A stretch of 63,904 nt of DNA, the filler included, from Reclinomonas americana ATCC 50394 (taxonomy: Eukaryota), in assembly GCA_048213135.1 (NCBI GenBank). It is 14 parts of 14 records of this genome, joined end to end, with 100 filler letters (N's around TTAATTAATTAA, not from the genome) between each part and the next. Parts side by side here need not be neighbours in the genome. Positions count along the whole stretch, not along the records: positions 6,096 to 16,449 come from AFZH01023296.1; positions 16,550 to 35,041 come from AFZH01023297.1; 12 more parts are not named here. One strand, written 5' to 3'. The translations under genes and the position numbers were made by a program. Shown in pieces: positions 1 through 63,904 of this stretch. The notes beneath the pieces are model-generated. The model had not been told where the DNA came from, searched no databases, and worked only from the letters and a program-made list of their open reading frames with translations. Position 1 is the first letter of the stretch, and the number at the start of each line of letters is the position of its first letter.

Positions 1-468
1 GCCGGCATCGCGGTGGTCTCGCTGCCGATGTGCAACATGTATCTGCAGGACCGCCAGCGCGGGCGCACGCCGCGCTGGCGCGGGGTCACCGCGCTGCATG
101 AGCTGAAGGCGGCCGGCGTGCCGGTGACGATCGCCTCCGACAATACCCGCGACCCGTTCTACGCCTATGGCGATCTCGACCTCGTCGAGACCTTGCGCGA
201 AGGCACCCGCATCCTCCAGCTCGATCATTCCGACCGGGACTGGGTGAGGGCGATCGCGACGACGCCGGCCGACATCATGGGGCTTTCAAATGCCGGCCGC
301 CTCGCTGTGGGCGGTCCCGCCGATCTGGTCCTGACGCGCGCCCGCGACTGGACCGAGTTCTTCGCCAGGCCGCAGGCCGACCGGACCGTCCTGGTCAATG
401 GCCGCGCCATCGACCGCACCTTGCCCGACTATCGTGAACTCGATCATTTGATGGCGAGCGCGACCTGA
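1..468 (+). CDS. Cytosine deaminase-like amidohydrolase, C-terminal part (5' truncated by window)
   Basis: SLPMCNMYLQ, GVPVTIASDNTRDPFYAYGDLDL and GGPADLVL motifs typical of CodA-like metal-dependent deaminases. Confidence 0.85.
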   Translation, partial: AGIAVVSLPMCNMYLQDRQRGRTPRWRGVTALHELKAAGVPVTIASDNTRDPFYAYGDLDLVETLREGTRILQLDHSDRDWVRAIATTPADIMGLSNAGRLAVGGPADLVLTRARDWTEFFARPQADRTVLVNGRAIDRTLPDYRELDHLMASAT

Positions 469-494
469 CGATGTTATCCGCCACTCCCTCTTCC

Positions 495-587
495 CGTCAT
501 GGTCGGGCTTGTCCCCACCATCCATGTCTTTCTACGTCGCGTGCGGTGTTCAAGACGTGGATGCTCGCCACAAGGGCGAGCATGACG
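495..587. repeat. Rhizobiales palindromic REP/RIME-like element (CGTCATG...CATGACG family)
   Basis: cgtcatggtcgggcttgtccccaccatccatgtctt...aagacgtggatgctcgccacaagggcgagcatgacg; long inverted arms in an intergenic gap. Confidence 0.8.
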
Positions 588-604
588 CTACAGGAACGCT
601 CCGC

Positions 605-2032
605 ATGACCGCACGCTACGATATCGACGTCCTGAAGCGCCGCCTGAACGGCATCCGCACCGAGGACAATCCAGCGCTGGTCAAGCAGAAGAGCCGCGAC
701 TTCTTCTGGTACTCGCCGAAGCTGAAGCGCCAGCTCGACCATGTCGTCGCCGACATCATCGTCTCGCCGGTGAGCGAAGCCGAGGTGCTGGAGACGCTCT
801 CGGCGGCGCATGCGCTCGGCATCCCGGTGACGCCGCGCGGCACCGGCACCGGTAATTACGGCCAGGCCATGCCGCTTTCGGGCGGGATCGTGCTCGATCT
901 TGCCGGCTTCAACAAAGTGACCAGCATCGAGGCCGGGCGCTATGTCGCCGAGCCCGGCGCGGTGCTGGCCAAGATCGACCAGGAGACGCGCGCCCACTCC
1001 CGGCAGGAGATCCGGCTGCATCCCTCGACCTATCACACCGCCTCGATCGGCGGCTTCATCGCTGGCGGCTCCGGCGGCGTCGGCTCGATCAAATGGGGCG
1101 GCCTGCGCGACTGGGGCAACATCATCTCGCTGCGCGTCGCGACCATGGAAGGCACGCCGCGCATCCTCGAGCTGCAAGGCGAGGACCTGCACAAGGTTGC
1201 CCATGCCTACGGTACCAACGGCATCATCACGCAGGTCGAGATGCCGCTCGGCCCGGCCTATGCCTGGGTCGACGTCATCCTCGGCTTCGACGAATTGCGC
1301 GCCGCGGCCGAGTTCGCCAATGCGCTCGGCGAGCAGGACGGGCTGGCGCTGAAGAATCTCGCGGTGGTCGCCGCGCCGGCGCCGCACGACTACTTCCTGC
1401 GCCACAGGAAATTCCTGCCGCGCGACAGCCATTGCGTCATGGTCATGGTCGCCGATTTCGCGGTCGAGTCCATGCTGGCCTTCGCCCGCCGCTTCGGTGG
1501 CTCGCAGCTGCTGATGCGCTCCGACAAGCTGACGGCAGAGGAGGCCAAGGGCTTGCCGCCGACCTTCGAGCTTGGCTGGAACCACACGACCTTGCGGGCG
1601 CTGCGGGTCGATCCGTCGATCACCTATCTGCAGGTTCTCTATCCCTTCCCGAACCAGGTCGATCTCGTCGACAAGATCCATGCCCGTTTCGGCGACGAGG
1701 TGACCTGCCATCTCGAATTCGTCCGCTTCGACGGCAAGATCACCTGCTTCGGCCTGCCGCTGGTACGCTTCACCAGCGAGGAGCGGCTCGAGGAGATCAT
1801 GGCGATCCATGAGGAGATGGGCGCGCCGATCTTCAACCCCCACCGCTACACGCTGGAGGAGGGCGGGATGAAGCAGACCGACGAGGTCCAGCTCGCCTTC
1901 AAGCGCGAGGCGGATCCGCAGGGCCTGCTCAATCCCGGCAAGATGATCGCCTGGGAGGACCCGAACTACGACTACCGCTCGGGCAAGACCTTCCTGTTCA
2001 AGGCGCTGGGCGAAGCCGGCGTCGGCGCCTGA
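605..2032 (+). CDS. FAD-binding oxidoreductase (FAD_binding_4, GlcD/VAO type)
   Basis: PVTPRGTGTGNYG, ASIGGFIAGGSGG and C-terminal DPQGLLNPGK; ATG 605 after AGGA (the ORF-track start at 509 lies inside the REP). Confidence 0.9.
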   Translation: MTARYDIDVLKRRLNGIRTEDNPALVKQKSRDFFWYSPKLKRQLDHVVADIIVSPVSEAEVLETLSAAHALGIPVTPRGTGTGNYGQAMPLSGGIVLDLAGFNKVTSIEAGRYVAEPGAVLAKIDQETRAHSRQEIRLHPSTYHTASIGGFIAGGSGGVGSIKWGGLRDWGNIISLRVATMEGTPRILELQGEDLHKVAHAYGTNGIITQVEMPLGPAYAWVDVILGFDELRAAAEFANALGEQDGLALKNLAVVAAPAPHDYFLRHRKFLPRDSHCVMVMVADFAVESMLAFARRFGGSQLLMRSDKLTAEEAKGLPPTFELGWNHTTLRALRVDPSITYLQVLYPFPNQVDLVDKIHARFGDEVTCHLEFVRFDGKITCFGLPLVRFTSEERLEEIMAIHEEMGAPIFNPHRYTLEEGGMKQTDEVQLAFKREADPQGLLNPGKMIAWEDPNYDYRSGKTFLFKALGEAGVGA

Positions 2033-2040
2033 GCCGGCCG

Positions 2041-2622
2041 ATGCGCGCGCTCGTCCTCTACGCCCATCCCGATCCCGAGAGCTTCGGGGCGGCGGTGCAT
2101 GAAACGCTCGTCTCCGGTTTGCGCCGGGCCGGGCACGAGGTCGACGATTGCGACCTCTATGCCGAGGGTTTCGATCCGGTGCTGAGCCGCGAGGAGCGCA
2201 TCGACTATCATGATCTTGCCAGCAACCAGAAGAATGTAGCCGGCTATGTCGAGCGCCTGCTTCGGACGGAAGCGCTGTTCCTGTGCTTTCCGGTCTGGAA
2301 CTACGGTTATCCGGCGATCATGAAGGGCTATTTCGATCGCGTCTTCCTGCCGGGCGTCTCGTTCAAGCTGGTCGACGGCTCGATCCGCCCGAATCTCTGG
2401 AACATTCGCCGGCTGACGACGGTGACGAGCTATGGCGGCTCGCGCTGGCGGACCTTCCTGATGGGCGATCCGCCGCGCCGGCAGATCAAGCGCGGCCTGC
2501 GTGCGGTCTGCCATCCCGCGGCGCGGGTCTCCTATCTCGCGCATTACGACATGAACCGCTCGACGCCGCAGAGCCGCGCGGCCTTTCTCGAAAGGGTCGA
2601 GCAGGAAATCGCACGGATTTAA
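2041..2622 (+). CDS. Flavodoxin-fold NAD(P)H-dependent oxidoreductase
   Basis: LVLYAHPDPESF, DLYAEGFDPVL, FPVWNYGYPAIMKGYFDRV. Confidence 0.9.
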   Translation: MRALVLYAHPDPESFGAAVHETLVSGLRRAGHEVDDCDLYAEGFDPVLSREERIDYHDLASNQKNVAGYVERLLRTEALFLCFPVWNYGYPAIMKGYFDRVFLPGVSFKLVDGSIRPNLWNIRRLTTVTSYGGSRWRTFLMGDPPRRQIKRGLRAVCHPAARVSYLAHYDMNRSTPQSRAAFLERVEQEIARI

Positions 2623-2715
2623 GAGCCTGTCTGACAATTGTCATCGGCCTGTCATGAAGGCGGGCGATTGCACAGCCGGCGAAAAGTATCCGCAACCTTT
2701 TCCAAGGGCCGGCTC

Positions 2716-3189
2716 ATGACCAAGTCCCTCGAAAAAAGCGTCGGCCGTGCCCTGTTGGTGACGGCACGGCTTCACAGGGCACGGATGGGCGAGCGCCTTA
2801 ACGCGCTCGGGCTCTTCCCGGGCCAGGAACAGGCGCTGAAATCCCTGCAAAGCGCGCCGATGACGATGGGCGAGCTTGCGACGCTGTTGCGGGTCAAGCC
2901 GCCGACGGTGTCCAAGACGATCGGCCGGCTCTCGCTGCAGGGGCTGGTGACGCGCGAGGGCGGTGGCCGCGACGGCCGACTGGTGCAGGTGGCACTGACC
3001 GAGAACGGCCAGAAGACCGCGGCGGCGCTCGATGCGGTCTGGAACCAGGTCGAGGAAGAGCTGCTCGAAAAGCTCGACGCCAAGGAGCGCAAGCAGTTGC
3101 GCAAATTGCTGCGCAAAGCGTCGAAGGGCCTGTCCAAGGCCGGCGCCGATGTCGACGAGGTCGATGACGAGGCTGAAGACGCCGCCTGA
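2716..3189 (+). CDS. MarR family transcriptional regulator
   Basis: GLFPGQEQAL...MGELATLLRVKPPTVSKTIGRL...RDGRLVQVALTENG winged HTH. Confidence 0.9.
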   Translation: MTKSLEKSVGRALLVTARLHRARMGERLNALGLFPGQEQALKSLQSAPMTMGELATLLRVKPPTVSKTIGRLSLQGLVTREGGGRDGRLVQVALTENGQKTAAALDAVWNQVEEELLEKLDAKERKQLRKLLRKASKGLSKAGADVDEVDDEAEDAA

Positions 3190-3282
3190 AGCTGAACGCG
3201 TCAGCGGCATGACTCGCATGCGCTGACGGGCTGGTTTCAAGTCTTAAATCGGTTCATTGATGTCTCGTCATTCCTCCAGAGC

Positions 3283-3529
3283 ATGACGAGACGCTCAGCC
3301 TTGTCGGCCGCTCCCGCTCCGCTTCCGGATACGCGCCGGACACGCCTGACCGCCATCGCCCTGATGAGTGGGGCGATCGTCTGCTTTTCACTGCTCGACA
3401 CTTGCGCGAAATGGCTCGGCAGCACGATGCATCCAATGCAGGTCGTGCTGGCGCGCTATGTGATCAGCGTCGCCCTGGTCTCGCTGTTGCTCAATCCCTG
3501 GAGCCATCCGGGCATCACCCGGACCAAGC
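3283..3529 (+). CDS. DMT/EamA transporter, N-terminal fragment
   Basis: AIALMSGAIVCFSLLDTCAKWL...PMQVVLARY; runs into spacer. Confidence 0.8.
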
Positions 3530-3629
3530 NNNNNNNNNNNNNNNNNNNNNNNNNNNNNNNNNNNNNNNNNNNNTTAATTAATTAANNNNNNNNNNNNNNN
3601 NNNNNNNNNNNNNNNNNNNNNNNNNNNNN
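3530..3629. other. Artificial contig spacer (N-run/TTAATTAATTAA/N-run); the same spacer occurs at 5996-6095, 16450-16549, 35042-35141, 39540-39639, 40704-40803, 42828-42927, 47101-47200, 48746-48845, 49961-50060, 54918-55017, 58464-58563 and 62733-62832
   Basis: Identical 100-nt blocks with stop codons in all six frames. Confidence 0.98.
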
Positions 3630-3749
3630 GTCCTTGTCGGTCGCCCAGACGGTCGCGCCCTCCGCGACGAAGGCCTCGGCGATCGCCCGGCCGATGCCCT
3701 GGCCGGCGGCGGTGACGACCGCGACCTTGCCCTTCAAACGTCCTGCCAT
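3630..3749 (-). CDS. SDR family oxidoreductase, N-terminal fragment
   Basis: [32 protein letters not shown]ossmann motif read on the minus strand. Confidence 0.85.
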
Positions 3750-3774
3750 GTCGTTTCTTCCCTTGGTTTCCCGG

Positions 3775-4221
3775 TTATCGAAGGCTTTTTCGCATATGGA
3801 TCAGCCGGCGATCCGGCAGATCCTCGTAATGGGTGGTCCGGTAGCCGAGCCGCTCATACCAGCCGATGCGGTCGGCGAGCTTGACGTGGGTGTAGAGATG
3901 GAAGGCGTCGTGGCCGAGCGCCTTGGCCCGCTCCTCGGTGAAGTCCATCAATTGCGAGCCGATCTTCCTGCCGGTGGCGGCCGGCGAGACGGCGATGCTC
4001 CAGAGCGTGAACTTTGCCGGTTCCTCCTCGAGCACGAGGACGCCGTCGAGCGCCCCCTCGCTTTCGGCGAGCCAGACCTCGTGCTCCGCCAGCACCTTGC
4101 GATAATCGGCGATGCGCGGCAGCGAGGGCACGCCAATGATGCTCTCGTTCGGCAGATAGGCAGCCTGCGTCAGCGCGACGATCGCCGGAATATCCTCGGT
4201 CGTGGCGCGACGCAGGGCCAT
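3775..4221 (-). CDS. GNAT N-acetyltransferase
   Basis: [18 protein letters not shown] motif [10 protein letters not shown]. Confidence 0.9.
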
Positions 4222-4222
4222 C

Positions 4223-4897
4223 TCAGGCGGCTCCCGCCGTCTTCATGCAATCGGCCAGCGAGCGCTTCTGCTGGCCTTGCGCATCGAAGTTCTCCGGCGC
4301 GAGCCAGTTCCTGAAGCCCTGCCCGACCTTGGGCCATTCGCTGTCGAGGATCGAGAACCAGGCGGTGTCGCGGTTCTCGCCCTTAACCACCTGGTGCTGG
4401 CGGAAGAGACCCTCGTACTGGAAGCCGAAGCGCAGTGCGGCGCGCTTGGAGGGCTCGTTGCGGTTGTTGCACTTCCACTCATAACGGCGGTAGCCGAGCG
4501 AGAAGCCGTATTCACCGATGAGATAGACCGCTTCCGTCGCCATGCGGGTGCGCTGCATCGACGGCGAATAGGTGATCCAGCCGACCTCGAAGACGCCGTG
4601 CTCGGGCCGGATCTCCATCATCCAGAGATGACCCTTGGCCTTGCCGTCGGCTTCGTCGATCACGGCGAAGGGAATGATGCCGGCCTTGCCCGCCATCATC
4701 GTCAGCAGTTCGGCATAGGCCTCGCGGCTTGGCGGCAGCGTCGAGGGCAGCCAATCCCAGACCGATTCATGGCCGTCCATGGCCTGCCAGATGTCGTCGA
4801 GATGGCGGGCCGGGTCGAGCGGCTCCAGCCTGCAATAGCGGCCCTGCAGCACCTTGGCCGGCGGGAAGGAGCGGGGCGTCCAGTTCAGCGTCGTCAT
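4223..4897 (-). CDS. GNAT acetyltransferase, RimJ/RimL-like
   Basis: YRRYEWKCNNRNEPSKRAALRFGFQYEGLFRQH...RDTAWFSILDSEW. Confidence 0.9.
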   Translation of the reverse strand: MTTLNWTPRSFPPAKVLQGRYCRLEPLDPARHLDDIWQAMDGHESVWDWLPSTLPPSREAYAELLTMMAGKAGIIPFAVIDEADGKAKGHLWMMEIRPEHGVFEVGWITYSPSMQRTRMATEAVYLIGEYGFSLGYRRYEWKCNNRNEPSKRAALRFGFQYEGLFRQHQVVKGENRDTAWFSILDSEWPKVGQGFRNWLAPENFDAQGQQKRSLADCMKTAGAA

Positions 4898-5220
4898 GCC
4901 TTGATCGTCCTGCGCCAGGCGGAGAAGTCGTGAGTGATCTGCCAGTCCGGGCCGAGCTCGGCGGCGATGGCGGCGGCGAGCGCTGCGCCTTCCGCTTCCC
5001 AAGCGCTGCGCTCGGCTTCGCTGGCGAAATCGGAGGCAGCCTCGTTTGCCTCGTCATAGATCGCGTCGAAGGTGTCCATCCAGCTTTCCAGCCGGTCGGC
5101 GAGCTCGTCGGACAGATCGATGTCGTCGGCATCGACCGGCTTGCGCTTGCCCTTGGCGTCGATTTGCCAGAGCCCGCTCCTGCCGAGCCATTCCGGCGCG
5201 ATGAGCAACTGCCCGCTCAC
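4894..5220 (-). CDS. Small acidic hypothetical protein
   Basis: GTG start overlaps the upstream stop and its own stop overlaps the next ATG (translational coupling). Confidence 0.7.
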   Translation of the reverse strand: MSGQLLIAPEWLGRSGLWQIDAKGKRKPVDADDIDLSDELADRLESWMDTFDAIYDEANEAASDFASEAERSAWEAEGAALAAAIAAELGPDWQITHDFSAWRRTIKA

Positions 5221-5995
5221 GAGCGCGCCTTGAGATCGTCGCGGAAGAACGGGTTGAGCGGGGCCGAGGCGCCGTTGCCGGCGAAGCCCTTGAAGCTGCC
5301 TTCGTCCTTGATCAGGCGCGTTGCCTCGATGAAGGCGGCCCAGGCGGCGCGGGCGAGAGCTGCCCCGATCGAGATGCGGCGCGTGCCGGCGGCGGCGACA
5401 TCGGCAACGCTGAGGCCGACATCGCCATAGACCAGCGTATTGACCGGCTTGCCGCCGGCCGCCGCGACGATGGCTGCGATGTCGGCCGTCGTCTTCGGAC
5501 CGGGCGCATAGAGCACGTCGGCGCCGGCTTCGGCATAGGCCTTGATGCGTCGCGCCGACTCGTTCAGCGCGTCGGGATGGCCGGTCAGGAAACATTCGGC
5601 GCGGGCGGTCAGCACGACGCCGGTACCGGTTTCGTCGATGGCGCGACGGGCTGCCTTGACGCGCTCGACCGCGAGCTCGAAGGGATAGAGCGGCTCGTCG
5701 CTGCGGCCGGTGGCGTCCTCGATCGAGAGGCCGGCGACACCGGTCGCGATGCAGAGCTTGACGTTGGCCGCGACGCCGTCGGGCGTATCGGCATAGCCGT
5801 TCTCGAAATCGGCGTTGACCGGCAGATCGGGGACCGCCTTCACCAGCTCGGCGAGATGGGCCAGCATCATGTCGCGCGGCACGTCCTGGTCGGCGCGCCC
5901 CTGCGTGAAGGCGAAGCCGGCGCTGGTCGAGGCGAGGGCCTTGAAGCCCTGGCCGCGCAGCCAGCGGGCCGAGCCCTCGTCCCAGGGGTTCGGCA
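5217..5995 (-). CDS. Isocitrate lyase/PEP mutase family protein (5' truncated)
   Basis: PNPWD..ALASTSAG, PVNADFENGYA, GLSIEDATG, AYAEAGADVLYAPG. Confidence 0.9.
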
Positions 5996-6289
5996 NNNNN
6001 NNNNNNNNNNNNNNNNNNNNNNNNNNNNNNNNNNNNNNNTTAATTAATTAANNNNNNNNNNNNNNNNNNNNNNNNNNNNNNNNNNNNNNNNNNNNACTCT
6101 GTTTCCCGTCGACGTCTCAATGACTGCGTTGCGGGAGTACTTCTCCTCGGGCCTTCCTGTCGACAGAATCACCACTTCCTCGTCGCGAAGTGCGTACATT
6201 GTAAAAAGGCCAAAAACAATGCTTCACCGTCGAGTGGATCGATGGAGACAACTTGCAAATATGTGATGTAAAAGGACTACTTTGCAGCT

Positions 6290-6800
6290 ATGCATCGCGC
6301 AACACGTGGACGCACTGTACGCTGCAACTATGCATGCGAAGCGGCGCCGGCTGCAAAATTCTCGATCGTGATATAGATATTGCAGAGCGCTGCGCTCCAT
6401 CGCAGCGCGCTCCATCGCGCTCCATCGCGATCGCGATCGTCGAGCTCGTGCAACAGCTGCGGTACCTCCGGTACCAGTTCGCGTGCACCGCTGTGGTTGC
6501 CAATCACGCAGTCACAAAAGTGCGTGCAAGCCGATATCGCTCGATATCGATATCGAATGAGTTTGCACTCGATGTCCGCCCCTTCGCGCGCATCCCATGG
6601 CCCGCTGTCACGTCGACTTCTCCTACCACGGCAGCCTGTCGCTGGCATGCCAACCAATGTCGACGTCGATGATCATTTTCGTACATGTTGTTGACATCGA
6701 TATCCGCGCGCCTCGTACGCTGCGCATATGCACAATTGCATATGCGATGTACGCATGTCTGATGCGTCCCTCGCTGCGATCAGTGCGATGAGAGCGACTG
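6290..6800 (-). pseudogene. Probable decayed ankyrin-repeat coding sequence (eukaryotic contig)
   Basis: Fragments across frames read G.DVNNMYEND..QAAVVGEVDV..GADIECK and ELDDRDRDG..SALRWSA, broken by short duplications. Confidence 0.4.
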
Positions 6801-7470
6801 CGCGATCGTGGCTTGGCGAGCAAAAAGTTTCTGTTTCCGCACCCCACTCCGTCAATATACCAACGGGAAGAGATCGACGCCATGGCAGCACCAAATCCTA
6901 TCCGGATCCACCCGTCATTTACGGCAACAACGAGTAATAATAACGATTGACATCGTTCGACCAACGCACAGGTTTTGGTTCCCCTATCGTCCCTCGCCCG
7001 CACCAAGCGTGTGAGTGCACAGGTTGCTCAGTGTACATCACCGATACCGGCGCCGGCCAGTCACACTGCGCATGGTGATAGTTACTGTTTAGTATACTGA
7101 GGTTTCTGGAAGAGAAGAACGGAGCAGTCACACCACTAAATTTGCGCGCGCTGCGGATCCGGACAATCGGGGGCGCTTGCGCGGAATGAGCGATGAAAAA
7201 CCACACAAACCACTCACCGCGAGGAGACACACACACGCACCAACTCAAGTCGAAGGATATTCCTGCGCGGTCCGCAAGATTCCGCTGTGGTATATCTCCA
7301 AACGGCACACTGACCGTTTCCTGTGTTTGCTGAATCTGGATATTTTTACCGCCGCGTCGAGAAGGAGACACACCCGTGCGCGCATGAGCACCACATCCCT
7401 CACTAATATCAGGCAGCCACATAATGCTCTCGCCGATGAAGCGGCGGCAATCTCAACGATATAATATACC

Positions 7471-7512
7471 GCAGCGCGCAGCGCGCAGCGAAGCGCAGCG
7501 AAGCGCAGCGAA
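7471..7512 (+). repeat. Short GC-rich tandem repeat
   Basis: gcagcgc gcagcgc gcagcgaagc gcagcgaagc gcagcgaa. Confidence 0.8.
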
Positions 7513-7775
7513 ATACAGAGTATTCATTGCGTTCCTCGTCCTGTGCTTTGCCTCTCCCACCAGCAGCACCCCGCCTCACACAACCGCGACGAACGCACCT
7601 GTGGATAAGGCAAGCATGCAGCCTGCACAGCCACATTTTTTCAAAACTCCGTTCGAATTCAACCAAAATTTGTCTTTCTCGTTTTGGGTGGAGAGAAGAA
7701 AACTTCACACTCTTTTCGGCGTGGGCGCCCCCTGTGCAACACAGGCTCCTCTCTCTCTCTCTTCCCTTTAGAAAA

Positions 7776-10700
7776 ATGTCAGCACGCCGGCTATCGCTGG
7801 CTGTGCTCTCGTCGAGCGACAGTCGCCAACGCTCCAAACTCTTCAACACCGACTCATTCACATTCGTCATTCAGCAACTGTTCCGCTCACACGACGGACC
7901 GCAGCCGCTGTTCACCTCTGTTGCGCGCACACACACACAAGCACACACACGCGCACAGATTCCCTCTCTGTTTCTCACGCACAACGCACGCGTGGTATTT
8001 CTTGCACCACTACTGCTTGCCTTTTCACAGGTGGCATGGATCGACGCGTTGTGTTTTTTCGCCGTGCACATGTCCGCGTTCGCCACAGTCATGTCACCAA
8101 TGGTGTTGGCGGGCACGGGCGAAAACGTTTTTCTCGCCGCCGCACTGCTACCTCAGGTAACTACACTCCGCTTGTTTGATGTGTTTTTGTTGTCTACGAA
8201 TGCGGCAGCGAGTGGCCGTTTCGAAACCGCCAAACATGTGATTCTCTTCTTGCTCCCTTTTTGTGTTGCAGATGATGACGCTGGCGCGCTTCCATGTGAT
8301 CTTCGGCTACATTTCGATCTTTGTGGCCGGCCTCCTCGCGCAGGTGGTGCTGCTGTGGTGGTTGTCCAAGTCGAAAAAGACGGAGTCACAAACCGGTTCT
8401 GGACAAATCACTGGCAGCAGTGGAGGCTTGCACAGCATTCTGAGTGCCGCCTTGCGTGTGCAGGTGCGCACCTACTCTTCCTCCCTCCCTCCCTCCCTCT
8501 CCCCCCGTTTCCCCGTTTTGTCTCCCGTGACACACTCTTGCAGATTGCGCTGGCTGTTGGCCCGTTTCTAACGGCCATTACCCTGGTCCTGCTGCGGCCC
8601 TTGCACTGCGACTGGATCTCGCTGGAGAGCCTCAGCCTCGACACGAGCATTCACTTGGGCAATGCAACGTGGAGTTGCGTCGTTTCCACATCGCACAGAT
8701 GTAAAGAAACTGGCGAACGCTGAAAGCATCTTTCCAATGTCAGCGTGTAAGGAATCCACCAACATTGTGCTCGGCGTCATGGGCATCCTCATGACATTCT
8801 TCTTGGGCGCGCTCGCGATCCTCGCGCCTCTCATGTTGCGTGAGGCAGTTTTCTGTTTCGTTTTCCCCCATTTGTTTCGGTTTCTCACTCCCTCTCTCTT
8901 CAGCTCGCTGGACTTCCGCCCCGCCTCCCGCCTGTGGACGGCCGGATTCCTGAGTGGACGCTTCCTGGCCACTCTCAACGTGCTCCGCATGCTCCTTGTT
9001 GTTTCCCACACCTACGGTGCCCATCATGCACCTCTCTTGCACTTGGGGGTGTGCGCCTGCGTCGCGCTGGTGCTGCTGATCGTCGCGGTGCGCTACGTGC
9101 CGTTCTTTGTGGTGGCTGCCAGTCGCATCTCCACTTGTTGGTGCCTCGCGATTCTGTGCGCCGCCGGTGGCTGCGCGGCGGCCGTCCTCGTACCGGCAGT
9201 GACGAAGAGCAGTCTCGGAGAGAAGATTGCCACGCCGGCCATTACGGTAGGCGCCGTTCTGGTGGCACTGCCGATTGGCCTGCTGGTACACTGGTTGCAA
9301 CAGCGCTTCATCAGTCGACGCACCGACAAGTTCATCGACGGCACACTCGACGGCAGTGCCACGAGCAGCAAGGGCAGCAGCAAGAGCATGCTGCTCTCTC
9401 CGACGGAGCGCTACCTGGTATGTTGACACCTGTTTCATTTCCCCCCTTCCATGCGTCTCCAACACGCTAACATGCATGCATGCATGCAACACAGCGCGGA
9501 GCCAGTCGGTCCAACATGGGCAAGAGAGTGACTGTGGAGGAAGACAGCGAAGAGGCCGCCTTGCGGCACCTCTTCGCGTCGCCGTGGTCCGTGGAAATCG
9601 CCGCTCGCCTCCCACCGGCCAACACGCTCGAACCGTGGGCGCGCGCCATGGACTTGTTTGAGCTCGGTGCGCCGTGGCCTCTTTTCCATGCGTGCTTGCT
9701 TGTCACTGACGGACAAGCTGGTTTGTGTACGTATGCAGGCACTTTCCGATTCAGCGACGGAGACTCTGCCGCATCGCTCACGGTGCAGCTGCTGCACGCA
9801 ATCTATCTGTGGAACTACAACGTGGACATTGACCGAGCGCAGCAAGTGATTGCCGAGGTGGCCGCGCAAGACGAGGCCAAGCATCTCCTCCCGATGGACC
9901 TGCATCGAATCGTGCAGGTGGCGGCCAACTCGTTCAGCACCAACGACGACTCATTCAAGGAGGCCTCGTTCCACGCTCGCCTTGCAGCGCTGCACCACGA
10001 ATGGTGTCAGTGCTACGTCATCAGCATTGCTGCGTGGCGCAACCTGGAGACCGTGGGTCAACGCACAGGTACGCGCTCGTGCCTGCCGTTTCCTGTCGCG
10101 ATTGACATCTCTCCTCACTCATCACCTCTCGCTCACAGACGAGAAGCTCTTGTCGCTTCTTCTCTCACTGCGTGAGCAAGAGGCGACCACTGAACGCCTC
10201 TTCAAGTCCATGATGAAGGACTTTCCCAACAATGCCGATCTTGTGTCCTTGTTTGCCATGGTTTGTCGGGAGTTGAAGCTCACCAGGCGAATGGAGGCTG
10301 TGCTCACTCGTTTCTGCACACAGTTCACCTCCGAAATCAAGAACGACACACACGAAGGCCAACGACTGGACGAAGTCGCCGATGCCATGACCACCGAGTC
10401 TGGCTTGAATAACAAGACTCGCACTGCAGAGCGCGAATACGAAGTAATGGAAGCCGTGCAGGTTCGTGCAACAGCATCATCTCTTACACGCTGTCCAACG
10501 CAGTACGCTTATGATCGTGTCGTGCAGAAAATTCGGTCGTTTGCAACCAGGAGCATCAGAGGCCGTCGAGGAAGCGCGGTGGAGGGCATCGATGTGTACG
10601 ATGTACTCGATCTTGACCGCTGTGAGGGTCGTGACATGGATGCGAAAGGCAAGTCTGCACTCCATTTTTCTGCACTGCTTCTGCTGTCCTCCCTCATTTG

Positions 10701-13700
10701 ACACGCGCGCATGCAGTGCAAAATCTCGGGCGCCGACTGAGCACCACCGATGATGTTGTGACTGCTTCATCAGAGACCCTCACGGAATCGACAATGTCGA
10801 TGGAGAGCGATGGCGTGCCGCAAGGTGTGCATCACTTGGCAATTGTTGAGATCAACGACAACCTTCCTTACCATTGTCGCACGCAGCCGAACAGTGGACC
10901 ACAACCCGCCTGAATGACACTGGCCCACGTCCGCCGAAAGCAGCGCAGCCGGCTCGCCGAAAGCAATCCGTCGCAGCTGGGCCGGGTGATCGACGCAACA
11001 CGGTTATCGGCATTGATCGCAAGCAGTCGGTTGCCGCCTTCCGCAGACAGTCGGTGGTCGGTAGTCTCTACAACGTGAGTTGTCACGAGCAGTGTGGTCT
11101 TTGTCTGCTAGCCACGTTGACTCACTCTAGTCTATTGTTTGCCCACCAGGTCACGGAGCATGTTGCTCGCCATAGTGAGTCATCCAGAAACAAGCTTCGT
11201 GTTGAGTCGACGCGCTAATCCTTACCGCACAGTTGATCCGGTGGACACCGACAGTGACTCGGAGGCATCCAGTGGGCACGGATCAAGTACTGGACAGAGG
11301 TTTTGTGTTTCCAATCTCACCATGCGTGCATTCGCCCTCGACTCAGTTCTTCTCGAACACAGCTCGCGCCCCTCTGGCTCCCGAGTGAGTATGGACACTG
11401 ATTTCTCGACACTCTCCTCCTTCCGGCACACCATTGCACGCGAAAAAGTGAGCGTCAACACAAGAAGTGCATGCAACCAAGGGTGTCATCATCTGACCTC
11501 TTGCGCTAGAATCCAACCATGGACCGTGCCATGTGGGCACTGTTCCTCACGGGTCTCGTCTTCTTTGTGGTGCTTGCCTTTGCCGGCGCCACATCAAAGA
11601 CAACCATGAAGGAGACATACCATCGCCACGAGGTGTATGAAGTCGTTTCCGATGCTGGGTGCGTACATGTCTTCTCACTGAACAGCCTCTGCCTGTCCTT
11701 CATCTCTACTAACTTGCTCGCATGCAGTGTTTACGGCACCCTGGCCAGCATTGCCGCTCTCCAGATGCACTACTATGCGAAGACGAAGATGCCTTCGATT
11801 TCAGAAGAAAAAGTGGAAGAACTGCGAGACTATATTCACGAAAACTGCACGACTATTCGAGAGTCGCTGGATGTGCTGAACACGTTGACGTTGCGTCTGT
11901 TAAAAAAATGTGTGTGCGTGCGTCATCCTGTTGCTCACCACCGCGTCTGGTGAGAACAGCGAGCAATACGACAACGAATTCATCTTTGCCAACGTCTTCA
12001 CTCTGTTGTTCAACTCGAAGACTACCTACGCAGGACGAAAGCTGCAGATGCACTTTGACACGGTGACAAAACACTTCGACGACATGATGGTTTGCTCCAC
12101 TCTCCAACTGCCCCAGCACTGTTGCTGTGACCTTATCTTGCTTTGCGTGCGTGTGCAACAGTTGTACGCACAACAGTCGTACCAAAACGCCGGCACACCG
12201 TCGCTGCAGATGCCTGCATTTGCGGAGGGTGTCAGCAATGCCATTGCGTCCAAGGAAGCGTGGTACGAGATTGCAGACGAGCTGGTGGATCACATTGTCG
12301 TCCATGGACTGGAGATGAAGACGACGCTGTGGGTGCAGATGGGAATTGTGGCCAGGTGCGTTGCTCGCTGCCTTGCCTTTTTGCGTAAGCCTTTCTGGAA
12401 TTGTGCCCATTGGCGCCTCGCTTCAGTGTGATCGGTGCTGTGGTATTTGGACTGTTTCTGCCGGCGGTGGTGATGGTGCGCAAGAAGCTCAACGAGGGAC
12501 TGGCCACATGTCGCCTGGTGCCGAAGAAGGAGGCAGCACAAATGCGACAACAAGTGCAGGCTCAGTACCTGAACTATCTGGACCTGTCGGACAAGGCCCG
12601 CAATGTTGAGTCGCCACGAGCAGCACTGTGTTTCTGGCAGGCGCTCATTGTGTAATTTGTTATACAGGGAGTGCATCCGTCGACCGTGGTCAAGTCCAAG
12701 TTCCTGCCCACGCAGTGCGTTCGGGCGGACATGCAGTTCCTGCACAGCCTGACCTTCCGCAGTGTGGTGGTGCTGTTGGTGGTCATTGCCACCATCATGA
12801 CGATGAAGTTGCGTGAGATACATGAAGAAGTGATCGTGTGAGTACCGTGTTGCTCACATAGAGTGTTTTATGTATGCCAGCTGGACGAATACGGAAATCG
12901 CCGCCACCACATCGCATGCCATGCACGTTGTGGATTTGCTGATGCAGCGGACAGCCGACATTGACACGATGACATTGGCGGTGTGGCAGCACACCACGCC
13001 AGACGGATTGCTGTCACCGGACGACACGCTGGCGAGATTAGCAGATCAAGTGAGCAAAGCAGAAAAGTCATCGGTGGCCGCACTGGCAGTGGCCGACCAG
13101 GGTGGGCTGGATCCGGCCGCCGACGACCTTGAGCACGCCATGTTATACAGTGAGCGATGCCGGCCGGAGGACCGTGCTACCATCACGGACCCCCGATGGC
13201 GAGTGGACCTCGATTGCCTCCCGATGATTTCATTGGTTTGTACACGTGCAGAGATGCATGAGTATGCTGCGCAGCTCACTAACAGGCCTCTTCCTTTCAA
13301 CACAGATTAACAAGGTAATCGCAGGGGCGCGAGACATTGTCAACGCCGGAACCCGTGTCGGCCCGACCGAGGTGGATCTACGCGACATGATTTTCGCCGC
13401 GCATGGCCTGCTGCACACGTACTTAATCGAGAGCTGTGAAGTGAGTAGCCCAGCGGCGCGTGTCATTGTCATTTGCGGTCGCGCTAACTGCGCTCTGCAG
13501 TTGTTCAAGACCTCGTACGAGCACTACATTTTCCCGCTGCTGGTTCTCGGACAAGCAATGTTGGGTCTGGGAGTTGGTGTGGCAGCGATTGGGTTCTTCT
13601 ACTTGCTGGCGCCGTTGTTGCGCGTGTGCGACCAGGAGCTGCGGTACTTCAAGAAGTTCGTGGCCGGTCTGCCTTCGGGCGCCATCAACTCGGTGCCAGA

Positions 13701-16700
13701 GTTGCAAAAGGCTCTTCTTCCTCGTTGCGTGACGGCTGGATGCCTGGTGATGCTTCGCGAAAACGAGGAATACTCAACCTGTAAGTTCGTGTCGTGTGGT
13801 GGTCGCTCGCAGACTCACTGCTGGTGTCGATTCAACTCAATCAAGAGCTCAACGAGAGCGAATACATGTTCCGCGGCTTGACGTCGTGTTGCGTAACTTT
13901 CTGGATTCACTCTGTGTCTGCATGCCTGTCTTACATTGTGACTGTGTGATAACAGTGTTTGGACTTGTCCTTACTTCAGAGGCGGTAAGGAATGCACCCA
14001 AGAACCTCATTGCAAGCAGCAAACTCACGCTGCATGTTGCAGCTTATTGTCGAGTCTGTCAACAAGTCTTTCACGCGGATGCTCGGATATCCAGCCGACG
14101 CAATTGTGGGCTCGCACATCAAGGTGAATCACTGTGAATGTGGTGTGTGGCAGCACCCACTTGAATATTCATGCATATTTGCAGGCCATCATTCCACCAA
14201 ACATGCACGCCTCACACGATGCACATGTTGCTCGACACATGAGCCAATCGGGAATGGCCGGTGCCCGAATTCTGCGCGTGGACAGACCGACAATGGTTCG
14301 TGATTATGCTTGCACTTCTGCCTCTTGCTGCCGAGCTAGTCAGGATGACAATCGTCCCTCCAGGCCCGTCATCAAAACGGCAGTGACATTCATGTTCGCG
14401 TCATCGTCATCGAAGTCATGGTGAACGGTCGCCGTCTGTTCGCTGCCATGCTGCACGATATCAAGGATAAAAAACTCAAGGCCGAAACAGTTCATCGAGC
14501 GCAAGCAAAGGTAGTTTGTTGCTGTGTGCACCCTGCGATGTAATCGTCACTCAGCGCTGACATTCTTCTTTTAAACCCAGGTAACCTCCATGTTGTCCAC
14601 CATGCCACAAGCCACCATCATCAGCGACGCCACCGGCATGATCCACAACGTCAACGGAGCCGCTGTTGATCTGTTCGGATACGGCAAGCCCAGCGATCTT
14701 ACCGGTCATCACATCCGCATGCTGATGCCGGCGCCACACGCGGAGCGACACGATTCGTGCGTGATCCAATCTCAATCTCAAAGGCTGTTGACCGCTGCTC
14801 ACAACTCGTGTGTGTGTGACATTGCACGATCAGATACATCTCCTCGTACATTACGCGGCACCCACACAGTGCGGACATGAAGCACGGAGAGACCAAGTTG
14901 CGGCGGCCGTCCACACAATTCCCCATCATCTGCCTTTTCAGGGAACTCACACTCACACACACACGCGCAGATTCCGCGACGTGCAGGGACTGCGCAAGAA
15001 TGGCACCGTGATTCCGCTCCGTTACCACACTGTGGATGTGACAGTGAACAGCCAGCGGTACTTTCTGGCAGTGCTGCACGACAATGTCAGCGAGGCACAA
15101 GTCCGAGCCGGCTACGAAGAGCGCATTGACCGACTCAGTGGCATGCTGTCGACCTCCAATGATGCAGTTGCGCTCATGTGTCGGTCCGCTGAGAGTGCAT
15201 TCACTTCGCATCGCTCACCTGCACGTGTGCGTGTGCAGATCTTGTGGGCCGACCAGAATGGCATGATTCATTGGTGCAATGCATCCGTGTCGCGCCTGCT
15301 CGGCTACTCGACCGAAGAACTCACTGGTACATGCTCGCCAGCTGTGCTCGATGCCTTGGGTTGATTTTTGAGACTCACATTTTCGTTGGGGAACACAGCC
15401 AATCGACAAGCGTCAGTGTACGACGTGTTGCGGCCACTGAGCACGGTCGAGTTGCAGAGTGGAGCAATCATGGAGGCGGAGCTGTTCCGGAAAGATGGAC
15501 AACAGTTGCGTCATTGCGTGGAGATGGAATGCCGGCATGTCATGACAAGAGTGTGCGTTTTCAGAGTGCGGCTGGTGGTGCGCGGTATGCACACGGTGGA
15601 AGCCGGTGAGGTGCACACGATTGTGCGTGTGTCAGAGCCGAATGCGCAGCTGGTGCACATACACAAGCAGGAGCAACACAATGACCGATTGCAGGAGGTT
15701 TGTTCATCTGCCTCTTTGTGCGGTATTCGCGCGAACTCACACGGGCTGCTGTTACACAGCTGTTGCGCATGTCGTTCCCAGCGGCAGCACTGGACAAGAT
15801 CACGGCGTTGTCGAAGGACGAGGCGCAAGCGATGTTGAGGACGGTGAGCTGTTGAGTTTCGTGTTTCCTGTGAATTCACGCGCTCACTGGAGAAGCAGGA
15901 TATCGACGAGTCGCGATCACCGATGTGCACAATGTTCGAGTATCACGAGGAGGCGACGTGCATCTTCATCAAGATGGTGTCGGTGCAGCGGGTGGTGCCC
16001 GAGAGTGGTGCGTGTCTGCTTGGCGATGCGCGAAGTTCACAGCTGGCTGAATGCGGATGTGTTTTTCTTTGCAGGCGAAGTCGTGGCCGTGCCGCTGGTC
16101 GACAAGATCTGTGTGTTGCACGAGTTGTTCACGGCATTCGACGCACTGGTGCGACGACACAATGTGGAGCGCGTGAAAACGATTGGTGAGTGCGGGCGAC
16201 TGATGTTTGGGCATTGTTGTAAGCATCACCCTCATTGACAACGCGATCATGTGTGCAGGATCGGCGTACCTGGCGGTCTCTGGCATGTATGTGCCACGAC
16301 ACGATCACGCCACGGCAATCGTCGAGTTTGCGCTGGATTGCCGGCAGACGATTCTGCGATTGAGTCGCGAGGTGAGTCGAGATGGAGAAGACGTGAGAAT
16401 TCGCATGGTGTGGTGTGCTCATGTGATACGCTTCTCTCGTTGCTTCAGCNNNNNNNNNNNNNNNNNNNNNNNNNNNNNNNNNNNNNNNNNNNNTTAATTA
16501 ATTAANNNNNNNNNNNNNNNNNNNNNNNNNNNNNNNNNNNNNNNNNNNNATGGACTGCAAATCAAGTTCCGCACTGGCATCAACACGGGGCCGGTGACCT
16601 CGGGAATTGTGGCGGGCCTCATTCGGACGTTTGATTTGTATGGAGGTGCGTGGCGGTGGATCGAGCCCACCCTGTGCTCCAGCTTTGCTCATCTCCTGCG

Positions 16701-17015
16701 CAGACTCGGTGAATGTGGCATCGCGAATGGAGAGCTCGGCGCCGTTTGGTCGCGTCCAGCTGAGTGAGGTGAGGAAGAGGAGGGAGAGGGAGACGCACAT
16801 CGATGCACCTGTGTTGATGTCGGGGTGATTCTGAACGTCGTCGTGGGCAGTCTACAAACCGCAAAACGCGCGGCTTGTTTGAACTGGAGACGACCAGCGT
16901 GGAGAGTTGCGTGCGATTCCCGTCGACAGCTGTGTTGTATCTCACTCACGATACGTGTTGCACAGTCAAGGGAATTGGATATGTGACGACGTTCCTGGTG
17001 GTGCCGCAGGAGTAG
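7776..17015 (+). CDS. Eukaryotic multi-exon gene (about 40 introns): TmcB-like multipass membrane protein with 3 PAS domains and a C-terminal class III nucleotidyl cyclase domain; spans the spacer at 16450-16549
   Basis: Hydrophobic TM exons; PAS motifs VNKSFTRMLGY, VNGAAVDLFGY, WCNASVSRLLGYSTEEL; cyclase motifs VKTIGSAYLAVSG, FRTGINTGPV, FDLYGDSVNVASRMES, IKGIG; GT-AG introns of about 55-120 nt restore the frame; stop TAG 17013-17015. Confidence 0.85.
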
Positions 17016-17172
17016 TAATGTTACCGTAGTAGAACAGCTGCTTGTGACGTAATAATGCACATGCAGCGAGCGGTGTGTTTGGTAGAAAAAGGAAAAAGAA
17101 TGTGCACAAATATTAATATAAGATGAGCGTCGCAGCAGGGGTGTCCTCCTCGTCCCCACTTTCCACTCGTGA

Positions 17173-18906
17173 ATGGCGCGAGGCGCCCCGGTGCTCCTGC
17201 CCCTGCTGCTGCTGCTTCTGCTTTTGTTAGTGTGCATAAGCAGCACACAAGCACGGCAACAGCAGCGACGGCAACAGAAGGAAGCTGCTGCTGCGCCACC
17301 GAGTGCAGAGGACAGTGAGGAGTTGGCCGACGAGGGGGAGGAAGGCGACGCAGAGACTGGCGAGTACGATGATGATGCAGACGCGAGTGCAGAAGAGGAG
17401 TCGCCTTCACGGAGGCGAGGCGCGCGACCAGCAAAGACAGTGACGAAAGCGACGCGTGCCACGCGTCACGAGAAGAAGGCAGCGGGCAAGGCGAAGAAGA
17501 GTGGGAGCAAGAAGGTATCTCCTCCTCCTCCTCCCCCACCACGTGCGCCACGCAAGACAAGGCCAGCGGAGAGCGCAGAGGACGAGGAGAGGAAACCAAG
17601 TGCCTCTTCTTCTTCCGCTTCTTCTTCCGCGTTGCCAGTGTGGATGCGACCGGCTGAGCCGCTGCATTTGCCCGACACACACAAGCTGCCGTCGAAGCGC
17701 ACAGTGGCAGAGGTGACGTGAACGCTCTCCCCATCGTCACCTCTCCTCTCCTCTCACATGCGTTTCGCAGAATCGGGAGCACATCAAGTATCTGTGTTCC
17801 AAGTTCCTGGCGGGACCGCGGCCGGTGGCCGGCTATCAGCTGTGGGAGAGCGGGTTCTCTGAGTTTGGGCAGGACCGCTACGTGAGTGATCTGTATGGCC
17901 GTTCGCGCGAGGGCACGAACCACTCGGTGGTGCGGTCGCGACTGTTTGAGCACCTGCGACCGGAGATGCAGGAGCGCTTGCGTGGAACGGGTGCGAAGCG
18001 CGTGAAGCGTCGCTTTGCAGGCTTCTTCCTCGATGTTGCGGGTCGATTCGGGACGCCATGGCCCTCTTCCGATTGTTGCTGACTTTTCTAAATGCAGGTT
18101 GGTGCTGGCGACGGAGAGATGAACTCGAACACGTGGCTCCTCGAGCACTGCCTCGGCTGGACGGGACTTGCGCTGGAGCCGGTGGCGTCCAAGTTCTCGG
18201 CGCTGCGTCAGTGGCGCCCTCACTCGGTGCACTATCAGGCGGCGGCCTCGAACCGAGCCGAGGCCGAGTGCAAGTACAGTTGCGCCGTGTGTGTCGCTCT
18301 CGTGCTCGTGCTCGTCTGTGCATCTTACCCCCTCGGACACGCAGTTGAGAACGCACCGATGCGCTTCTCTGGGTTGCTGGATGTGGCGCCCAAGGGAGTC
18401 GACCGCACGCCCACGAGTGCTTTCACGGTCCCGTGTGTGCGGCTCGATGATTTGCTGGACTATCACGGCATACATCAGGTGGACTACCTCAGCGTCTATG
18501 CCGGTGAGAGAGAAGAAGGGGGCAGGGATGGGGAGAAGGAGAGGGAGACGGGGAAGGAGAAAGGAGAGAAGAGATAAGAGAGGGGGGAAGAGCGGAGAGA
18601 GAGGGAGAGGGGCAAAGGAGAGAGAGCGGGTGAAGAGGGAGAGGGAAAGGCGGAGAGAGTCAAAGAGCCTGAACAGGGAGAAGAGGTCCGCGATACTCAC
18701 TTGCATGACACACAGAGGGCGGGGAACTGGAAGTACTTCAAGGTCTCGATTTCGCCAAGAACCACGTGGAGGTCATCTCGCTGCGACAGCACGCGCGCCA
18801 CACCGACATTGACACGCTGTTGCGCCAGCACAATTACACCTTCGTCACCAAGGTCGGCGACGAAATGTTTTACGTACACAATGACTTTGAGCAGGAGGGC
18901 GAGTGA
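17173..18906 (+). CDS. Eukaryotic FkbM-family methyltransferase-domain protein with signal peptide/anchor and acidic/Lys/Pro-rich linker (multi-exon)
   Basis: Spliced FFLD|VGAGDGEMNSNTWLLEHCLGWTGLALEP and VDYLSVYAEGGELEVLQGLDF; Leu-rich N-terminus; stop TGA 18904-18906. Confidence 0.8.
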
Positions 18907-19420
18907 ACGCGAACAAGATGTAGGAGGCAGATTGCCGATCAAGATCGCTGCTTTACGGGACAGGGATATCACAACTGCAGCGACGACGGCCAGCACAATC
19001 ACAAGTCTGAAGGTCGCAGAGTTGTTGCTTTCCGAGAGGGCAGAGGATCACTTGGTGTGCATCGTACAACGTCGCGCGGCGAACAACAACAACAACAATT
19101 CATTCACCAACAAACAAGCAACAGCTGTCTTGATGACCAAGTTCAACCGTATAAAACATCATCACAAACACCAGTCTTGAGGCCTAGGCCAGCAGGATAC
19201 ATGTGTGTGCGCCGAATACCGACTTGCCGAATTCGATGTCCCGGATCCTCATTGGTAGCAAGCGCAACTGGTGCCTGTTGCAATGAGAGGAAACAGAACA
19301 GCCTACTGACAGGAGCACCAAAGACCAAAGTGTCCGATTTGGCGGGAAGCGTGAATGACTGTCTCCACGTGCTCGCGGGTTGTTGAGAGTGTCTGTCGCG
19401 GTCACGACGACGCGCTCACT

Positions 19421-22400
19421 ATGTTTCGTCACGATGACTACGGTGACGACGAGTCCGCGTTTATGGGTGGAGTGGTGATTGAGCAGGCACCCTCATTATC
19501 GTCGACTATGCGTGTGCGACGCGCTGACTTTGACGACGACGACGATGATGATGATGAGCAAGGTCACATTGTTGAAGACGATGGTGATAGTGATGATGAG
19601 GAGGAGGAGGAGAGAGAAGAGGGTCGCCGAGCGATGTTCGATGGCTTGTCGTTGACATCGAGTGTGTCGTTGGACTATCAAAAGGTTCTTTCCACTCACT
19701 CGCGCTCACTCACTTCCTTCACTCGCTTGCTCACGTGCTCGTTTGTGTGTGTGTGCGTGCGTGCTCCACGTTGGCAGGAGTTTGAAGAGGGCATTGCTGA
19801 GCAGCTGCGCGGTGTGTTGAAGGCGGTGGATAATCAGTTGTATGCGGGTGCGGTGGTGTTTGATTCTATTCCTCCATGAGATCAAGCGCTCATCTCTCTC
19901 TCTCCTTGTGTGTGTGTGTGTGTGTTTCCACGCGCGCAGATGGCACCTCATTGTCGTCGTCGTCGTCGTCGGCATCGCGAGCTGTCGACAATCGCATCAC
20001 GTTCTGCTCGTTGGACGACATTGTGCAGTACTGTGAGCCGTGGAGGGAGGCCTATGCGTACTTTCGGTGCGCGCGCGCGCGCTTCTGTGGCGTTGGTGTC
20101 TCCTTTTCTCCATCGTATTCACCCATGCCATTGTTGTAGCGTTCGTGGCGTGGCACCTCCGTCGGTTGCAGCCTCTGCGCCGCCGGCGGTCGTCGCTCGT
20201 CCTTCGATCGGTGGTGACACGTCGTTTGGCTCGATGGGTCGCACGCCGGCGCCATCGATGCTGCCACCGCACGCGTCGCGACAGCTGAGCGTTGGCGATC
20301 TGGAGGCCTTGGCAGTGGCCGGTAGCGGTGTTCGTGCTGTCACCACGCCCGTCTCGTTGCTGTCGTTGCGTCTCCACGTTGTTGTCATCATTGTTCTTCT
20401 GTCCGCCGCTCACTCCTCGCGCACACAGCGAGGACGATTGTGCGCCTGGCGTGGAGGAGATTATCGAGTCGCACGGCTACTACGAGGAGTGGTTTGCTCG
20501 CGACAGTGCCCTCGATGACATTGATGAGTCGTGGCTGCTGCCGTCGACCCAACACTCGCTGCATCCACGTAGCGCCCGTGCGCATACTCTCTCGGGCCCA
20601 TCCTCGCGCGCCCCGAGTCGCACCGCACGCCAGGCACCTTCGTCCAACATCTCCGCCGCTGCGACGAATGCCACCGCGACAGCGACGGCAGCTGCATCGT
20701 CGCATGCACGGCGAGACGCGGCCAATGTGCGCGCGCGCTTTCTACATCAGCATTTCCACGCTCGGTACGGGTTTCCGCTACTCGAGCACCTGTCGGCGTC
20801 AGTGGGAGCGAACAGCGGCGAAGGCGCGGGCAACAGCCACGCCCCGAGTAGTGGAGTCGGACCACCGTCGTCCAGGGGTCGCACTTCGTCTTCTTCTGTC
20901 GCTCGTCATGCGTCCTCCCGGGTGCCACCCTCGCCGACCAGCCGCAGCACGACAGGACGGCGGAGTCAAGGTGCTCAGTATGCGTCGTCGCTTGCGCCGT
21001 CGCGCAGTCGACCGGTGGGACCAGTGCTGGCGTGGGATTTGCCGTCGGTGTTGCTTGCCGCGTCAACAGCTTCATCATCTTCATCATCTTCATCATCAAC
21101 TACAACAACAACAATTGCAAATGACAGTGCCAGTCGATCAGTGGCCGCTAGTTCGGCCACCTCCACAGTCCCTTGGCACTGTGATCCGCACAATCGCTAC
21201 GGCGTGGTGGCTGTGGCCACTCGATCCACTCGCAGCGGGATGATTAGCTCCACGCGTCGAGTATCGGCATCGGTGTCGATGTTGCGGCGGTCGGCCAAGC
21301 GCAATGAGGCAGCGGAGAGTGCAGGACTTGGCGGCGGCGGCGGTGGCTTTGTGCGGTCGTCTCGCATGTCGATGCGTTCAAGTGCAAGTGGTGTCGGTAC
21401 TGTGGCGGTTGTGTTTCTCGAACTGCGTTCGTGTGCTTCGCGTGTGTTCATGTGCGTCTCGGTCTGTGCAGGCTTGACTGCTGGCTCTCGCCTCGTTTCA
21501 GCGGTGCGTTTGCCCTCGCATGACTTGACTTCAGCTTCTTTCATCTCACCTCAGCTCTTTCTCGGCGCACAGCAACAACCGCCATGGGAGGCATCTGCTC
21601 TGGCCGACCCGGCAGTGCACGAACGGAATCGCCGGCGTCGTGGACTGCCTCCCCTCAATCCGCAGGCCGCCGTCAAGGTGTGACGACAGTTCCGTGTTTT
21701 TGCTACTCGGTAATTACTTAAACCCAATATCGATGCGCAGGAGGCCATCCAGTGGGATCTCTTGCGTGGAGTGTGGCAAGTGGTTGCGCACACGCTGGCA
21801 CCACTGGTTGAAGCTTCGCTCATTCCCAACGCACCCGAAATCGTGGATGGTGAGTACTGACGATGCTCAATTCGCTGGCCACGTGTATGTCGCTGACAGC
21901 GCTGCTCCCAACCACACAGCTCATACGCTGTCGGCGTCACCTCTCGGTCCCAAGTGCGTACTCTTAAAAACCCACGCCAACGCTTCTTGCATCCTCGCGC
22001 TCACCGCAGCCATTCTTTCTGGTGCCACAGTGCCCTCGTGTCAGTGCCCGGTGCCTCAGATAACTCGCCTGCACTTTCAGTACCTCACGGCCGCGCAGGC
22101 CGGGGAGCGACGGGTCCGTACGGCTCCACAGTTTCGGTGGTTGGTGTCGGCGCTCAGCGGCAAGCAGCAAGCGCTGCTCCCGTGGCTGCCGCCGCACGCT
22201 CGGCCAAGCAGATTGTTCTTTCGCCACAGTTGTGTGTGTGTCGCACGCACGCCCACCATGCTTTTTTTCCCGTGCCTTACTCTCTTTCTTAGATTGGTGG
22301 ATGTGGACTCGACGACGCATGTGCGATTGCGCGGAGAACAGCGTGCGGCAGGTGGAGGTGCTGGCGACTGGTCGCGGCCGCACGCCTCTCAAGCGCCGTC

Positions 22401-24615
22401 TCCGCGCAAGAGTAATCGGGCGCACGGTCCATCGGCGACTCTCGATCTGTCGGCCTCGCTGACAGTGTCGACTGCGTCGCCGATTCTGCGCCGACAAATG
22501 AGCATGCCTGCACAAGGTAGAGTTGCACGGCGCGCTCTGTCACGACTCACACTCACTCCTTCATGCGCAGCCTCCGGATTCTCGACGAATGGCGCCGGCG
22601 CCCGTGCAGGCGGCTCCAGCGCCAGTTCCAATCGCAGCGTGCGCAATCTCGGTACACTTGGGGCGATTGCATCCGGTCTCTCCATCACATCGCCGTCGCC
22701 CGGCCCACTGCACGACATGGCGCCGCTGCCCATCTCCATTACACCACTTGCGTCGTCGTCGCCGCAGTATCCGCGCATGAATCGGAGTGCGGTGCCAACG
22801 AGGGATGGCGGTGACGAGCGCCCGCCTCTGTTCCCTCCGATCAATCGAGGCAGTGCGGCATCGTCTCAGCAACCTACGTATCGTCCGTCGGTCTCCGCGC
22901 AATCGGGCGACGTCATGCTCTATCGCGCCACCGCTGCCTCATCGTGGGGAGTGTCGGATCCGGTGCTGGCTGGCGCTCGTCGTGGGAGCATTGACATTGC
23001 TGCGCTTGCCACGTCTGTCATGTCGCCGACCTCGCGAAACGGCACGGCAGGCTCGCGTCTGCCACGGCTTTCCACGACAGGCTATGGTCGTGCTGGTGTT
23101 CCGAGTCTTCCGTCGCCGCGCAATGCACCCAAGCAGCAGCGGGCGGTGCATGGTGACGGATCCCCGCCGCAGCTGCAACCGTACTACGCCCGCAACGGCG
23201 CCAAGTTGCACGACTCATCTCCGTCGCCGTTGCGTACTCGTCCCCCTCTGTGAACACAACAGTGATGATGATGTTGATGGCTCACATGTTGAGGCACGCA
23301 CGCAACACAGACCACTTGGTCGTCGCAATCACGGTGCGCCTCTCCAGCAGCTGCAGCAACAGCAGCCGCAACAGCAGGCGCAGCTTCCGCTGCAACAGCA
23401 ACAGCAGGCGCAACAACCGCAACAGCAGCAGCAACGTGGGGTGTCGAATCGACCACAATTCGAAATGTCGGCGCACGGCGGCAGTCACACGGTCACCGTT
23501 CACAGCACCGCCGACGGCACGAGTGCTAGTGGCAGTCGCCGCGGAAGTGCTCCCTCGAAGAAGCCTTCACGCGTTCCCGCCACCGCAGGCCAGCCGCGCA
23601 TGCATCGCGTGGTGACTGACGCGTTTGAGAAGCCGCACCCTGTGATGAAGGGCCGCCGGAACGACCACCTGGCATCTCGGTGATTATATCCGCGCCGCCT
23701 TTGAGAGTCATTTGAGGTGCGCTCTGACACCGGGAGGGTTGTATTCCGATTGTGTAGTGCTGGAGAGAAACCGCCACTGATTGAGCGGTTGGGAACGCCG
23801 CCGACAAGCAGTCAGCTCGGTGTGTAGCTCCACTGCGACAGCTTATTTCACCCTTTTATTTTTTGTCCTTTCCGCTGACCCATGTTTGACGGCTGCACAG
23901 AGCGCGCACAGACAGCCGATCCGTCCATGCTCTCGGCGCAGAGGCGCGCCCATGTGGACGACTTGGTGTCTGCACCACATCATGTCTCGCGTTTCGCCGA
24001 CCTCAGTCCGCGACTCGTCCATCCAGGCGTACAGTCGCTGTGGGTGGCCGACAAGCGCCCGAATTCCTCTGCGGCCTCCGGAGTCGGCGGAGCACCGGGT
24101 GCATCTACGACTGCCAATGTCAGACCGGCGCGTGGTTTCGCCCAGCAGCTTCTCTCCATATCGTCGAGTCTGGCCGGTGAGCAACGCAGTGGCGGCAGCG
24201 CCGGCGTGGCAAACGTGGTGGCGGCCGTCTTGTCGGGGGACGAATGGGCGTCGGTGGCTCCGCGGCGACATCCTCGTGCTGGAGGGTGTGTTTTCCCCCT
24301 CTGCGCAACGCGTTTTCGTTCCACAGTCTAACATTGCTTCTCATGTGACAGCACGACGGCCGCAAGTGGTGCCGTCACACCACCGTTGCTTGCGGGTGAC
24401 AGGTCCCTGAGTCCGCCGATATCTCCTCGCCGCCGCCAGCTTCGCCACGGGTACGGCATATGATTGCGCTTCTCCTCTCCCTCCTTCTTATGCGAGTCAT
24501 CCTGTCTGACTGCTGCGGTTCGCGTAGACGCACCACGGCGCCCATATCTCCTCGAGTGATTGCAGAAGAAGATGTTGCGTTGAGAAGACCGTGTCTGCTC
24601 CATCGATATGGATAG
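19421..24615 (+). CDS. FAM149/DUF3719-like protein (ciliary family) with long Ser/Pro/Gln-rich tail; 3' end uncertain (23683 or about 24615)
   Basis: Spliced motifs LKAVDNQLY, CEPWREAYAYF-VRG, EEIIESHGYYEEWFA and PPLNPQAAVKEAI..VW resemble conserved FAM149 blocks. Confidence 0.65.
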
Positions 24616-24803
24616 CGTCTAACTGCTCATCGTCGCAGAGGTTGCGCAAGGCGGCGGCTGCTGACGCGCTGCAGGATCTGTTTGCCAAGGGCCATGCTTT
24701 GCAGTGAACATTATAATAATCGTGTGCCAACAACACTGGAGATTAGTAGTCTATAGTCTTCATCATCTAATTGCCATTCGATTATTCAACTTGCAACAAC
24801 GTA

Positions 24804-27800
24804 CTAGCAGTAATAGGAGGGCGCCAGCATGAGCTCGGTGAGCGTGTCCAGCTGCTCCTCGGAAAACAGAGCCTTGTCACGCGCCCACGTGTCTCGGTGA
24901 TCCTCCCAGAAGTCATTAAGAATTTTACGGACAGCCTCCTGCACGCAGTGGTCGGTGAGAGTCTGTGCACTCCACACACACACACACCCCTGCACGTAGG
25001 AGCACACTCACCGCGACTGGCGACGGGTCGTTGACATGGCGGGCGATCTTGACCATGATGACCGGAATGTGCGGGCGGACCTCGTGAGGCGACGCCATGA
25101 CAATGGCGGCAAGGCCAAGAATGCCGCTGTGTCGACGCAGCGCCAAGGATCGAACTGGGAGAACATAGTAGCAGTGAGCAACGCAACAAATGTAGGACGC
25201 GATCGTGTAAAAAGGCACACAACTGTCCGGGTGCGCCATGTCAAATCGTTTGCCCTTCTTCGGCAGCGGTGTCTCTGCCAGACCATCGAATCGCCGCTGC
25301 GCCGTCGTCGCATGTCCTCAGTTAGAACCGCGCACAAGGCAGGTGGGGGAAACGGGCGCAAAACGCAACAATCAGTTCAGCGAGCCGGCCTTCGGCTTCC
25401 AACGCCGGTACAAAGGTGGAGAGGGTGGTCGCAGCCGCCTCACGGACCTCCAACGTCTCGTCGGACAAGGCGGCCAGCATGGTCTCCACAAACTGGCCCC
25501 ACGATTCCGCGGTCAACATGTACCGATTCATGAACACGAACGGCCTGCGGCACGGTGAGGAACACAGTACCAGATGGCAGAGAGTGATAGAGACATGCAT
25601 GAGTGTCGCAACTTGAGGAAACACAGCAGCGATCCGCGTAGCAACCAGCTGTGGTCCGAGGCGCGCACCACCAACAGTTCGTGCACAAAGCGGATGAGGA
25701 AGTCGGTGTGATTCGCAGCCGTGAACGGTCCGTTTCCAAACACCGTCCCCGGTGCCGGCGGTTCACGTGCGCCGACGTACAGAGCGTGTGCGAGGCCGCC
25801 AAGAACCTCGTTGAGTGCCTCTTGAATGTACTGATTGTCGTCAAGGGAAGAATAAAATGAGCGTGCGTCAGCCATTGTTCCCCCCTGCTCGCCCACCAAC
25901 ACCAACCTCATCCTGCGTCACCGACGCCTTGACAATGTGCGGCAACAGCGGCTGAATGTACACCAGCAGAGCCGGCAAACGGGCCGATCGGGAGCACTCG
26001 CGAACACATTCCACGGCTGTCTTCAGGGAGGTGCGACACTATAAAGTCAAGGAGCACAGCAAAACACACACAACACATGGAAGCACCAACACATGCATCG
26101 ACATGAAGGATATTTGAGGAGATTCAACTTGCGGCGCGTCTCGACCGACATCGACCCCATGGCAGTCAGCGTGCTGACCATGGCCGCCACCTCGTCCGCG
26201 TCTCGATCCTCCGTCACCGGCACCAGCGCCTTCTTCTTGGCTCCCATCACAGGCTTGGACGACGGAGTCCCACTCGGGCCGGCAGCGCCGTCCTCTTCGC
26301 CCGCCATCATTCCCTCGACGGCGGCCATCATGGCTGCCACGGCCGCAGCATCACCCTCACCATCGCCCATGTCGTCGTCGTCGCCATTTTCGCCATCGCT
26401 GTTTCCCATTTCCACTTCTTGGTCGTCCTCCAGCGGTGACTCCATTTCCTCTTCCGCCTCCTCTTCGCGAGAGCGACTGCTCTCCGCGTGCGGTGGCGAT
26501 CGCGAGCGCGGCCGCGAGAATCCCGGACTCATCAAGTCGACACTGGGTGTGAATGGGCTCGAGAGTACTTCTGGTGTGAATGGGTACGGATCGACGGGCG
26601 TAAAGTCGCCGCCATCACTGGCCGAGCCGCTGCTCACGGCCGCCGGCGACGGCGCCGACAGCAAAAGTCGCGGGGGCGGAGCGGCGGTACCCGTTGGCTG
26701 ACGTGGAGCACGTCCCGAGAAGACACCTGTCGTTGCCGACGATGCGGCGGCGGCAGCCGCGGCAGCAGCAGCAGCAGCACCAGTCGTCGCCGACGGAGCG
26801 GCTTTCTCGCGCTGCAAGTGCAACGACTTTTCCAGCTCCACTGCCTCCACCACGTCGAGCGTGGCCAGCTCGGCCGCCCACGTGTCGAAGAACGCCATCA
26901 TGCTGCAAGGGAGGCCATCAAGGTAAGCGGGCAAACGAGAAATGTGTGCGGAAGACAAGCAAAAATTCACTCACCGCTGATCCACATGACTGCCGGAGGC
27001 AGTGGTGGCCGACACGCGGAAACCCTCCGGTGTCGAGATCAACGCCGGTCGCCACACGTGCTCGATCATCTGTAGCGGCAAACAGGGTTGTGAGACAGAG
27101 AGGAAGCAGCGGCAGCGAGGGCATGCTGGAGAAGAATAACGCACAAGACTCAGCAGCGAGCCGAGCTGCCGGCGCACTTGGTAGGAGCCAGACTCGCAGA
27201 AGCCTTTGATCTTGTCCAACACTCGGTCTGCGTGCGTGCGAGGCAGATGCGATAAGTATTAGTCTGTCACCGGCTGCCTTCGCGCAAATCGTCGACGCAA
27301 CAGTTGAGATGCGGCACACGCCACGAAAGCTCGATCAGCAGCGACAGCAAATACTGGATCTGGCGCAAGTGCACGGATGATGGAACTTGAGCGTTCGAGT
27401 TGAGGTCGTCGAGAACGAGGTCTGCGTCGGAAAGCACGTGTGTGTCCCGTGCGTCAATGAAACTATGTGGAGGCGTGACAGATAACAATTCGCAAAAGAA
27501 AAAAAAACGCACCGACGAGCCACCCGAGGCGACGCGGATCCTGTGACGATAAATTCACCAAGTTGGTCAAGAAACGAATCAGGATCGAGGCAAGAACACG
27601 ACAGCACCTTGTCGTACGACGAGTTGATCAGGCACTCGGTCCAGTCGCGCGCGCACTGCAGTGAGCTGTGCTGCAGGCCGTAGCGCAGTACGCTGCCGAC
27701 TTCTGTCCACTGCGTAACACATATACGAATCAGACACACGAAGCTGGCGATCATGCTTGCAGCAAGACCACAGCAAACTCACCAGGCGCTGCTGCTCCGC

Positions 27801-30800
27801 AAACAACCAATGCTTCGAGCCACGAATCAAACCCGTGATAATCTCCGCCATTGTGCGCATGCTGGTACGCTCCTCCGGGACGGTCTTGCCGGCAACCTTG
27901 CACAGGTCTTCGACAATCGGCTACGTACGATAACAACACATCAGCAGCGGCCAGTGAGTATGGAAATGGTTCAAATGACAAGCGCAACTTTGAGCAGATC
28001 CCACAGCGGCATCCCAATCAACTGCGTCCATCCTTTCCACTGCATACAGAGTCAGCACAGAGCAGCTATCACCGCGTTCAGTTGACAGCACGCAACGACT
28101 TCCACATTGGTGGAGTTAAATTCCTCGCCCTGATGCGCATTCCACAGCGCGTTGGTGATCACTGAAAAAGACACCAATGCGACAAGAAACACGCGCACAC
28201 ACCTCGTTCGTCACTTCCACCATGCACACGTCAATAAAGTCACGCAGCCAAAACGCAGTTTCCTTGCCAGCCGGGTGGCTCTGGAACAGGGCAAGCAGGG
28301 CGGTGGCCACTTCCTCATTCCGGTACACCGTCACACTGTCTGCGTAGCTGTAGCCTCGCGTGGGACCCTTTGGATACGCATAAAACCCAAATGAATCTGA
28401 CAAATCGACCGTGAGAAGTGAATGGAAACAAGGTGGAGGGCAAGTGAGACGCAACTGCGTTCAACAAAGAGGCATGATCGCCACTCGGCCTCGGTATGCG
28501 GCCGCTGCTCAGAAATCTCAGCGTGCACCAAACCCGACGGTCGATGGACGCTCTCGTCCGCCCTGAGCGACACGCGGTGAGTGACCAAATGAACACAGTC
28601 GCATTGCGCCATTGTTCGACCACGCACCAATCCTTCATGTGCTTTGGTGAGAGTGGTTTGAACACGTACAACAGTTGACCCATCACCGAACGCCTGCATT
28701 CGACACACTCCACGTAAGTCACCCATGCCGCCACGCATCGATACCTTCACGTGCTGACGCAACGCTTGGTCGCGAATCTCAAGCACGTCCGACGTCAACT
28801 GGCGGGTGATGAACAGCAGCAAATCGGCCGGTGGCGGCACGTCGAGTCGAATGAGCGACGACATGATCACCAACAGCGTCAGCTGAATACGCCAGTTGTC
28901 AAGCGGAATGCTGTTCGGCGGTTGAGCAACAGATATGTCAAGAGCACGAAAGCGGTGTGGGCGTGGAAACGCAACCGGCCAGCTGCATAGTTTTCCACAA
29001 AGCGTTGGTAGTGGTGCATGAGGACATGGTCGGACGACGAATTCGGCGGCACCAGACGGCGGCCAGGAGGACCCGGCTCCGTCACCGCCAACCAAAAGCG
29101 AATGAGCTCGTGGATTTTGAGAATGGCAGCGTCATCTGTACGCATGCATAGTATAAGTGTCAGTCCACAGAGCGGAGAATCAGCATCGACACAGCACGAC
29201 GTGAACACAACGTTGCGTGGCGGTGAGCGCGGCACCACCGCACAGTCGCTCAAACCCAACACACGACAGCGTCAACTCATCCACCGAGTGCACCGACACC
29301 CACTCGCTCAACGAATACAGCATCTGTCGGATTGATGGCTGTGCGCGAAGCGAGCATCAGGGTGAGCCACCAGCAGTGATGTGGCACACCCTATCTTCAA
29401 CCCAACCTTCTCAATGTGAGTGGTCGCCACGAGCGCCAGTGCCAAGTACTGAAACAGGTTCCAGTCGTCAAAGATACCAAACACAGAGCGGGCCACCACG
29501 TACAGGGCGCCCTTCAACCGCGCCTCCGAGGCATCTAATTGGAGGAGGCATGGAGAGATGAGTCGGCCTCTCGTGGAAAATTGTCAACGACAAGCAGACG
29601 CACCGCGGTCGAGCAGCACGGCAAGGAACTTGCGCAGGCATTGCTGGCCACGCTCGCGCGAGAGCAGGGATGAGACATTGCCGAGAATATCTTGCGCACA
29701 ACTGAGCACACACAAGTGATGAGAGGCAAGGGCGTTTCCTGAAAAAGTCGACCAGCACCACGCAACATGCGAACGACGGCAAAGTCGTGGAGAGCCAACT
29801 CGACGGTGTCGTTCAGCAGGCTCTCGGCAGAGGCCCACAACTGTTGCGTAGGCCGCCTCGCAGCGGCAGTGATACGCGAGACGTGCAAGACGTGGCAGCG
29901 GTCGACTGCAGCAGAGAGTTAATGGCAATCGAAGAGCTCGCAAGCATCGTGGGCGACAGCGAAACTGGCGTCGGCACGGGAGAACTCGTGGCGCGGGTGA
30001 TACGCGTCATAGTACAGCTGCTTGGACTGCTCGCTGGCATTCGTCACATCCACATGCGTCGGCAGTGGGCGATGCACCAGAATGGCACCAATGAGCTGGG
30101 ATGCACAGGTAAATATTTTAGAGGAAGAGGGCGGGCATGTCCACACTGGGAAAGAGACCAGTGCTCACCTTTGACACAGAGGTCCAGAGTTTGGGGAAAT
30201 CGTGCAAGCGCGAGGAAAGCTCAACGCACACTCGGTGCACGGCAGCCGCCACCCGCGAACGCATACTTGCAGCCACATCTGTGTTGCGCGAGGAGAGGAT
30301 GAGACTCTGACACGGAGCGGCCGCACGAAGCACTTACCATGCAGAGCCGGGTTGTGTTCTCGCAGGGAGACAGAAGACGTCGAAGTGATCATGGGCAACA
30401 GCGCTTGCCTGCATAAACATGAGAACGCCGCGTCAGTCACACGAACAAACACACAGCCACCGGAAAGACAAACGCAACGATGTCAAGTCGCGCTCCTCCT
30501 CCTCGGTTTCCACCGAGAGCAATTCGTCGGCATTGAATTCGGGGCTGAGCAAGCCCGGAAGCACGACGCTGGATCCACGAATCACCTCCCGCATCACCAC
30601 CAGCGAGTGAATCAGAGTTGTAACCAGATCGCTATCAGCACAGAACGCACGAAAAGGGTGATGAGACATCAGCAGTGCCGTCGCCTTCTTGCACAGCTCG
30701 AGCGTGCATACGTACCTAATGGGTACACGCCGTGGGGACGCGGACACCGCAGGCGAAACCGTGTTGCGCTTCTTGGGCGCAGGTGCAGATTCAGCCTTGC

Positions 30801-33800
30801 GGGGAGATGCCCGGGCCGGTGAGCGGCCCCGTCGCCGCTCGGTCGCAGCTGGAGCCTCCTCGCTCGCGCCACCGCCGATGAGTGAAAGCGAGGGCGGCGG
30901 AAGCGGTGCCAGCACCAGCAGCTCTGTCACGGCGTTCTCCAGCTTCTGCAGCTGCTCATCCACGAGGGATGCAGCTGTGGACACGACACACTCCACCTCG
31001 GCCGTCGACTGTGCACAGCGTGCAAGAGATGATGAGTTGAATCGACAAGGACGCAGAGCAGGCGACGGCGACGGTAGAGACGCACCGGCACATGCCACTG
31101 CAATTCGAGCTCTGAATACTTCAATTGCAGGGTCCAGTAGCGCCAACTGGCCGCACGGAACTCTGCGCACCAGGCATAAGGTGAGCGGAAGCTGTGTGCA
31201 ACCCGACAGACGCTGCTGTCACGAACCAGCTGAACAGCGCACAGATGCAGGCACGGAGCAGCGGTCGGTGGGGAATATGTTGCAGAGAGTCCACAGGAGC
31301 TGCATAGCGCGGTGCGACGAGTCAATGCGGGCACTGCCACGAGAATCGCAAAGCGAATGCACAGTACCACTTGCATAACACCAGCAGCGCGCTTGCGGAT
31401 CTTGCGGTCGTCGCTGGTGAAACACGCCTGCACAATGTCGCGAATCGCATCGCTGTATTGCCTCGTGAGGGACAAGCCACTCAACACACAACACTCACAG
31501 CTCACGTGGACGCAACGCATGCGGCAGCGCCGCTGAACCACTAAAGTACAGGCAGCTGGTGAGCAGCTGCAAGTTCCACAGCACTTCGTTTTGCGACAGA
31601 TTCTCCAGTTGCACTGATGCGTCGCACAGTCAGATGGCGACAGTCAACGTGAGAGCAACCAGTGGTGTCTCCTGCACTCACCGCCAGTGGGCACTCGCTT
31701 GACCATCAGCACGTGCGCATGATGCACAAACAGGTGCAGGCAGTCGGCCGGTCGCTCCGCAGCTGCGCCAGCCACCACAGAGCGCACCTGCGGCACATGG
31801 AACGAAGTGAGCTAGATCAGTCTCTCACTTTCCATGTGCTGCCTCTGTCACGTACAGTCTGCAGAATGTCCATGTTGATCGACACGGAAAGCGAGTCGAA
31901 AATGTGGCGCACAAGGCGCGCGGCCGTTTTCTCCGGTGACTGTGCCAGCAAGAGCCGGAACACACGCTGTGTAGATCAAGTGAGTACAAACATTGAGTGC
32001 AACACGACAGAGTGCAGACAGAAAGCAAGCAGCACCTGGCAGTTCCACTCGACGGTCTTGACGCTCACGTTCTTGATCTGCAGCAGATTCGGGTGTGTGT
32101 GAGGATTGTGGTGTTACGAAAAGTGGAGATGACTGGGCACTCACGTATTTCAACATGCTGTCCAACAGCGAGAACGACCAGTCCTCCCACGCGGAAATGA
32201 CCGTGACAATCGCGTCTCTGTGCGCCCGGCAGAGTAAGAGATCATCAACGTGCATGTAACATGCATGGTGCGCGTGTGTGTGTCATCTGCACACCGATGC
32301 TCCGCCGACATGGCTTGCAGCGCAGGGTGCGACGGATCACAGCCGTGCAGTGGGATGCACGTCAACATGCCTGCAGAGAGAATAAGACAGAGGCACACGC
32401 ATACACAGCACAGCAGCGGGTCGGGATCACGCAACGCGCAGTGAACGAGATCGCGGCCCTGGACTTGGCCACATTGCTCGGCGACATGGCCTCGGGGATG
32501 TGAGGCAGCACAGCCAGCATGCGCAGGGCGACCTCGCCGGGCGGACCCGAGAGCAGAGCGCGGTACATGTCGCGGCACACGTTGAGAGCAGCGGGAGGCC
32601 GGTGCAACTGAACGACGACAATGGTGGTGAGTACGCAGGCGTAGTTGCATTCAAGATAAGGAGTCCACCAACCTCGGTGACCGCGTCCAGTGCATCGGAG
32701 ATGTTGTCCATGAACTTGGGAATCACCAGATCCGGTGCAATGACTATTGAAGTGGCCTTGTGTGAGATACAGAGGAACGATGGTGCGATGCTTCGGCAGC
32801 GACGCAACAAGAGAGGTACTTGAAGCCTTGTTGCGTGAAACGGCGAAGCCACGAATCGGTCGAGTACATGCCCTTGAGCAGCAGCGGAAGCATAATCGAG
32901 ACCACTTCACGCCGCTCGTACTCCTGCGCGCCATCAGCGACAGCAAAGGCACATTCGGAGATACGAGTGACAGTGATGCAACGCAACTCCAAGAAACATG
33001 GAACTGTCGTACTCCACCACACCGTCGCGCTCTGTATACATTGAGGAGTGAGAATCTAAACGACGAAACACACAAACACAGGTGACGACGACTCCGCACC
33101 GTGAACCAATCGAGTCGACAGCTGCCAGCAGATACCGTCGAGCAAACTGGTGAGATTGTTCACCGGCTGCGCGTCATGTTGCAGCGGATGGTAAAACCTG
33201 CACCCACGCGATACTGAGCTCTGCGCTGGCATGCAAGCGACACGCTGCAACAACGTACACGTCGAGCGATGCGATCAGGCGGCGGAAGAGTGACAGGCAC
33301 TGAGGTCGTGTTGGCGACAGCAGGAACACCAGGAGCGATGCACCGTATCGCAAGGCACTCCGCTGGCATGCGCAAGCAGGGGAATAGATGAGAACAGTGC
33401 GCGGCAAGGATACACGGTCAAGCTCACACCGACCTCGCCACCATCGATTTCCGAAAACAGCCCAGCGACCTCGTGCGCCTCCAGCATGGTCGACATGCCG
33501 GAGAGCGGGCCCACCTGGAGCTCTGCAACAACACCAACAGCGCGTGAGGTGGCCAGGCTAGCAAGGGGAAAGAAAAGGTGACGCACCGAGGATGCCCATG
33601 ATCTTGGTGAAGATGGTGTCGAGATGAGGTCGCCAGTCCACAGTGTCCCCGACGCGGGTCGCCAATCGCGAAAAGATGACGAAAAAGTCCAAATCCCACG
33701 ACGATCCACTCGCTGTCGAAGGGAATGAGTGCACCGATTGTGGCCACACATACACAAGAGTGAGAGTCTAGAGTGCGTCACGTACAATCCCACGTCCACA

Positions 33801-34600
33801 GCTCCATCAGCTCGTCGACAATGGCACTGGCGTTGCTCGGAGCTTCGGGCAGGAAGAGTGCCAGCAAGGCCTGCAGACGCACAAGTAAGGAAGAGCGCGC
33901 ACACACACACACTCACACATGCCACGAGCTCACACACCGAGCCGAGACTCGCGTCGCGATCAACGGGACACATCCAGCGGCGACACGTCGCGAGAATCTC
34001 CGCCGCCGCGTCGGGAGCAAACAGCGCACGCGCTCGCCGAATGTACTGACTGAGCGAGGCACTCAGTGCGTCAATACCCGGGCGCTGCAGCTGTACCGAG
34101 ACCCGCGAGGGAACCAGGAAGACGCGGCACACAAAGTCGAACAGCGGCTTCCAGTCAATCGTGTATCCACGCAGCCGTCGAGACCTACACGCACAAAAAA
34201 GAGAGAATGAATTGTTTTTTTCGCGAGGGAGGCACAACAAGAAAAGAAGCGCCACGCACTTGATGACCAGATGCGACATGACGGAAAAGAGTCGCGCCTG
34301 CACCGACGCGTCCATCTCCGGCGACAACGCCGACCGCGTGAAATACTCAATGAGCTCGATGCGAGCCTCGCGCGGCAGCTTGTACTGCACCGACAAGTAC
34401 TGCGCCAGGCCCGTGCTGACAAACAGTGAATCCTGCAGCACATCGTGCGTCGCCACCGACATGGTATGCGCACGACGGACGCGCGACAGGAGCAGTTGCA
34501 GAAAGTGCTGTCGTTCGGTCTCCAGCGCCGAGGCGTAGGGGAGGACTTGATTTCGCGCCGCGTGCAGGAAGTCCTTGTCGGGTTCCGCGGGTCTTTGATG
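24804..34600 (-). CDS. PSME4: Proteasome activator complex subunit 4 (PA200/Blm10), multi-exon; start codon not resolved
   Basis: N-terminal NQVLPYASALE, TIDWKPLF, FYHP, EIITGLIRGSKHW, EVREAAATTLS, RRHSGILGL and C-terminal FWEDHRDTW...FSEEQL...APSYYC*. Confidence 0.92.
26031..26113 (-). other. U12-type AT-AC intron in PSME4 (83 nt)
   Basis: 5' ATATCCTT (26113-26106), branch TCCTTGAC (26053-26046), 3' AC; splicing gives in-frame LNLL-N-SLKTAVEC. Confidence 0.85.
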
Positions 34601-34660
34601 AGAGGGAGGAGATTGAGGAGAAGGGAGAGGGGAGGAAGAGAGGAAGAGCTGAGTACAGGA

Positions 34661-34969
34661 TGCATGATCAATGAGAGAGGTGGAGCGCTGTGTGCGGAAT
34701 GCTCGCCGAAGAAGGCGACTTGCAAAGATCGCCAACGAGAGGAGAGCAAGATGATGCTTAAAAAACGCATGATCAACACGCGAGAGAATGACCACAATGC
34801 ACGCTTGTCAGCGACAATGTAAGTTGACTTGCAAAGACCATCAGTGAAGAGAAGAACAGGGAAGGTGGCAGCAGAATGCAAGCTCGACTTGAGAAACGCA
34901 TGATCAACCAGAGGGAATGAGCACAATGCACGCTTGTCAGCGATGTAAGATGACTTGCAAAGACCATCA
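34661..34969. repeat. Degenerate direct repeats upstream of PSME4 (two clear copies of about 80 bp plus a decayed third)
   Basis: aaacgcatgatcaac...cacaatgcacgcttgtcagcga...gacttgcaaagaccatca at 34763-34843 and 34894-34969. Confidence 0.85.
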
Positions 34970-34995
34970 AAGAAAAGAAAGAAAGAAAAATACAC

Positions 34996-35000
<5 letters not shown>

Positions 35001-35041
<41 letters not shown>
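35001..35041 (+). repeat. (GA)n microsatellite at contig end
   Basis: gagagaga run up to the spacer. Confidence 0.95.
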
Positions 35042-35141
35042 NNNNNNNNNNNNNNNNNNNNNNNNNNNNNNNNNNNNNNNNNNNNTTAATTAATTAANNN
35101 NNNNNNNNNNNNNNNNNNNNNNNNNNNNNNNNNNNNNNNNN

Positions 35142-35400
35142 CGGTGGAATCAGCGCGCCAATGCGCTGTCCTCGCGGGCGACCCGACTTCGCTCGCTGCT
35201 CGACATCGCCGAGACGCTGAAGCGCGAGCCGCGCCATTACGGCGCGATGATGGGGCGTCGGCACGATCCTGCGCCAGCAGGGCGACGACAAGCGCGCCAT
35301 GGTCGCCTATCGGCGGGCGCTCGCGGTCTATCCGCAGCTCGACGCGGTGAAGGACGCGGTCGAATCGCTCAAGCTCGAGGTCGATGGCCGCGACGCCTGA
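35142..35400 (+). CDS. TPR protein, C-terminal fragment
   Basis: TLKREPRHYGAMMGVGTILRQQGDDKRAMVAYRRALAVYPQL...DGRDA*. Confidence 0.75.
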
Positions 35401-35409
35401 TATGCGGAA

Positions 35410-35518
35410 CGTCGTGCTCGGGCTTGACCCGAGCATCTCATGCCGGATGACGCTCCCCGCCGGCATCTTCTCATCCTGAGGTTCTCGGATCGGCGCTTCG
35501 CTGCGTCCGAGAATGACG
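35410..35518. repeat. REP/RIME-like palindromic element related to 495-587
   Basis: cgtcgtgctcgggcttgacccgagcatc...ttctcggatcggcgcttcgctgcgtccgagaatgacg; two hairpin arms. Confidence 0.7.
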
Positions 35519-35531
35519 CGTGATCGTGGTC

Positions 35532-35571
35532 TTGCCATTTGGCAGTATTTTATCTATATTCTGCCAAATGG
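35532..35571 (+). promoter_or_regulatory. TA operon promoter with inverted-repeat operator
   Basis: TTGCCA-17-TATATT overlapped by the perfect IR ccatttggcag (35535-45) / ctgccaaatgg (35561-71). Confidence 0.75.
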
Positions 35572-35581
35572 AGATAGCCCG

Positions 35582-35995
35582 ATGAGCCAGCTCTCGCCGG
35601 TTCCGACCTCGCCCGATGCCTTCTCGCCCGCTGCGATCACCGAGGCCGAGGCCGCCGCGATGTTCCGCGCGTCGGTGAACCTATTCCGGCTCTGGGGTTT
35701 GACGGATGAGGAGGCGGCCGTGCTGCTCGACCAGCCGGTGCGCAGCTATCGGCGCTGGAAGGCTGGCGAGATCGGCCGGATCGATCGCGATGCCAAGGCG
35801 CGGCTCTCCAATCTGATGGGCATCCACAAGGCGCTGCGCCTGATCTTCCGCGAGCCGCAGCGCGGCTATGCCTGGATCAAGGCGGCCAACGAGGCCTTCG
35901 CCGGCAAGTCGGCGCTGGAGGTCATGCTCGGCGGCGAGCTCACCGACCTGATGCGGGTGCGACGCTATCTCGACGCGGAGCGCGGGCTCTGGTGA
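35582..35995 (+). CDS. Xre/MbcA/ParS-type antitoxin
   Basis: WGLTDEEAAVLL HTH; WIKAANEAFAGKSALEVM..L..VRRYLDA; stop overlaps the toxin start. Confidence 0.9.
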   Translation: MSQLSPVPTSPDAFSPAAITEAEAAAMFRASVNLFRLWGLTDEEAAVLLDQPVRSYRRWKAGEIGRIDRDAKARLSNLMGIHKALRLIFREPQRGYAWIKAANEAFAGKSALEVMLGGELTDLMRVRRYLDAERGLW

Positions 35996-36702
35996 GCGCC
36001 GGGGATTTTCCGGTCGCGCAGGTCGCATGGCCCGGCGCGGTCCGCATCATCCGCAGTGCCTTCCCGCCGATCGATCTGTTCGAGGATATCGCCGACCCCG
36101 CCGACTGGCCGCTGCTGATCCTGGCGGAGATGAAGACCAATCCGCGGCTGATGGAAACGATCGGCAATCTCGATCTGGTGCCACCCTCCCGCCGCGTCTC
36201 CGGCCCGGGCGCGAGCTGGCTGATGGCGCCGTTCACCCATGTCAGCCGCGACCGGCCGAGCCGCTTCAGCGATGGCAGCTTCGGCGTGCTCTATGTCGCC
36301 GAGAGCTTCGAGACGGCCCTCTTCGAGACGATCCACCATCACGGTCGCTTCATGGCGCGTACTAGAGAAGCACCTGGCTGGACCTCGCAGTTCCGCGAGC
36401 TGGTCCTGTCGGTCGACGCCGACTTGCACGATCTGCGCGGCGAGCGGGCAGGGGAGAGCGCGTTATTGCGGCCGGACGATTACGCGGAAAGCCAGGCGCT
36501 CGGGGCGAGGCTCCAGGCGGCCAAGTCGGACGGGGTCGTCTATCCGAGCGTGCGCCGCGGGGGAGGGGAGTGCACCGGGCTGTTCTGGCCCGACCTCGCC
36601 AGTAATCCCGTCCAGGGCAGGCATCTCGACTATCACTGGAACGGCGAGCGGGTCGACCTCTATCGCGAGGCCGGGACGGGGAAGGTGTTCCGGATCGGGT
36701 AG
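35992..36702 (+). CDS. RES domain toxin (NAD+ phosphorylase family)
   Basis: SRFSDGSFGVLY (R), ALFETIHH (E), GVVYPSVR (S). Confidence 0.9.
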   Translation: MSAGDFPVAQVAWPGAVRIIRSAFPPIDLFEDIADPADWPLLILAEMKTNPRLMETIGNLDLVPPSRRVSGPGASWLMAPFTHVSRDRPSRFSDGSFGVLYVAESFETALFETIHHHGRFMARTREAPGWTSQFRELVLSVDADLHDLRGERAGESALLRPDDYAESQALGARLQAAKSDGVVYPSVRRGGGECTGLFWPDLASNPVQGRHLDYHWNGERVDLYREAGTGKVFRIG

Positions 36703-36841
36703 GCGAGGCTTGGTTGCGCGGGATGCGAAGCTTGCTGATGGGAGAGCGGTCTCGCGCTGCGAGCAGGCCTCCCCGGCGCCAGGCAATCTGGTCGGTCGAT
36801 GAGGTGCAGCCTATAGGGCCCGCATCCGACGGAGCATCGCC

Positions 36842-37642
36842 TTGCGTATCATGTGCCTGAATGGCTGGGGTGGGACCCTGCACGAGGAGGCGCGCAGCTA
36901 TCTTGCGCGGGAAGCGCCCGATGTCCTTTGCCTCCAGGAGGTCGTTCAAACGCCGGCGACAGCGAAGGAGTGGCTTGTCTATCGCGATGGCGACCATGTC
37001 CTGCCGCAGCGCGCCAACTTCTTTCGGGACGTGTCGGACGCTCTGCCGGAGCATGTCGCGATCTTCTGCCCGGCGGCTCAGGGCATTCTCTGGGACGGCG
37101 AGGATACCGTGCCCTCGCAATGGGGGCTCGCGACCTTCGTGCACCGCCGATTTCCGATCATCGGGCAGGTGCAAGGTTTCGTGCACAAGGGCTTTTCCCC
37201 GGATGGCTATGGCGAGCATCCGCGCTCGCGCAGCACTCATGTCGTCCGGATCCACGATTTCGATCGCGGCTGGCCGATCACCATCGCGCATATGCACGGG
37301 TTGAGAGACCTGAAGGGCAAGATCGACACGCCGGAGCGTCTCGAACAGGCCCATCGCTTCGTCGCGTTGATCGAAGCGGTGGCACAACCGGGCGACCGGC
37401 TTGTCGTCTGCGGCGACTTCAATGTCGAGCCCGGCAGCCGGACCTTCGAGATTCTGGCTGGCCTCAAGGTGAAGGACCTCGTCGTCGGCCGCGGCCATTC
37501 CGATACCCGGACGTCCCACTACAAGAAGTCTGGCCGCTATGCCGACTACATGCTGGTGAACGAGGCGGTCGAGGTTCTCGCTTTCACGGTCGTCGAACAG
37601 CCTGAGGTTTCGGACCACAGGCCGCTGCTGCTCGAGATCTAG
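36842..37642 (+). CDS. Endonuclease/exonuclease/phosphatase family protein
   Basis: CLN, DVLCLQEV, CGDFN, ADY, SDHRPL. Confidence 0.9.
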   Translation: MRIMCLNGWGGTLHEEARSYLAREAPDVLCLQEVVQTPATAKEWLVYRDGDHVLPQRANFFRDVSDALPEHVAIFCPAAQGILWDGEDTVPSQWGLATFVHRRFPIIGQVQGFVHKGFSPDGYGEHPRSRSTHVVRIHDFDRGWPITIAHMHGLRDLKGKIDTPERLEQAHRFVALIEAVAQPGDRLVVCGDFNVEPGSRTFEILAGLKVKDLVVGRGHSDTRTSHYKKSGRYADYMLVNEAVEVLAFTVVEQPEVSDHRPLLLEI

Positions 37643-37816
37643 GCTCAGGACCCCTTAATCTGGAGCAGCGCTACAAGGTCGAGAACCTCGTCGCCAAGCT
37701 CAAGGACCGGCAGCGCATCGCGACACGAGACGATCGATGCGCCCACGCATTCTTTTCAGCCATCTGCATCGCAGCAGCCGTAATCGTCTGGCTCTGATCA
37801 ATCAGTCCCCAGCCCA
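37640..37816 (+). mobile_element. Internally deleted IS5-family (IS427-like) element
   Basis: Ends TAGGCTCAGGACCCCTTAATC / GATCAATCAGTCCCCAGCCCA flank a transposase C-terminus QRYKVENLVAKLKDRQRIATRDDRCAHAFFSAICIAAAVIVWL*. Confidence 0.8.
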
Positions 37817-37826
37817 GATGCGCTGC

Positions 37827-38096
37827 CTACCGCCTGCAGGGAACCGCCGGACTTTGCCCGAATGCCGGCCATAGCCCGGTTTTCTTCGCGTCGGCATAGT
37901 AGCCGTCGCACATGGAAATCTGGCTTCCCGTCGAGCGGCTGACGCAGCGCTGGTGAATGGCGGCACAGGTGTACATCTGCTGTTGCTGCGCCTGCTGCTG
38001 TCCCCTTTGCTGCTGGCTGAGGGCAGGGGCGACGAGCAGGGTCAGCCCCGCCGCCGCCGTTCCGCAGATGATCGCCCGATGTGCCCGCTTATGCAT
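37827..38096 (-). CDS. Small secreted Cys-rich hypothetical protein
   Basis: Signal peptide, Gln-rich linker, four Cys in the mature part. Confidence 0.6.
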   Translation of the reverse strand: MHKRAHRAIICGTAAAGLTLLVAPALSQQQRGQQQAQQQQMYTCAAIHQRCVSRSTGSQISMCDGYYADAKKTGLWPAFGQSPAVPCRR

Positions 38097-38248
38097 GACG
38101 AGACCTCCCAGTGGCCCGCTCGAAAGCGTTACTCCGGACCGGCAGAGGACTCGTTCGTGGCGCGCCGGCGCGGTGACCGGGGGGATCGTTGCCGATCCTG
38201 ACTGTCTCCGAACCTCCCAGATGAGAGGTGACGGCAGGCCTATTCGAG

Positions 38249-39340
38249 TTATTTGGCCTTGGGGAGTGCGCTACCGGAGAGCAGGGCCACCAGCTCGGTC
38301 TGGCGGCTGACGCCGGTCTTGGCGAAGACGCCTTTCAGGTAGAAGCGCACAGTCTCGCGTGACAGTCCGAGCGCGGCGGCGATCTCGTCGGTCGAGCGGC
38401 CTTCCGACAGGCCGCGCGCGACCCTCGCCTCCGAAGCCGTCAGGTCGAAGAGGCCGGTGAGAAGCTCGGCCGTAGGCGATGTCGGACGGTCGAGCTGCGT
38501 GACGATCAGCAGGGCCTTCGCCCCGTTGAAGATATCCCTCGCGCCGCCGGGCAGCGGCAGGACATGGAGAACGCCGGCGGCCGTCTCGCCGGCTGGCGGC
38601 AGCGGGATCGAGTTCGTATTCTCGCGCCGTCCCAGAGCGGCCAGCGTGGTCGCCAGCAGCTGGCTGCTGGCTGGGTCGGCCAGGCCGAGCTTGCCATGAG
38701 CGAGGAAGACGATCTGCCGGGGCAGGGCCTGAATGGCCTGGTTCGCGGCCAGGACACGGTCTCCGGCGCCGAGCACCGCGGCCGGCATCCCGGCCTGGCC
38801 GAGGGCTTCGACGATCGCCTTTGCTCTTTCCAGGCCGAGCCTGGTCGAGAGGGCGGCGGCACGGGCGAGGTGCGGACGAATGGCATCGAGCCGCGCGAGT
38901 TCCTCGGCCGAGGCCGGTCCGTCGGCGAGGCGCCTTTCCAGATCGAACACCGCAAGGTCGCCATTGGGCATCGGCAGGACGGTGCCGGCCGCATAGCCAA
39001 GACCTTTGGGGAAAAAGAAGGTCGTGTACATAGCGCTCCGCTCCATTTCGGCGCGCCCGTACAATTGGTGATTTCCGAAGAAACCATGATGCTTGGCAGC
39101 GATGCCATGCTTCAATCTGATATTGTCGTCCTGAGCCTCGCGGTTCGCGAGAAAGTCTTCGAACAGGCCGTGCACGTCGTCAGAGCTGGTCCAATGCGTG
39201 ATCTGCCTCGCGGCGGTCGTGAACAGGATGCCGCCAAAGCAGCCCCCCAGCGCCGAAACGTCATGCAGGACTCCCGGCCATAATTCGGGAACGATCGCCG
39301 CTTCGTAAATGCGATCAATCAATGACTCCCGGTCCACCAT
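38249..39340 (-). CDS. LuxR-type HTH regulator with N-terminal sensor/PAS-like region
   Basis: LIDRIYEAA..PELW N-terminus; LTASEARVA..GRSTDEIAAALGLSRETVRFYLKGVFAKTGVSRQ. Confidence 0.9.
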   Translation of the reverse strand: MVDRESLIDRIYEAAIVPELWPGVLHDVSALGGCFGGILFTTAARQITHWTSSDDVHGLFEDFLANREAQDDNIRLKHGIAAKHHGFFGNHQLYGRAEMERSAMYTTFFFPKGLGYAAGTVLPMPNGDLAVFDLERRLADGPASAEELARLDAIRPHLARAAALSTRLGLERAKAIVEALGQAGMPAAVLGAGDRVLAANQAIQALPRQIVFLAHGKLGLADPASSQLLATTLAALGRRENTNSIPLPPAGETAAGVLHVLPLPGGARDIFNGAKALLIVTQLDRPTSPTAELLTGLFDLTASEARVARGLSEGRSTDEIAAALGLSRETVRFYLKGVFAKTGVSRQTELVALLSGSALPKAK

Positions 39341-39639
39341 CGCCTGTCGCCCGACCAGTAATAGTCTGAAACACTATTTTCTGCTTGGAACCCTGCCGAT
39401 TGTCCATTGCGGCACTCCGTTTTCTGCGGCGGGCTGCTTCCCCCTTCGGCCGGACACGTTCCCGCCTCGGCGGCTTGATTCGTGGCGGCGCGGATCGTTG
39501 CTGCTGCCATCTTGGCGACGCCGGCCATCGTGAGGATCANNNNNNNNNNNNNNNNNNNNNNNNNNNNNNNNNNNNNNNNNNNNTTAATTAATTAANNNNN
39601 NNNNNNNNNNNNNNNNNNNNNNNNNNNNNNNNNNNNNNN

Positions 39640-39812
39640 GCCCGCCCGGGCCTTATGTGCCCGGCAAGGTGCGGGTGCTGATCGATCTCATGCTCGAGCA
39701 GTTCGGCAACACGCCCTCCTGGGATCCCTGCCAGGCGGCCGTCCAGGAGAAGATCGCGGCCGGGGAACTGGCGCCGGAGGACTACCCCGCCGACGAGCAT
39801 CAAATGGCGTGA
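39640..39812 (+). CDS. LysR family regulator, C-terminal fragment
   Basis: PPGPYVPGKVRVLIDLMLEQFG..PSWD tail; stop TGA 39810-39812. Confidence 0.65.
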
Positions 39813-39890
39813 AGTCGGGCTTCACCCGAATTCGCGTGGCAACACCGTCGCGAGCAGCCAATGTCCCGCTGACGACAACGGGAGATCGCC

Positions 39891-40499
39891 ATGCTGCTGG
39901 TTGGAATGCTCGACAGTCCCTATGTGCGCCGCGCAGCCATCACCGGGACTTTGCTCGGTCTCGATTTCGAGCATCGCTCGGTCTCGGTGTTCCGGCACAT
40001 GCCGGAGTTCCGCAAGATCAACCCGCTGATCAAGGCGCCGACGCTCGTCGCCGATGACGGCACGGTGCTCAGCGAATCCCTGCTGATCATCCAGCATTTC
40101 GAGGATGTCGCCGGCCGCTCGCTGCGGCCGGCCGACAAGGCTGCGCGGGTCAGGGATCTCAGCCTGACCGGCATCGGCATCGTCGCCGCCGACAAGGCGG
40201 TCTCGGTCGAATACGAGCGCAAGCGGCCTGAAGAGAAGCGCTATGACAACTGGCAGGAGCGCATCTTGGCGCAGCTCCATACCGCGCTCGACCTGCTCGA
40301 TCAGGCGGCGGAGCGCGGCGAGATCGGCGCGGGACCCGAGCTCAGGCCGGGCGACATCGCCGCGGCGATCGCCTGGGGTTTCTGCCGCTTCGTCATTCCG
40401 GAGTTCGTCGACGCGGAGCGTTGGCCGGCGCTGGCGCGTCAGGCCGCAGCCTGCGAGGCGCTCGAGGTCTTCAAGGCGTGGCCGATCGACAAGGAATAG
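39891..40499 (+). CDS. Glutathione S-transferase family protein
   Basis: DSPYVRR, INPLIKAPTL, LSESLLI. Confidence 0.92.
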   Translation: MLLVGMLDSPYVRRAAITGTLLGLDFEHRSVSVFRHMPEFRKINPLIKAPTLVADDGTVLSESLLIIQHFEDVAGRSLRPADKAARVRDLSLTGIGIVAADKAVSVEYERKRPEEKRYDNWQERILAQLHTALDLLDQAAERGEIGAGPELRPGDIAAAIAWGFCRFVIPEFVDAERWPALARQAAACEALEVFKAWPIDKE

Positions 40500-40511
40500 G
40501 CGTGAAGCGGC

Positions 40512-40703
40512 TCAGTTCTGGACGAAGGTGGTCGGCAGCGCCTTGACGGCCGGGCCGCTGAAGCCGCTTGTGCCGACATCGCTGGGCTCGGCGGCAGAGA
40601 AGCCGAGCGAAGCGGCCGGGTTCGCACCGGCGACCCAGCCCTTGGCATGGGTTTCGGCACCGGCCTTCGCCTTGGCGGTCGCGACCGTGGCGCGGCGGGC
40701 GGT
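40512..40703 (-). CDS. C-terminal fragment of an unidentified gene
   Basis: Open Ala-rich frame ending KALPTTFVQN*, convergent on the GST gene. Confidence 0.5.
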   Translation of the reverse strand, partial: TARRATVATAKAKAGAETHAKGWVAGANPAASLGFSAAEPSDVGTSGFSGPAVKALPTTFVQN

Positions 40704-40803
40704 NNNNNNNNNNNNNNNNNNNNNNNNNNNNNNNNNNNNNNNNNNNNTTAATTAATTAANNNNNNNNNNNNNNNNNNNNNNNNNNNNNNNNNNNNNNNNN
40801 NNN

Positions 40804-41140
40804 CGACCGGCGGCATCTCCGGCTCGGGCAGGTCGAGCTCAAGCTCCGCCGCGCTGTTGTCCGGCCTGGTCGAGAGCGCGCCGGTGACCATCTCCCTGGT
40901 TTCGGCCGCATCGGCCGATTGCGGGCCGGCGGACGGGCGCAGGTCGAGCGTGACCTCCGCGGGAGCAGGGATGTCGAGCTCCTGCGGCTCGGCATCGCGT
41001 TTCACGATGACCAGAGCCGGTTGTTCGGGCAGCGGAATGCCAAGCTCGCTGGCGGTCTCCTGGGCAGCCGCCGGAGCGAGCAGGAGCGCGAGGCCAAGCG
41101 TGGTGGCTGAGACGGTTTCCGCCAGGCGGCGAAGGCGCAT
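40804..41140 (-). CDS. Exported protein, N-terminal fragment (possibly an L,D-transpeptidase, by rhizobial synteny)
   Basis: Signal peptide LGLALLLAPAAA followed by a Pro/Glu-rich linker; lies downstream of the TacA-like gene. Confidence 0.5.
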
Positions 41141-41289
41141 CGATAACTTCCCCGGTCCCTGGCCGATCCACGCCGATAACTGCGCGACTCGGCCTGCTTC
41201 GACAAGATGCCGCCCTGCAACAGCGGCCGATATTCGCCCTCTGCAACCCGTCCCCTGTGGGTCGCAGACGGTGTTTCGATTCGGTCCGA

Positions 41290-41990
41290 TCAGGCGGCGT
41301 CGACGCCGTCGGCGGCGTCCTCGCCCTCGATCAGCCCGTAATCCTTGAGCTTGCGGTAGAGCGTGGAGCGGCCGATGCCGAGCTTACGCGAGATCTCGGA
41401 CATGTGGCCGCGGTAATGGGCCAGCGCGAACTTGATGATCTCGCGCTCCAACTCGTCGAGCGTGCGCATGTCGGAGCCGGCGACGAGGTCGAGCGCATTG
41501 GGATCGCGGACCGGCACCTGGATGACGCGCGGCGGCGCTTCGCCACGCGGCTCGCTGGCGATCGAGGCCGGCGCCGGCGGGATGCGGACGTCGAAGCCGT
41601 CCATCTGTGCGGCGATCTGCGGGAATTCAGCGATGGTGAGCTCGTCGCCGTCCGAGAGCACGACGGCGCGGAACATCGCGTTCTCGAGCTGGCGGACATT
41701 GCCGGGCCAGTCATAGTCGGCGAGCAGGGTCAGCGCCTCGGCGCTGATGCCTCTGAGCTTGCGGCCTTCTTCGGCGGCGAAGCGGGCGAGAAAGCCGCGG
41801 GCGAGATCGGCGACGTCCTCGCGGCGCCGGCGCAAGGGCGGCAGCGTGATCGGGAAGACGTTGAGCCGGTAGTAGAGGTCCTCGCGGAACTCGCCGCGCT
41901 TGACCTGCTCCAGCAGGCTCTTGTTGGTCGCCGAGATGATGCGGATGTCGACGCGCACCGACTTCTTGCCGCCGACCGGATCGACCTCGC

Positions 41991-42022
<32 letters not shown>

Positions 42023-42780
42023 GCATCGAGCGGCAGTTCGCCGACCTCGTCGAGGAAGAGCGTGCCGCCATTGGCCTCGACGAACTTGCCGATATGGCGT
42101 TCGGTCGCGCCGGTGAACGAGCCCTTTTCGTGCCCGAACAGGATGGATTCGACGAGGTTGTGCGGGATCGCTCCGCAATTGACCGTGACGAAGGGCTTGC
42201 CCCTGCGGTCGCTGGAGCCCTGGATGGCGCGAGCCAGCACCTCCTTGCCGACGCCGGATTCGCCCTCGATCAGGATCGGGATGTTGGAACGGGCGGCGCG
42301 CTCGGCGAGCTGGACGACGCGGCCCATGTCCTGGCTCTTGCTAGCGAGATCGCGGAAACCGAGCTGGCCCGAGGCCCGCCGCTTCATGTAGCGGATCTCG
42401 TGCTCGAGGGCGCCGAGCTTGAGCGCGTTCTTGAGCGAGACCTGCAGGCGCTCGGCCCCGGCAGGCTTGACCACGAAATCGCTGGCGCCGGCGCGCATTG
42501 CCGCGACGACCGTCTCGATCGAGCCGTTGGCGGTCTGCACGATCACCGGCACCTCATTGCCACGCTCGCGCAGCGCGGCAAGCACGCCCATGCCATCGAG
42601 GCCGGGCATGACGAGGTCGAGGATCAGGCAGTCGATGCGCCGCGATTCGTCGGCCAGCACCGCCAGCGCCTGCTCGCCGCCTTCCGCCAGCGCGACCTCG
42701 TAGCCGAAGCGCTTGAGCATCGCATCGAGCAGCCGGCGCTGCACCGGATCGTCGTCGACGACGAGGATTGTTGCGGACAT
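41290..42780 (-). CDS. tacA: Sigma54-dependent response regulator (receiver-AAA+-Fis HTH), TacA-like
   Basis: VVDDD receiver, GESGVGKE, FGHEKGSFTGA, WPGNVRQLEN, LGIGRSTLYRK; orthology to TacA is inferred. Confidence 0.75.
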
Positions 42781-42927
42781 GAAACCTCGGCAGGCCAAGC
42801 TATTAGCCGGAATCGGCTGTTCCGTTTNNNNNNNNNNNNNNNNNNNNNNNNNNNNNNNNNNNNNNNNNNNNTTAATTAATTAANNNNNNNNNNNNNNNNN
42901 NNNNNNNNNNNNNNNNNNNNNNNNNNN

Positions 42928-44350
42928 GGCGCTCGCGCTCAAGGCGCGTCGTACCGGCGACGCGGTCACGGAAACGTCGCGTGCCGCGCCGATCGAAGAG
43001 GCGCCGAGCGCGCCGCTCTCGCTGGCGCAGGCTTCGCTCTGGAAGGCTTATGCCGCCTTCGGCTTCAACGAGATCTTCAACCTGCCCTTCGCGCTCGATT
43101 TCCTCGAACCGGTCGACGAAGCCCTGTACGGGCGCGCCTTCACCGATGTGCTCGAACGTCATTCAGGCCTGCGCAGCCTGTTCCGGCGCGAGGGCGAGAG
43201 GATCGTCCAGCAGGTCGTGCCGGCGGCCGAGCTGCCGCACTACAAATGGTTCTGGACCAGCGCCGAGAGCGTGGGCGTCGATCGCCGCGACGAGGCGCTG
43301 CACCATTTCGACCTCGCCAGCGAACTGCCGTTCCGCCTGCGCTTCCTGATCGATCCGGCGACGGGCCGGCAGGTGCTCTCCTTCCTGTTCCATCACGTCG
43401 TGCTTGACGAGTGGTCGGTCAACCTGATGATGGACGAGATCGCCTATTGCTACCGCATGCGCGCGGCCGGCGGCATGCCTGTCTGGTCGGATGCACCGGC
43501 GCCTTTCCATGAATTCGCCCGGCTTCAGGATGCTGTTGGCGTCGACCAGGCGCATCTCGGCTACTGGACGGATATGCTGCGCGGGGCGCCACAGCCCCAG
43601 CCGATCCTCCAGCGTCAGGAGCGGGCTGAGCCTGCCCGGGAAGAGGCGTCCGCCGCAGGCGGCTGGGTCGAGTTCAAGCTCGACCGGAAGGCGACGGAAG
43701 GGCTCTACGCCCTCGCCAAAAAGAGCAGCGCTTCGCTGTTCAACGTGGTCTATGCCGGTATCGCCGCTTCGCTGCGCCAGCTCGGCTCTCTGCCGGAGCT
43801 GGTGGTCGGCACCTCGGCCTCCGGCCGCAGCGACGCTGCATTCTTCGACACGGTCGGCTACTTCACCACCGTCGTCGCCCATCGCATCCGCTTCGACGAG
43901 ACGATGAGCCTTGGCGGGCTGGTCGGCCAGGTCAGGAACCTGGTCAACGACTCGCTGCCAGCGAGCGAGATCCCGATCGACTTGGTCGAGGAGGCGCTCG
44001 GCATGACGCCGGGCCGCGACCATCTCTTCGAGGTCTTCATCCAGATCCACGCCAAGAACAAGCTGAACGGCGAGCTGGCGCTGCCGGACGGGCGCAGCAT
44101 CGCGTTTCGGCAGGTCGACCCCGAGCGGCACGAATCCATGCTCGGCCTGCATTTCGAGGTGATGGAGGAGGCCGATCTTGCCGGTGAGCGCTCGATCCGC
44201 GTGCTGATGAGCTATCGCTCCGAGCATTACGGGCCGCAGGAGGTCGAGAAGATCACGACGACGACCAGCGCGGTCTTCGCGCTGATGGGCCGGGCTGGCG
44301 GGGCGCAGGTGACGCTGGCCGAGCTGGGTGCCCATCTACTGGAGGGGTGA
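42928..44350 (+). CDS. NRPS condensation-domain protein, C-terminal part (5' truncated)
   Basis: PLSLAQASLW, RHSGLRSLF, FHHVVLDEWS, VGYFTTVV. Confidence 0.85.
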
Positions 44351-44385
44351 GCGCCACCGCTGCTCACCAAGCTACCCAAGCAACT

Positions 44386-44605
44386 GATGAAGAGCGCGGG
44401 GAACCCTTCTCCCGCATCGAAGTCGGATTTATCCGACTTCGACACTTTGAGTGCCGATCTCGGGTAGACCCGGGATCGGTGGAGAAGGGCAGGGATGAGA
44501 ACCTGCCCTATCCATAGAAGGCGCTGCGCTGCCGTCTCACTTTAATAATCAGCGGCGGTCCCTCACCCCTGCCCCTCTCCCATCCGGGATAGGGGTTCCC
44601 CGCGC
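44386..44605. repeat. Composite REP/MITE-like element with a second double-hairpin element nested at about 44416-44480
   Basis: Arms gcgcggggaacccttctccc..ggagaagggcagggatga / cctcacccctgcccctctccc..ggggttccccgcgc; uninterrupted sister copy at 63792. Confidence 0.85.
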
Positions 44606-44649
44606 CTCCGTCTCGCGCACGCCTATTGGAAAAACCGTTGCGCGCTGGC

Positions 44650-46018
44650 TCACACCAAGCCGAGCGCATCCTCTCGCTGCTCCGCCAGGAGCTCCGCAAT
44701 CGGTCGAGCCAGCGCCTCCGGGACGAGTGCCCGCGCCAGGAAGGCCGGCAATGCCTCGCCATGCCGCTCGAACGGTTCCCTCGCGAACATCGCCGGGTCG
44801 GCCGACATCGCGAAGCTCAATCCGCTGCCATCGTCTTCGCCGCGGAAGGTGAGGTCGATGCCCTCGCCCTGGCCGCTGCCCATGATCTCCCGCGTCACCG
44901 TGCAGCCATGGAAGCTTGGCGCGCTGAACGGCAGCACATTGATCAATGGCGAGAAGAAGTAGCGGCTGCCCGCGGGCATGCCGTTGTCCATGGCGATCTG
45001 CTCGATCCGGTAGCGGCCATGGCGGCGCTGGCTCCTCAGCGTTGCGGCGTTCCCGCGCAGGACGTCTTCGAGGCTCTCCCTGCGGTCCCAAAGACAGATG
45101 GAAGGGCAGGATGTTGACGACCATGGCGGGCGTGTGGGCGGCGAGGCTGCCCCAGCGGCTCATGAACGGCAGCCAGAAGGCCAGGACCTCGCGCCCCTCG
45201 ATCCGTTGCCGCGGCAGGCGGCGCGAGAGATGGAGCCCGGAGAGCAGCACCAGCAAATCGGGCCAGCCGATATCCGTCTTCTGCGAAAGCCCGCGCAATC
45301 CGGCGCTCACATCAGCCGACAGCGTGCCATGGACCTCGTGCGGTGCTTCGCCGGCTTGCTTGTCGCCTCGATGCAGGATCGGCAGCGGCGCGTGCGCGGC
45401 GAACTCGCTTCGCCAATAGGCGCGGTCGCTCTCGTGGCGGCGGCTGGCCCGATAGGCCTTCTCTTCCGCGATGAAGCTGGCGAAGGGGTGGAAGGCTGGA
45501 CCGGCGTCGCTCCCTACGAGGCGCTGCGAATAGAGCTGGCCGCAGCGCTGCTCGATCAGCGTGAAGCCATAGCCGTCGAGGACGATATGGTGGGCGCGGA
45601 TATACCAGAGATAGCGCCGCTCACCGACGCGCAGCAGCCAGGTTGCCGCAAGGCCGTCACCGCGCAGGTCGAGCGGCGCCGCGATATCCGCTTCCATCCG
45701 CTCTCTTGCTTCCTGCAGGGGATTCGTGACACCCCTCAGGTCGATCTGCTGAAGGACAGGCCGCAACTGTGGATCGCAGCTCTGAAGCGGCATCTCGCGG
45801 TCCGCTTCGACATGGAAGCGCACGCAGAGCGCGTCGGATTCGGTAATGGTCTGGATGATGGCCGCGACCAATATCGGCTCGTTGGTCACGCCGTCGATGT
45901 CGAGGCAATGCGCCACGGTCGCGATCGGCTCGTCGGGATGGAAGGTGAATTCCTCCCAGAAATCGAGCTGCGGCAAAGTGAGCGGCATCAAAGCGCGGCG
46001 CGAATCGGCCTGCGACAT
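44650..46018 (-). CDS. Stand-alone condensation (VibH-like amide synthase), frameshifted near 45079
   Basis: PLTLPQLDFW, RAHHIVLDGYG; C-terminal HGRYRIEQI..SPLINVLPF lies in another frame. Confidence 0.8.
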
Positions 46019-46060
46019 GGGAATCTCCAATTTGGATTATGCGGGCGGCGGCGAGCTGCC

Positions 46061-47100
46061 TCACCGCTCCTGGTCGCGGAGCAGCAGCGCGACTTGCCCG
46101 GCATTGCGGCAGCGCAGCAGTTGATGCGGCGTCAGATCAGTGCCGAGCTCGTCGCGGATTCGGCTCGCCACGGATTTGAGGTGGGAGGGCAGCAGGCCGA
46201 GGCGGACGAAATCGGTGGTATCGTCGATCTCCGGCGAGGCTGGCTGGCCGAGCACGGCGAGGTAAAGGTCGAGAATCCTGCTGTTGCGCGGATTGGCTGG
46301 CGGTGCAGCCCTTGCCGCCGGTTCGCGGCGCTCCGCGGCAGCGGCCAGCAATTCGCGAGCCTTGCGGCGATCGGGCTTGCCGTTCGCCGAAAGCGGCAAT
46401 GTCTCGACCTCGACGAAGCGGGTCGGGACATGCGACTCCGGCAGCACACGCCTTGCATGGGCGCGCAAGTCGAAGGCGCTCGGCTTGCCCGCCTGCGCCG
46501 GCACATAGATGACGCCGATCTCAGCCTCGCCGCGCTGCTCGACGCCGCAATCGACCACCAGCAATTGGCGGATATCGGGATGGGCGCCGAGCTCCGCCTC
46601 GATATCAGGCAAGGAGACGCGCACGCCGCGGACCTTGACATAGCCGTCGACCCGGCTGGCGAAGAGGATGGTGCCGTCATGGCGATAGCGGCCACGATCG
46701 CCGGTGCGGAAGGCGCGCACCGGCTCGCCGGCTTCATCGGCGACGGTGACGAAGTCGCTCTGGCCGAGCACGCCGTCCTGGAGATAGCCGAGCGCGACAT
46801 TGACGCCCGCGGTGTGGATGCGCCCGACGGCTCCGGACGGGCAATGCTCGCCGCGCTCGTTCAGGATGAAATAGCGGTTGCCCGGCAGCGGCCGGCCATA
46901 CGGGACCTGTCCGGTGTCCTCGGGGCCGATCTCGTGCCAGATGCTCCAGATCGTCGTCTCGGTCGGCCCGCCGAGCGAAACCAGCCGCAGCGCCGGATCG
47001 AGACGGCGCAGTTCGGCGATCACCGCCGGCTTGATGTAGTCGCCGCCCTGGGCGATCAGCCGGAGCGAGCGCAGTTCGTCGCCTTGCCGGCAGGACAGCA
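46061..47100 (-). CDS. NRPS adenylation domain (C-terminal half) plus carrier-like domain (5' truncated)
   Basis: [33 protein letters not shown]. Confidence 0.88.
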
Positions 47101-47200
47101 NNNNNNNNNNNNNNNNNNNNNNNNNNNNNNNNNNNNNNNNNNNNTTAATTAATTAANNNNNNNNNNNNNNNNNNNNNNNNNNNNNNNNNNNNNNNNNNNN

Positions 47201-48558
47201 CGGCTGCAGGCGAACTCATCCTCGGAGCCGTTGAGCCGATAGTGGCCGAGGTCGAGCATCTCGCCCCGCACGATCTCGAAGGCGCCGCGCTCGCAGATCG
47301 TGGCGACTTGCCGGTCGAGCGCGGCGAGGATGTCGCTGATGATTCCGCGGTCGATCGCCTCGCGGGCGTAGTCGATGTCGACGACGAGATTGCCCTCGTC
47401 ATCGTCGCGGAAGCGGATATCGACGGCGACCTGCGGCGTCTGGGTCAGGCCGGCATGGTGCCGGATCCCGGCATCCTTCGCCAGCTTCGGCCAGCCGAGG
47501 CCGTTGGTCACGACGACGGGCAGGGCCGGCCCGCCCGGTTGGGCGTTCATCAGGAGCCGGCTGATCTGCACGCCGGCTTGCGAAAGATGCTCCAGCCCTT
47601 CCAGCACATCGCCCTGCAAGGATTGCGCGCGCTCGCGGAAGTCGCCTTGCCGGGCATCCCAGTTGACGGCGATGAAGCTCGACCGGTTTGCAAGTTCGGA
47701 CGAGGCGGCGGGCGCGACGGGGATACCGACGCAGAGTGCGCCTTCGTTCAGCCAATGTGACAAGGTTTCGAGGACGACGGCCGTCACTGCCGTGTTCTTG
47801 AACAGGCGCTCCCTGGCGGCGAGGCGACAGAGCGCTGAGAAACGTTCGCGCGAGATAGTCAGGCTCTCGCGCTCGTAGCGCGAGGCGGGAATCGCCTCCA
47901 GCGGCTTGGTCCAAGGCAGTTGCGGCGGGCCTTCGACCGGCTGGAGCTTGTGAGCCCAATAGGCGGCGTCCTTACGCCGCTTCGCCTCGTCGGTCGGCGG
48001 TGGCAGGGCCGCAGCCTCCAGGCGTGGTGTTTCACCGCCCAGCAGCTCGACGAGCAGCGAAGCGATGGCGCGGCCATCGAGGATCATGGCATCGAAGCGG
48101 GCGAACAGCACGCAGGTCGCCCGGTCGGGATCATCCGCTTCCGGGTCCGGCAGGCGGAACGCCGTCACGTTCCAGGGCGAGCGTGTGAGGTCGAATAGGC
48201 GATGGGCGTAGTCCTCGCGCTGCCCGTCGATCCAGGCCAACGCTTCTGCCTGCCGCAGGCCGCGCAGGTCGATCTCGTCATAGTTGACGGCCGGCTCGGA
48301 TGAGACCCACGAAACCCGGCGCTGTGCGTCGATATGCGTGCGCAAGGCCGGATGCCGCGCGACCATCGCAAGGAGGCGCGGCGGCAGCGCCGCGACATCG
48401 ATCGCACCGCGATATTCGCGGAATTCCTGCATGGCGACGCCGCCCAGCGGCAGATGCCGCTCGCGCCCGAGCAGATAGGCCTGCTGCAGGTCGGTCAGCG
48501 GTACTTCGTCCCGCCCGACGGCTCCGCCCGGCGCGGCATCGGAAAAATCATCCCGCAT
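47201..48558 (-). CDS. NRPS heterocyclization (Cy) domain protein, N-terminal part
   Basis: PLTDLQQAYLLGR, RHPALR, DAMILD (DxxxxD), QTPQV. Confidence 0.88.
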
Positions 48559-48745
48559 CGATCGTCTCCAGGAAGATGCGCGCGATCTCGTCGGAGGCGC
48601 CGCCCGAGCGGGCGCGGACGAGATCGGCGAGGCTGCGAGGCGTCGTCGCCTCGTCGAAATCCGAACGCGATGGCGCGCCAATGGGGCAGTAGCGGTCGAG
48701 GAAGCGGGTGATTTCGGCCTTGGCGGCCGCGGTTATCGCGCTACA
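48548..48745 (-). CDS. C-terminal fragment of the upstream NRPS gene (probably the Cy gene starting at 49295)
   Basis: Frame ends EIARIFLETIDAG*, overlapping the next start. Confidence 0.5.
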   Translation of the reverse strand, partial: CSAITAAAKAEITRFLDRYCPIGAPSRSDFDEATTPRSLADLVRARSGGASDEIARIFLETIDAG

Positions 48746-48845
48746 NNNNNNNNNNNNNNNNNNNNNNNNNNNNNNNNNNNNNNNNNNNNTTAATTAATTA
48801 ANNNNNNNNNNNNNNNNNNNNNNNNNNNNNNNNNNNNNNNNNNNN

Positions 48846-49295
48846 ATCCTCGATCACGAGCCGGAAGCTGTTCGGGTCGACCGCGATCATGTCGGTGTCG
48901 ACATGCAGCCGGCAGGCGCTGTCGGGCAGCAGGCTGAGGCCGAACGCCGCCGCCTCGCCGCGGCCTAGATCGAGCCGGCGATGGCTCCAGCTCCGGCGCT
49001 TGGCGAGGAGGCGTGCTTCCAGCGCGTCCGCCGGGAGCTCCCGCATGTCCTCGACCTCGACCGGCAATGGATCGGCTGCCGGATCGAGGTGCTGGCAGCC
49101 TTCGGCATCGATCCGCAGCCGCAGCATCGGATGCAGTCGGCAGAGCCTGCGAACGGCATCGCGCAGCCGCTCGGGCTCGAGGTCGCGTCCGTCGAACTCG
49201 CCATAAAGATGTGCCGTCACGCCTCCGAGGGAGGTATGTGATTGGCGGCCAAACCAATAAGCCGCCTGCATCGGCGTCAATTGTCGTATGTTCAT
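48846..49295 (-). CDS. NRPS Cy domain protein, N-terminal fragment
   Basis: LTPMQAAYWFGR, HPMLRL, LHVDTDMIAVD. Confidence 0.88.
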
Positions 49296-49432
49296 GGCAT
49301 TTGTTTTGAAGATTTATAATCGATTACTGCAAATCGATTTCGATTGACATTGCTTCTTACGAAAGCAAGAAGCTGTCAACATCTGCGATCAGCATCGCTG
49401 AATGAAGCCTCTTTAGAAGTAGAGTAACTTCA

Positions 49433-49960
49433 ATGCTGGAAAGTTTGGCCTTGAAACACAATATCAATTTCAAATTTGGTGCCTTGTTCGCATCAAATGG
49501 CAGAGAATTGTTGTCATCGGGAATCCATGAGTGGATCTCCGTGCCAGCCCGTGGTGGGCAGGATCGCGGACAGGGTCTGCACGCGGCGGTTGAGGCAGCC
49601 TTCGAGCGGGCCAGGCGGGCAGGGCAGGCCAATCCGATCCTGATCGGCGCCATTCCCTTCGATGTGCGCGAACCCTCCTGCCTCTATGTCCCGGCGGGCT
49701 ATGAGTGGCGCGAGCAGGCTCCGGCCGAGGCGGCAGGCGAGCCTCCGGGCGTTCCCGACCTGCTCGACCAGCGCAGCCTTCCCGACGAGGACGGCTTCAA
49801 GAAGGCGGTCGAGCACGCCATCGTCAATTTCCGCCATAGCGATGTCCGCAAGGCGGTGCTGTCAGTGGTGCGCGAGCTGCGCTTTGCCGGGAGCATGGAT
49901 GTCGGCCGGCTGCTGGCCAGCCTGCGCGCCCAGAACAGCCAGGGCTATCTGTTCAGAATT
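49433..49960 (+). CDS. dhbC: Isochorismate synthase, N-terminal part
   Basis: NPILIGAIPFD..PSCLYVP, RKAVLS; EntC/DhbC-like. Confidence 0.85.
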
Positions 49961-50060
49961 NNNNNNNNNNNNNNNNNNNNNNNNNNNNNNNNNNNNNNNN
50001 NNNNTTAATTAATTAANNNNNNNNNNNNNNNNNNNNNNNNNNNNNNNNNNNNNNNNNNNN

Positions 50061-50312
50061 CTCGGGAATGCCCCCTTCTCGGTGACGCTGGCCTTCTCGG
50101 CCAAGGAGAGCTTGTTCAAGGCGCTGCATCCGCTGCTGCGCCAGCCGATGTCCTTCCACGCTTCCGAGTTGATCGCCTGGGATGCGCAGGGCAGGGCGCG
50201 CCTGCGCCTCGTCGAGGAGCTGTCGCCGGAGTTCCCGGCCGGCAGCGAGATCGAAGCCCGCTTCGCGCGCCGCGGCGACCTGCTGCTGACGCGGGTGCTG
50301 ATCCTGGTTTGA
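50061..50312 (+). CDS. entD: 4'-phosphopantetheinyl transferase, C-terminal fragment
   Basis: TLAFSAKESLFKAL. Confidence 0.85.
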   Translation, partial: LGNAPFSVTLAFSAKESLFKALHPLLRQPMSFHASELIAWDAQGRARLRLVEELSPEFPAGSEIEARFARRGDLLLTRVLILV

Positions 50313-50334
50313 TCGAATCGACGCGCCACCCGCC

Positions 50335-51372
50335 TCAGCGTGGGTGGCGGAACTCGAGGATGTGGAAGGGCGACGCGGTCGGCGTGACCGAGGCGGTCTC
50401 GAAACCGTTGTCGATCAGCAGCTGCGAGAACTCGCCGGCGCTGCGCTCCCTTCCGCCCATCAGCACCATCATCAGCAGATCCTGCGAAGTCTCGTTCGGC
50501 CTGGCGCGAGCGGGATCGACCATGATGTCGACCACGACGAAACGCTCCGGTCCCTTGGTCGCGGCTTTCGCGTTGGCGAGGATGCGGCCGGCGGCCTCGT
50601 CGTCGAAGTCGTGCAGGATCCGGCTGAAGACATAGGCGTCGCCGCCGGACGGGATCTCGTCGAAGAACGAGCCGTGCTGCACCCGGGCGCGTCCGGCCTG
50701 CACCAGCTCGGCGAAGCGCGGATTGAGCGCTTCGGTCGCCCGCGGCAGCTCGTAGAGTACGCCGGTGGTGCCGGCATTGCGGCTCAGCAATTCCGCCAGC
50801 AGCGAACCGTCGCCGCCGCCGACATCGACGATCGTCTCGGCAGCAGCGAACTGGATGTGGCGCACCGCGACACCGATCAGGGCCGTCGCGATCGCGCGCA
50901 TCTGGATGTCGAAGCGCTCCTGCGCCGGTTCATCCTGGCCTAGCCAGCTGAAGAATGGGCTGCCATGGGCGAGCTCGAAGGCAGGCGTGCCGCCCCTGAT
51001 CTGCTCGCCGAGTCGCTCCCAGGCGCGCCCATGCAGCGGATCGAGCTCGAAACGGACCCAAGGCACCAGCGAATGGGGATGGCCGGGAACGAGAGCGCGC
51101 GTCGTCGGCAGGGCGACATAGCGGCCTGCATCATCGCGACCGATCACCTCTTCATTGACGAGGTGCCCAAGCAGCCGTGCCAGCAGCTCGGCCTTGCCGT
51201 CGATGCGTTCGGCGAGCTCGCCGGCGGTCTGTGGCCTTTCCTGCAGCAAGGCGGGGAGGCCGAGTTCGACCGCGGTGCGGATGCAATGGGAAGTGCGATA
51301 GGCGGCGATCTGCCGGAGCAGGCGCAAAGGCGGGCCGGGCGGTGGCGCGGCCGGGCGCGACAGGTCGTTCAT
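50335..51372 (-). CDS. SAM-dependent O-methyltransferase (dimerisation domain + Methyltransf_2)
   Basis: AVELGL, IVDVGGGDG, GSFFDEIP, SRILHDF, GGRERS. Confidence 0.9.
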   Translation of the reverse strand: MNDLSRPAAPPPGPPLRLLRQIAAYRTSHCIRTAVELGLPALLQERPQTAGELAERIDGKAELLARLLGHLVNEEVIGRDDAGRYVALPTTRALVPGHPHSLVPWVRFELDPLHGRAWERLGEQIRGGTPAFELAHGSPFFSWLGQDEPAQERFDIQMRAIATALIGVAVRHIQFAAAETIVDVGGGDGSLLAELLSRNAGTTGVLYELPRATEALNPRFAELVQAGRARVQHGSFFDEIPSGGDAYVFSRILHDFDDEAAGRILANAKAATKGPERFVVVDIMVDPARARPNETSQDLLMMVLMGGRERSAGEFSQLLIDNGFETASVTPTASPFHILEFRHPR

Positions 51373-51467
51373 ACGAACCTCCTTGCAGGACATTAGGAGT
51401 GACAGGGGCGCGGCGGGCGCAATCGCTCCGCCGGCCCATGACTGTCAGATGCGCCGAGTGCGCTCGT

Positions 51468-53549
51468 TCAGAACGTGCCCTTGATGCCGGCGCCGAACAT
51501 GCGCGGCTCGGTCATGCTCGCCTCGGTGCCGCCGATGCCGCGGTTCTGCTGCATATAAGTCGGCGCGCGTTCGTCGAAGATGTTCTTCACGTAGCCATAG
51601 ACCTGCAGATTGTCGGCGACCTGGTAGCTCGCGCGCATGTCGGCGATCGTATAGGGCTTGATCAGGTAAAGGCGCGTATTGGCGACGTCGGAATAGTAGC
51701 CGTCGGTGTGGCGCAGCTGGGCGGTTAGGTTGAGCTTGCTGGTGACGTCCCAGCTCACGCCGAAGCTCAGCATGTAGCCTGGCGACTTCGCGAACTCGTT
51801 GCCCTTGTAGCCGGTATTGGCGGAGATCTTGTCGATCTCGGTGCGCAGCAGGCCGGCGCCGGCCTTCAGGGTCAGATTGTCGAGCAGGCGATAGTCAGCG
51901 CTGACCTCGAGGCCATAGGCATGGGCCTTCTCGGCATTGATCGCATAGGACTGGACCACGCCCGTCGTGAGCACGACCGGGATGAAGTACTGGGCGTTCT
52001 GGAAGTCGGTGTAGAACAGGTTGCCGCTGACATTCAGCCGGTTGTTCAGCAGGCTGGCGCGGGTGAACAGCTCATAGTTCCACAGCGTCTCCTCCTTGAA
52101 CGGCTGCCAGCGGCCGGCGGTGAGGTTGAGCGAGACGCCGCCGGGATTGTAGCCGCGATTGACCATCGCGCCGACGGTCCAGTCGGGCGTCACCGCATAG
52201 GCGATCGAGGCCTTCGGCAGCACGGCCTGGAAGGTCTTGTCATAGTCGACGCCCTGCGCCGCGAAAACGGTGCGGCCGACGCGCTCGATCTGGTCCTGCT
52301 GGAAGCGCAGCGAGCCGGTGAAGGTCCAACGGTCGGTCAGGCGGTAGCTGAACTCGCCGAAGACGCCGAGATTGCGCTTGGTGTCGTCGAAGGTCGACTG
52401 ACCGGTGAGATAGAGGATCTCGTCCGTCTTGGTGTGGGCGTAGTAGATGCCGGCAACGCCGCTGAGCACGTCGCTCTGGTCGCCATAGGTTACCCTGAGC
52501 TCGTTCGAGATGTTGCGTTGGTCGATATAGGCGTCGCCATTGCCGAGCAGGCCGGTCTTCCGGCTCACCGACAGGTCGGTGTATTGGGTCTGGTTGAAGA
52601 CCTTGAAGCGGTTGCCGAAATCGTAGCTGAGGTCGAGGATGCCGGTATTGCTGTTCTGCCGGAAGCTCGGCATCGTCGTGGTGATGTGCTTCAGCCGGTC
52701 GAATGGCGCCGAGGCTGCCTCTTGGCTCGGCCGGTTGCTCTCGTTGCGCGAATAGGTGAGCTTCGCCCCGAACCCGGGCAGCTCGCTTGGGCGCCAGAGC
52801 AGCTTGGCCCGCAGGTTCAGATTGCGGAAATCCCGATCGGCATAGCGCGTCTGGAAGTTCGGGCTGATGTAGTCGATGAAAGTGTCGCGGCCGGAATAAT
52901 CGAGCGTGATGCGCCCGGCGAGCTGGTCCTTGATGATCGGCCCCGAAAGCATCAGCGCCGCGCGCCGCGTCGCATAGCTGCCGAATTCGGTCAGGAAGCC
53001 TGCTTCCGGGGTGAAGCTCGGATCCTTGGTGTTGACGATGATCGCGCCGGCGATGGCGTTGGCGCCCTGCGAGGTCGTCTGCGGCCCGCGGAACACCTCG
53101 ATGCTCTTGACGTCCCAGGGCGAGGTGGCGCCGAAATAGAACTCGTTGTAGCTGAGATAGTGGCCGTCGACATTGATCGTGGCGCGCGGCACCGTGCCAC
53201 CCCAGAACGAATTCTGGCCGGTGAGCGGCCCTTGCGTGTCCTGGCCGCGGATGATCGGGGCGCTGACCGTATCGGTGTAGGTCACGTTGGGCGTGCCGAC
53301 GAGGATCTCGGACACGGTGGCGTTTCCGGTGTTCGCCCGGGCAATGTCCTTGTCGGTGATGACCGAGACCGACGAGGCGGTGTTCCTGAGGTCGCGCTCG
53401 ACCTTCTCGCCGGTGACCGTGATCGCATCGAGCTCGATCGTCCCCGCCGTCGGTGCTGGATTGCTCTGCGCGAAGGCCGGCGTCGCAGCGGCGACGGCGA
53501 TGAGCGATGCGAAGCTCACGCTGCGCATCAGGACAAGCTTGGACGACAT
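51468..53549 (-). CDS. TonB-dependent receptor (siderophore/FyuA-like)
   Basis: LDAITVTGEK TonB box, IEVFRGPQ, KNIFD, terminal F. Confidence 0.93.
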   Translation of the reverse strand: MSSKLVLMRSVSFASLIAVAAATPAFAQSNPAPTAGTIELDAITVTGEKVERDLRNTASSVSVITDKDIARANTGNATVSEILVGTPNVTYTDTVSAPIIRGQDTQGPLTGQNSFWGGTVPRATINVDGHYLSYNEFYFGATSPWDVKSIEVFRGPQTTSQGANAIAGAIIVNTKDPSFTPEAGFLTEFGSYATRRAALMLSGPIIKDQLAGRITLDYSGRDTFIDYISPNFQTRYADRDFRNLNLRAKLLWRPSELPGFGAKLTYSRNESNRPSQEAASAPFDRLKHITTTMPSFRQNSNTGILDLSYDFGNRFKVFNQTQYTDLSVSRKTGLLGNGDAYIDQRNISNELRVTYGDQSDVLSGVAGIYYAHTKTDEILYLTGQSTFDDTKRNLGVFGEFSYRLTDRWTFTGSLRFQQDQIERVGRTVFAAQGVDYDKTFQAVLPKASIAYAVTPDWTVGAMVNRGYNPGGVSLNLTAGRWQPFKEETLWNYELFTRASLLNNRLNVSGNLFYTDFQNAQYFIPVVLTTGVVQSYAINAEKAHAYGLEVSADYRLLDNLTLKAGAGLLRTEIDKISANTGYKGNEFAKSPGYMLSFGVSWDVTSKLNLTAQLRHTDGYYSDVANTRLYLIKPYTIADMRASYQVADNLQVYGYVKNIFDERAPTYMQQNRGIGGTEASMTEPRMFGAGIKGTF

Positions 53550-53621
53550 GATGTTCCCCACCACCCGATCAAATCTCGCTGGCTGGGGACGAGGCCGTGG
53601 CTCGCGAGGTCACACTGAATG

Positions 53622-53654
53622 ATCCTACAGTGTGGGATGCATTCCGCATGTCAA
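53622..53654 (-). promoter_or_regulatory. Candidate IclR operator overlapping the receptor promoter
   Basis: Imperfect palindrome atcctaca-g-tgtgggat (53622-38) next to a minus-strand TTGACA (53654-49). Confidence 0.5.
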
Positions 53655-53834
53655 CATGAAGCGGGCACAGAACCGCCGTATTGCCTGCCCGTTGTGCTTT
53701 TCCGGTCGCAGTTTCGGGCCTGGGGCGCCGTGGTGTTTGGAAGCACTCGAATGAGGGCGGTGCTTGTCCCCAGCCGGCTCCCGGTGTCACAAAGCGCGGG
53801 CCGGCATATGCCGCGCTTTCCGGCCGCGATTCGC

Positions 53835-54587
53835 ATGACGACCAGCCTCAGCACCAAACGTTCGGCAACGATCCAGTCGGTCTCGATCGCCGCCCGCTTC
53901 CTCGACATCCTGGCCAAGGCCGACGGGCCTCTGGTGCTGGGCGAGGTCGCGCGGCGCGCGGGTACCGGCACGTCCACCGCCCATCGCTATATGCAGAGCC
54001 TGGTGCGGGAGGGGCTTGCGGCGCAGGACGAGGTCACCGGCCATTACGACCTCGGCCCCGTGGCGCTCAGCATCGGGGTCCGTGCGCTCAGGCGCATCGA
54101 CGCCGTCGAGGTCGCAGCGCGGGCGATGAAGACGCTGGCCTCCGATATCGCCGCCAGCTGCGGCGTCGCGATCTGGACCGAGCGCGGTCCGACGATCGTG
54201 CGCTGGTACCGCAACACCGATTTCGCGCTCAGCACGGTGACGCTGGGCGACGTCCTGCCGGTCGACAACACCGCCTGCGGCTTCGTCTTCCAGGCGCATC
54301 TGCCGAAAGAGGCGATCGCTGCGGCGCGCAAACTGCAGCCGGCCTCCTTCCGAGGCAGCCGCCCGCCGGCCGAGATGCTCGACGCCGTCAGGCGCGACGG
54401 CGGTGCGGAGCTGAACGAACACCTGTTCTCGCTGCTGACCGGCAAGGCTGCTCCGGTCTTTAATGCGCTCGGCGAGATCGCCTGCGTCGTCACCACCGTC
54501 TCTTTCGTCAAGACGGCCGAGGCCGAGGGGCATCGCGCCGCCCTGTTCGCCGCGGCGCAGGCGGCGACGCGGGATTCGGGTGGCTGA
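53835..54587 (+). CDS. IclR family transcriptional regulator
   Basis: IQSVSIAARFLDILA..LGEVARRAG..STAHRYMQSL..YDLGP. Confidence 0.9.
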   Translation: MTTSLSTKRSATIQSVSIAARFLDILAKADGPLVLGEVARRAGTGTSTAHRYMQSLVREGLAAQDEVTGHYDLGPVALSIGVRALRRIDAVEVAARAMKTLASDIAASCGVAIWTERGPTIVRWYRNTDFALSTVTLGDVLPVDNTACGFVFQAHLPKEAIAAARKLQPASFRGSRPPAEMLDAVRRDGGAELNEHLFSLLTGKAAPVFNALGEIACVVTTVSFVKTAEAEGHRAALFAAAQAATRDSGG

Positions 54588-54594
54588 AGCCGCT

Positions 54595-54917
54595 CTACGA
54601 TTCCGCATCGATCCGCAGATGCTGGCGCAGCGTCGTACCGTCATAGTCGCTGCGGAACAGGCCGCGCCGCGCCAGCGCCGGCACCAGCTCCTCCAGGAAC
54701 AGGCGCAGCGACTGCATGGAGCCGCCGGGGATCGCGATCACGCCGTCGATCGCTCCCGCCTCGAACCAGGCAGTGATCTCGGTGAGGACGTCGTCGACGG
54801 TGCCGACGCAGACCCAATGGGCCGAGCCGACCACTTCCGGCCGCGCCAGCACCTGCGCCACCGTCGGCTCGTTCGTCTCGATGAAGCGTCGCAGCAGCTC
54901 GGCATGGGTGCGGCTGC
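54595..54917 (-). CDS. NtaA/DmoA-type flavin monooxygenase (LLM), C-terminal fragment
   Basis: WFEAGAIDG, LVPALARRGLFRSDYDGTTLRQHL. Confidence 0.85.
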
Positions 54918-55017
54918 NNNNNNNNNNNNNNNNNNNNNNNNNNNNNNNNNNNNNNNNNNNNTTAATTAATTAANNNNNNNNNNNNNNNNNNNNNNNNNNN
55001 NNNNNNNNNNNNNNNNN

Positions 55018-55215
55018 CAGCTCGCCCGGCGCCTGTGCCGCTCGCCGGAGGTGCCTCTCCTGCCCGGCGCAGCGATGGGGGCAGTCCTGCTGCTGGCGGC
55101 GGACCTGGTCAGCCAGCGCGTTCCGACTGGCCTCAATCTGCCGATCGGCCTGACGACCGGGCTCCTGGGCGGGATCTATCTGCTCTGGCGACTGGCTCGC
55201 GACGAGAGGGTCTGA
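55018..55215 (+). CDS. FecCD iron-chelate ABC permease, C-terminal fragment (apparent frameshifts)
   Basis: AVLLLAADLVSQ..LPIGLTTGLLGGIYLLWRL. Confidence 0.8.
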   Translation, partial: QLARRLCRSPEVPLLPGAAMGAVLLLAADLVSQRVPTGLNLPIGLTTGLLGGIYLLWRLARDERV

Positions 55216-55574
55216 GCGGCTGAAGAGACCGCTGCATCTGCCAAGATCATAAAGTGAGGGCCGGGAGGGGCTGGTGCTGCTGGCAGTCCGTGGAGCACCC
55301 GTCTCTGCAGTGACTTTCCCTGCTAACACGGAAAGAACAGCGAAACCGCGGAAAATCGACGTTCTCAGCCGCGCGGCTTCGCAATTTCCTTCGACAGCTC
55401 AGTGGCATAGCCAGTGGCTTCCCTAGGCTGGGAGCAGGGAAGCTTCGACCACCGATCAGCGACGGCTACCTGGCCTTTGTCGCCCGGAGCAGGGCGCTGC
55501 GCCTCCCGAAAATAGAAGCCTAACTTGACACCGCAATTGCGGCGCCGCAGATTGAGGCATCGATTGGGGTTTCA

Positions 55575-56273
55575 ATGTACAAGCGCAACCAGATCAACGA
55601 TGTCCTGGTTAAGGCCATCCGGTCGAGCCACTCGCGCCTGTCGGATGACATCATACTGACTCGGATCAAGCGTCTGCTGGACCTCGACCGAAAGAGTAGG
55701 CCGCCACTAGGAAGAATCACGCCTCCCGTTTTCGCGTTTCATGACGGTGAGGCGGCCGGCTCTGGCCGCGATGTCACCTTCTCTGCGTATTCTGTGTTCG
55801 CGCTTTTTATCGCACTTCGGTTGATGAGCTGCGGCCTGCCGCAGGGCGGAGCTGTCGATTCACTTCGCAAATTCCGAGAGGCGCTCGAGCGCGAACATCG
55901 AAGGATGACCGAGGTGGATATCGCTTCGCTGCTCGACATCGAAGAGACGGTCATTGCCAGCGCGAACGCGGTCGGCAAAGAGGTGCTCATCGCGAAGGGG
56001 AATGTGGTCGAGGACGCGGAGAAGATGGTCTTCTTCTGCATCCATGCAGACCTTGAAGCTGTCGCGACGTCGACACGTACGGTCGCCGGCGGGGACGGGC
56101 CGAGGCCCGACAATATCTGCCGAGGAAAGGAAGAGCTGGAGAGGCGCATTGCGCTGGATGCCTACGCGCAAAGTCCTACGCTCATCATCGAACTCATGAA
56201 CCCGTTTATTCAGCTCAACCATCTGTTCTCGAAGACCGAGCCGACGCGCCGCGGGCGCCGGCGAGGGACTTGA
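55575..56273 (+). CDS. Hypothetical protein, probably island-borne and DNA-binding
   Basis: Intact 232-aa ORF with atypical codon usage directly before a ParB relic. Confidence 0.6.
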   Translation: MYKRNQINDVLVKAIRSSHSRLSDDIILTRIKRLLDLDRKSRPPLGRITPPVFAFHDGEAAGSGRDVTFSAYSVFALFIALRLMSCGLPQGGAVDSLRKFREALEREHRRMTEVDIASLLDIEETVIASANAVGKEVLIAKGNVVEDAEKMVFFCIHADLEAVATSTRTVAGGDGPRPDNICRGKEELERRIALDAYAQSPTLIIELMNPFIQLNHLFSKTEPTRRGRRRGT

Positions 56274-56277
56274 ATCC

Positions 56278-56738
56278 ATGTCGAACAGCTCGGAGTATGC
56301 AAAATTGAAACCTAATTATGGCATTCAAATCTCGCGACAGATCGAGCTCCGCCCGGTCGCGTCGCTTCGTCCGTCCGCGCGGAATGCGCGCACCCATTCG
56401 AAGGCCCAGGTCGCCCAGATCGCGCGGAGCATCGAACAGTTCGGCTTCACCAATCCCCTGCTGATCGATGAGAAGGGCGGGTGCTCGCCGGCCATGGCCG
56501 GCTGCGCGCTGCAAACGACCTGCAGCTAACTGAGGTCCCGACCCTCTGCGTTGCCGGGCTGAGCGCGGCACAGCGGCGAGCGCTGATGCTGGCCGATAAC
56601 AAGATCGCCGAGAATGCCGGCTGGGATCGGGACCTGCTCGCGGTCGAACTTGGCGAGCTGACCGGCCTGCTCGACGCGTATGTATACCTCTCACTCGGCT
56701 CAATCGATTGCAATTGGCCTGTTTGCATGAGTTCTTGA
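56278..56738 (+). pseudogene. ParB/Srx-like N-terminal domain of a ParB-methyltransferase type gene, frameshifted and truncated
   Basis: RNARTHSKAQVAQIARSIEQFGFTNPLLIDE / VLAGHGR..ADNKIAENAGWD; frameshift near 56478; homology ends near 56675. Confidence 0.8.
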
Positions 56739-57177
56739 TCTGACCAGAGCCATCAGCGGTAGCCGATCAAATCGGCGGGTTGCGCGGCTCCTTCTGACAC
56801 TGGCCACCGGCCGGGAATCTGGAGACCGTCGATGGGCGCCGTCGATCCGGCTCAATATCGACCCCAAGACTGGGCCGAGCCTCGCCAGACCCGTCTCCAG
56901 CAGGCGCCGATTCGCATCGTCGGATGCCACCATAGGCCCGCCCGGCCAAGCGTGTCTGCGACTACGTTGCTCTGGATCAAATGAGCTGGCCGCTATGGCG
57001 GACGAAGGTCGGTAGACTGCGTTGCGCCACAAGCGGACTCTGAGTTCCTGCCCGAAGCGGACCTGCCGAGAGCGCGCGCTGGTTGGCTGCCGGACTCGAC
57101 CGGCAGCTCACTCTGGCGCTGGGGAGCTCAGCGGACAGACGGCATGCCGGGCTCCTAGAAGAAGACCAGACCGCGCC

Positions 57178-58167
57178 TCACAGCACCTTGGGCGAGTATA
57201 GCGCGCCCTGGAACTCCGGCACGTACTCGTACTTCACCAGCGTGCCGAGCTTGAGCGCCTTGATGTAGGTCGACAGGCTGCCGTCCCCGAGCGTCAGCTT
57301 CACGGAGTCTGCGCTGGAGCTGCTCGCGTGGCGCAACTGGCGTGAGATTGTGTAGCCTGTCGTCAGGCGGCCCTTCTGGTCGAGGTTGGTGAAGCTGTTC
57401 TTGACCATCGATTCCTTGCTGGAAACGTCGGAAAGCTTGCGCGTCTCGAAAGTGACATCGACCTTCCTGGTCTGTGCGTCGAAAATCTCAACGACGACGG
57501 ATTTGTCGGTCTCCTTGTAACTGATGTCGGTCAGCCATTTCGGCAGGTTGTAGCCGACCACGCCGCGCACCCGGGCCAGTTCGGTGTTGACCGGGAGCTT
57601 GAGCACATAGCCCCAGAAATCGCTGTCCATCATCTGGCCGAGCAACGAGAAGGGGCCGAGATTGAAGGAGCCTAGCTTGTTGGTGATAACGGACAGGCCG
57701 ATCTCTTCGTAGCTGTCATTGTCGCAATAACGATAGGTGTAAGCCGTCAGGGCGATCAGGCCCCGGCCGGGCCATATCTGGAGCGGCTGGACCTTCGCCA
57801 GCACCTCGGCCGGCATGAGTTCCTTCAGCTTGTCCAGGTCGGCCGTGAAGATCGCCGTGACCCGGCTGTTCTTGTAGTAGAAATTCGGGGAATAGGACTC
57901 GAAGCCGATGTCGACGCGCTCCTTCTTGAGCTGCCTGAACCAGCTCAGGTCCACATCCGGCGCTTCCGCGGCAATGACCGACAGCGGAGGATTGGAGCGA
58001 TAGCGATCGTAAAGCCCGCCCTTGACCACGGGCACCTGCTGGCCGGCGATGTCGATCATCGTCGTGGTCTCCGGTTGCTTCACCACGGAGCGATCGCCCG
58101 CCCAACTGGAGCTGGCGAGCAGGTTGAAGATAACACCGAACGCTGCGGCGAGAGTTCTCGTCTTCAT
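57178..58167 (-). CDS. Acetoacetate decarboxylase-like superfamily protein with signal peptide
   Basis: YEEIGLSV, YVLKLPVNTELARVRG..YNLPK. Confidence 0.75.
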   Translation of the reverse strand: MKTRTLAAAFGVIFNLLASSSWAGDRSVVKQPETTTMIDIAGQQVPVVKGGLYDRYRSNPPLSVIAAEAPDVDLSWFRQLKKERVDIGFESYSPNFYYKNSRVTAIFTADLDKLKELMPAEVLAKVQPLQIWPGRGLIALTAYTYRYCDNDSYEEIGLSVITNKLGSFNLGPFSLLGQMMDSDFWGYVLKLPVNTELARVRGVVGYNLPKWLTDISYKETDKSVVVEIFDAQTRKVDVTFETRKLSDVSSKESMVKNSFTNLDQKGRLTTGYTISRQLRHASSSSADSVKLTLGDGSLSTYIKALKLGTLVKYEYVPEFQGALYSPKVL

Positions 58168-58200
58168 TGACGGCACCTCGAAGGGGTTGCTGATGCCGCA

Positions 58201-58231
58201 GCTCTAACGTTAAAGTTAACTTTAGTGTCAA
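58201..58231 (-). promoter_or_regulatory. MerR-type promoter (19-bp spacer)
   Basis: TTGACA-ctaaagttaactttaacgt-TAGAGC with dyad taaagttaacttta. Confidence 0.8.
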
Positions 58232-58294
58232 GCGGCTTTCGTAGCTCCTTTGGGCGGCCGGACATGCTGGCCACCGGAACGCGACAACCGCCGC

Positions 58295-58325
58295 TTGACC
58301 TTCAACATAGGTTTAATCTTACGCT
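58295..58325 (+). promoter_or_regulatory. MerR-type promoter (19-bp spacer) for a gene starting at 58459 that is lost in the gap
   Basis: TTGACC-ttcaacataggtttaatct-TACGCT; GGAG-ATG at 58459. Confidence 0.65.
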
Positions 58326-58563
58326 CGGTCCCGCCATGTCTGACGGGCTGGAAGCGCTGGACGCTCAAACCCACAAGAGGGCCCCTGCGCCGGCCGCAGT
58401 CGCAAGTTTCCGAAGATGAGTCTGTTTGATCCAGTCACCCGCAGGAAGGAGAGCAGCCATGCCNNNNNNNNNNNNNNNNNNNNNNNNNNNNNNNNNNNNN
58501 NNNNNNNTTAATTAATTAANNNNNNNNNNNNNNNNNNNNNNNNNNNNNNNNNNNNNNNNNNNN

Positions 58564-59370
58564 AGCCGAGCCCATCATCGCCGGCACCTCGTAGCTGCCG
58601 CCTGAGAGTTCGACGAGATCGACGCCCAGGGAATTGAGCATCAAGACTACGGCTTGGGCATCCTCCGGGGAGAATCCGCCGCGTTGGAAGTCGGCGGAGT
58701 TGAGTTTGATGGAGACTGCAAAACCGGGTCCGACGACAGCGCGCACGCCGCGCACGATGTCGAGCAGCAGGCGCGCCCGATTCTCGAGGCTGCCGCCCCA
58801 GCGGTCCTGCCGATGGTTCGACAAGGGGGAGAGGAACTGGCTGAGCAGATAGCCATGCGCCGCATGGATCTCCACGCCGGCAAACCCGGCCGCCTCGGCC
58901 AGGAGAGCGGTTTTGACGAAGCGTTGCTCGACCTCGGCGATCTCGGCCTCCGTCATCTGGCGCGGCACGGGAAAGCGCTTCGACTGCGCGCCGAGATCCA
59001 GCGCGATCGCGGACGGCGCCAGCGTCGCTTGACCCAGATCGGCAGGCATCTGCCGGCCGGGATGGTTGATCTGCATCCAGACCTGGCCACCGCCCGAGCG
59101 CGCCGCATCGGCCCAGGCCTTGAAGCGGTCGAGATTGCGATCATCTTCCAGCACCACACCCGGCGGACCCGTCATGGCGCGAGCGTCGACCATGACATTG
59201 CCGGTGATGATCAGCCCGGCCTCGCCATCGGCCCAGTTCTGGTACAGCCGGATGAGTTCGCCTGACGGAGCGTGATCATCGTCGGCCATGTTCTCTTCCA
59301 TCGCCGCCTTGGCGATGCGGTTCGGGACGGTGATGCCATTGGGCAGGACAAGCGGGGAAAACAGGGACAT
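58564..59370 (-). CDS. NADH:flavin oxidoreductase (old yellow enzyme family), N-terminal part
   Basis: PNRIAKAAM, QINHPGRQ, EIHAAHGYLLSQFLSP..N.R.D.WGGSLENR. Confidence 0.93.
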
Positions 59371-59397
59371 CGGTCGCTCCAAGAAAGATTTGGACAG

Positions 59398-59428
59398 ACC
59401 GTAACGTTTTAGTTAAGTTGAAGGTCAA
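59398..59428 (-). promoter_or_regulatory. MerR-type promoter/operator between the OYE and merR genes
   Basis: TTGACC-ttcaacttaactaaaacgt-TACGGT, 19-bp spacer. Confidence 0.8.
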
Positions 59429-59455
59429 GAGAATTTTTCGCTGGAATTTGCGACC

Positions 59456-59938
59456 ATGAACATCGGGGAACTGGCCAAGCGGACCGGCCTGACGAATTCG
59501 CGTATCCGCTTCTATGAGAGCGCCGGCCTCCTGAAGACGGTGGACCGTCGGCCCAATGGCTACCGCACCTATTCGTCCGATGCGGTGCTGGTCCTCGAAC
59601 TCATCACGACGGCGCAGAAGGCGGGCTTCTCGCTCGACGAGATCCGCACGCTTCTGCCGAGCGATCTCGATCGGTGGGAGCATGATGCGCTGCTCGATGC
59701 ACTCCGAAAGAAGGTCAGGGACATCGAGGCGCTGGAGCAGCGGCTGGCCGAGAGCAAGGCGCAGCTCGTCGGACTTATAGGCGACATCGAGGCGAAGCCC
59801 GGCGACATGGATTGCGCCGCCAATGCCCGCAGGGTTCTGTCGCGGATGCTCGGCAAGGCTGTAGACACGCCGACAGGCGCGGTCGACGACAAACCGGCCG
59901 GCAAGGCAACGCGGCGCCCTCGCGCCAGAGCGGTCTAA
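59456..59938 (+). CDS. MerR family transcriptional regulator
   Basis: MNIGELAKRTG..IRFYE..GLL..NGYRTY..GFSLDEI. Confidence 0.93.
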   Translation: MNIGELAKRTGLTNSRIRFYESAGLLKTVDRRPNGYRTYSSDAVLVLELITTAQKAGFSLDEIRTLLPSDLDRWEHDALLDALRKKVRDIEALEQRLAESKAQLVGLIGDIEAKPGDMDCAANARRVLSRMLGKAVDTPTGAVDDKPAGKATRRPRARAV

Positions 59939-59944
59939 CCTGCC

Positions 59945-60949
59945 ATGCGCGCCTATGTGATGACGGCTTATGGCAACGTTCAGGATGTCGTCCGGCTCCT
60001 CGACCTTCCTGACCCTGTGCCAGGGGCTGACGAGGTCGTCTGCGACATCAAGGCGGCCGCGCTCAATCCAATCGATCAAAAGACAATCGCCGGCGACCTG
60101 AAGCAGGTCATCCGATACGACCTGCCACACACCATTGGCTTCGACGCCAGCGGCACGGTGCGCGCCGTGGGATCGAACGTCACAGCCTTCAGGCCGGGCG
60201 ACGAGGTCTTCGTGCGGGCCTCGCGCGAAACCATCGGGACCTTCGCCGAGAGGATCGCGCTGCCGCAATCCTTCTTCGCGCGCAAACCCGCGGCGCTCAC
60301 GCATGTGGAAGCCGCCTCGCTCCCTCTGGTCGGCCTGACGACGGTGCAGGGACTGGTGGACCGGGCACGGGCGAAAGCCGGGCAGCGCATCCTGATCCAT
60401 GCCGGCTCCGGCGGCGTCGGCACCTTCGCCATTCAATATGCCAAGGCGCTCGGCCTGCATGTCACCACGACTACGAGCAGCAGGAACGCCGAATTCGTCC
60501 GCACACTCGGCGCTGACACCGTCATTGTCTATGACAAGGAGGATTATCTCACCCAGCCCGGCGATTACGACATCGTCTTCGACACGCTGGGCGGGGCCTT
60601 CACGCTGGATGCGTTCAAGGTCGCGCGGCGGGGCGGTTCCGTCGTCTCGATCGTCGGCCCGCCGGACCGCCAGTTCGCCGACCAGGTCGGAGCCAATCCG
60701 CTGATCCGGCTCGTCATGTGGTTCATGGCGCGGCGCGTCTTCGCGGCCAGCCGCGAGACGGGCGTCGCCTATTACCGCTTCCTGACCGAGTCCGATGGCG
60801 CGCAGCTTGCTGGGATCGCTCGCCTGGTCGATGAGGGCCGCATCAAGCCGGTGATCGACCGGGTCTTCCCGTTCGAGGGCTTACCGGCGGCTTTCGCGCA
60901 TCTGGGTACGGGCCGGGCGAAAGGAAAGGTCGTCCTGTCGATGACCTGA
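59945..60949 (+). CDS. NADP-dependent oxidoreductase (MDR/quinone reductase-like)
   Basis: AAALNPID, GFDASG, ILIHAGSGGVG, GRAKGKVV. Confidence 0.92.
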   Translation: MRAYVMTAYGNVQDVVRLLDLPDPVPGADEVVCDIKAAALNPIDQKTIAGDLKQVIRYDLPHTIGFDASGTVRAVGSNVTAFRPGDEVFVRASRETIGTFAERIALPQSFFARKPAALTHVEAASLPLVGLTTVQGLVDRARAKAGQRILIHAGSGGVGTFAIQYAKALGLHVTTTTSSRNAEFVRTLGADTVIVYDKEDYLTQPGDYDIVFDTLGGAFTLDAFKVARRGGSVVSIVGPPDRQFADQVGANPLIRLVMWFMARRVFAASRETGVAYYRFLTESDGAQLAGIARLVDEGRIKPVIDRVFPFEGLPAAFAHLGTGRAKGKVVLSMT

Positions 60950-60992
60950 TCCGCGAGGCCGAACAGGCGCAGGCAAACGGATGGGCAAAGCA

Positions 60993-61676
60993 TCACAGAA
61001 GACTTGCGACTTTCTCCGCCGTCGCCTTTGCCGACCATGGATTTTGCCCCGTGACGAGGCGGCCGTCGGCGACGGCATAGGAAACGAACGGAAGGAAGGC
61101 CTTTTTGTACAACACTCCGCGCGCCTTCATCTCGGCTTCGGCATTGTAGGGCATCTTCTTCGCGACCCCGGCCAGCACCTCCTCCGTCCAGGAAAAGCCG
61201 GTGAGCCGCTTGCCGGCCACCAGCAGTTTGCCGTCGGACAGCCTCGTGTTCAGCAGGCCGCAATAGCCATGGCAGACCGCGGAGACGATCCCGCCGCGCT
61301 CCCAGATCGAGCGGGTGATGCGCTGTAAGCCTTCGCTGTCCGGAAAATCCCACATGACCGCATGGCCGCCGGTAAAGTAGATCGCATCGAAGTCCGTCGG
61401 GTCGATCTCGTCGGGCGCGGCTGTCGCTTGCAGAAGAGCCATGCGGTTCGGATCATCCAGCCAGGCTTTCGCAGAGGCGTCCAGAAGCGGCCATTTGAGG
61501 GCGCGAGGCTCAAGCGGCGAGACGCCGCCCAGCGGACTTACGATCGTCTGCCCATAACGCTTCTCTGCAAAGACGTCATAGGCATGAGTCAGCTCCGACA
61601 GCCACAGGCCGGTCGGCTGGGTCGGATCGGCATAGTGGGCGACATTGCTGACGACATGGAGAATGCGTTTGGCCAT
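60993..61676 (-). CDS. DJ-1/PfpI (Hsp31-like) type 1 glutamine amidotransferase domain protein
   Basis: GLWLSEL, GGHAVMWD, AVCHG, TGQNP. Confidence 0.92.
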   Translation of the reverse strand: MAKRILHVVSNVAHYADPTQPTGLWLSELTHAYDVFAEKRYGQTIVSPLGGVSPLEPRALKWPLLDASAKAWLDDPNRMALLQATAAPDEIDPTDFDAIYFTGGHAVMWDFPDSEGLQRITRSIWERGGIVSAVCHGYCGLLNTRLSDGKLLVAGKRLTGFSWTEEVLAGVAKKMPYNAEAEMKARGVLYKKAFLPFVSYAVADGRLVTGQNPWSAKATAEKVASLL

Positions 61677-61987
61677 TTGCTAGCGTCCTCGCGCATGTGC
61701 AGAGATATTGCTTCGAAACTGATAGCTAAGGAGGTGGTTCGCGCCTCCGATATCGCCATGGGCAGCTTCTCAAGGCAACCGCTCGACAGGCCGACTAGCT
61801 CTCTGGCCTGTAACAAGGTCCGTTTCGATCCGGCTGCCGTGCGCCAGCAGCTGACCTCGGTACAGTTCCCGATATCGGACATCTATCTCTCTTCCCTTGC
61901 AGTGGCTGCCCGGATCAATGGCACGCCCGTTGCTAGCCCCTGCTCGATCCGCGCGAACCAACGCAGGGCCTCGAGGGGAGCACCGTC

Positions 61988-62732
61988 ATGTGGTCAACAT
62001 CCATCACACGCGCCGTCATGCTGGCACTCGGCGTCTCGACGGCGCTGGCGGGCGCCGCGCTGGCGCAGGAGAAAGTCCTGCGCATCGGCATGACCGCCGC
62101 CGATATCCCGCGCACCCACGGCCAGCCCGATCAGGGCTTCGAAGGCAACCGCTTCACCGGCATACCGATGTATGACGGGCTGACCAACTGGGACCTGTCT
62201 TCGGCCGACAAGGCCAGCGTCGTCATTCCCGGCCTCGCCACCGAATGGGCAGTCGACGCCAGCGACAAGACGAAATGGGTGTTCAAGCTGCGCCCGGGCG
62301 TGAAGTTTCAGGACGGCTCGGCCTTCGATGCCGCAGCGGTGGTCTGGAACGTCGAAAAAGTGCTCAATAAGGAGGCAGCACACTTTGCTGCCGACCAGGT
62401 CGGTGTCACCGTCTCGCGCATGCCGACCTTGAAGTCGGCCAAGGCGATCGATCCGCTCACCGTCGAGCTCACCACCTCCGAGCCCGATGCCTTCCTGCCG
62501 ATCAACCTGACCAATCTCTACATGGCTTCGCCCGCGCACTGGGCCGCCAAGCTCGCCGCCGTACCGGCTTCGGTGACTGATGCGGCCGAACGCTCGAAGC
62601 AGGCCTGGGCCGCCTTCTCGGCCGACCCGTCCGGCACCGGCCCGTTCAAGGGCGTCAGGCTCGTGCCGCGCGAACGCTTCGAGATGGTCGCCAACAAGGC
62701 TTACTGGGACCCCAAGCGAGTGCCGAAGGTCG
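61988..62732 (+). CDS. ABC transporter substrate-binding protein family 5, N-terminal part
   Basis: Signal peptide; PGLATEW..FKLRPGVKFQDG; GTGPF. Confidence 0.9.
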
Positions 62733-62832
62733 NNNNNNNNNNNNNNNNNNNNNNNNNNNNNNNNNNNNNNNNNNNNTTAATTAATTAANNNNNNNNNNNN
62801 NNNNNNNNNNNNNNNNNNNNNNNNNNNNNNNN

Positions 62833-63391
62833 GGCGCAGGACGAAGGCCTCCTGGTCACCGAGCCCGGCGATCCAGAGCGGCCCGGCCTGGGTTTCGAGC
62901 CTGATCGCCCGGTTTTCCAGGACGGGAATGCCGACCGCCTCGAGCGCAATGGTGGACTGGGTCGGCCCCTTGAGCTCGCGCTGGGCGCGCTCGTCCTGCC
63001 ACCAGTCGTGATTGCCGAGCACGGCGAAGCAACCGGAGCGCGCTTCCAGGCGGGCGAGCTCGATGGCCCATTCGGAAGGAGCAGGATCATCTGGGCGGCG
63101 GGTGCGGCTGGCGACGAAATCGCCGACCAGCAAGGTCAGGTCCGGCTTCAGCGCATTGGTCTGCGCGACGATCTCACGCACGCGCGCGACCGGCATATGC
63201 GGGCCGCCGACATGCAGGTCGGTGATCACGGCTAGGCGCAATTGCCGGCCTTCCGGCCAGCTGGCGGGCTTCAGCCGGTAGCGGGTCACGCCCTGATGAG
63301 CGGGTTCCCAGGCATAGGCGTAGCCGCCGAGACCGAAACTGGACAGAAAAAGACCGGCGAGAGTCTGAAGAACTCTGCGCCGGTCAAGCAT
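62833..63391 (-). CDS. Metallophosphoesterase (YkuE-like), N-terminal part
   Basis: TDLH, GDF, LGNHD motifs; N-terminal RRR plus hydrophobic segment. Confidence 0.9.
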
Positions 63392-63418
63392 TTGGGGTCT
63401 CAGTAGGAGGTCGTCGTA

Positions 63419-63616
63419 TCAATCTTCGAAACCGTTGCGCAGGAGCGCCGGAACGTCCCTGCGCTGCGAGGTCAACGCGGCTGGGGTCCAGCGGGTTCCC
63501 GCGAGAATGGCAGGAATCGCGATCGGACGGAAGCGCGATGCATAGGCTTCGCGTGCGCTGGCATCGTGGAAGCTGGCGGTGCGGTGCGCGGGGTGGCGCG
63601 GCTTATGCGTCGACAT
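63419..63616 (-). CDS. Small hypothetical protein
   Basis: Short ORF with a GAGG SD-like motif upstream; no recognisable domain. Confidence 0.45.
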   Translation of the reverse strand: MSTHKPRHPAHRTASFHDASAREAYASRFRPIAIPAILAGTRWTPAALTSQRRDVPALLRNGFED

Positions 63617-63791
63617 GGTCCTCGGTTTCCAGTTCATCGTGCCGGCGGTTCCTGGGCCGCCAGCACCGGCAATGTCGCTGCCGATCGGGTCGGGCCGGCG
63701 GCGGCATTTTGAAATTCTTGTGACGTTTTCATCGTCACACCGAGGCTTTGGTCAGCTTTGGCACAGTTTCGCGGAGAGAGGCTCAACTAGG

Positions 63792-63904
63792 GATGAAGAG
63801 CGCGGGGGAACCCTTCTCCCGTGTGGGAGAAGGGCAGGGATGATGGCCTGCGCTAGCCGCAGAAGGCGCGACGGCGCCGTTGCATTCCAATGACAAGCGG
63901 CGGT
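63792..63904. repeat. Second copy of the 44386 element (left arm plus spacer; cut by window end)
   Basis: gatgaagagcgcgggggaacccttctcccgtgtgggagaagggcagggatga...agaaggcgc...agcggcggt. Confidence 0.85.

Follow-up and report, generated by a model that had tools for sequence, protein, structure and literature searches.

Introns that open with GTTGCG recur among the gene models of the analysed window, a stretch of 63,904 nt from Reclinomonas americana ATCC 50394, and raise the question of how such a donor is read by the spliceosome and where it is cut.

Gene models

The window consists of contigs chained end to end. Two of them are eukaryotic and rich in introns, and they carry three genes:

6096..16449, unstranded: contig A, eukaryotic, with dense short introns
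16550..35041, unstranded: contig B, eukaryotic
7616..17015, plus strand: PAS-domain adenylate/guanylate cyclase gene (gene model; Pfam PAS and Guanylate_cyc matches)
17173..18903, plus strand: FkbM-type methyltransferase gene (gene model; Pfam Methyltransf_21 on ORFs 18092-18574 and 18709-18903)
24804..34592, minus strand: PSME4/Blm10 proteasome activator gene (gene model; Pfam PSME4_C and HEAT_PSME4; tblastn with homologues)

Contig A is bounded by N44-TTAATTAATTAA-N44 linkers; comparison with the bacterial genome G001 gave no match. The cyclase gene, with about 48 predicted introns, extends over both contigs, and its catalytic domain is broken across them: contig A ends and contig B begins in the same domain (of the Pfam Guanylate_cyc profile, positions 33-60 fall at ~16.1 kb and positions 128-152 at ~16.7 kb). 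This gene was broken in two by the gene finder at 11388/11519. The model of the FkbM gene stops at 18577 and its Pfam domain reaches 18903. About 52 introns are predicted in the PSME4 gene.

Together, the models of the three genes yielded 105 predicted introns. They were produced by a self-trained finder, with junctions placed by frame, signals and homology only, and homology exposed finder errors at 25198, 13967, 25011 and 8629. The models also contain one candidate AAG|GCAAGT intron. A GTATCCTT word at 33413 on the minus strand may be a true U12-type donor.

Frequency of GTTGCG donors

Predicted introns starting with GTTG, then C, A or T, then G are here called the S class. They make up 29 of the 105 introns (~27%), a count that is partly self-reinforcing after training of the finder and that covers three genes of one organism; 28 come from finder models and one, at 8674, was modelled by hand. 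The exact hexamer GTTGCG is present in 27 of the 29. When the finder weighted all GT equally, GTTGCG already led the donors with 13 of 113, ahead of GTGCGT with 8 and GTGAGT with 6. Over the three gene spans (20,495 nt in all) it occurs 31 times in sense and 7 times in antisense orientation (binomial p=1e-4), a strand excess that ranks second among all hexamers and first among GT-hexamers. Predicted donors account for 27 of the 31 sense copies, the exceptions lying at 13617, 15427, 15762 and 25187. The S-class introns are as follows, "no alternative" standing for the lack of a frame-keeping GT-AG alternative:

7920..8030, plus strand: GTTGCGCG, 111 nt, phase 0; no alternative
8674..8743, plus strand: GTTGCGTC, 70 nt, phase 1; hand model
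8835..8903, plus strand: GTTGCGTG, 69 nt; no alternative
11890..11959, plus strand: GTTGCGTC, 70 nt; gene model
12605..12667, plus strand: GTTGAGTC, 63 nt; no alternative
12808..12880, plus strand: GTTGCGTG, 73 nt; canonical alternative 12813-12861, 49 nt, TAG acceptor
13724..13812, plus strand: GTTGCGTG, 89 nt; no alternative
13888..13955, plus strand: GTTGCGTA, 68 nt; gene model
14897..14970, plus strand: GTTGCGGC, 74 nt; gene model
15167..15238, plus strand: GTTGCGCT, 72 nt, phase 0; second PAS domain; no alternative
15505..15564, plus strand: GTTGCGTC, 60 nt; gene model
16906..16965, plus strand: GTTGCGTG, 60 nt; no alternative
18035..18097, plus strand: GTTGCGGG, 63 nt; FkbM gene
18279..18344, plus strand: GTTGCGCC, 66 nt; FkbM gene; in frame and stop-free, placed by signals only
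32924..32987, minus strand: GTTGCGTT, 64 nt; PSME4
32744..32808, minus strand: GTTGCGTC, 65 nt; PSME4; TAG acceptor
32371..32435, minus strand: GTTGCGTG, 65 nt; PSME4; no alternative
31453..31516, minus strand: GTTGCGTC, 64 nt; PSME4; frame-keeping alternative GTGAGT 18 nt downstream
30409..30478, minus strand: GTTGCGTT, 70 nt; PSME4
29702..29766, minus strand: GTTGCGTG, 65 nt; PSME4
28911..28975, minus strand: GTTGCGTT, 65 nt; PSME4; the sole S-class intron with G at -1; no alternative
28694..28763, minus strand: GTTGCGTC, 70 nt; PSME4; no alternative
28397..28455, minus strand: GTTGCGTC, 59 nt; PSME4
28040..28096, minus strand: GTTGCGTG, 57 nt; PSME4
27921..27988, minus strand: GTTGCGCT, 68 nt; PSME4; TAG acceptor
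27228..27301, minus strand: GTTGCGTC, 74 nt; PSME4; frame-keeping alternative GTGTGC 18 nt upstream
25545..25612, minus strand: GTTGCGAC, 68 nt; PSME4; homologue P0035
25297..25369, minus strand: GTTGCGTT, 73 nt; PSME4; homologues P0035 and P0002
25155..25223, minus strand: intron with donor GTTGTGTG, 69 nt; homology-placed and ambiguous, with an ordinary-type alternative GTGTGC 3 nt downstream

All 19 GTTGCG or GTTGAG sites listed by the initial annotation recur at the same positions as predicted donors of the final models, and ten more were added. Its tally of 11 among about 42 cyclase introns becomes 12 of about 48 with 8674 included; the sites at 18035 and 18279 belong not to the cyclase but to the separate FkbM-type methyltransferase gene. 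Its six PSME4 examples all hold, within a larger set of 15 such donors. GTGGAGT at 8669, proposed as a related shifted donor, was abandoned: it would give an intron of only 30 nt, whereas GTTGCG at 8674 gives a 70-nt intron whose splicing joins both exon frames in an open product. The same hand model supersedes the finder's GC donor at 8629. The GTGACGT proposed at 17713 was recovered as the predicted donor of a 58-nt intron. Judged from the sequence, the observation of shifted donors is confirmed as real and is larger than first noted. No account of the GTTGCG motif as a splice donor was found in the literature searched.

Relation to the ordinary donor

Ordinary donors of these genes follow the consensus G|GTNNGT, with G|GTGCGT the commonest form and G|GTGAGT also used. 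They are degenerate at +3/+4 (18 hexamers among 47). The S-class consensus, H|GTTGCGT, is the ordinary word one base deeper in the intron, and the donor at 12605, the sole GTTGAGT of the class, is the shifted version of GTGAGT. T at +7, found in 22 of 29 S-class donors, corresponds to the T that 32 of 47 ordinary ones carry at +6; by hexamer counts, 27 of 29 S-class donors have C at +5 and 19 of 47 ordinary donors have it at +4. The last exon base is G at only 1 of 29 S-class sites and at 30 of 47 ordinary sites (Fisher p=1e-7, calculated on 1/28 against 30/47), although the depletion is modest relative to background (24.7% before exonic GT, P=0.003; 16% before exonic GTT). A last exon base other than G, often A, had been pointed out before, and it is found at 28 of 29 sites, with A at 12. 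If G+1 of the intron itself takes over from the exon's final G, such a loss is what one would expect. These data support reading the S-class motif as the normal donor moved one base into the intron.

A protein, or U6 or U5 acting early, might instead read GUUGCG independently of U1, the likeness to a shifted consensus being secondary. The rigidity of the motif and its weak predicted pairing with canonical U1 would suit such a reader. However, displacement of the entire normal word, including T at +7 and the loss of G at -1, argues for the same reader at both kinds of site, and no candidate factor is known. We regard U1-independent recognition as quite improbable.

Intron features and reading frame

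With a length of 50-95 nt in 27 of 28 cases and a median of 68 nt, S-class introns equal ordinary introns, and 26 of 28 end in CAG, as ordinary introns do. Between 8 and 40 nt upstream of the 3' end, 24 of 28 S-class and 35 of 47 ordinary introns carry the motif CTNAY, compared with 40 of 304 exonic windows; this branch-like motif is CTCAC-like in both. No interior sequence shared among S-class introns was found, and they are therefore not a repeat family.

The class could be an artefact of the gene models if nearby canonical donors were really used or if some of the stretches were coding. An ordinary-looking alternative keeps the frame in four of 28 cases (12808, 31516, 27301 and 25223), the stretch at 18279 could be translated through, and the finder erred at other sites. 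Against this, an ordinary-looking alternative is missing in 24 of 28 cases, and in 10 no second GT-AG pair of any kind within ±21/±30 nt would keep the frame. The branch-like motif and the tight lengths are independent of the donor, the strand bias of 31 to 7 is likewise unfavourable to an artefact, and at three junctions the intron sequence has no counterpart in the homologues. An artefact thus appears highly improbable. The initial annotation had stated that a canonical GTGAG 5 nt downstream would break the frame at 8835 and 12808. At 8835 a frame-keeping alternative is indeed absent; at 12808 this GTGAG can keep the frame if it is joined to a TAG acceptor that lies 19 nt before the predicted one.

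Position of the cut

Based on frame, homology and parsimony, we infer that the cut lies in front of GT. The closest homologues score 495 (P0035) with this cut compared to 484/484/490 with other cuts, and 377 (P0002) compared to 377/366/369. At the 25612 junction, P0035 aligns free of gaps only with the cut before GT, and at 25369 both P0035 and P0002 do so with this cut. For the internal PAS repeat at 15167, the gap-free alignment that this cut allows scores 63, compared to 60 once a gap is introduced. This support amounts to a small 3-11 score units, and distant homologues are indifferent or lean slightly towards the other cut (P0004 by +5 at 25612, P0114 by +2 at 25369).

If the cut fell after GTT, the introns would be of GC-AG type (GCGT...) and the upstream exons would end in GTT by chance. 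A donor shift of 3 nt preserves all frames, and distant homologues allow this cut at some junctions. However, a constant exonic GTT across all three phases (8, 9 and 11 S-class introns in phases 0, 1 and 2) would have no coding rationale, GCGTNN is unlike the ordinary donor, and an extra gap has to be opened at 25612, 25369, 25223 and 15167 to align the closest homologues, P0035 and P0002, or the PAS repeat. We consider a cut after GTT very unlikely.

Pairing with U1

The canonical U1 5' end is ACUUACCU. Duplex energies were predicted with ViennaRNA for canonical U1 (AUACUUACCUG), with pseudouridine and proteins ignored. The mean was -1.49 kcal/mol over the S class; ordinary donors averaged -5.76 and the 742 exonic GT sites that served as controls -2.89, so that canonical U1 is predicted to pair less well with the S class than with the exonic controls (p=2e-4). 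For this reason an altered or second U1 is to be expected. Placing G at U1 position 5 changes the predicted values to -5.06 for the S class and -4.30 for exonic GT (p=0.003), a predicted pairing just slightly better than at the exonic sites. A U1 with G opposite +5 C is suggested because this C is almost invariant and is mismatched by canonical U1. Of the initial interpretation, the donor displaced by one base stands, with T at +7 and the loss of G at -1, but simple shifted or bulged pairing with canonical U1 does not agree with the predicted energy; the variant U1 or U6 that it also named fits better. On its own, a bias towards +4 C is no proof of a changed U1, since Thecamonas and five Mamiellales are described as keeping a standard U1 despite this preference (10.1101/2022.06.08.495308).

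Our main reading is that S-class GTTGCGT is read one nucleotide out of register by a U1 that is probably changed in a base, with the cut before GT. We place it at about an even chance, and the same estimate covers, jointly with this shifted reading, the view that S-class introns are spliceosomal introns of a very intron-dense eukaryote. The U1 5' end would pair with S-class sites one nucleotide out of step, as has been demonstrated for a handful of human sites: G+1 of the intron would stand in for the G that normally closes the exon, and TGCGT would be read at +3 to +7 rather than at +2 to +6. The later spliceosome (U6/U5/Prp8) would then pick the GU one base upstream of the junction defined by U1. 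This U1 would probably carry G opposite +5 C, and it may be the organism's only U1 or one among several variants.

Canonical U1 with one bulged U would leave G+1 and U+2 paired, loop out one U and read GCGU as +3 to +6. The motif can indeed be written GT-T-GCGT, and PMC4856993 describes human sites that pair in a "bulge +3 or +2" register. In such a duplex, however, the last exon G would pair and should stay enriched, which is not what is seen. C at +5 would be mismatched to pseudouridine 5 yet is nearly invariant where A would pair, and duplexfold gave no stable bulged duplex with canonical U1. A bulge is therefore unlikely.

Somewhat better placed, though still rather unlikely, are two separate readers: canonical U1 for ordinary donors and a second U1-like snRNA, ACGCAAC-like and fully complementary, for GTTGCGT. 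The S class would then be an intron class of its own, as U12-type introns have U11. This would suit the contrast between a near-invariant motif and degenerate ordinary donors, the pairing of canonical U1 with the S class that is worse than with random exonic GTs, and the -11.2 kcal/mol predicted for a fully complementary guide, compared to -4.4 for controls. The ordinary donors GTGAGT, GTAAGT and GTATGT and the candidate AAG|GCAAGT intron suit canonical U1. On the other side, the 3' signals, lengths and composition of the S class are those of ordinary introns, whereas in U12-type introns the branch site is distinct as well. A word identical to the normal one except for a one-base displacement is accounted for by the single reader of our main reading without an extra RNA.

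Comparison with other splicing systems

Like U12-type introns, the S class is a minority with a rigid donor word beside degenerate major-class donors, but its donor is not RTATCCTT and its branch and 3' signals are those of the majority class. In Mamiellales, canonical AG|GTGCGT introns and BOC1 introns are described (PMC3879977, PMC3491373). As here, GTGCGT is a favoured ordinary donor and some genes have very many short introns. The BOC1 introns are reported as AT-rich (<43% GC) and lacking a conserved donor or branch motif, in contrast to the predicted introns of this study, with 54% GC and strong signals. Protein homologue searches returned no Mamiellales protein among the close matches.

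A changed U1 is the explanation offered for lineage-specific donors with +3 U or +4 C in Archamoebae. According to the preprint 10.1101/2022.06.08.495308 (Roy & Bowser), Entamoeba has near-universal atypical donors and a U1 with AACAAAC, and Mastigamoeba balamuthi has GUGCGC donors and a U1 candidate with ACGUAC, the same change as G at U1 position 5. In those lineages a single donor type prevails genome-wide, whereas here two registers coexist in the same genes.

For human sites, PMC4856993 cites the bulge +3 (or +2) register from Roca et al. 2012 (its ref 16). It resembles the S class in having two U after G+1 and a downstream consensus displaced by one. However, it keeps the -1 G pair that the S class nearly lacks, and C at S-class +5 does not base-pair with U1 position 5. 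Closer is the shifted (+1) register that PMC4856993, citing Roca & Krainer 2009, describes for atypical human 5' splice sites and for which ACA/GUCAAGUAU is given as the test oligo: the consensus lies one position deeper, G+1 replaces the last exon G and cleavage stays at GU, as in our reading of the S class. The shifted duplex of the S class with canonical U1 is nonetheless predicted to be weaker than that of random exonic GTs. All validated non-canonical U1 registers together are estimated in the same source at 1.5% of 201,541 human sites, whereas one near-invariant word here opens about a quarter of the predicted introns. In this organism, introns may thus be marked routinely in a manner so far known only as a human rarity.

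Gene content of the eukaryotic contigs

The contigs in the 63,904-base window are joined by N44-TTAATTAATTAA-N44 linkers (3530-3629, 5996-6095, 16450-16549, 35042-35141 and nine more). Bacterial DNA fills 1-5995 and the part from 35142 onwards, with 96-100% identity to the bacterial genome G001. No match in G001 was found for the contigs 6096-16449 (contig A) and 16550-35041 (contig B), which are eukaryotic. With most contigs being bacterial, the source assembly is read as a bacterial genome or bin that carries DNA of a contaminating or co-cultured eukaryote. Pfam searches assigned three genes on them:

7616..17015, plus strand, PAS and adenylate/guanylate-cyclase gene, which reaches the end of contig A and continues in contig B from its first bases
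17173..18903 (about 17.2-18.9 kb), plus strand, FkbM-type methyltransferase gene, separate from the cyclase gene
24804..34592 (24.8-34.6 kb), minus strand, PSME4/Blm10 gene

The Pfam cyclase catalytic domain spans the contig break, with profile positions 33-60 before it (16380-16449) and 128-152 after it (16550-16645). Contigs A and B are probably neighbours separated by an assembly gap.

An 800-nt exon of PSME4 (26103-26902, minus strand) encodes low-complexity poly-Ala, Ser/Pro-rich and acidic runs that do not occur in the aligned homologues. Between the methyltransferase gene and PSME4, a further multi-exon gene is predicted on the plus strand (19421-24707), which features poly-Q, poly-Ser and poly-Asp and has no Pfam match. 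Its CTG/CAG repeats yield chance copies of GTTGCG on both strands, as well as a sub-threshold match to Rfam isrG (23325-23426, E=3e-4). Microsatellites are frequent in introns and at contig ends, such as (CA)n within the intron starting at 7920 (7925-7960) and a (GA)n run that closes contig B (34990-35041).

An exhaustive protein search with the C-terminal (last) exon of PSME4 yielded 123 matches, none closer than 45-57%. The named full-length matches are scattered among unrelated eukaryotes (Amoebidium, Corallochytrium, Pharyngomonas, Mylnosiga, Gefionella and Salpingoeca). Three exon queries gave no match in a word-indexed protein collection, the 2000 aa limit of which may exclude full-length cyclase and PSME4 proteins. 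No locus related to the PSME4 exon was found among the genome and metagenome contigs searched. A query based on a three-protein alignment retrieved seven marine loci with 35% identity, where GTTGCG encodes Val-Ala. Comparison of the PSME4 DNA with 111 genomes of the bacterial genus resulted in short matches at chance level only.

Prediction of introns and donor classes

The initial annotation had listed 19 introns in these genes that start with GTTGCG or GTTGAG instead of an ordinary donor. Genes were modelled by exon chaining with a codon log-odds score, every GT or GC being permitted as a donor and every AG as an acceptor. When equal scores were given to all GT donors, GTTGCG was the top donor hexamer (13/113), followed by GTGCGT with 8 and GTGAGT with 6 occurrences. 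In a second stage, an intron-length prior and a table of donor 4-mers were trained. The trained models predict 105 introns in the three genes, comprising 28 class S introns (donor GTTG[ACT]G), 47 class N introns (G at +5), 4 with a GC donor and 26 others, many of which are doubtful; after training, these class counts are partly self-reinforcing. All sites listed in the initial annotation are present in the sequence, all 19 were recovered as donors by the trained models, and further sites were added.

Strand bias was also evaluated. Within the three gene spans (20,495 nt in total), there are 31 sense-strand copies of GTTGCG versus 7 on the antisense strand (p=1e-4), a strand excess that is second among all 4096 hexamers and first among those starting with GT. 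Of the 31 sense-strand copies, 27 are predicted donors, including one placed by hand.

One class S donor was placed by hand. The initial annotation had proposed a GTGGAGT donor at 8669, which, together with the finder's own GC donor at 8629, was replaced by a 70-nt intron at 8674-8743 that starts with GTTGCGT and joins both frames. Of the resulting 29 class S donors, 27 are exact GTTGCG words, and the other two read GTTGAG (12605) and GTTGTG (25223, ambiguous). Class S junctions are model predictions from three genes, and comparison with homologues exposed finder errors at 25198 (correct 25223-25155), 13967 (correct 13985-14042) and 25011 (should end at 24939).

Intron hallmarks of class S

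In the models, each of the 29 class S introns has GT at its start and YAG at its end, and its removal leaves a joined open frame. Their length is 50-95 nt in 27/28 cases, with a median of 68 nt, which is the same as for class N, and the 3' end is CAG in 26 of 28. The motif CTNAY, mainly CTCAC, is found 8-40 nt before the 3' end in 24/28 class S and 35/47 class N introns, compared to 40/304 exonic windows of the same size. For 10 of the 28, the frame is kept open by no other GT-AG pair within ±21/±30 nt, and an ordinary-looking alternative that keeps the frame is available in just four (12808, 31516, 27301 and 25223). At 12808, where an ordinary donor had initially been thought to break the frame, GTTGCG is indeed the predicted donor, while a GT-AG alternative of ordinary appearance keeps the frame as well. 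Length, 3' signals and frame do not depend on the donor and hence indicate that the class S sequences are introns, which we predict to be U2-type GT-AG spliceosomal introns.

Introns of all classes in 7.6-18.6 kb (plus strand) and 24.8-34.6 kb (minus strand) are very uniform, most being 57-80 nt in length (median 68), with branch-like CTCAC, CTTAC, CTGAC or CTAAC about 10-25 nt before the CAG acceptor.

Three other identities were considered for class S. A family of introners or mobile repeats was rejected: class S interiors are unrelated and share no sequence, with information content confined to positions +1 to +7 and the last 3 nt, so that a mobile intron is not their source. U12-type introns were rejected as well, since the donor GTTGCG is not RTATCCTT and the branch-like motif is of the CTCAC type, as in ordinary introns, rather than TCCTTRAY. 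The third candidate, the BOC1 introns of Mamiellales, are numerous, short and AT-rich (<43% GC), lie on an outlier chromosome and lack conserved signals (PMC3879977 and PMC3491373). In contrast, the introns studied here have a GC content of 54% (0.537) with strong donor and branch-like motifs, and this identity was also rejected.

Elsewhere in PSME4, a predicted exon end at 33363-33413 (minus strand), ccgt/GTATCCTTG, matches a U12-type donor word (slashes mark predicted cuts). The models conflict at 33413, with either one 216-nt intron or two of 53 nt and 61 nt, and a clear TCCTTRAY branch was not seen there.

A donor word displaced by one base

Class N donors follow the consensus G/GTNNGT, with GTGCGT (11), GTGAGT (9), GTTTGT (4), GTGTGC (4), GTGCGC (3) and GTACGT (3) as the most frequent words besides others. 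T at +3 is accepted among them (GTTTGT 4, GTTTGC 2, GTTCGT, GTTGGT and GTTGGG). Class S donors read H/GTTGCGT. The class S word is the commonest class N word, G/GTGCGT, moved one nucleotide into the intron, with the intron G at +1 replacing the exon G; the single GTTGAGT is the shifted counterpart of GTGAGT. In line with the displacement, T is found at +7 in 21 of 28 class S donors versus at +6 in 32 of 47 class N donors. C occupies +5 in 27/29 class S donors, while the equivalent +4 is C in 19/47 class N donors.

The last exon base is G in 30/47 class N donors versus 1/28 class S donors (Fisher p=1e-7). Relative to the background of exonic GTs, which are preceded by G in 24.7% of cases, the depletion is modest (P=0.003), and the safe statement is that the preference for G at -1 is lost in class S.

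Two further donors were recorded. A GTGACGT at about 17713 had been named as a related shifted form, and it was predicted as the donor of a 58-nt intron (17713-17770, plus strand), gag/GTGACGTG. This word equals GTACGT plus a G after GT, with G at -1, and is possibly a second kind of one-base-displaced donor. A candidate GC-AG intron of 68 nt at 10649-10716 (plus strand) has the full-consensus donor aag/GCAAGT and a branch-like motif, and its acceptor is CAG. Should it be genuine, it would speak for a canonical-type U1 in the organism.

Position of the cut

The reading frame does not decide where class S introns are cut, as a cut after GTT, giving a GC-AG intron, preserves every frame too. Introns of phase 0, 1 and 2 number 8, 9 and 11, respectively. 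A cut before GT is favoured on sequence grounds, because a constant exonic GTT across three phases would have no coding rationale. The closest PSME4 homologues, P0035 and P0002 (40-57% identity in the aligned pieces), align without gaps at the junctions 25612, 25369 and 25223 only if the cut is placed before GT. For P0035, this placement scored 495 versus 484, 484 and 490, for P0002 377 versus 377, 366 and 369. Remoter homologues did not discriminate; two of them give a slight preference to the other cut, each at a single junction. Comparison of the first PAS domain, which lies in a single exon, with the second PAS domain at junction 15167 was gap-free with the cut before GT (63 versus 60). 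The evidence for this placement is consistent but small. The GC-AG intron (GTT/GCGT) was rejected, as it shows no consensus beyond G at +1, requires an extra gap in the closest homologues and places an exonic GTT in all three phases.

Predicted pairing with U1

Donor sites (-4 to +10) were folded with the 5' end of U1 (canonical ACUUACCU) using ViennaRNA duplexfold, with 742 exonic GT sites as controls. With canonical U1, the mean duplex energy was -5.76 kcal/mol for class N, -2.89 kcal/mol for exonic GTs and -1.49 kcal/mol for class S, which is thus weaker than the controls in any register (p=2e-4). In this duplex model, canonical U1 pairing does not account for class S. The initial view of a donor shifted by one base holds for the displaced word and the lost G at -1; pairing with a canonical U1, predicted to be weaker than at exonic GTs, is not supported.

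Facing canonical U1, C at +5 would be a mismatch where A would pair, so that the reader of class S seems to carry a G at the position opposite this C. When U1 position 5 was set to G, the modelled energies were -5.06 for class S versus -4.30 for controls (p=0.003), and -7.39 for class N; a fully complementary guide reached -11.2 with class S donors. The best reading is a single U1 that would pair in two registers and is probably altered at position 5. A register with a bulge at +3 (or +2) would still pair the exon G, yet G stands at -1 in only 1 of 29 class S donors.

The chief alternative to a single U1 is an additional U1-like RNA dedicated to class S. In its strongest form, an unsampled eukaryotic lineage would possess, besides the U2 and U12 types, a third type of spliceosomal intron with an invariant GUUGCGU donor, recognised by a separate U1-like snRNA whose 5' end matches it; this type would make up about a quarter of introns and have branch site and 3' end in common with ordinary ones. 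We regard this as improbable. An Rfam scan of the eukaryotic contigs yielded no snRNA and two sub-threshold chance matches, and the U1 profile (RF00003) had no match in 101 relatives of G001, nor in any of 14 control genomes, which deprives this negative of weight.

Comparison with known systems

All validated non-canonical U1 registers taken together have an estimated share of 1.5% among human 5' splice sites, compared to 0.9% for GC-AG and 0.36% for U12-type sites (PMC4856993). The rare human sites described there as 'shifted register' have the same geometry as class S and fit better than 'bulge +3 (or +2)'. Among the matches listed, literature on shifted base-pairing covers human, yeast and worm only, and none on bulged nucleotides concerns a protist. 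In the papers listed for GTTGCG or GUUGCG, the word belonged to primers or miRNAs, and a GTTGCG/GUUGCG donor class was not found described for any organism in the main texts of the papers listed.

Changes of U1 itself are reported in a preprint (10.1101/2022.06.08.495308). Mastigamoeba balamuthi has a U1 candidate ACGUAC along with GUGCGC donors, which is exactly the position-5 change proposed for the reader of class S, and in Entamoeba U1 is wholly re-matched. A preference for C at +4 also occurs alongside a standard U1, namely in Thecamonas and Mamiellales (same preprint). The canonical donor of Mamiellales, AG/GTGCGT, resembles the commonest class N donor (PMC3879977 and PMC3491373).

Significance

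What is new is that one displaced, nearly invariant donor word accounts for about 27% of the predicted introns, beside normal donors in the same genes. Resting on models of three genes, the finding may be of interest to splicing specialists. In a genome of this kind, standard gene finders with GTRAGT-like donors as their training set would place one junction in four wrongly.

The way in which U1 locates highly diverse 5' splice sites, and the way in which the point of cleavage is then set without U1, have been studied mostly on a few rare human sites. With about one quarter of introns carrying a one-base-displaced donor next to normal ones in the same genes, this organism would lend itself naturally to both questions. 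It would allow tests of how flexible the register is, how U1 hands over to U6, how snRNA 5' ends and splice sites co-evolve and how an intron class arises.

Follow-up and report, generated by a model that had tools for sequence, protein, structure and literature searches.

A C2-type cyclase domain in Reclinomonas americana, probably one half of a split membrane adenylyl cyclase

Introduction

Class III nucleotide cyclases build their active site at a dimer interface, where one subunit supplies two magnesium-binding aspartates together with an arginine. The other subunit supplies the lysine and aspartate that select adenine, an asparagine, the transition-state arginine and a further lysine. The division of these residues between the C1 and C2 halves is set out in Table 1 of PMC6005667; the sites form across the dimer, and C1 and C2 are each inactive by themselves (PMC9552081, PMC8815786). 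Mammalian membrane adenylyl cyclases (PDB 1AZS and 1CJK; AC8, 8BUZ; AC5, 8SL3) divide their catalytic residues in this way (PMC6005667) within one polypeptide, anchored by two sets of six helices, each followed by a cyclase domain. Soluble guanylyl cyclase uses two genes, alpha and beta, one with the two aspartates and the other with the base-selecting, Asn and Arg residues, and places a PAS domain and a helical linker before the cyclase (PMC6005667; the animal pairs are also treated in PMC1435932). In chytrids, NeoR and RGC are separate, clustered genes, and a shared subunit pairs with alternative sensors (PMC8815786, PMC10622942). However, no catalytic residue has been lost from RGC1 or RGC2, and the RGC1 cyclase is active in isolation (PMC10622942, PMC7655827), so this pairing is not forced by reciprocal residue loss.

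Protists offer further points of comparison. The TMAC proteins of Trichomonas vaginalis are multi-pass, single-cyclase proteins in a large lineage-specific expansion, and isolated domains from both of their groups are active alone (PMC2914791, in whose main text the words ‘dimer’, ‘metal’ and ‘catalytic’ do not occur). Amoebozoans (Mastigamoeba, Pelomyxa with KAH3762999.1 and KAH3742583.1, and Phalansterium) have TmcB-TPR/PAS/cyclase proteins, and Dictyostelium tmcB has been linked to cAMP signalling in sexual development (PMC12750705). Other amoebozoan cyclases, from Planoprotostelium (PRP87571.1), Phalansterium and Ceratiomyxa, join a C2-like domain with Lys at the first metal site to a C1-like domain in the same chain, with no TmcB or PAS domain detected by Pfam. 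In the open-access literature searched, we found no description of a split TmcB-type cyclase or of a two-gene adenylyl cyclase in a protist.

Here, we describe an intron-rich gene of Reclinomonas americana ATCC 50394 that lies at 8272..17015 on the plus strand of the window (the whole stretch analysed, 63,904 nucleotides, in which 13 spacers of 100 bases each separate the contigs). From its residues and those of its paralogues, the gene probably encodes the C2-type subunit of a split membrane adenylyl cyclase, active only as a C1-like/C2-like heterodimer. Such a protein would work like mammalian C1/C2 and soluble guanylyl cyclase alpha/beta, yet it belongs to neither family. The principle of the C1/C2 division is known. 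What is new is the arrangement, with many C2-type and two C1-type loci in one family.

The differences from each described system are specific. Mammalian C2 domains share KTIGS at the second metal site and the Lys/Asp adenine pair, and mammalian cyclases are the best PDB sequence matches to the window family. In contrast, their first site is Ser where the window has Lys, and the window domain is only 27% identical to an animal C2 domain. The halves joined in mammals lie here on separate genes (there is no second cyclase in 6096-35041), with many C2 genes to two C1 genes, and the two-by-six-helix anchor is replaced by about nine helices, a TPR region, three PAS domains and a single cyclase. Unlike soluble guanylyl cyclase, the window protein is predicted to be ATP-specific and membrane-bound, with no H-NOX domain seen, and it lacks both aspartates whereas the beta subunit keeps the second. 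The amoebozoan TmcB-type cyclases have the same domain order, with homologous TPR, PAS and cyclase regions, but the two that were scanned have one PAS domain by Pfam rather than three, and none of those recovered shows the first-site Lys or a C1-type loss.

The cyclase domain and its residue code

The cyclase region is encoded on the plus strand by exons at 15760-15843, 15899-16007, 16075-16185, 16259-16371, 16449 continued at 16550-16645, 16704-16768, 16851-16905 and 16966-17015. These are predicted exons, based on splice signals, spliced alignment and conservation in paralogues. All seven introns between them run GT..CAG and measure 55-82 nt, and the spliced product, linker plus cyclase, is 227 residues long. 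The linker helix (15641..15843, spanning an intron at 15698-15759) ends in S-F-P, a motif like the cyclase-transducing element and common to the C1-like paralogues.

Spliced alignment and a codon check place Lys at the first metal site (AAG, 15971-15973, in the exon at 15899..16007) and Ser at the second (TCG, 16261-16263, in the exon at 16259..16371). The two aspartates of a complete, homodimer-active class III domain are therefore both missing, as the sequence-only reading had claimed from the motifs FIKM and KTIGS. It had also held that the Asn, the Arg and the ATP-specifying Lys and Asp are retained, and the codons agree: the adenine-specifying Lys is AAA at 16176-16178 (exon 16075..16185), the adenine-specifying Asp is GAT at 16633-16635 (exon part 16550..16645, starting at 16449), and the Asn and transition-state Arg are AAT at 16712 and CGA at 16724 (exon 16704..16768). 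The last two exons (16851..17015) carry the phosphate-binding Lys (AAG, 16968) and the stop codon. Scored against Table 1 of PMC6005667, the equivalents of Lys938, Asp1018, Asn1025, Arg1029 and Lys1065 are all present. The class III alignment that the sequence-only reading had proposed thus returns the full C2 set with neither metal Asp, and by this code the window domain is a C2-type half cyclase. Having Lys/Asp rather than Glu/Cys at the purine sites, it is predicted to be an adenylyl and not a guanylyl cyclase. The likeness to the mammalian C2 signature drawn in that first reading holds for KTIGS, which is the animal C2 motif, but not for the first site, where Lys is not the animal C2 residue; among 536 database domains, this position is occupied by Ser in 141 and by Lys in 6. 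Membership of class III is clear at the level of profiles: three exon frames of the gene fit PF00211 in order, and a profile of the family recovers AC8, AC5 and AC9 at E<1e-59.

Alternative splicing that restores the aspartates was rejected. The first site is unaffected by splicing because its AAG codon lies mid-exon, and the second codon is set by the frame, as TCG follows the acceptor at 16258 and sits directly before A-Y-L-A-V. The gene has one cyclase domain, in line with what had been proposed. In both strands of 6096-15700 and 17101-35041 (with non-overlapping search windows downstream), we found no second one; spliced alignments with three templates scored 39-66 in these flanks, compared to 143-1032 for the gene’s own domain.

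The C2-type family

We searched the 108-Mb assembly, in searches that give lower bounds for copy numbers, and ran a spliced aligner on 43 loci. The window gene belongs to a C2-type family of at least 27 copies, in which the first Asp site is Lys in all and the second Asp is present in none. Pairing near-identical copies reduces these to about 15 loci. Many genes are present as two such copies, and we read them as haplotypes because their synonymous distances are about 0.05-0.13.

Alignment of 25 C2-type domains, the window’s included, gives a uniform picture, with which two more near-copies agree. The first site is Lys in 25/25; the second, never Asp, is mostly Ser (20) and otherwise His (2), Thr (2) or Ala (1). 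The Asn and Arg are kept in 25/25, as is the base-selecting Lys, and the base-selecting Asp is found in 24/25, the 25th falling in an assembly gap. In trees these domains form one clade with full support. The 13 locus representatives compared agree in 41 of 185 columns, which include the Lys at the first site and the five C2 catalytic residues; their overall identity is 46-75%. The window cyclase is under strong purifying selection: it differs from its near-copy on contig C5863 by 13 synonymous changes and one non-synonymous change, and comparison with 20 other paralogue copies gives a dN/dS of 0.11-0.32 (a further pair is saturated).

C1-type loci and candidate partners

If the window protein is half an enzyme, the other half should be encoded elsewhere. 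The sequence-only reading had pointed to paralogues with both aspartates but without the Asn and Arg, and a genome search recovers two such loci, C494b (copy C163b) and C242 (copy C4361). These are separate genes with complementary residues and the same layout of TmcB-TPR, membrane part, three PAS domains and cyclase, and they carry PF25474 (TPR_TmcB) and PAS matches. In C494b and C163b, both Asp and the Arg484 equivalent are retained, and Asp stands in place of Asn and His in place of Arg; C494b can be aligned with the window protein across about 700 residues (E 2e-44). C242 keeps both Asp, with Asn replaced by Glu and Arg by Lys. Its mid-domain is inverted, on a short segment flanked by N gaps; we read this as a scaffolding error. 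The copy C4361 was seen for the first part of the cyclase domain only.

Several features tie the C1- and C2-types together. C494b stands head-to-tail on the same strand with the C2-type gene C494a and ends about 600 bases upstream of it, and C163 repeats the arrangement. Both types have Tyr for the usual Trp in F-D-x-W-G (among the 536 database domains, this position is Trp in 466 and Tyr in 21) and a linker that mostly ends in (S/A)-F-P; both features are absent from the Amt-type cyclases of this genome and from ten outside TmcB cyclases. Other observations count against a split enzyme. A C1-type neighbour is seen for 1 of the roughly 15 C2-type loci, and spliced alignment of 6096-15700 and 17101-35041 finds none beside the window gene. 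Moreover, on predicted exons, C494b has only 4 of 13 intron positions in common with any C2-type gene; under a naive random model, p is about 0.01. Searches of the 6-10 kb flanks of C162, C242, C494 and C163 found no cyclases beyond the C494/C163 tandem pair. Searches of this genome, which give lower bounds, turned up no TmcB-type cyclase whose site is complete; the PF00211 genome search missed the window’s own domain, and a complete TmcB-type gene made of short exons could likewise escape. C248, C6782, C637, C12, C1858, C348 and C2315/C2269 were checked as partners and were not shown to be TmcB-type C1 genes.

Many sister genes carry the same half and only two carry the other, which suggests mixed pairs. 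In the mechanism we envisage, a C2-type and a C1-type chain would pair through the linker helix and membrane parts, giving one site able to convert ATP to cAMP and a second that is dead, with the loops and PAS domains regulating the mixed dimer. The invariant Lys may close the dead site against an acidic residue that replaces the partner’s Asn. As about 15 C2-type loci would share two C1-type loci and the N-terminal parts diverge, the C2-type chains most likely feed different inputs into a catalytic partner that they have in common. Extending this to the whole TmcB-type family, we suggest more tentatively, and at somewhat less than even confidence, a combinatorial system of about 15 C2-type sensors, each silent alone and making cAMP only with one of two C1-type chains. 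This would be the receptor logic of a common subunit plus tuning subunits, built from adenylyl cyclases.

The sequence-only reading had left the choice between a heterodimer and a regulatory pseudo-cyclase. As pseudo-cyclases, C2-type chains would bind either ATP or a complete cyclase, which they would tune or inhibit, and would contribute nothing to a working site. Some evidence is compatible with this: there are about 15 C2-type loci for two C1-type ones, which may leave many chains without a partner; complete Amt-type cyclases are present in the genome; and guanylyl cyclases include known cases of inactive mixed dimers (from a reference title in PMC1435932). On the other hand, a pure pseudo-cyclase does not need the C2 catalytic set that stays invariant while the rest of the domain diverges, and the exactly complementary C1-type paralogues, one in tandem with a C2-type gene, would be left partnerless. 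We therefore favour the heterodimer, since the predicted partners of the same architecture exist, and regard a purely regulatory role as unlikely.

A second alternative retains the heterodimer and changes the Asp donor to an Amt-fused or other cyclase, instead of or besides the two TmcB-type C1 genes. Ten Amt-type cyclase copies were found, all with both Asp; six are complete and four lack the Arg or both Asn and Arg. The C1-like ones, C31/C4331 (Asn to Tyr, Arg to Ser) and C284/C272 (Arg to Tyr), are other possible Asp donors and so weigh against the pairing with TmcB-type genes. However, the Amt-type linker motif differs (N-I-L-P), three complete Amt-type loci could partner the C1-like Amt-type copies, and the layout, linker motif and Tyr are common to the TmcB C1- and C2-types. 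An Amt-type or other donor is, on this evidence, distinctly improbable.

Relatives outside the genome

Ten TmcB-type cyclases were recovered outside this genome, from Mastigamoeba, Pelomyxa, Phalansterium and one metagenome protein. In 8/10 the site is complete and in 2/10 only the second Asp is missing. Because most are complete, the complete site is probably ancestral, and the split of active-site residues looks derived. A likely origin would be duplication of a complete TmcB-PAS cyclase, reciprocal residue loss, and then expansion on the C2 side. We found no close relatives among public proteins; the best identity to any fetched domain is 39%. One protein search returned mostly fish AC9 at 28% identity, another scored 8,000 candidates only, and an Atlas search gave generic PF00211 clusters only. 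The relatives search was ranked by whole-protein score, with multi-domain cyclases filling the top 150 down to 202 bits, so single-domain relatives may be hidden.

Among those 150 top matches, five have Lys at the first site, each in a C2-like domain joined to a C1-like domain in one chain. Of the six Lys-type database domains, five are N-terminal and C2-like, in proteins whose second domain keeps both Asp without the Asn and Arg; three of the five proteins are the amoebozoan ones from Planoprotostelium, Phalansterium and Ceratiomyxa. The existence of Lys-type C2-like halves with a built-in C1 partner means that a first-site Lys is tolerated in nature. The trees favour no single origin. In AU tests, C1 and C2 as sisters (p-AU 0.68), C2 with the amoebozoan Lys-type domains (0.66) and a third grouping (0.59) are all retained, so the trees neither support nor reject descent of the Lys from a source shared with the amoebozoan domains. 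An acidic residue at the partner’s Asn site occurs in 2/5 Lys-type two-domain proteins compared to 17/118 others, too weak a difference to count as comparative support for a Lys/acidic salt bridge.

The strict conservation of this Lys raises a further alternative, that it replaces a metal ion and thereby lets C2-type homodimers produce cAMP by metal-poor chemistry. The Lys is encoded by both AAG and AAA, a site that is dead has no need to retain one particular residue, and the Arg484 equivalent is kept in 23/25 C2-type rows (one of these poorly aligned). Nevertheless, we know of no class III precedent, the second Asp has been lost too, Lys-type domains elsewhere share a chain with a C1-like domain, and C1-type paralogues are maintained here. 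We consider such chemistry very improbable.

If the heterodimer we prefer is correct, the C1/C2 division of labour arose here by reciprocal loss between whole protist receptor genes, without fusion, and the one-sided expansion came after that loss. The family would offer a natural model of an intermediate between homodimeric cyclases and the pseudo-heterodimers of animals, and its simple 15 x 2 grid of pairs could be used to study partner choice. It would also call for caution when counting ‘adenylyl cyclase genes’ in protists, as these may include many chains unable to work alone.

Contig boundary and gene architecture

The window gene lies on contigs C7829 and C7830, and the artificial spacer between them (16450..16549; 12 bases between two runs of 44 N, for a true gap of about 0 bases) interrupts the cyclase domain, a point absent from the sequence-only reading. 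Contig C5863, 93-97% identical, passes this position unbroken and C5621 also bridges it, which makes the two halves one gene without a missing exon and rules out a chimera at the spacer. Paralogues repeat the gene’s introns, and three near-copies have Lys and Ser at the two metal sites. Although the domain crosses a contig boundary, mis-splicing, a chimeric join or a decaying pseudogene is largely refuted, and has next to no chance of being right, by the two bridging contigs, the agreement of 27 copies, the open frame and the low dN/dS.

The whole gene is modelled with about 42 exons and about 1,875 residues by a purpose-written gene-finder script guided by the counterpart copy on C5619-C5621. 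Its start is approximate, perhaps a few hundred bases further upstream, and the low-complexity linker is likewise uncertain; third-position bias in the model is partly circular because of the counterpart’s guidance. The domain order, all on the plus strand, begins with about five hydrophobic, probably membrane-spanning helices (8296..9300, from hydropathy of the model). A probable TmcB-type TPR region follows at 9495..10461. Here PF25474 matches at about 10306-10398 with E=0.0084, below the cut-off, compared to 34.7 bits against a cut-off of 27 in a C1-type paralogue, and the region aligns with the TPR of a C1-like gene (E 3e-9) and, at E 3e-7 to 5e-4, with those of TmcB cyclases from amoebozoans. 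Four more hydrophobic helices (starting at about 11528, 12345, 12749 and 13555, within 11510..13723) flank two long loops, probably the sensing part. Three PAS domains then precede the linker helix and the C-terminal cyclase, as PAS precedes cyclase in TmcB-TPR/PAS/cyclase proteins: the first at 13982..14513 (PF13426, E=0.0027 on the exon frame, with paralogue alignment), the second at 14581..15166 (PF00989, E=6e-8) and a divergent third at 15239..15640 (PF00989, E=2e-5, with alignment). The frame is open throughout the window gene and the counterpart’s codons contain no stop; the two copies are 93% identical in exons and 80% in introns.

C1-like chains and a second related locus

Cyclase domains that keep both metal-binding Asp residues are also found outside the TmcB-type genes of this genome, namely in Amt-type cyclases on contigs C31, C4331, C284 and C272 (pieces L113, L001, L111 and L112). 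In these domains either both Asn and Arg or only Arg is lost. These Amt-type cyclases make up another, independent group of C1-like chains. In C242, one of the two C1-type TmcB loci, the middle of the cyclase lies on a small reversed piece flanked by N gaps (L151 2800-3290), which is probably a scaffolding error.

The gene under study (8272..17015, plus strand) has a close relative in a second locus, spread over contigs C5863 and C960-C963. Compared with window positions 11618-17011, this locus is 93-97% identical from PAS2 (the second PAS domain) to the end; its middle parts are 76-88% identical, and its 5' end can hardly be aligned. This is the pattern of a recent duplication, or of gene conversion, in a gene whose N-terminal part has diverged.

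Elsewhere in the genome, a strongly degenerate cyclase domain is followed by what looks by eye like a receiver domain (C248:41111-42200, L055), with an assembly gap upstream.

Cyclases from other sources

Five database proteins from outside the genome (P0062, P0070, P0082, P0075 and P0121) are two-domain cyclases, arranged C2 then C1, in which Lys occupies the first Asp site; P0121 has an additional FYVE domain. In the Mastigamoeba TmcB-PAS cyclases P0055 and P0327 the first Asp is retained and the second is replaced by Ser; these two are possibly a separate case of partial degeneration.

Features of the window

The last intron of the gene under study (16906-16965) has the donor GTTGCG rather than the usual GTGAG/GTGCG, at a position common to most paralogues. 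The next gene (17173-18900) starts about 160 bases past the stop; it encodes a hydrophobic N-terminus, then a low-complexity linker, and has a weak, below-cut-off match to FkbM methyltransferase (PF05050, E=2e-4).

Positions 1-5995 are bacterial-looking contigs (GC about 0.66), probably a contaminant or an associated bacterium, with intronless minus-strand frames for a GNAT acetyltransferase (4223-5053) and a PEP-mutase-family protein (5217-5995). Across the 10 kb at 25000-35000, AT skew is strongly positive, mostly 0.17-0.34.
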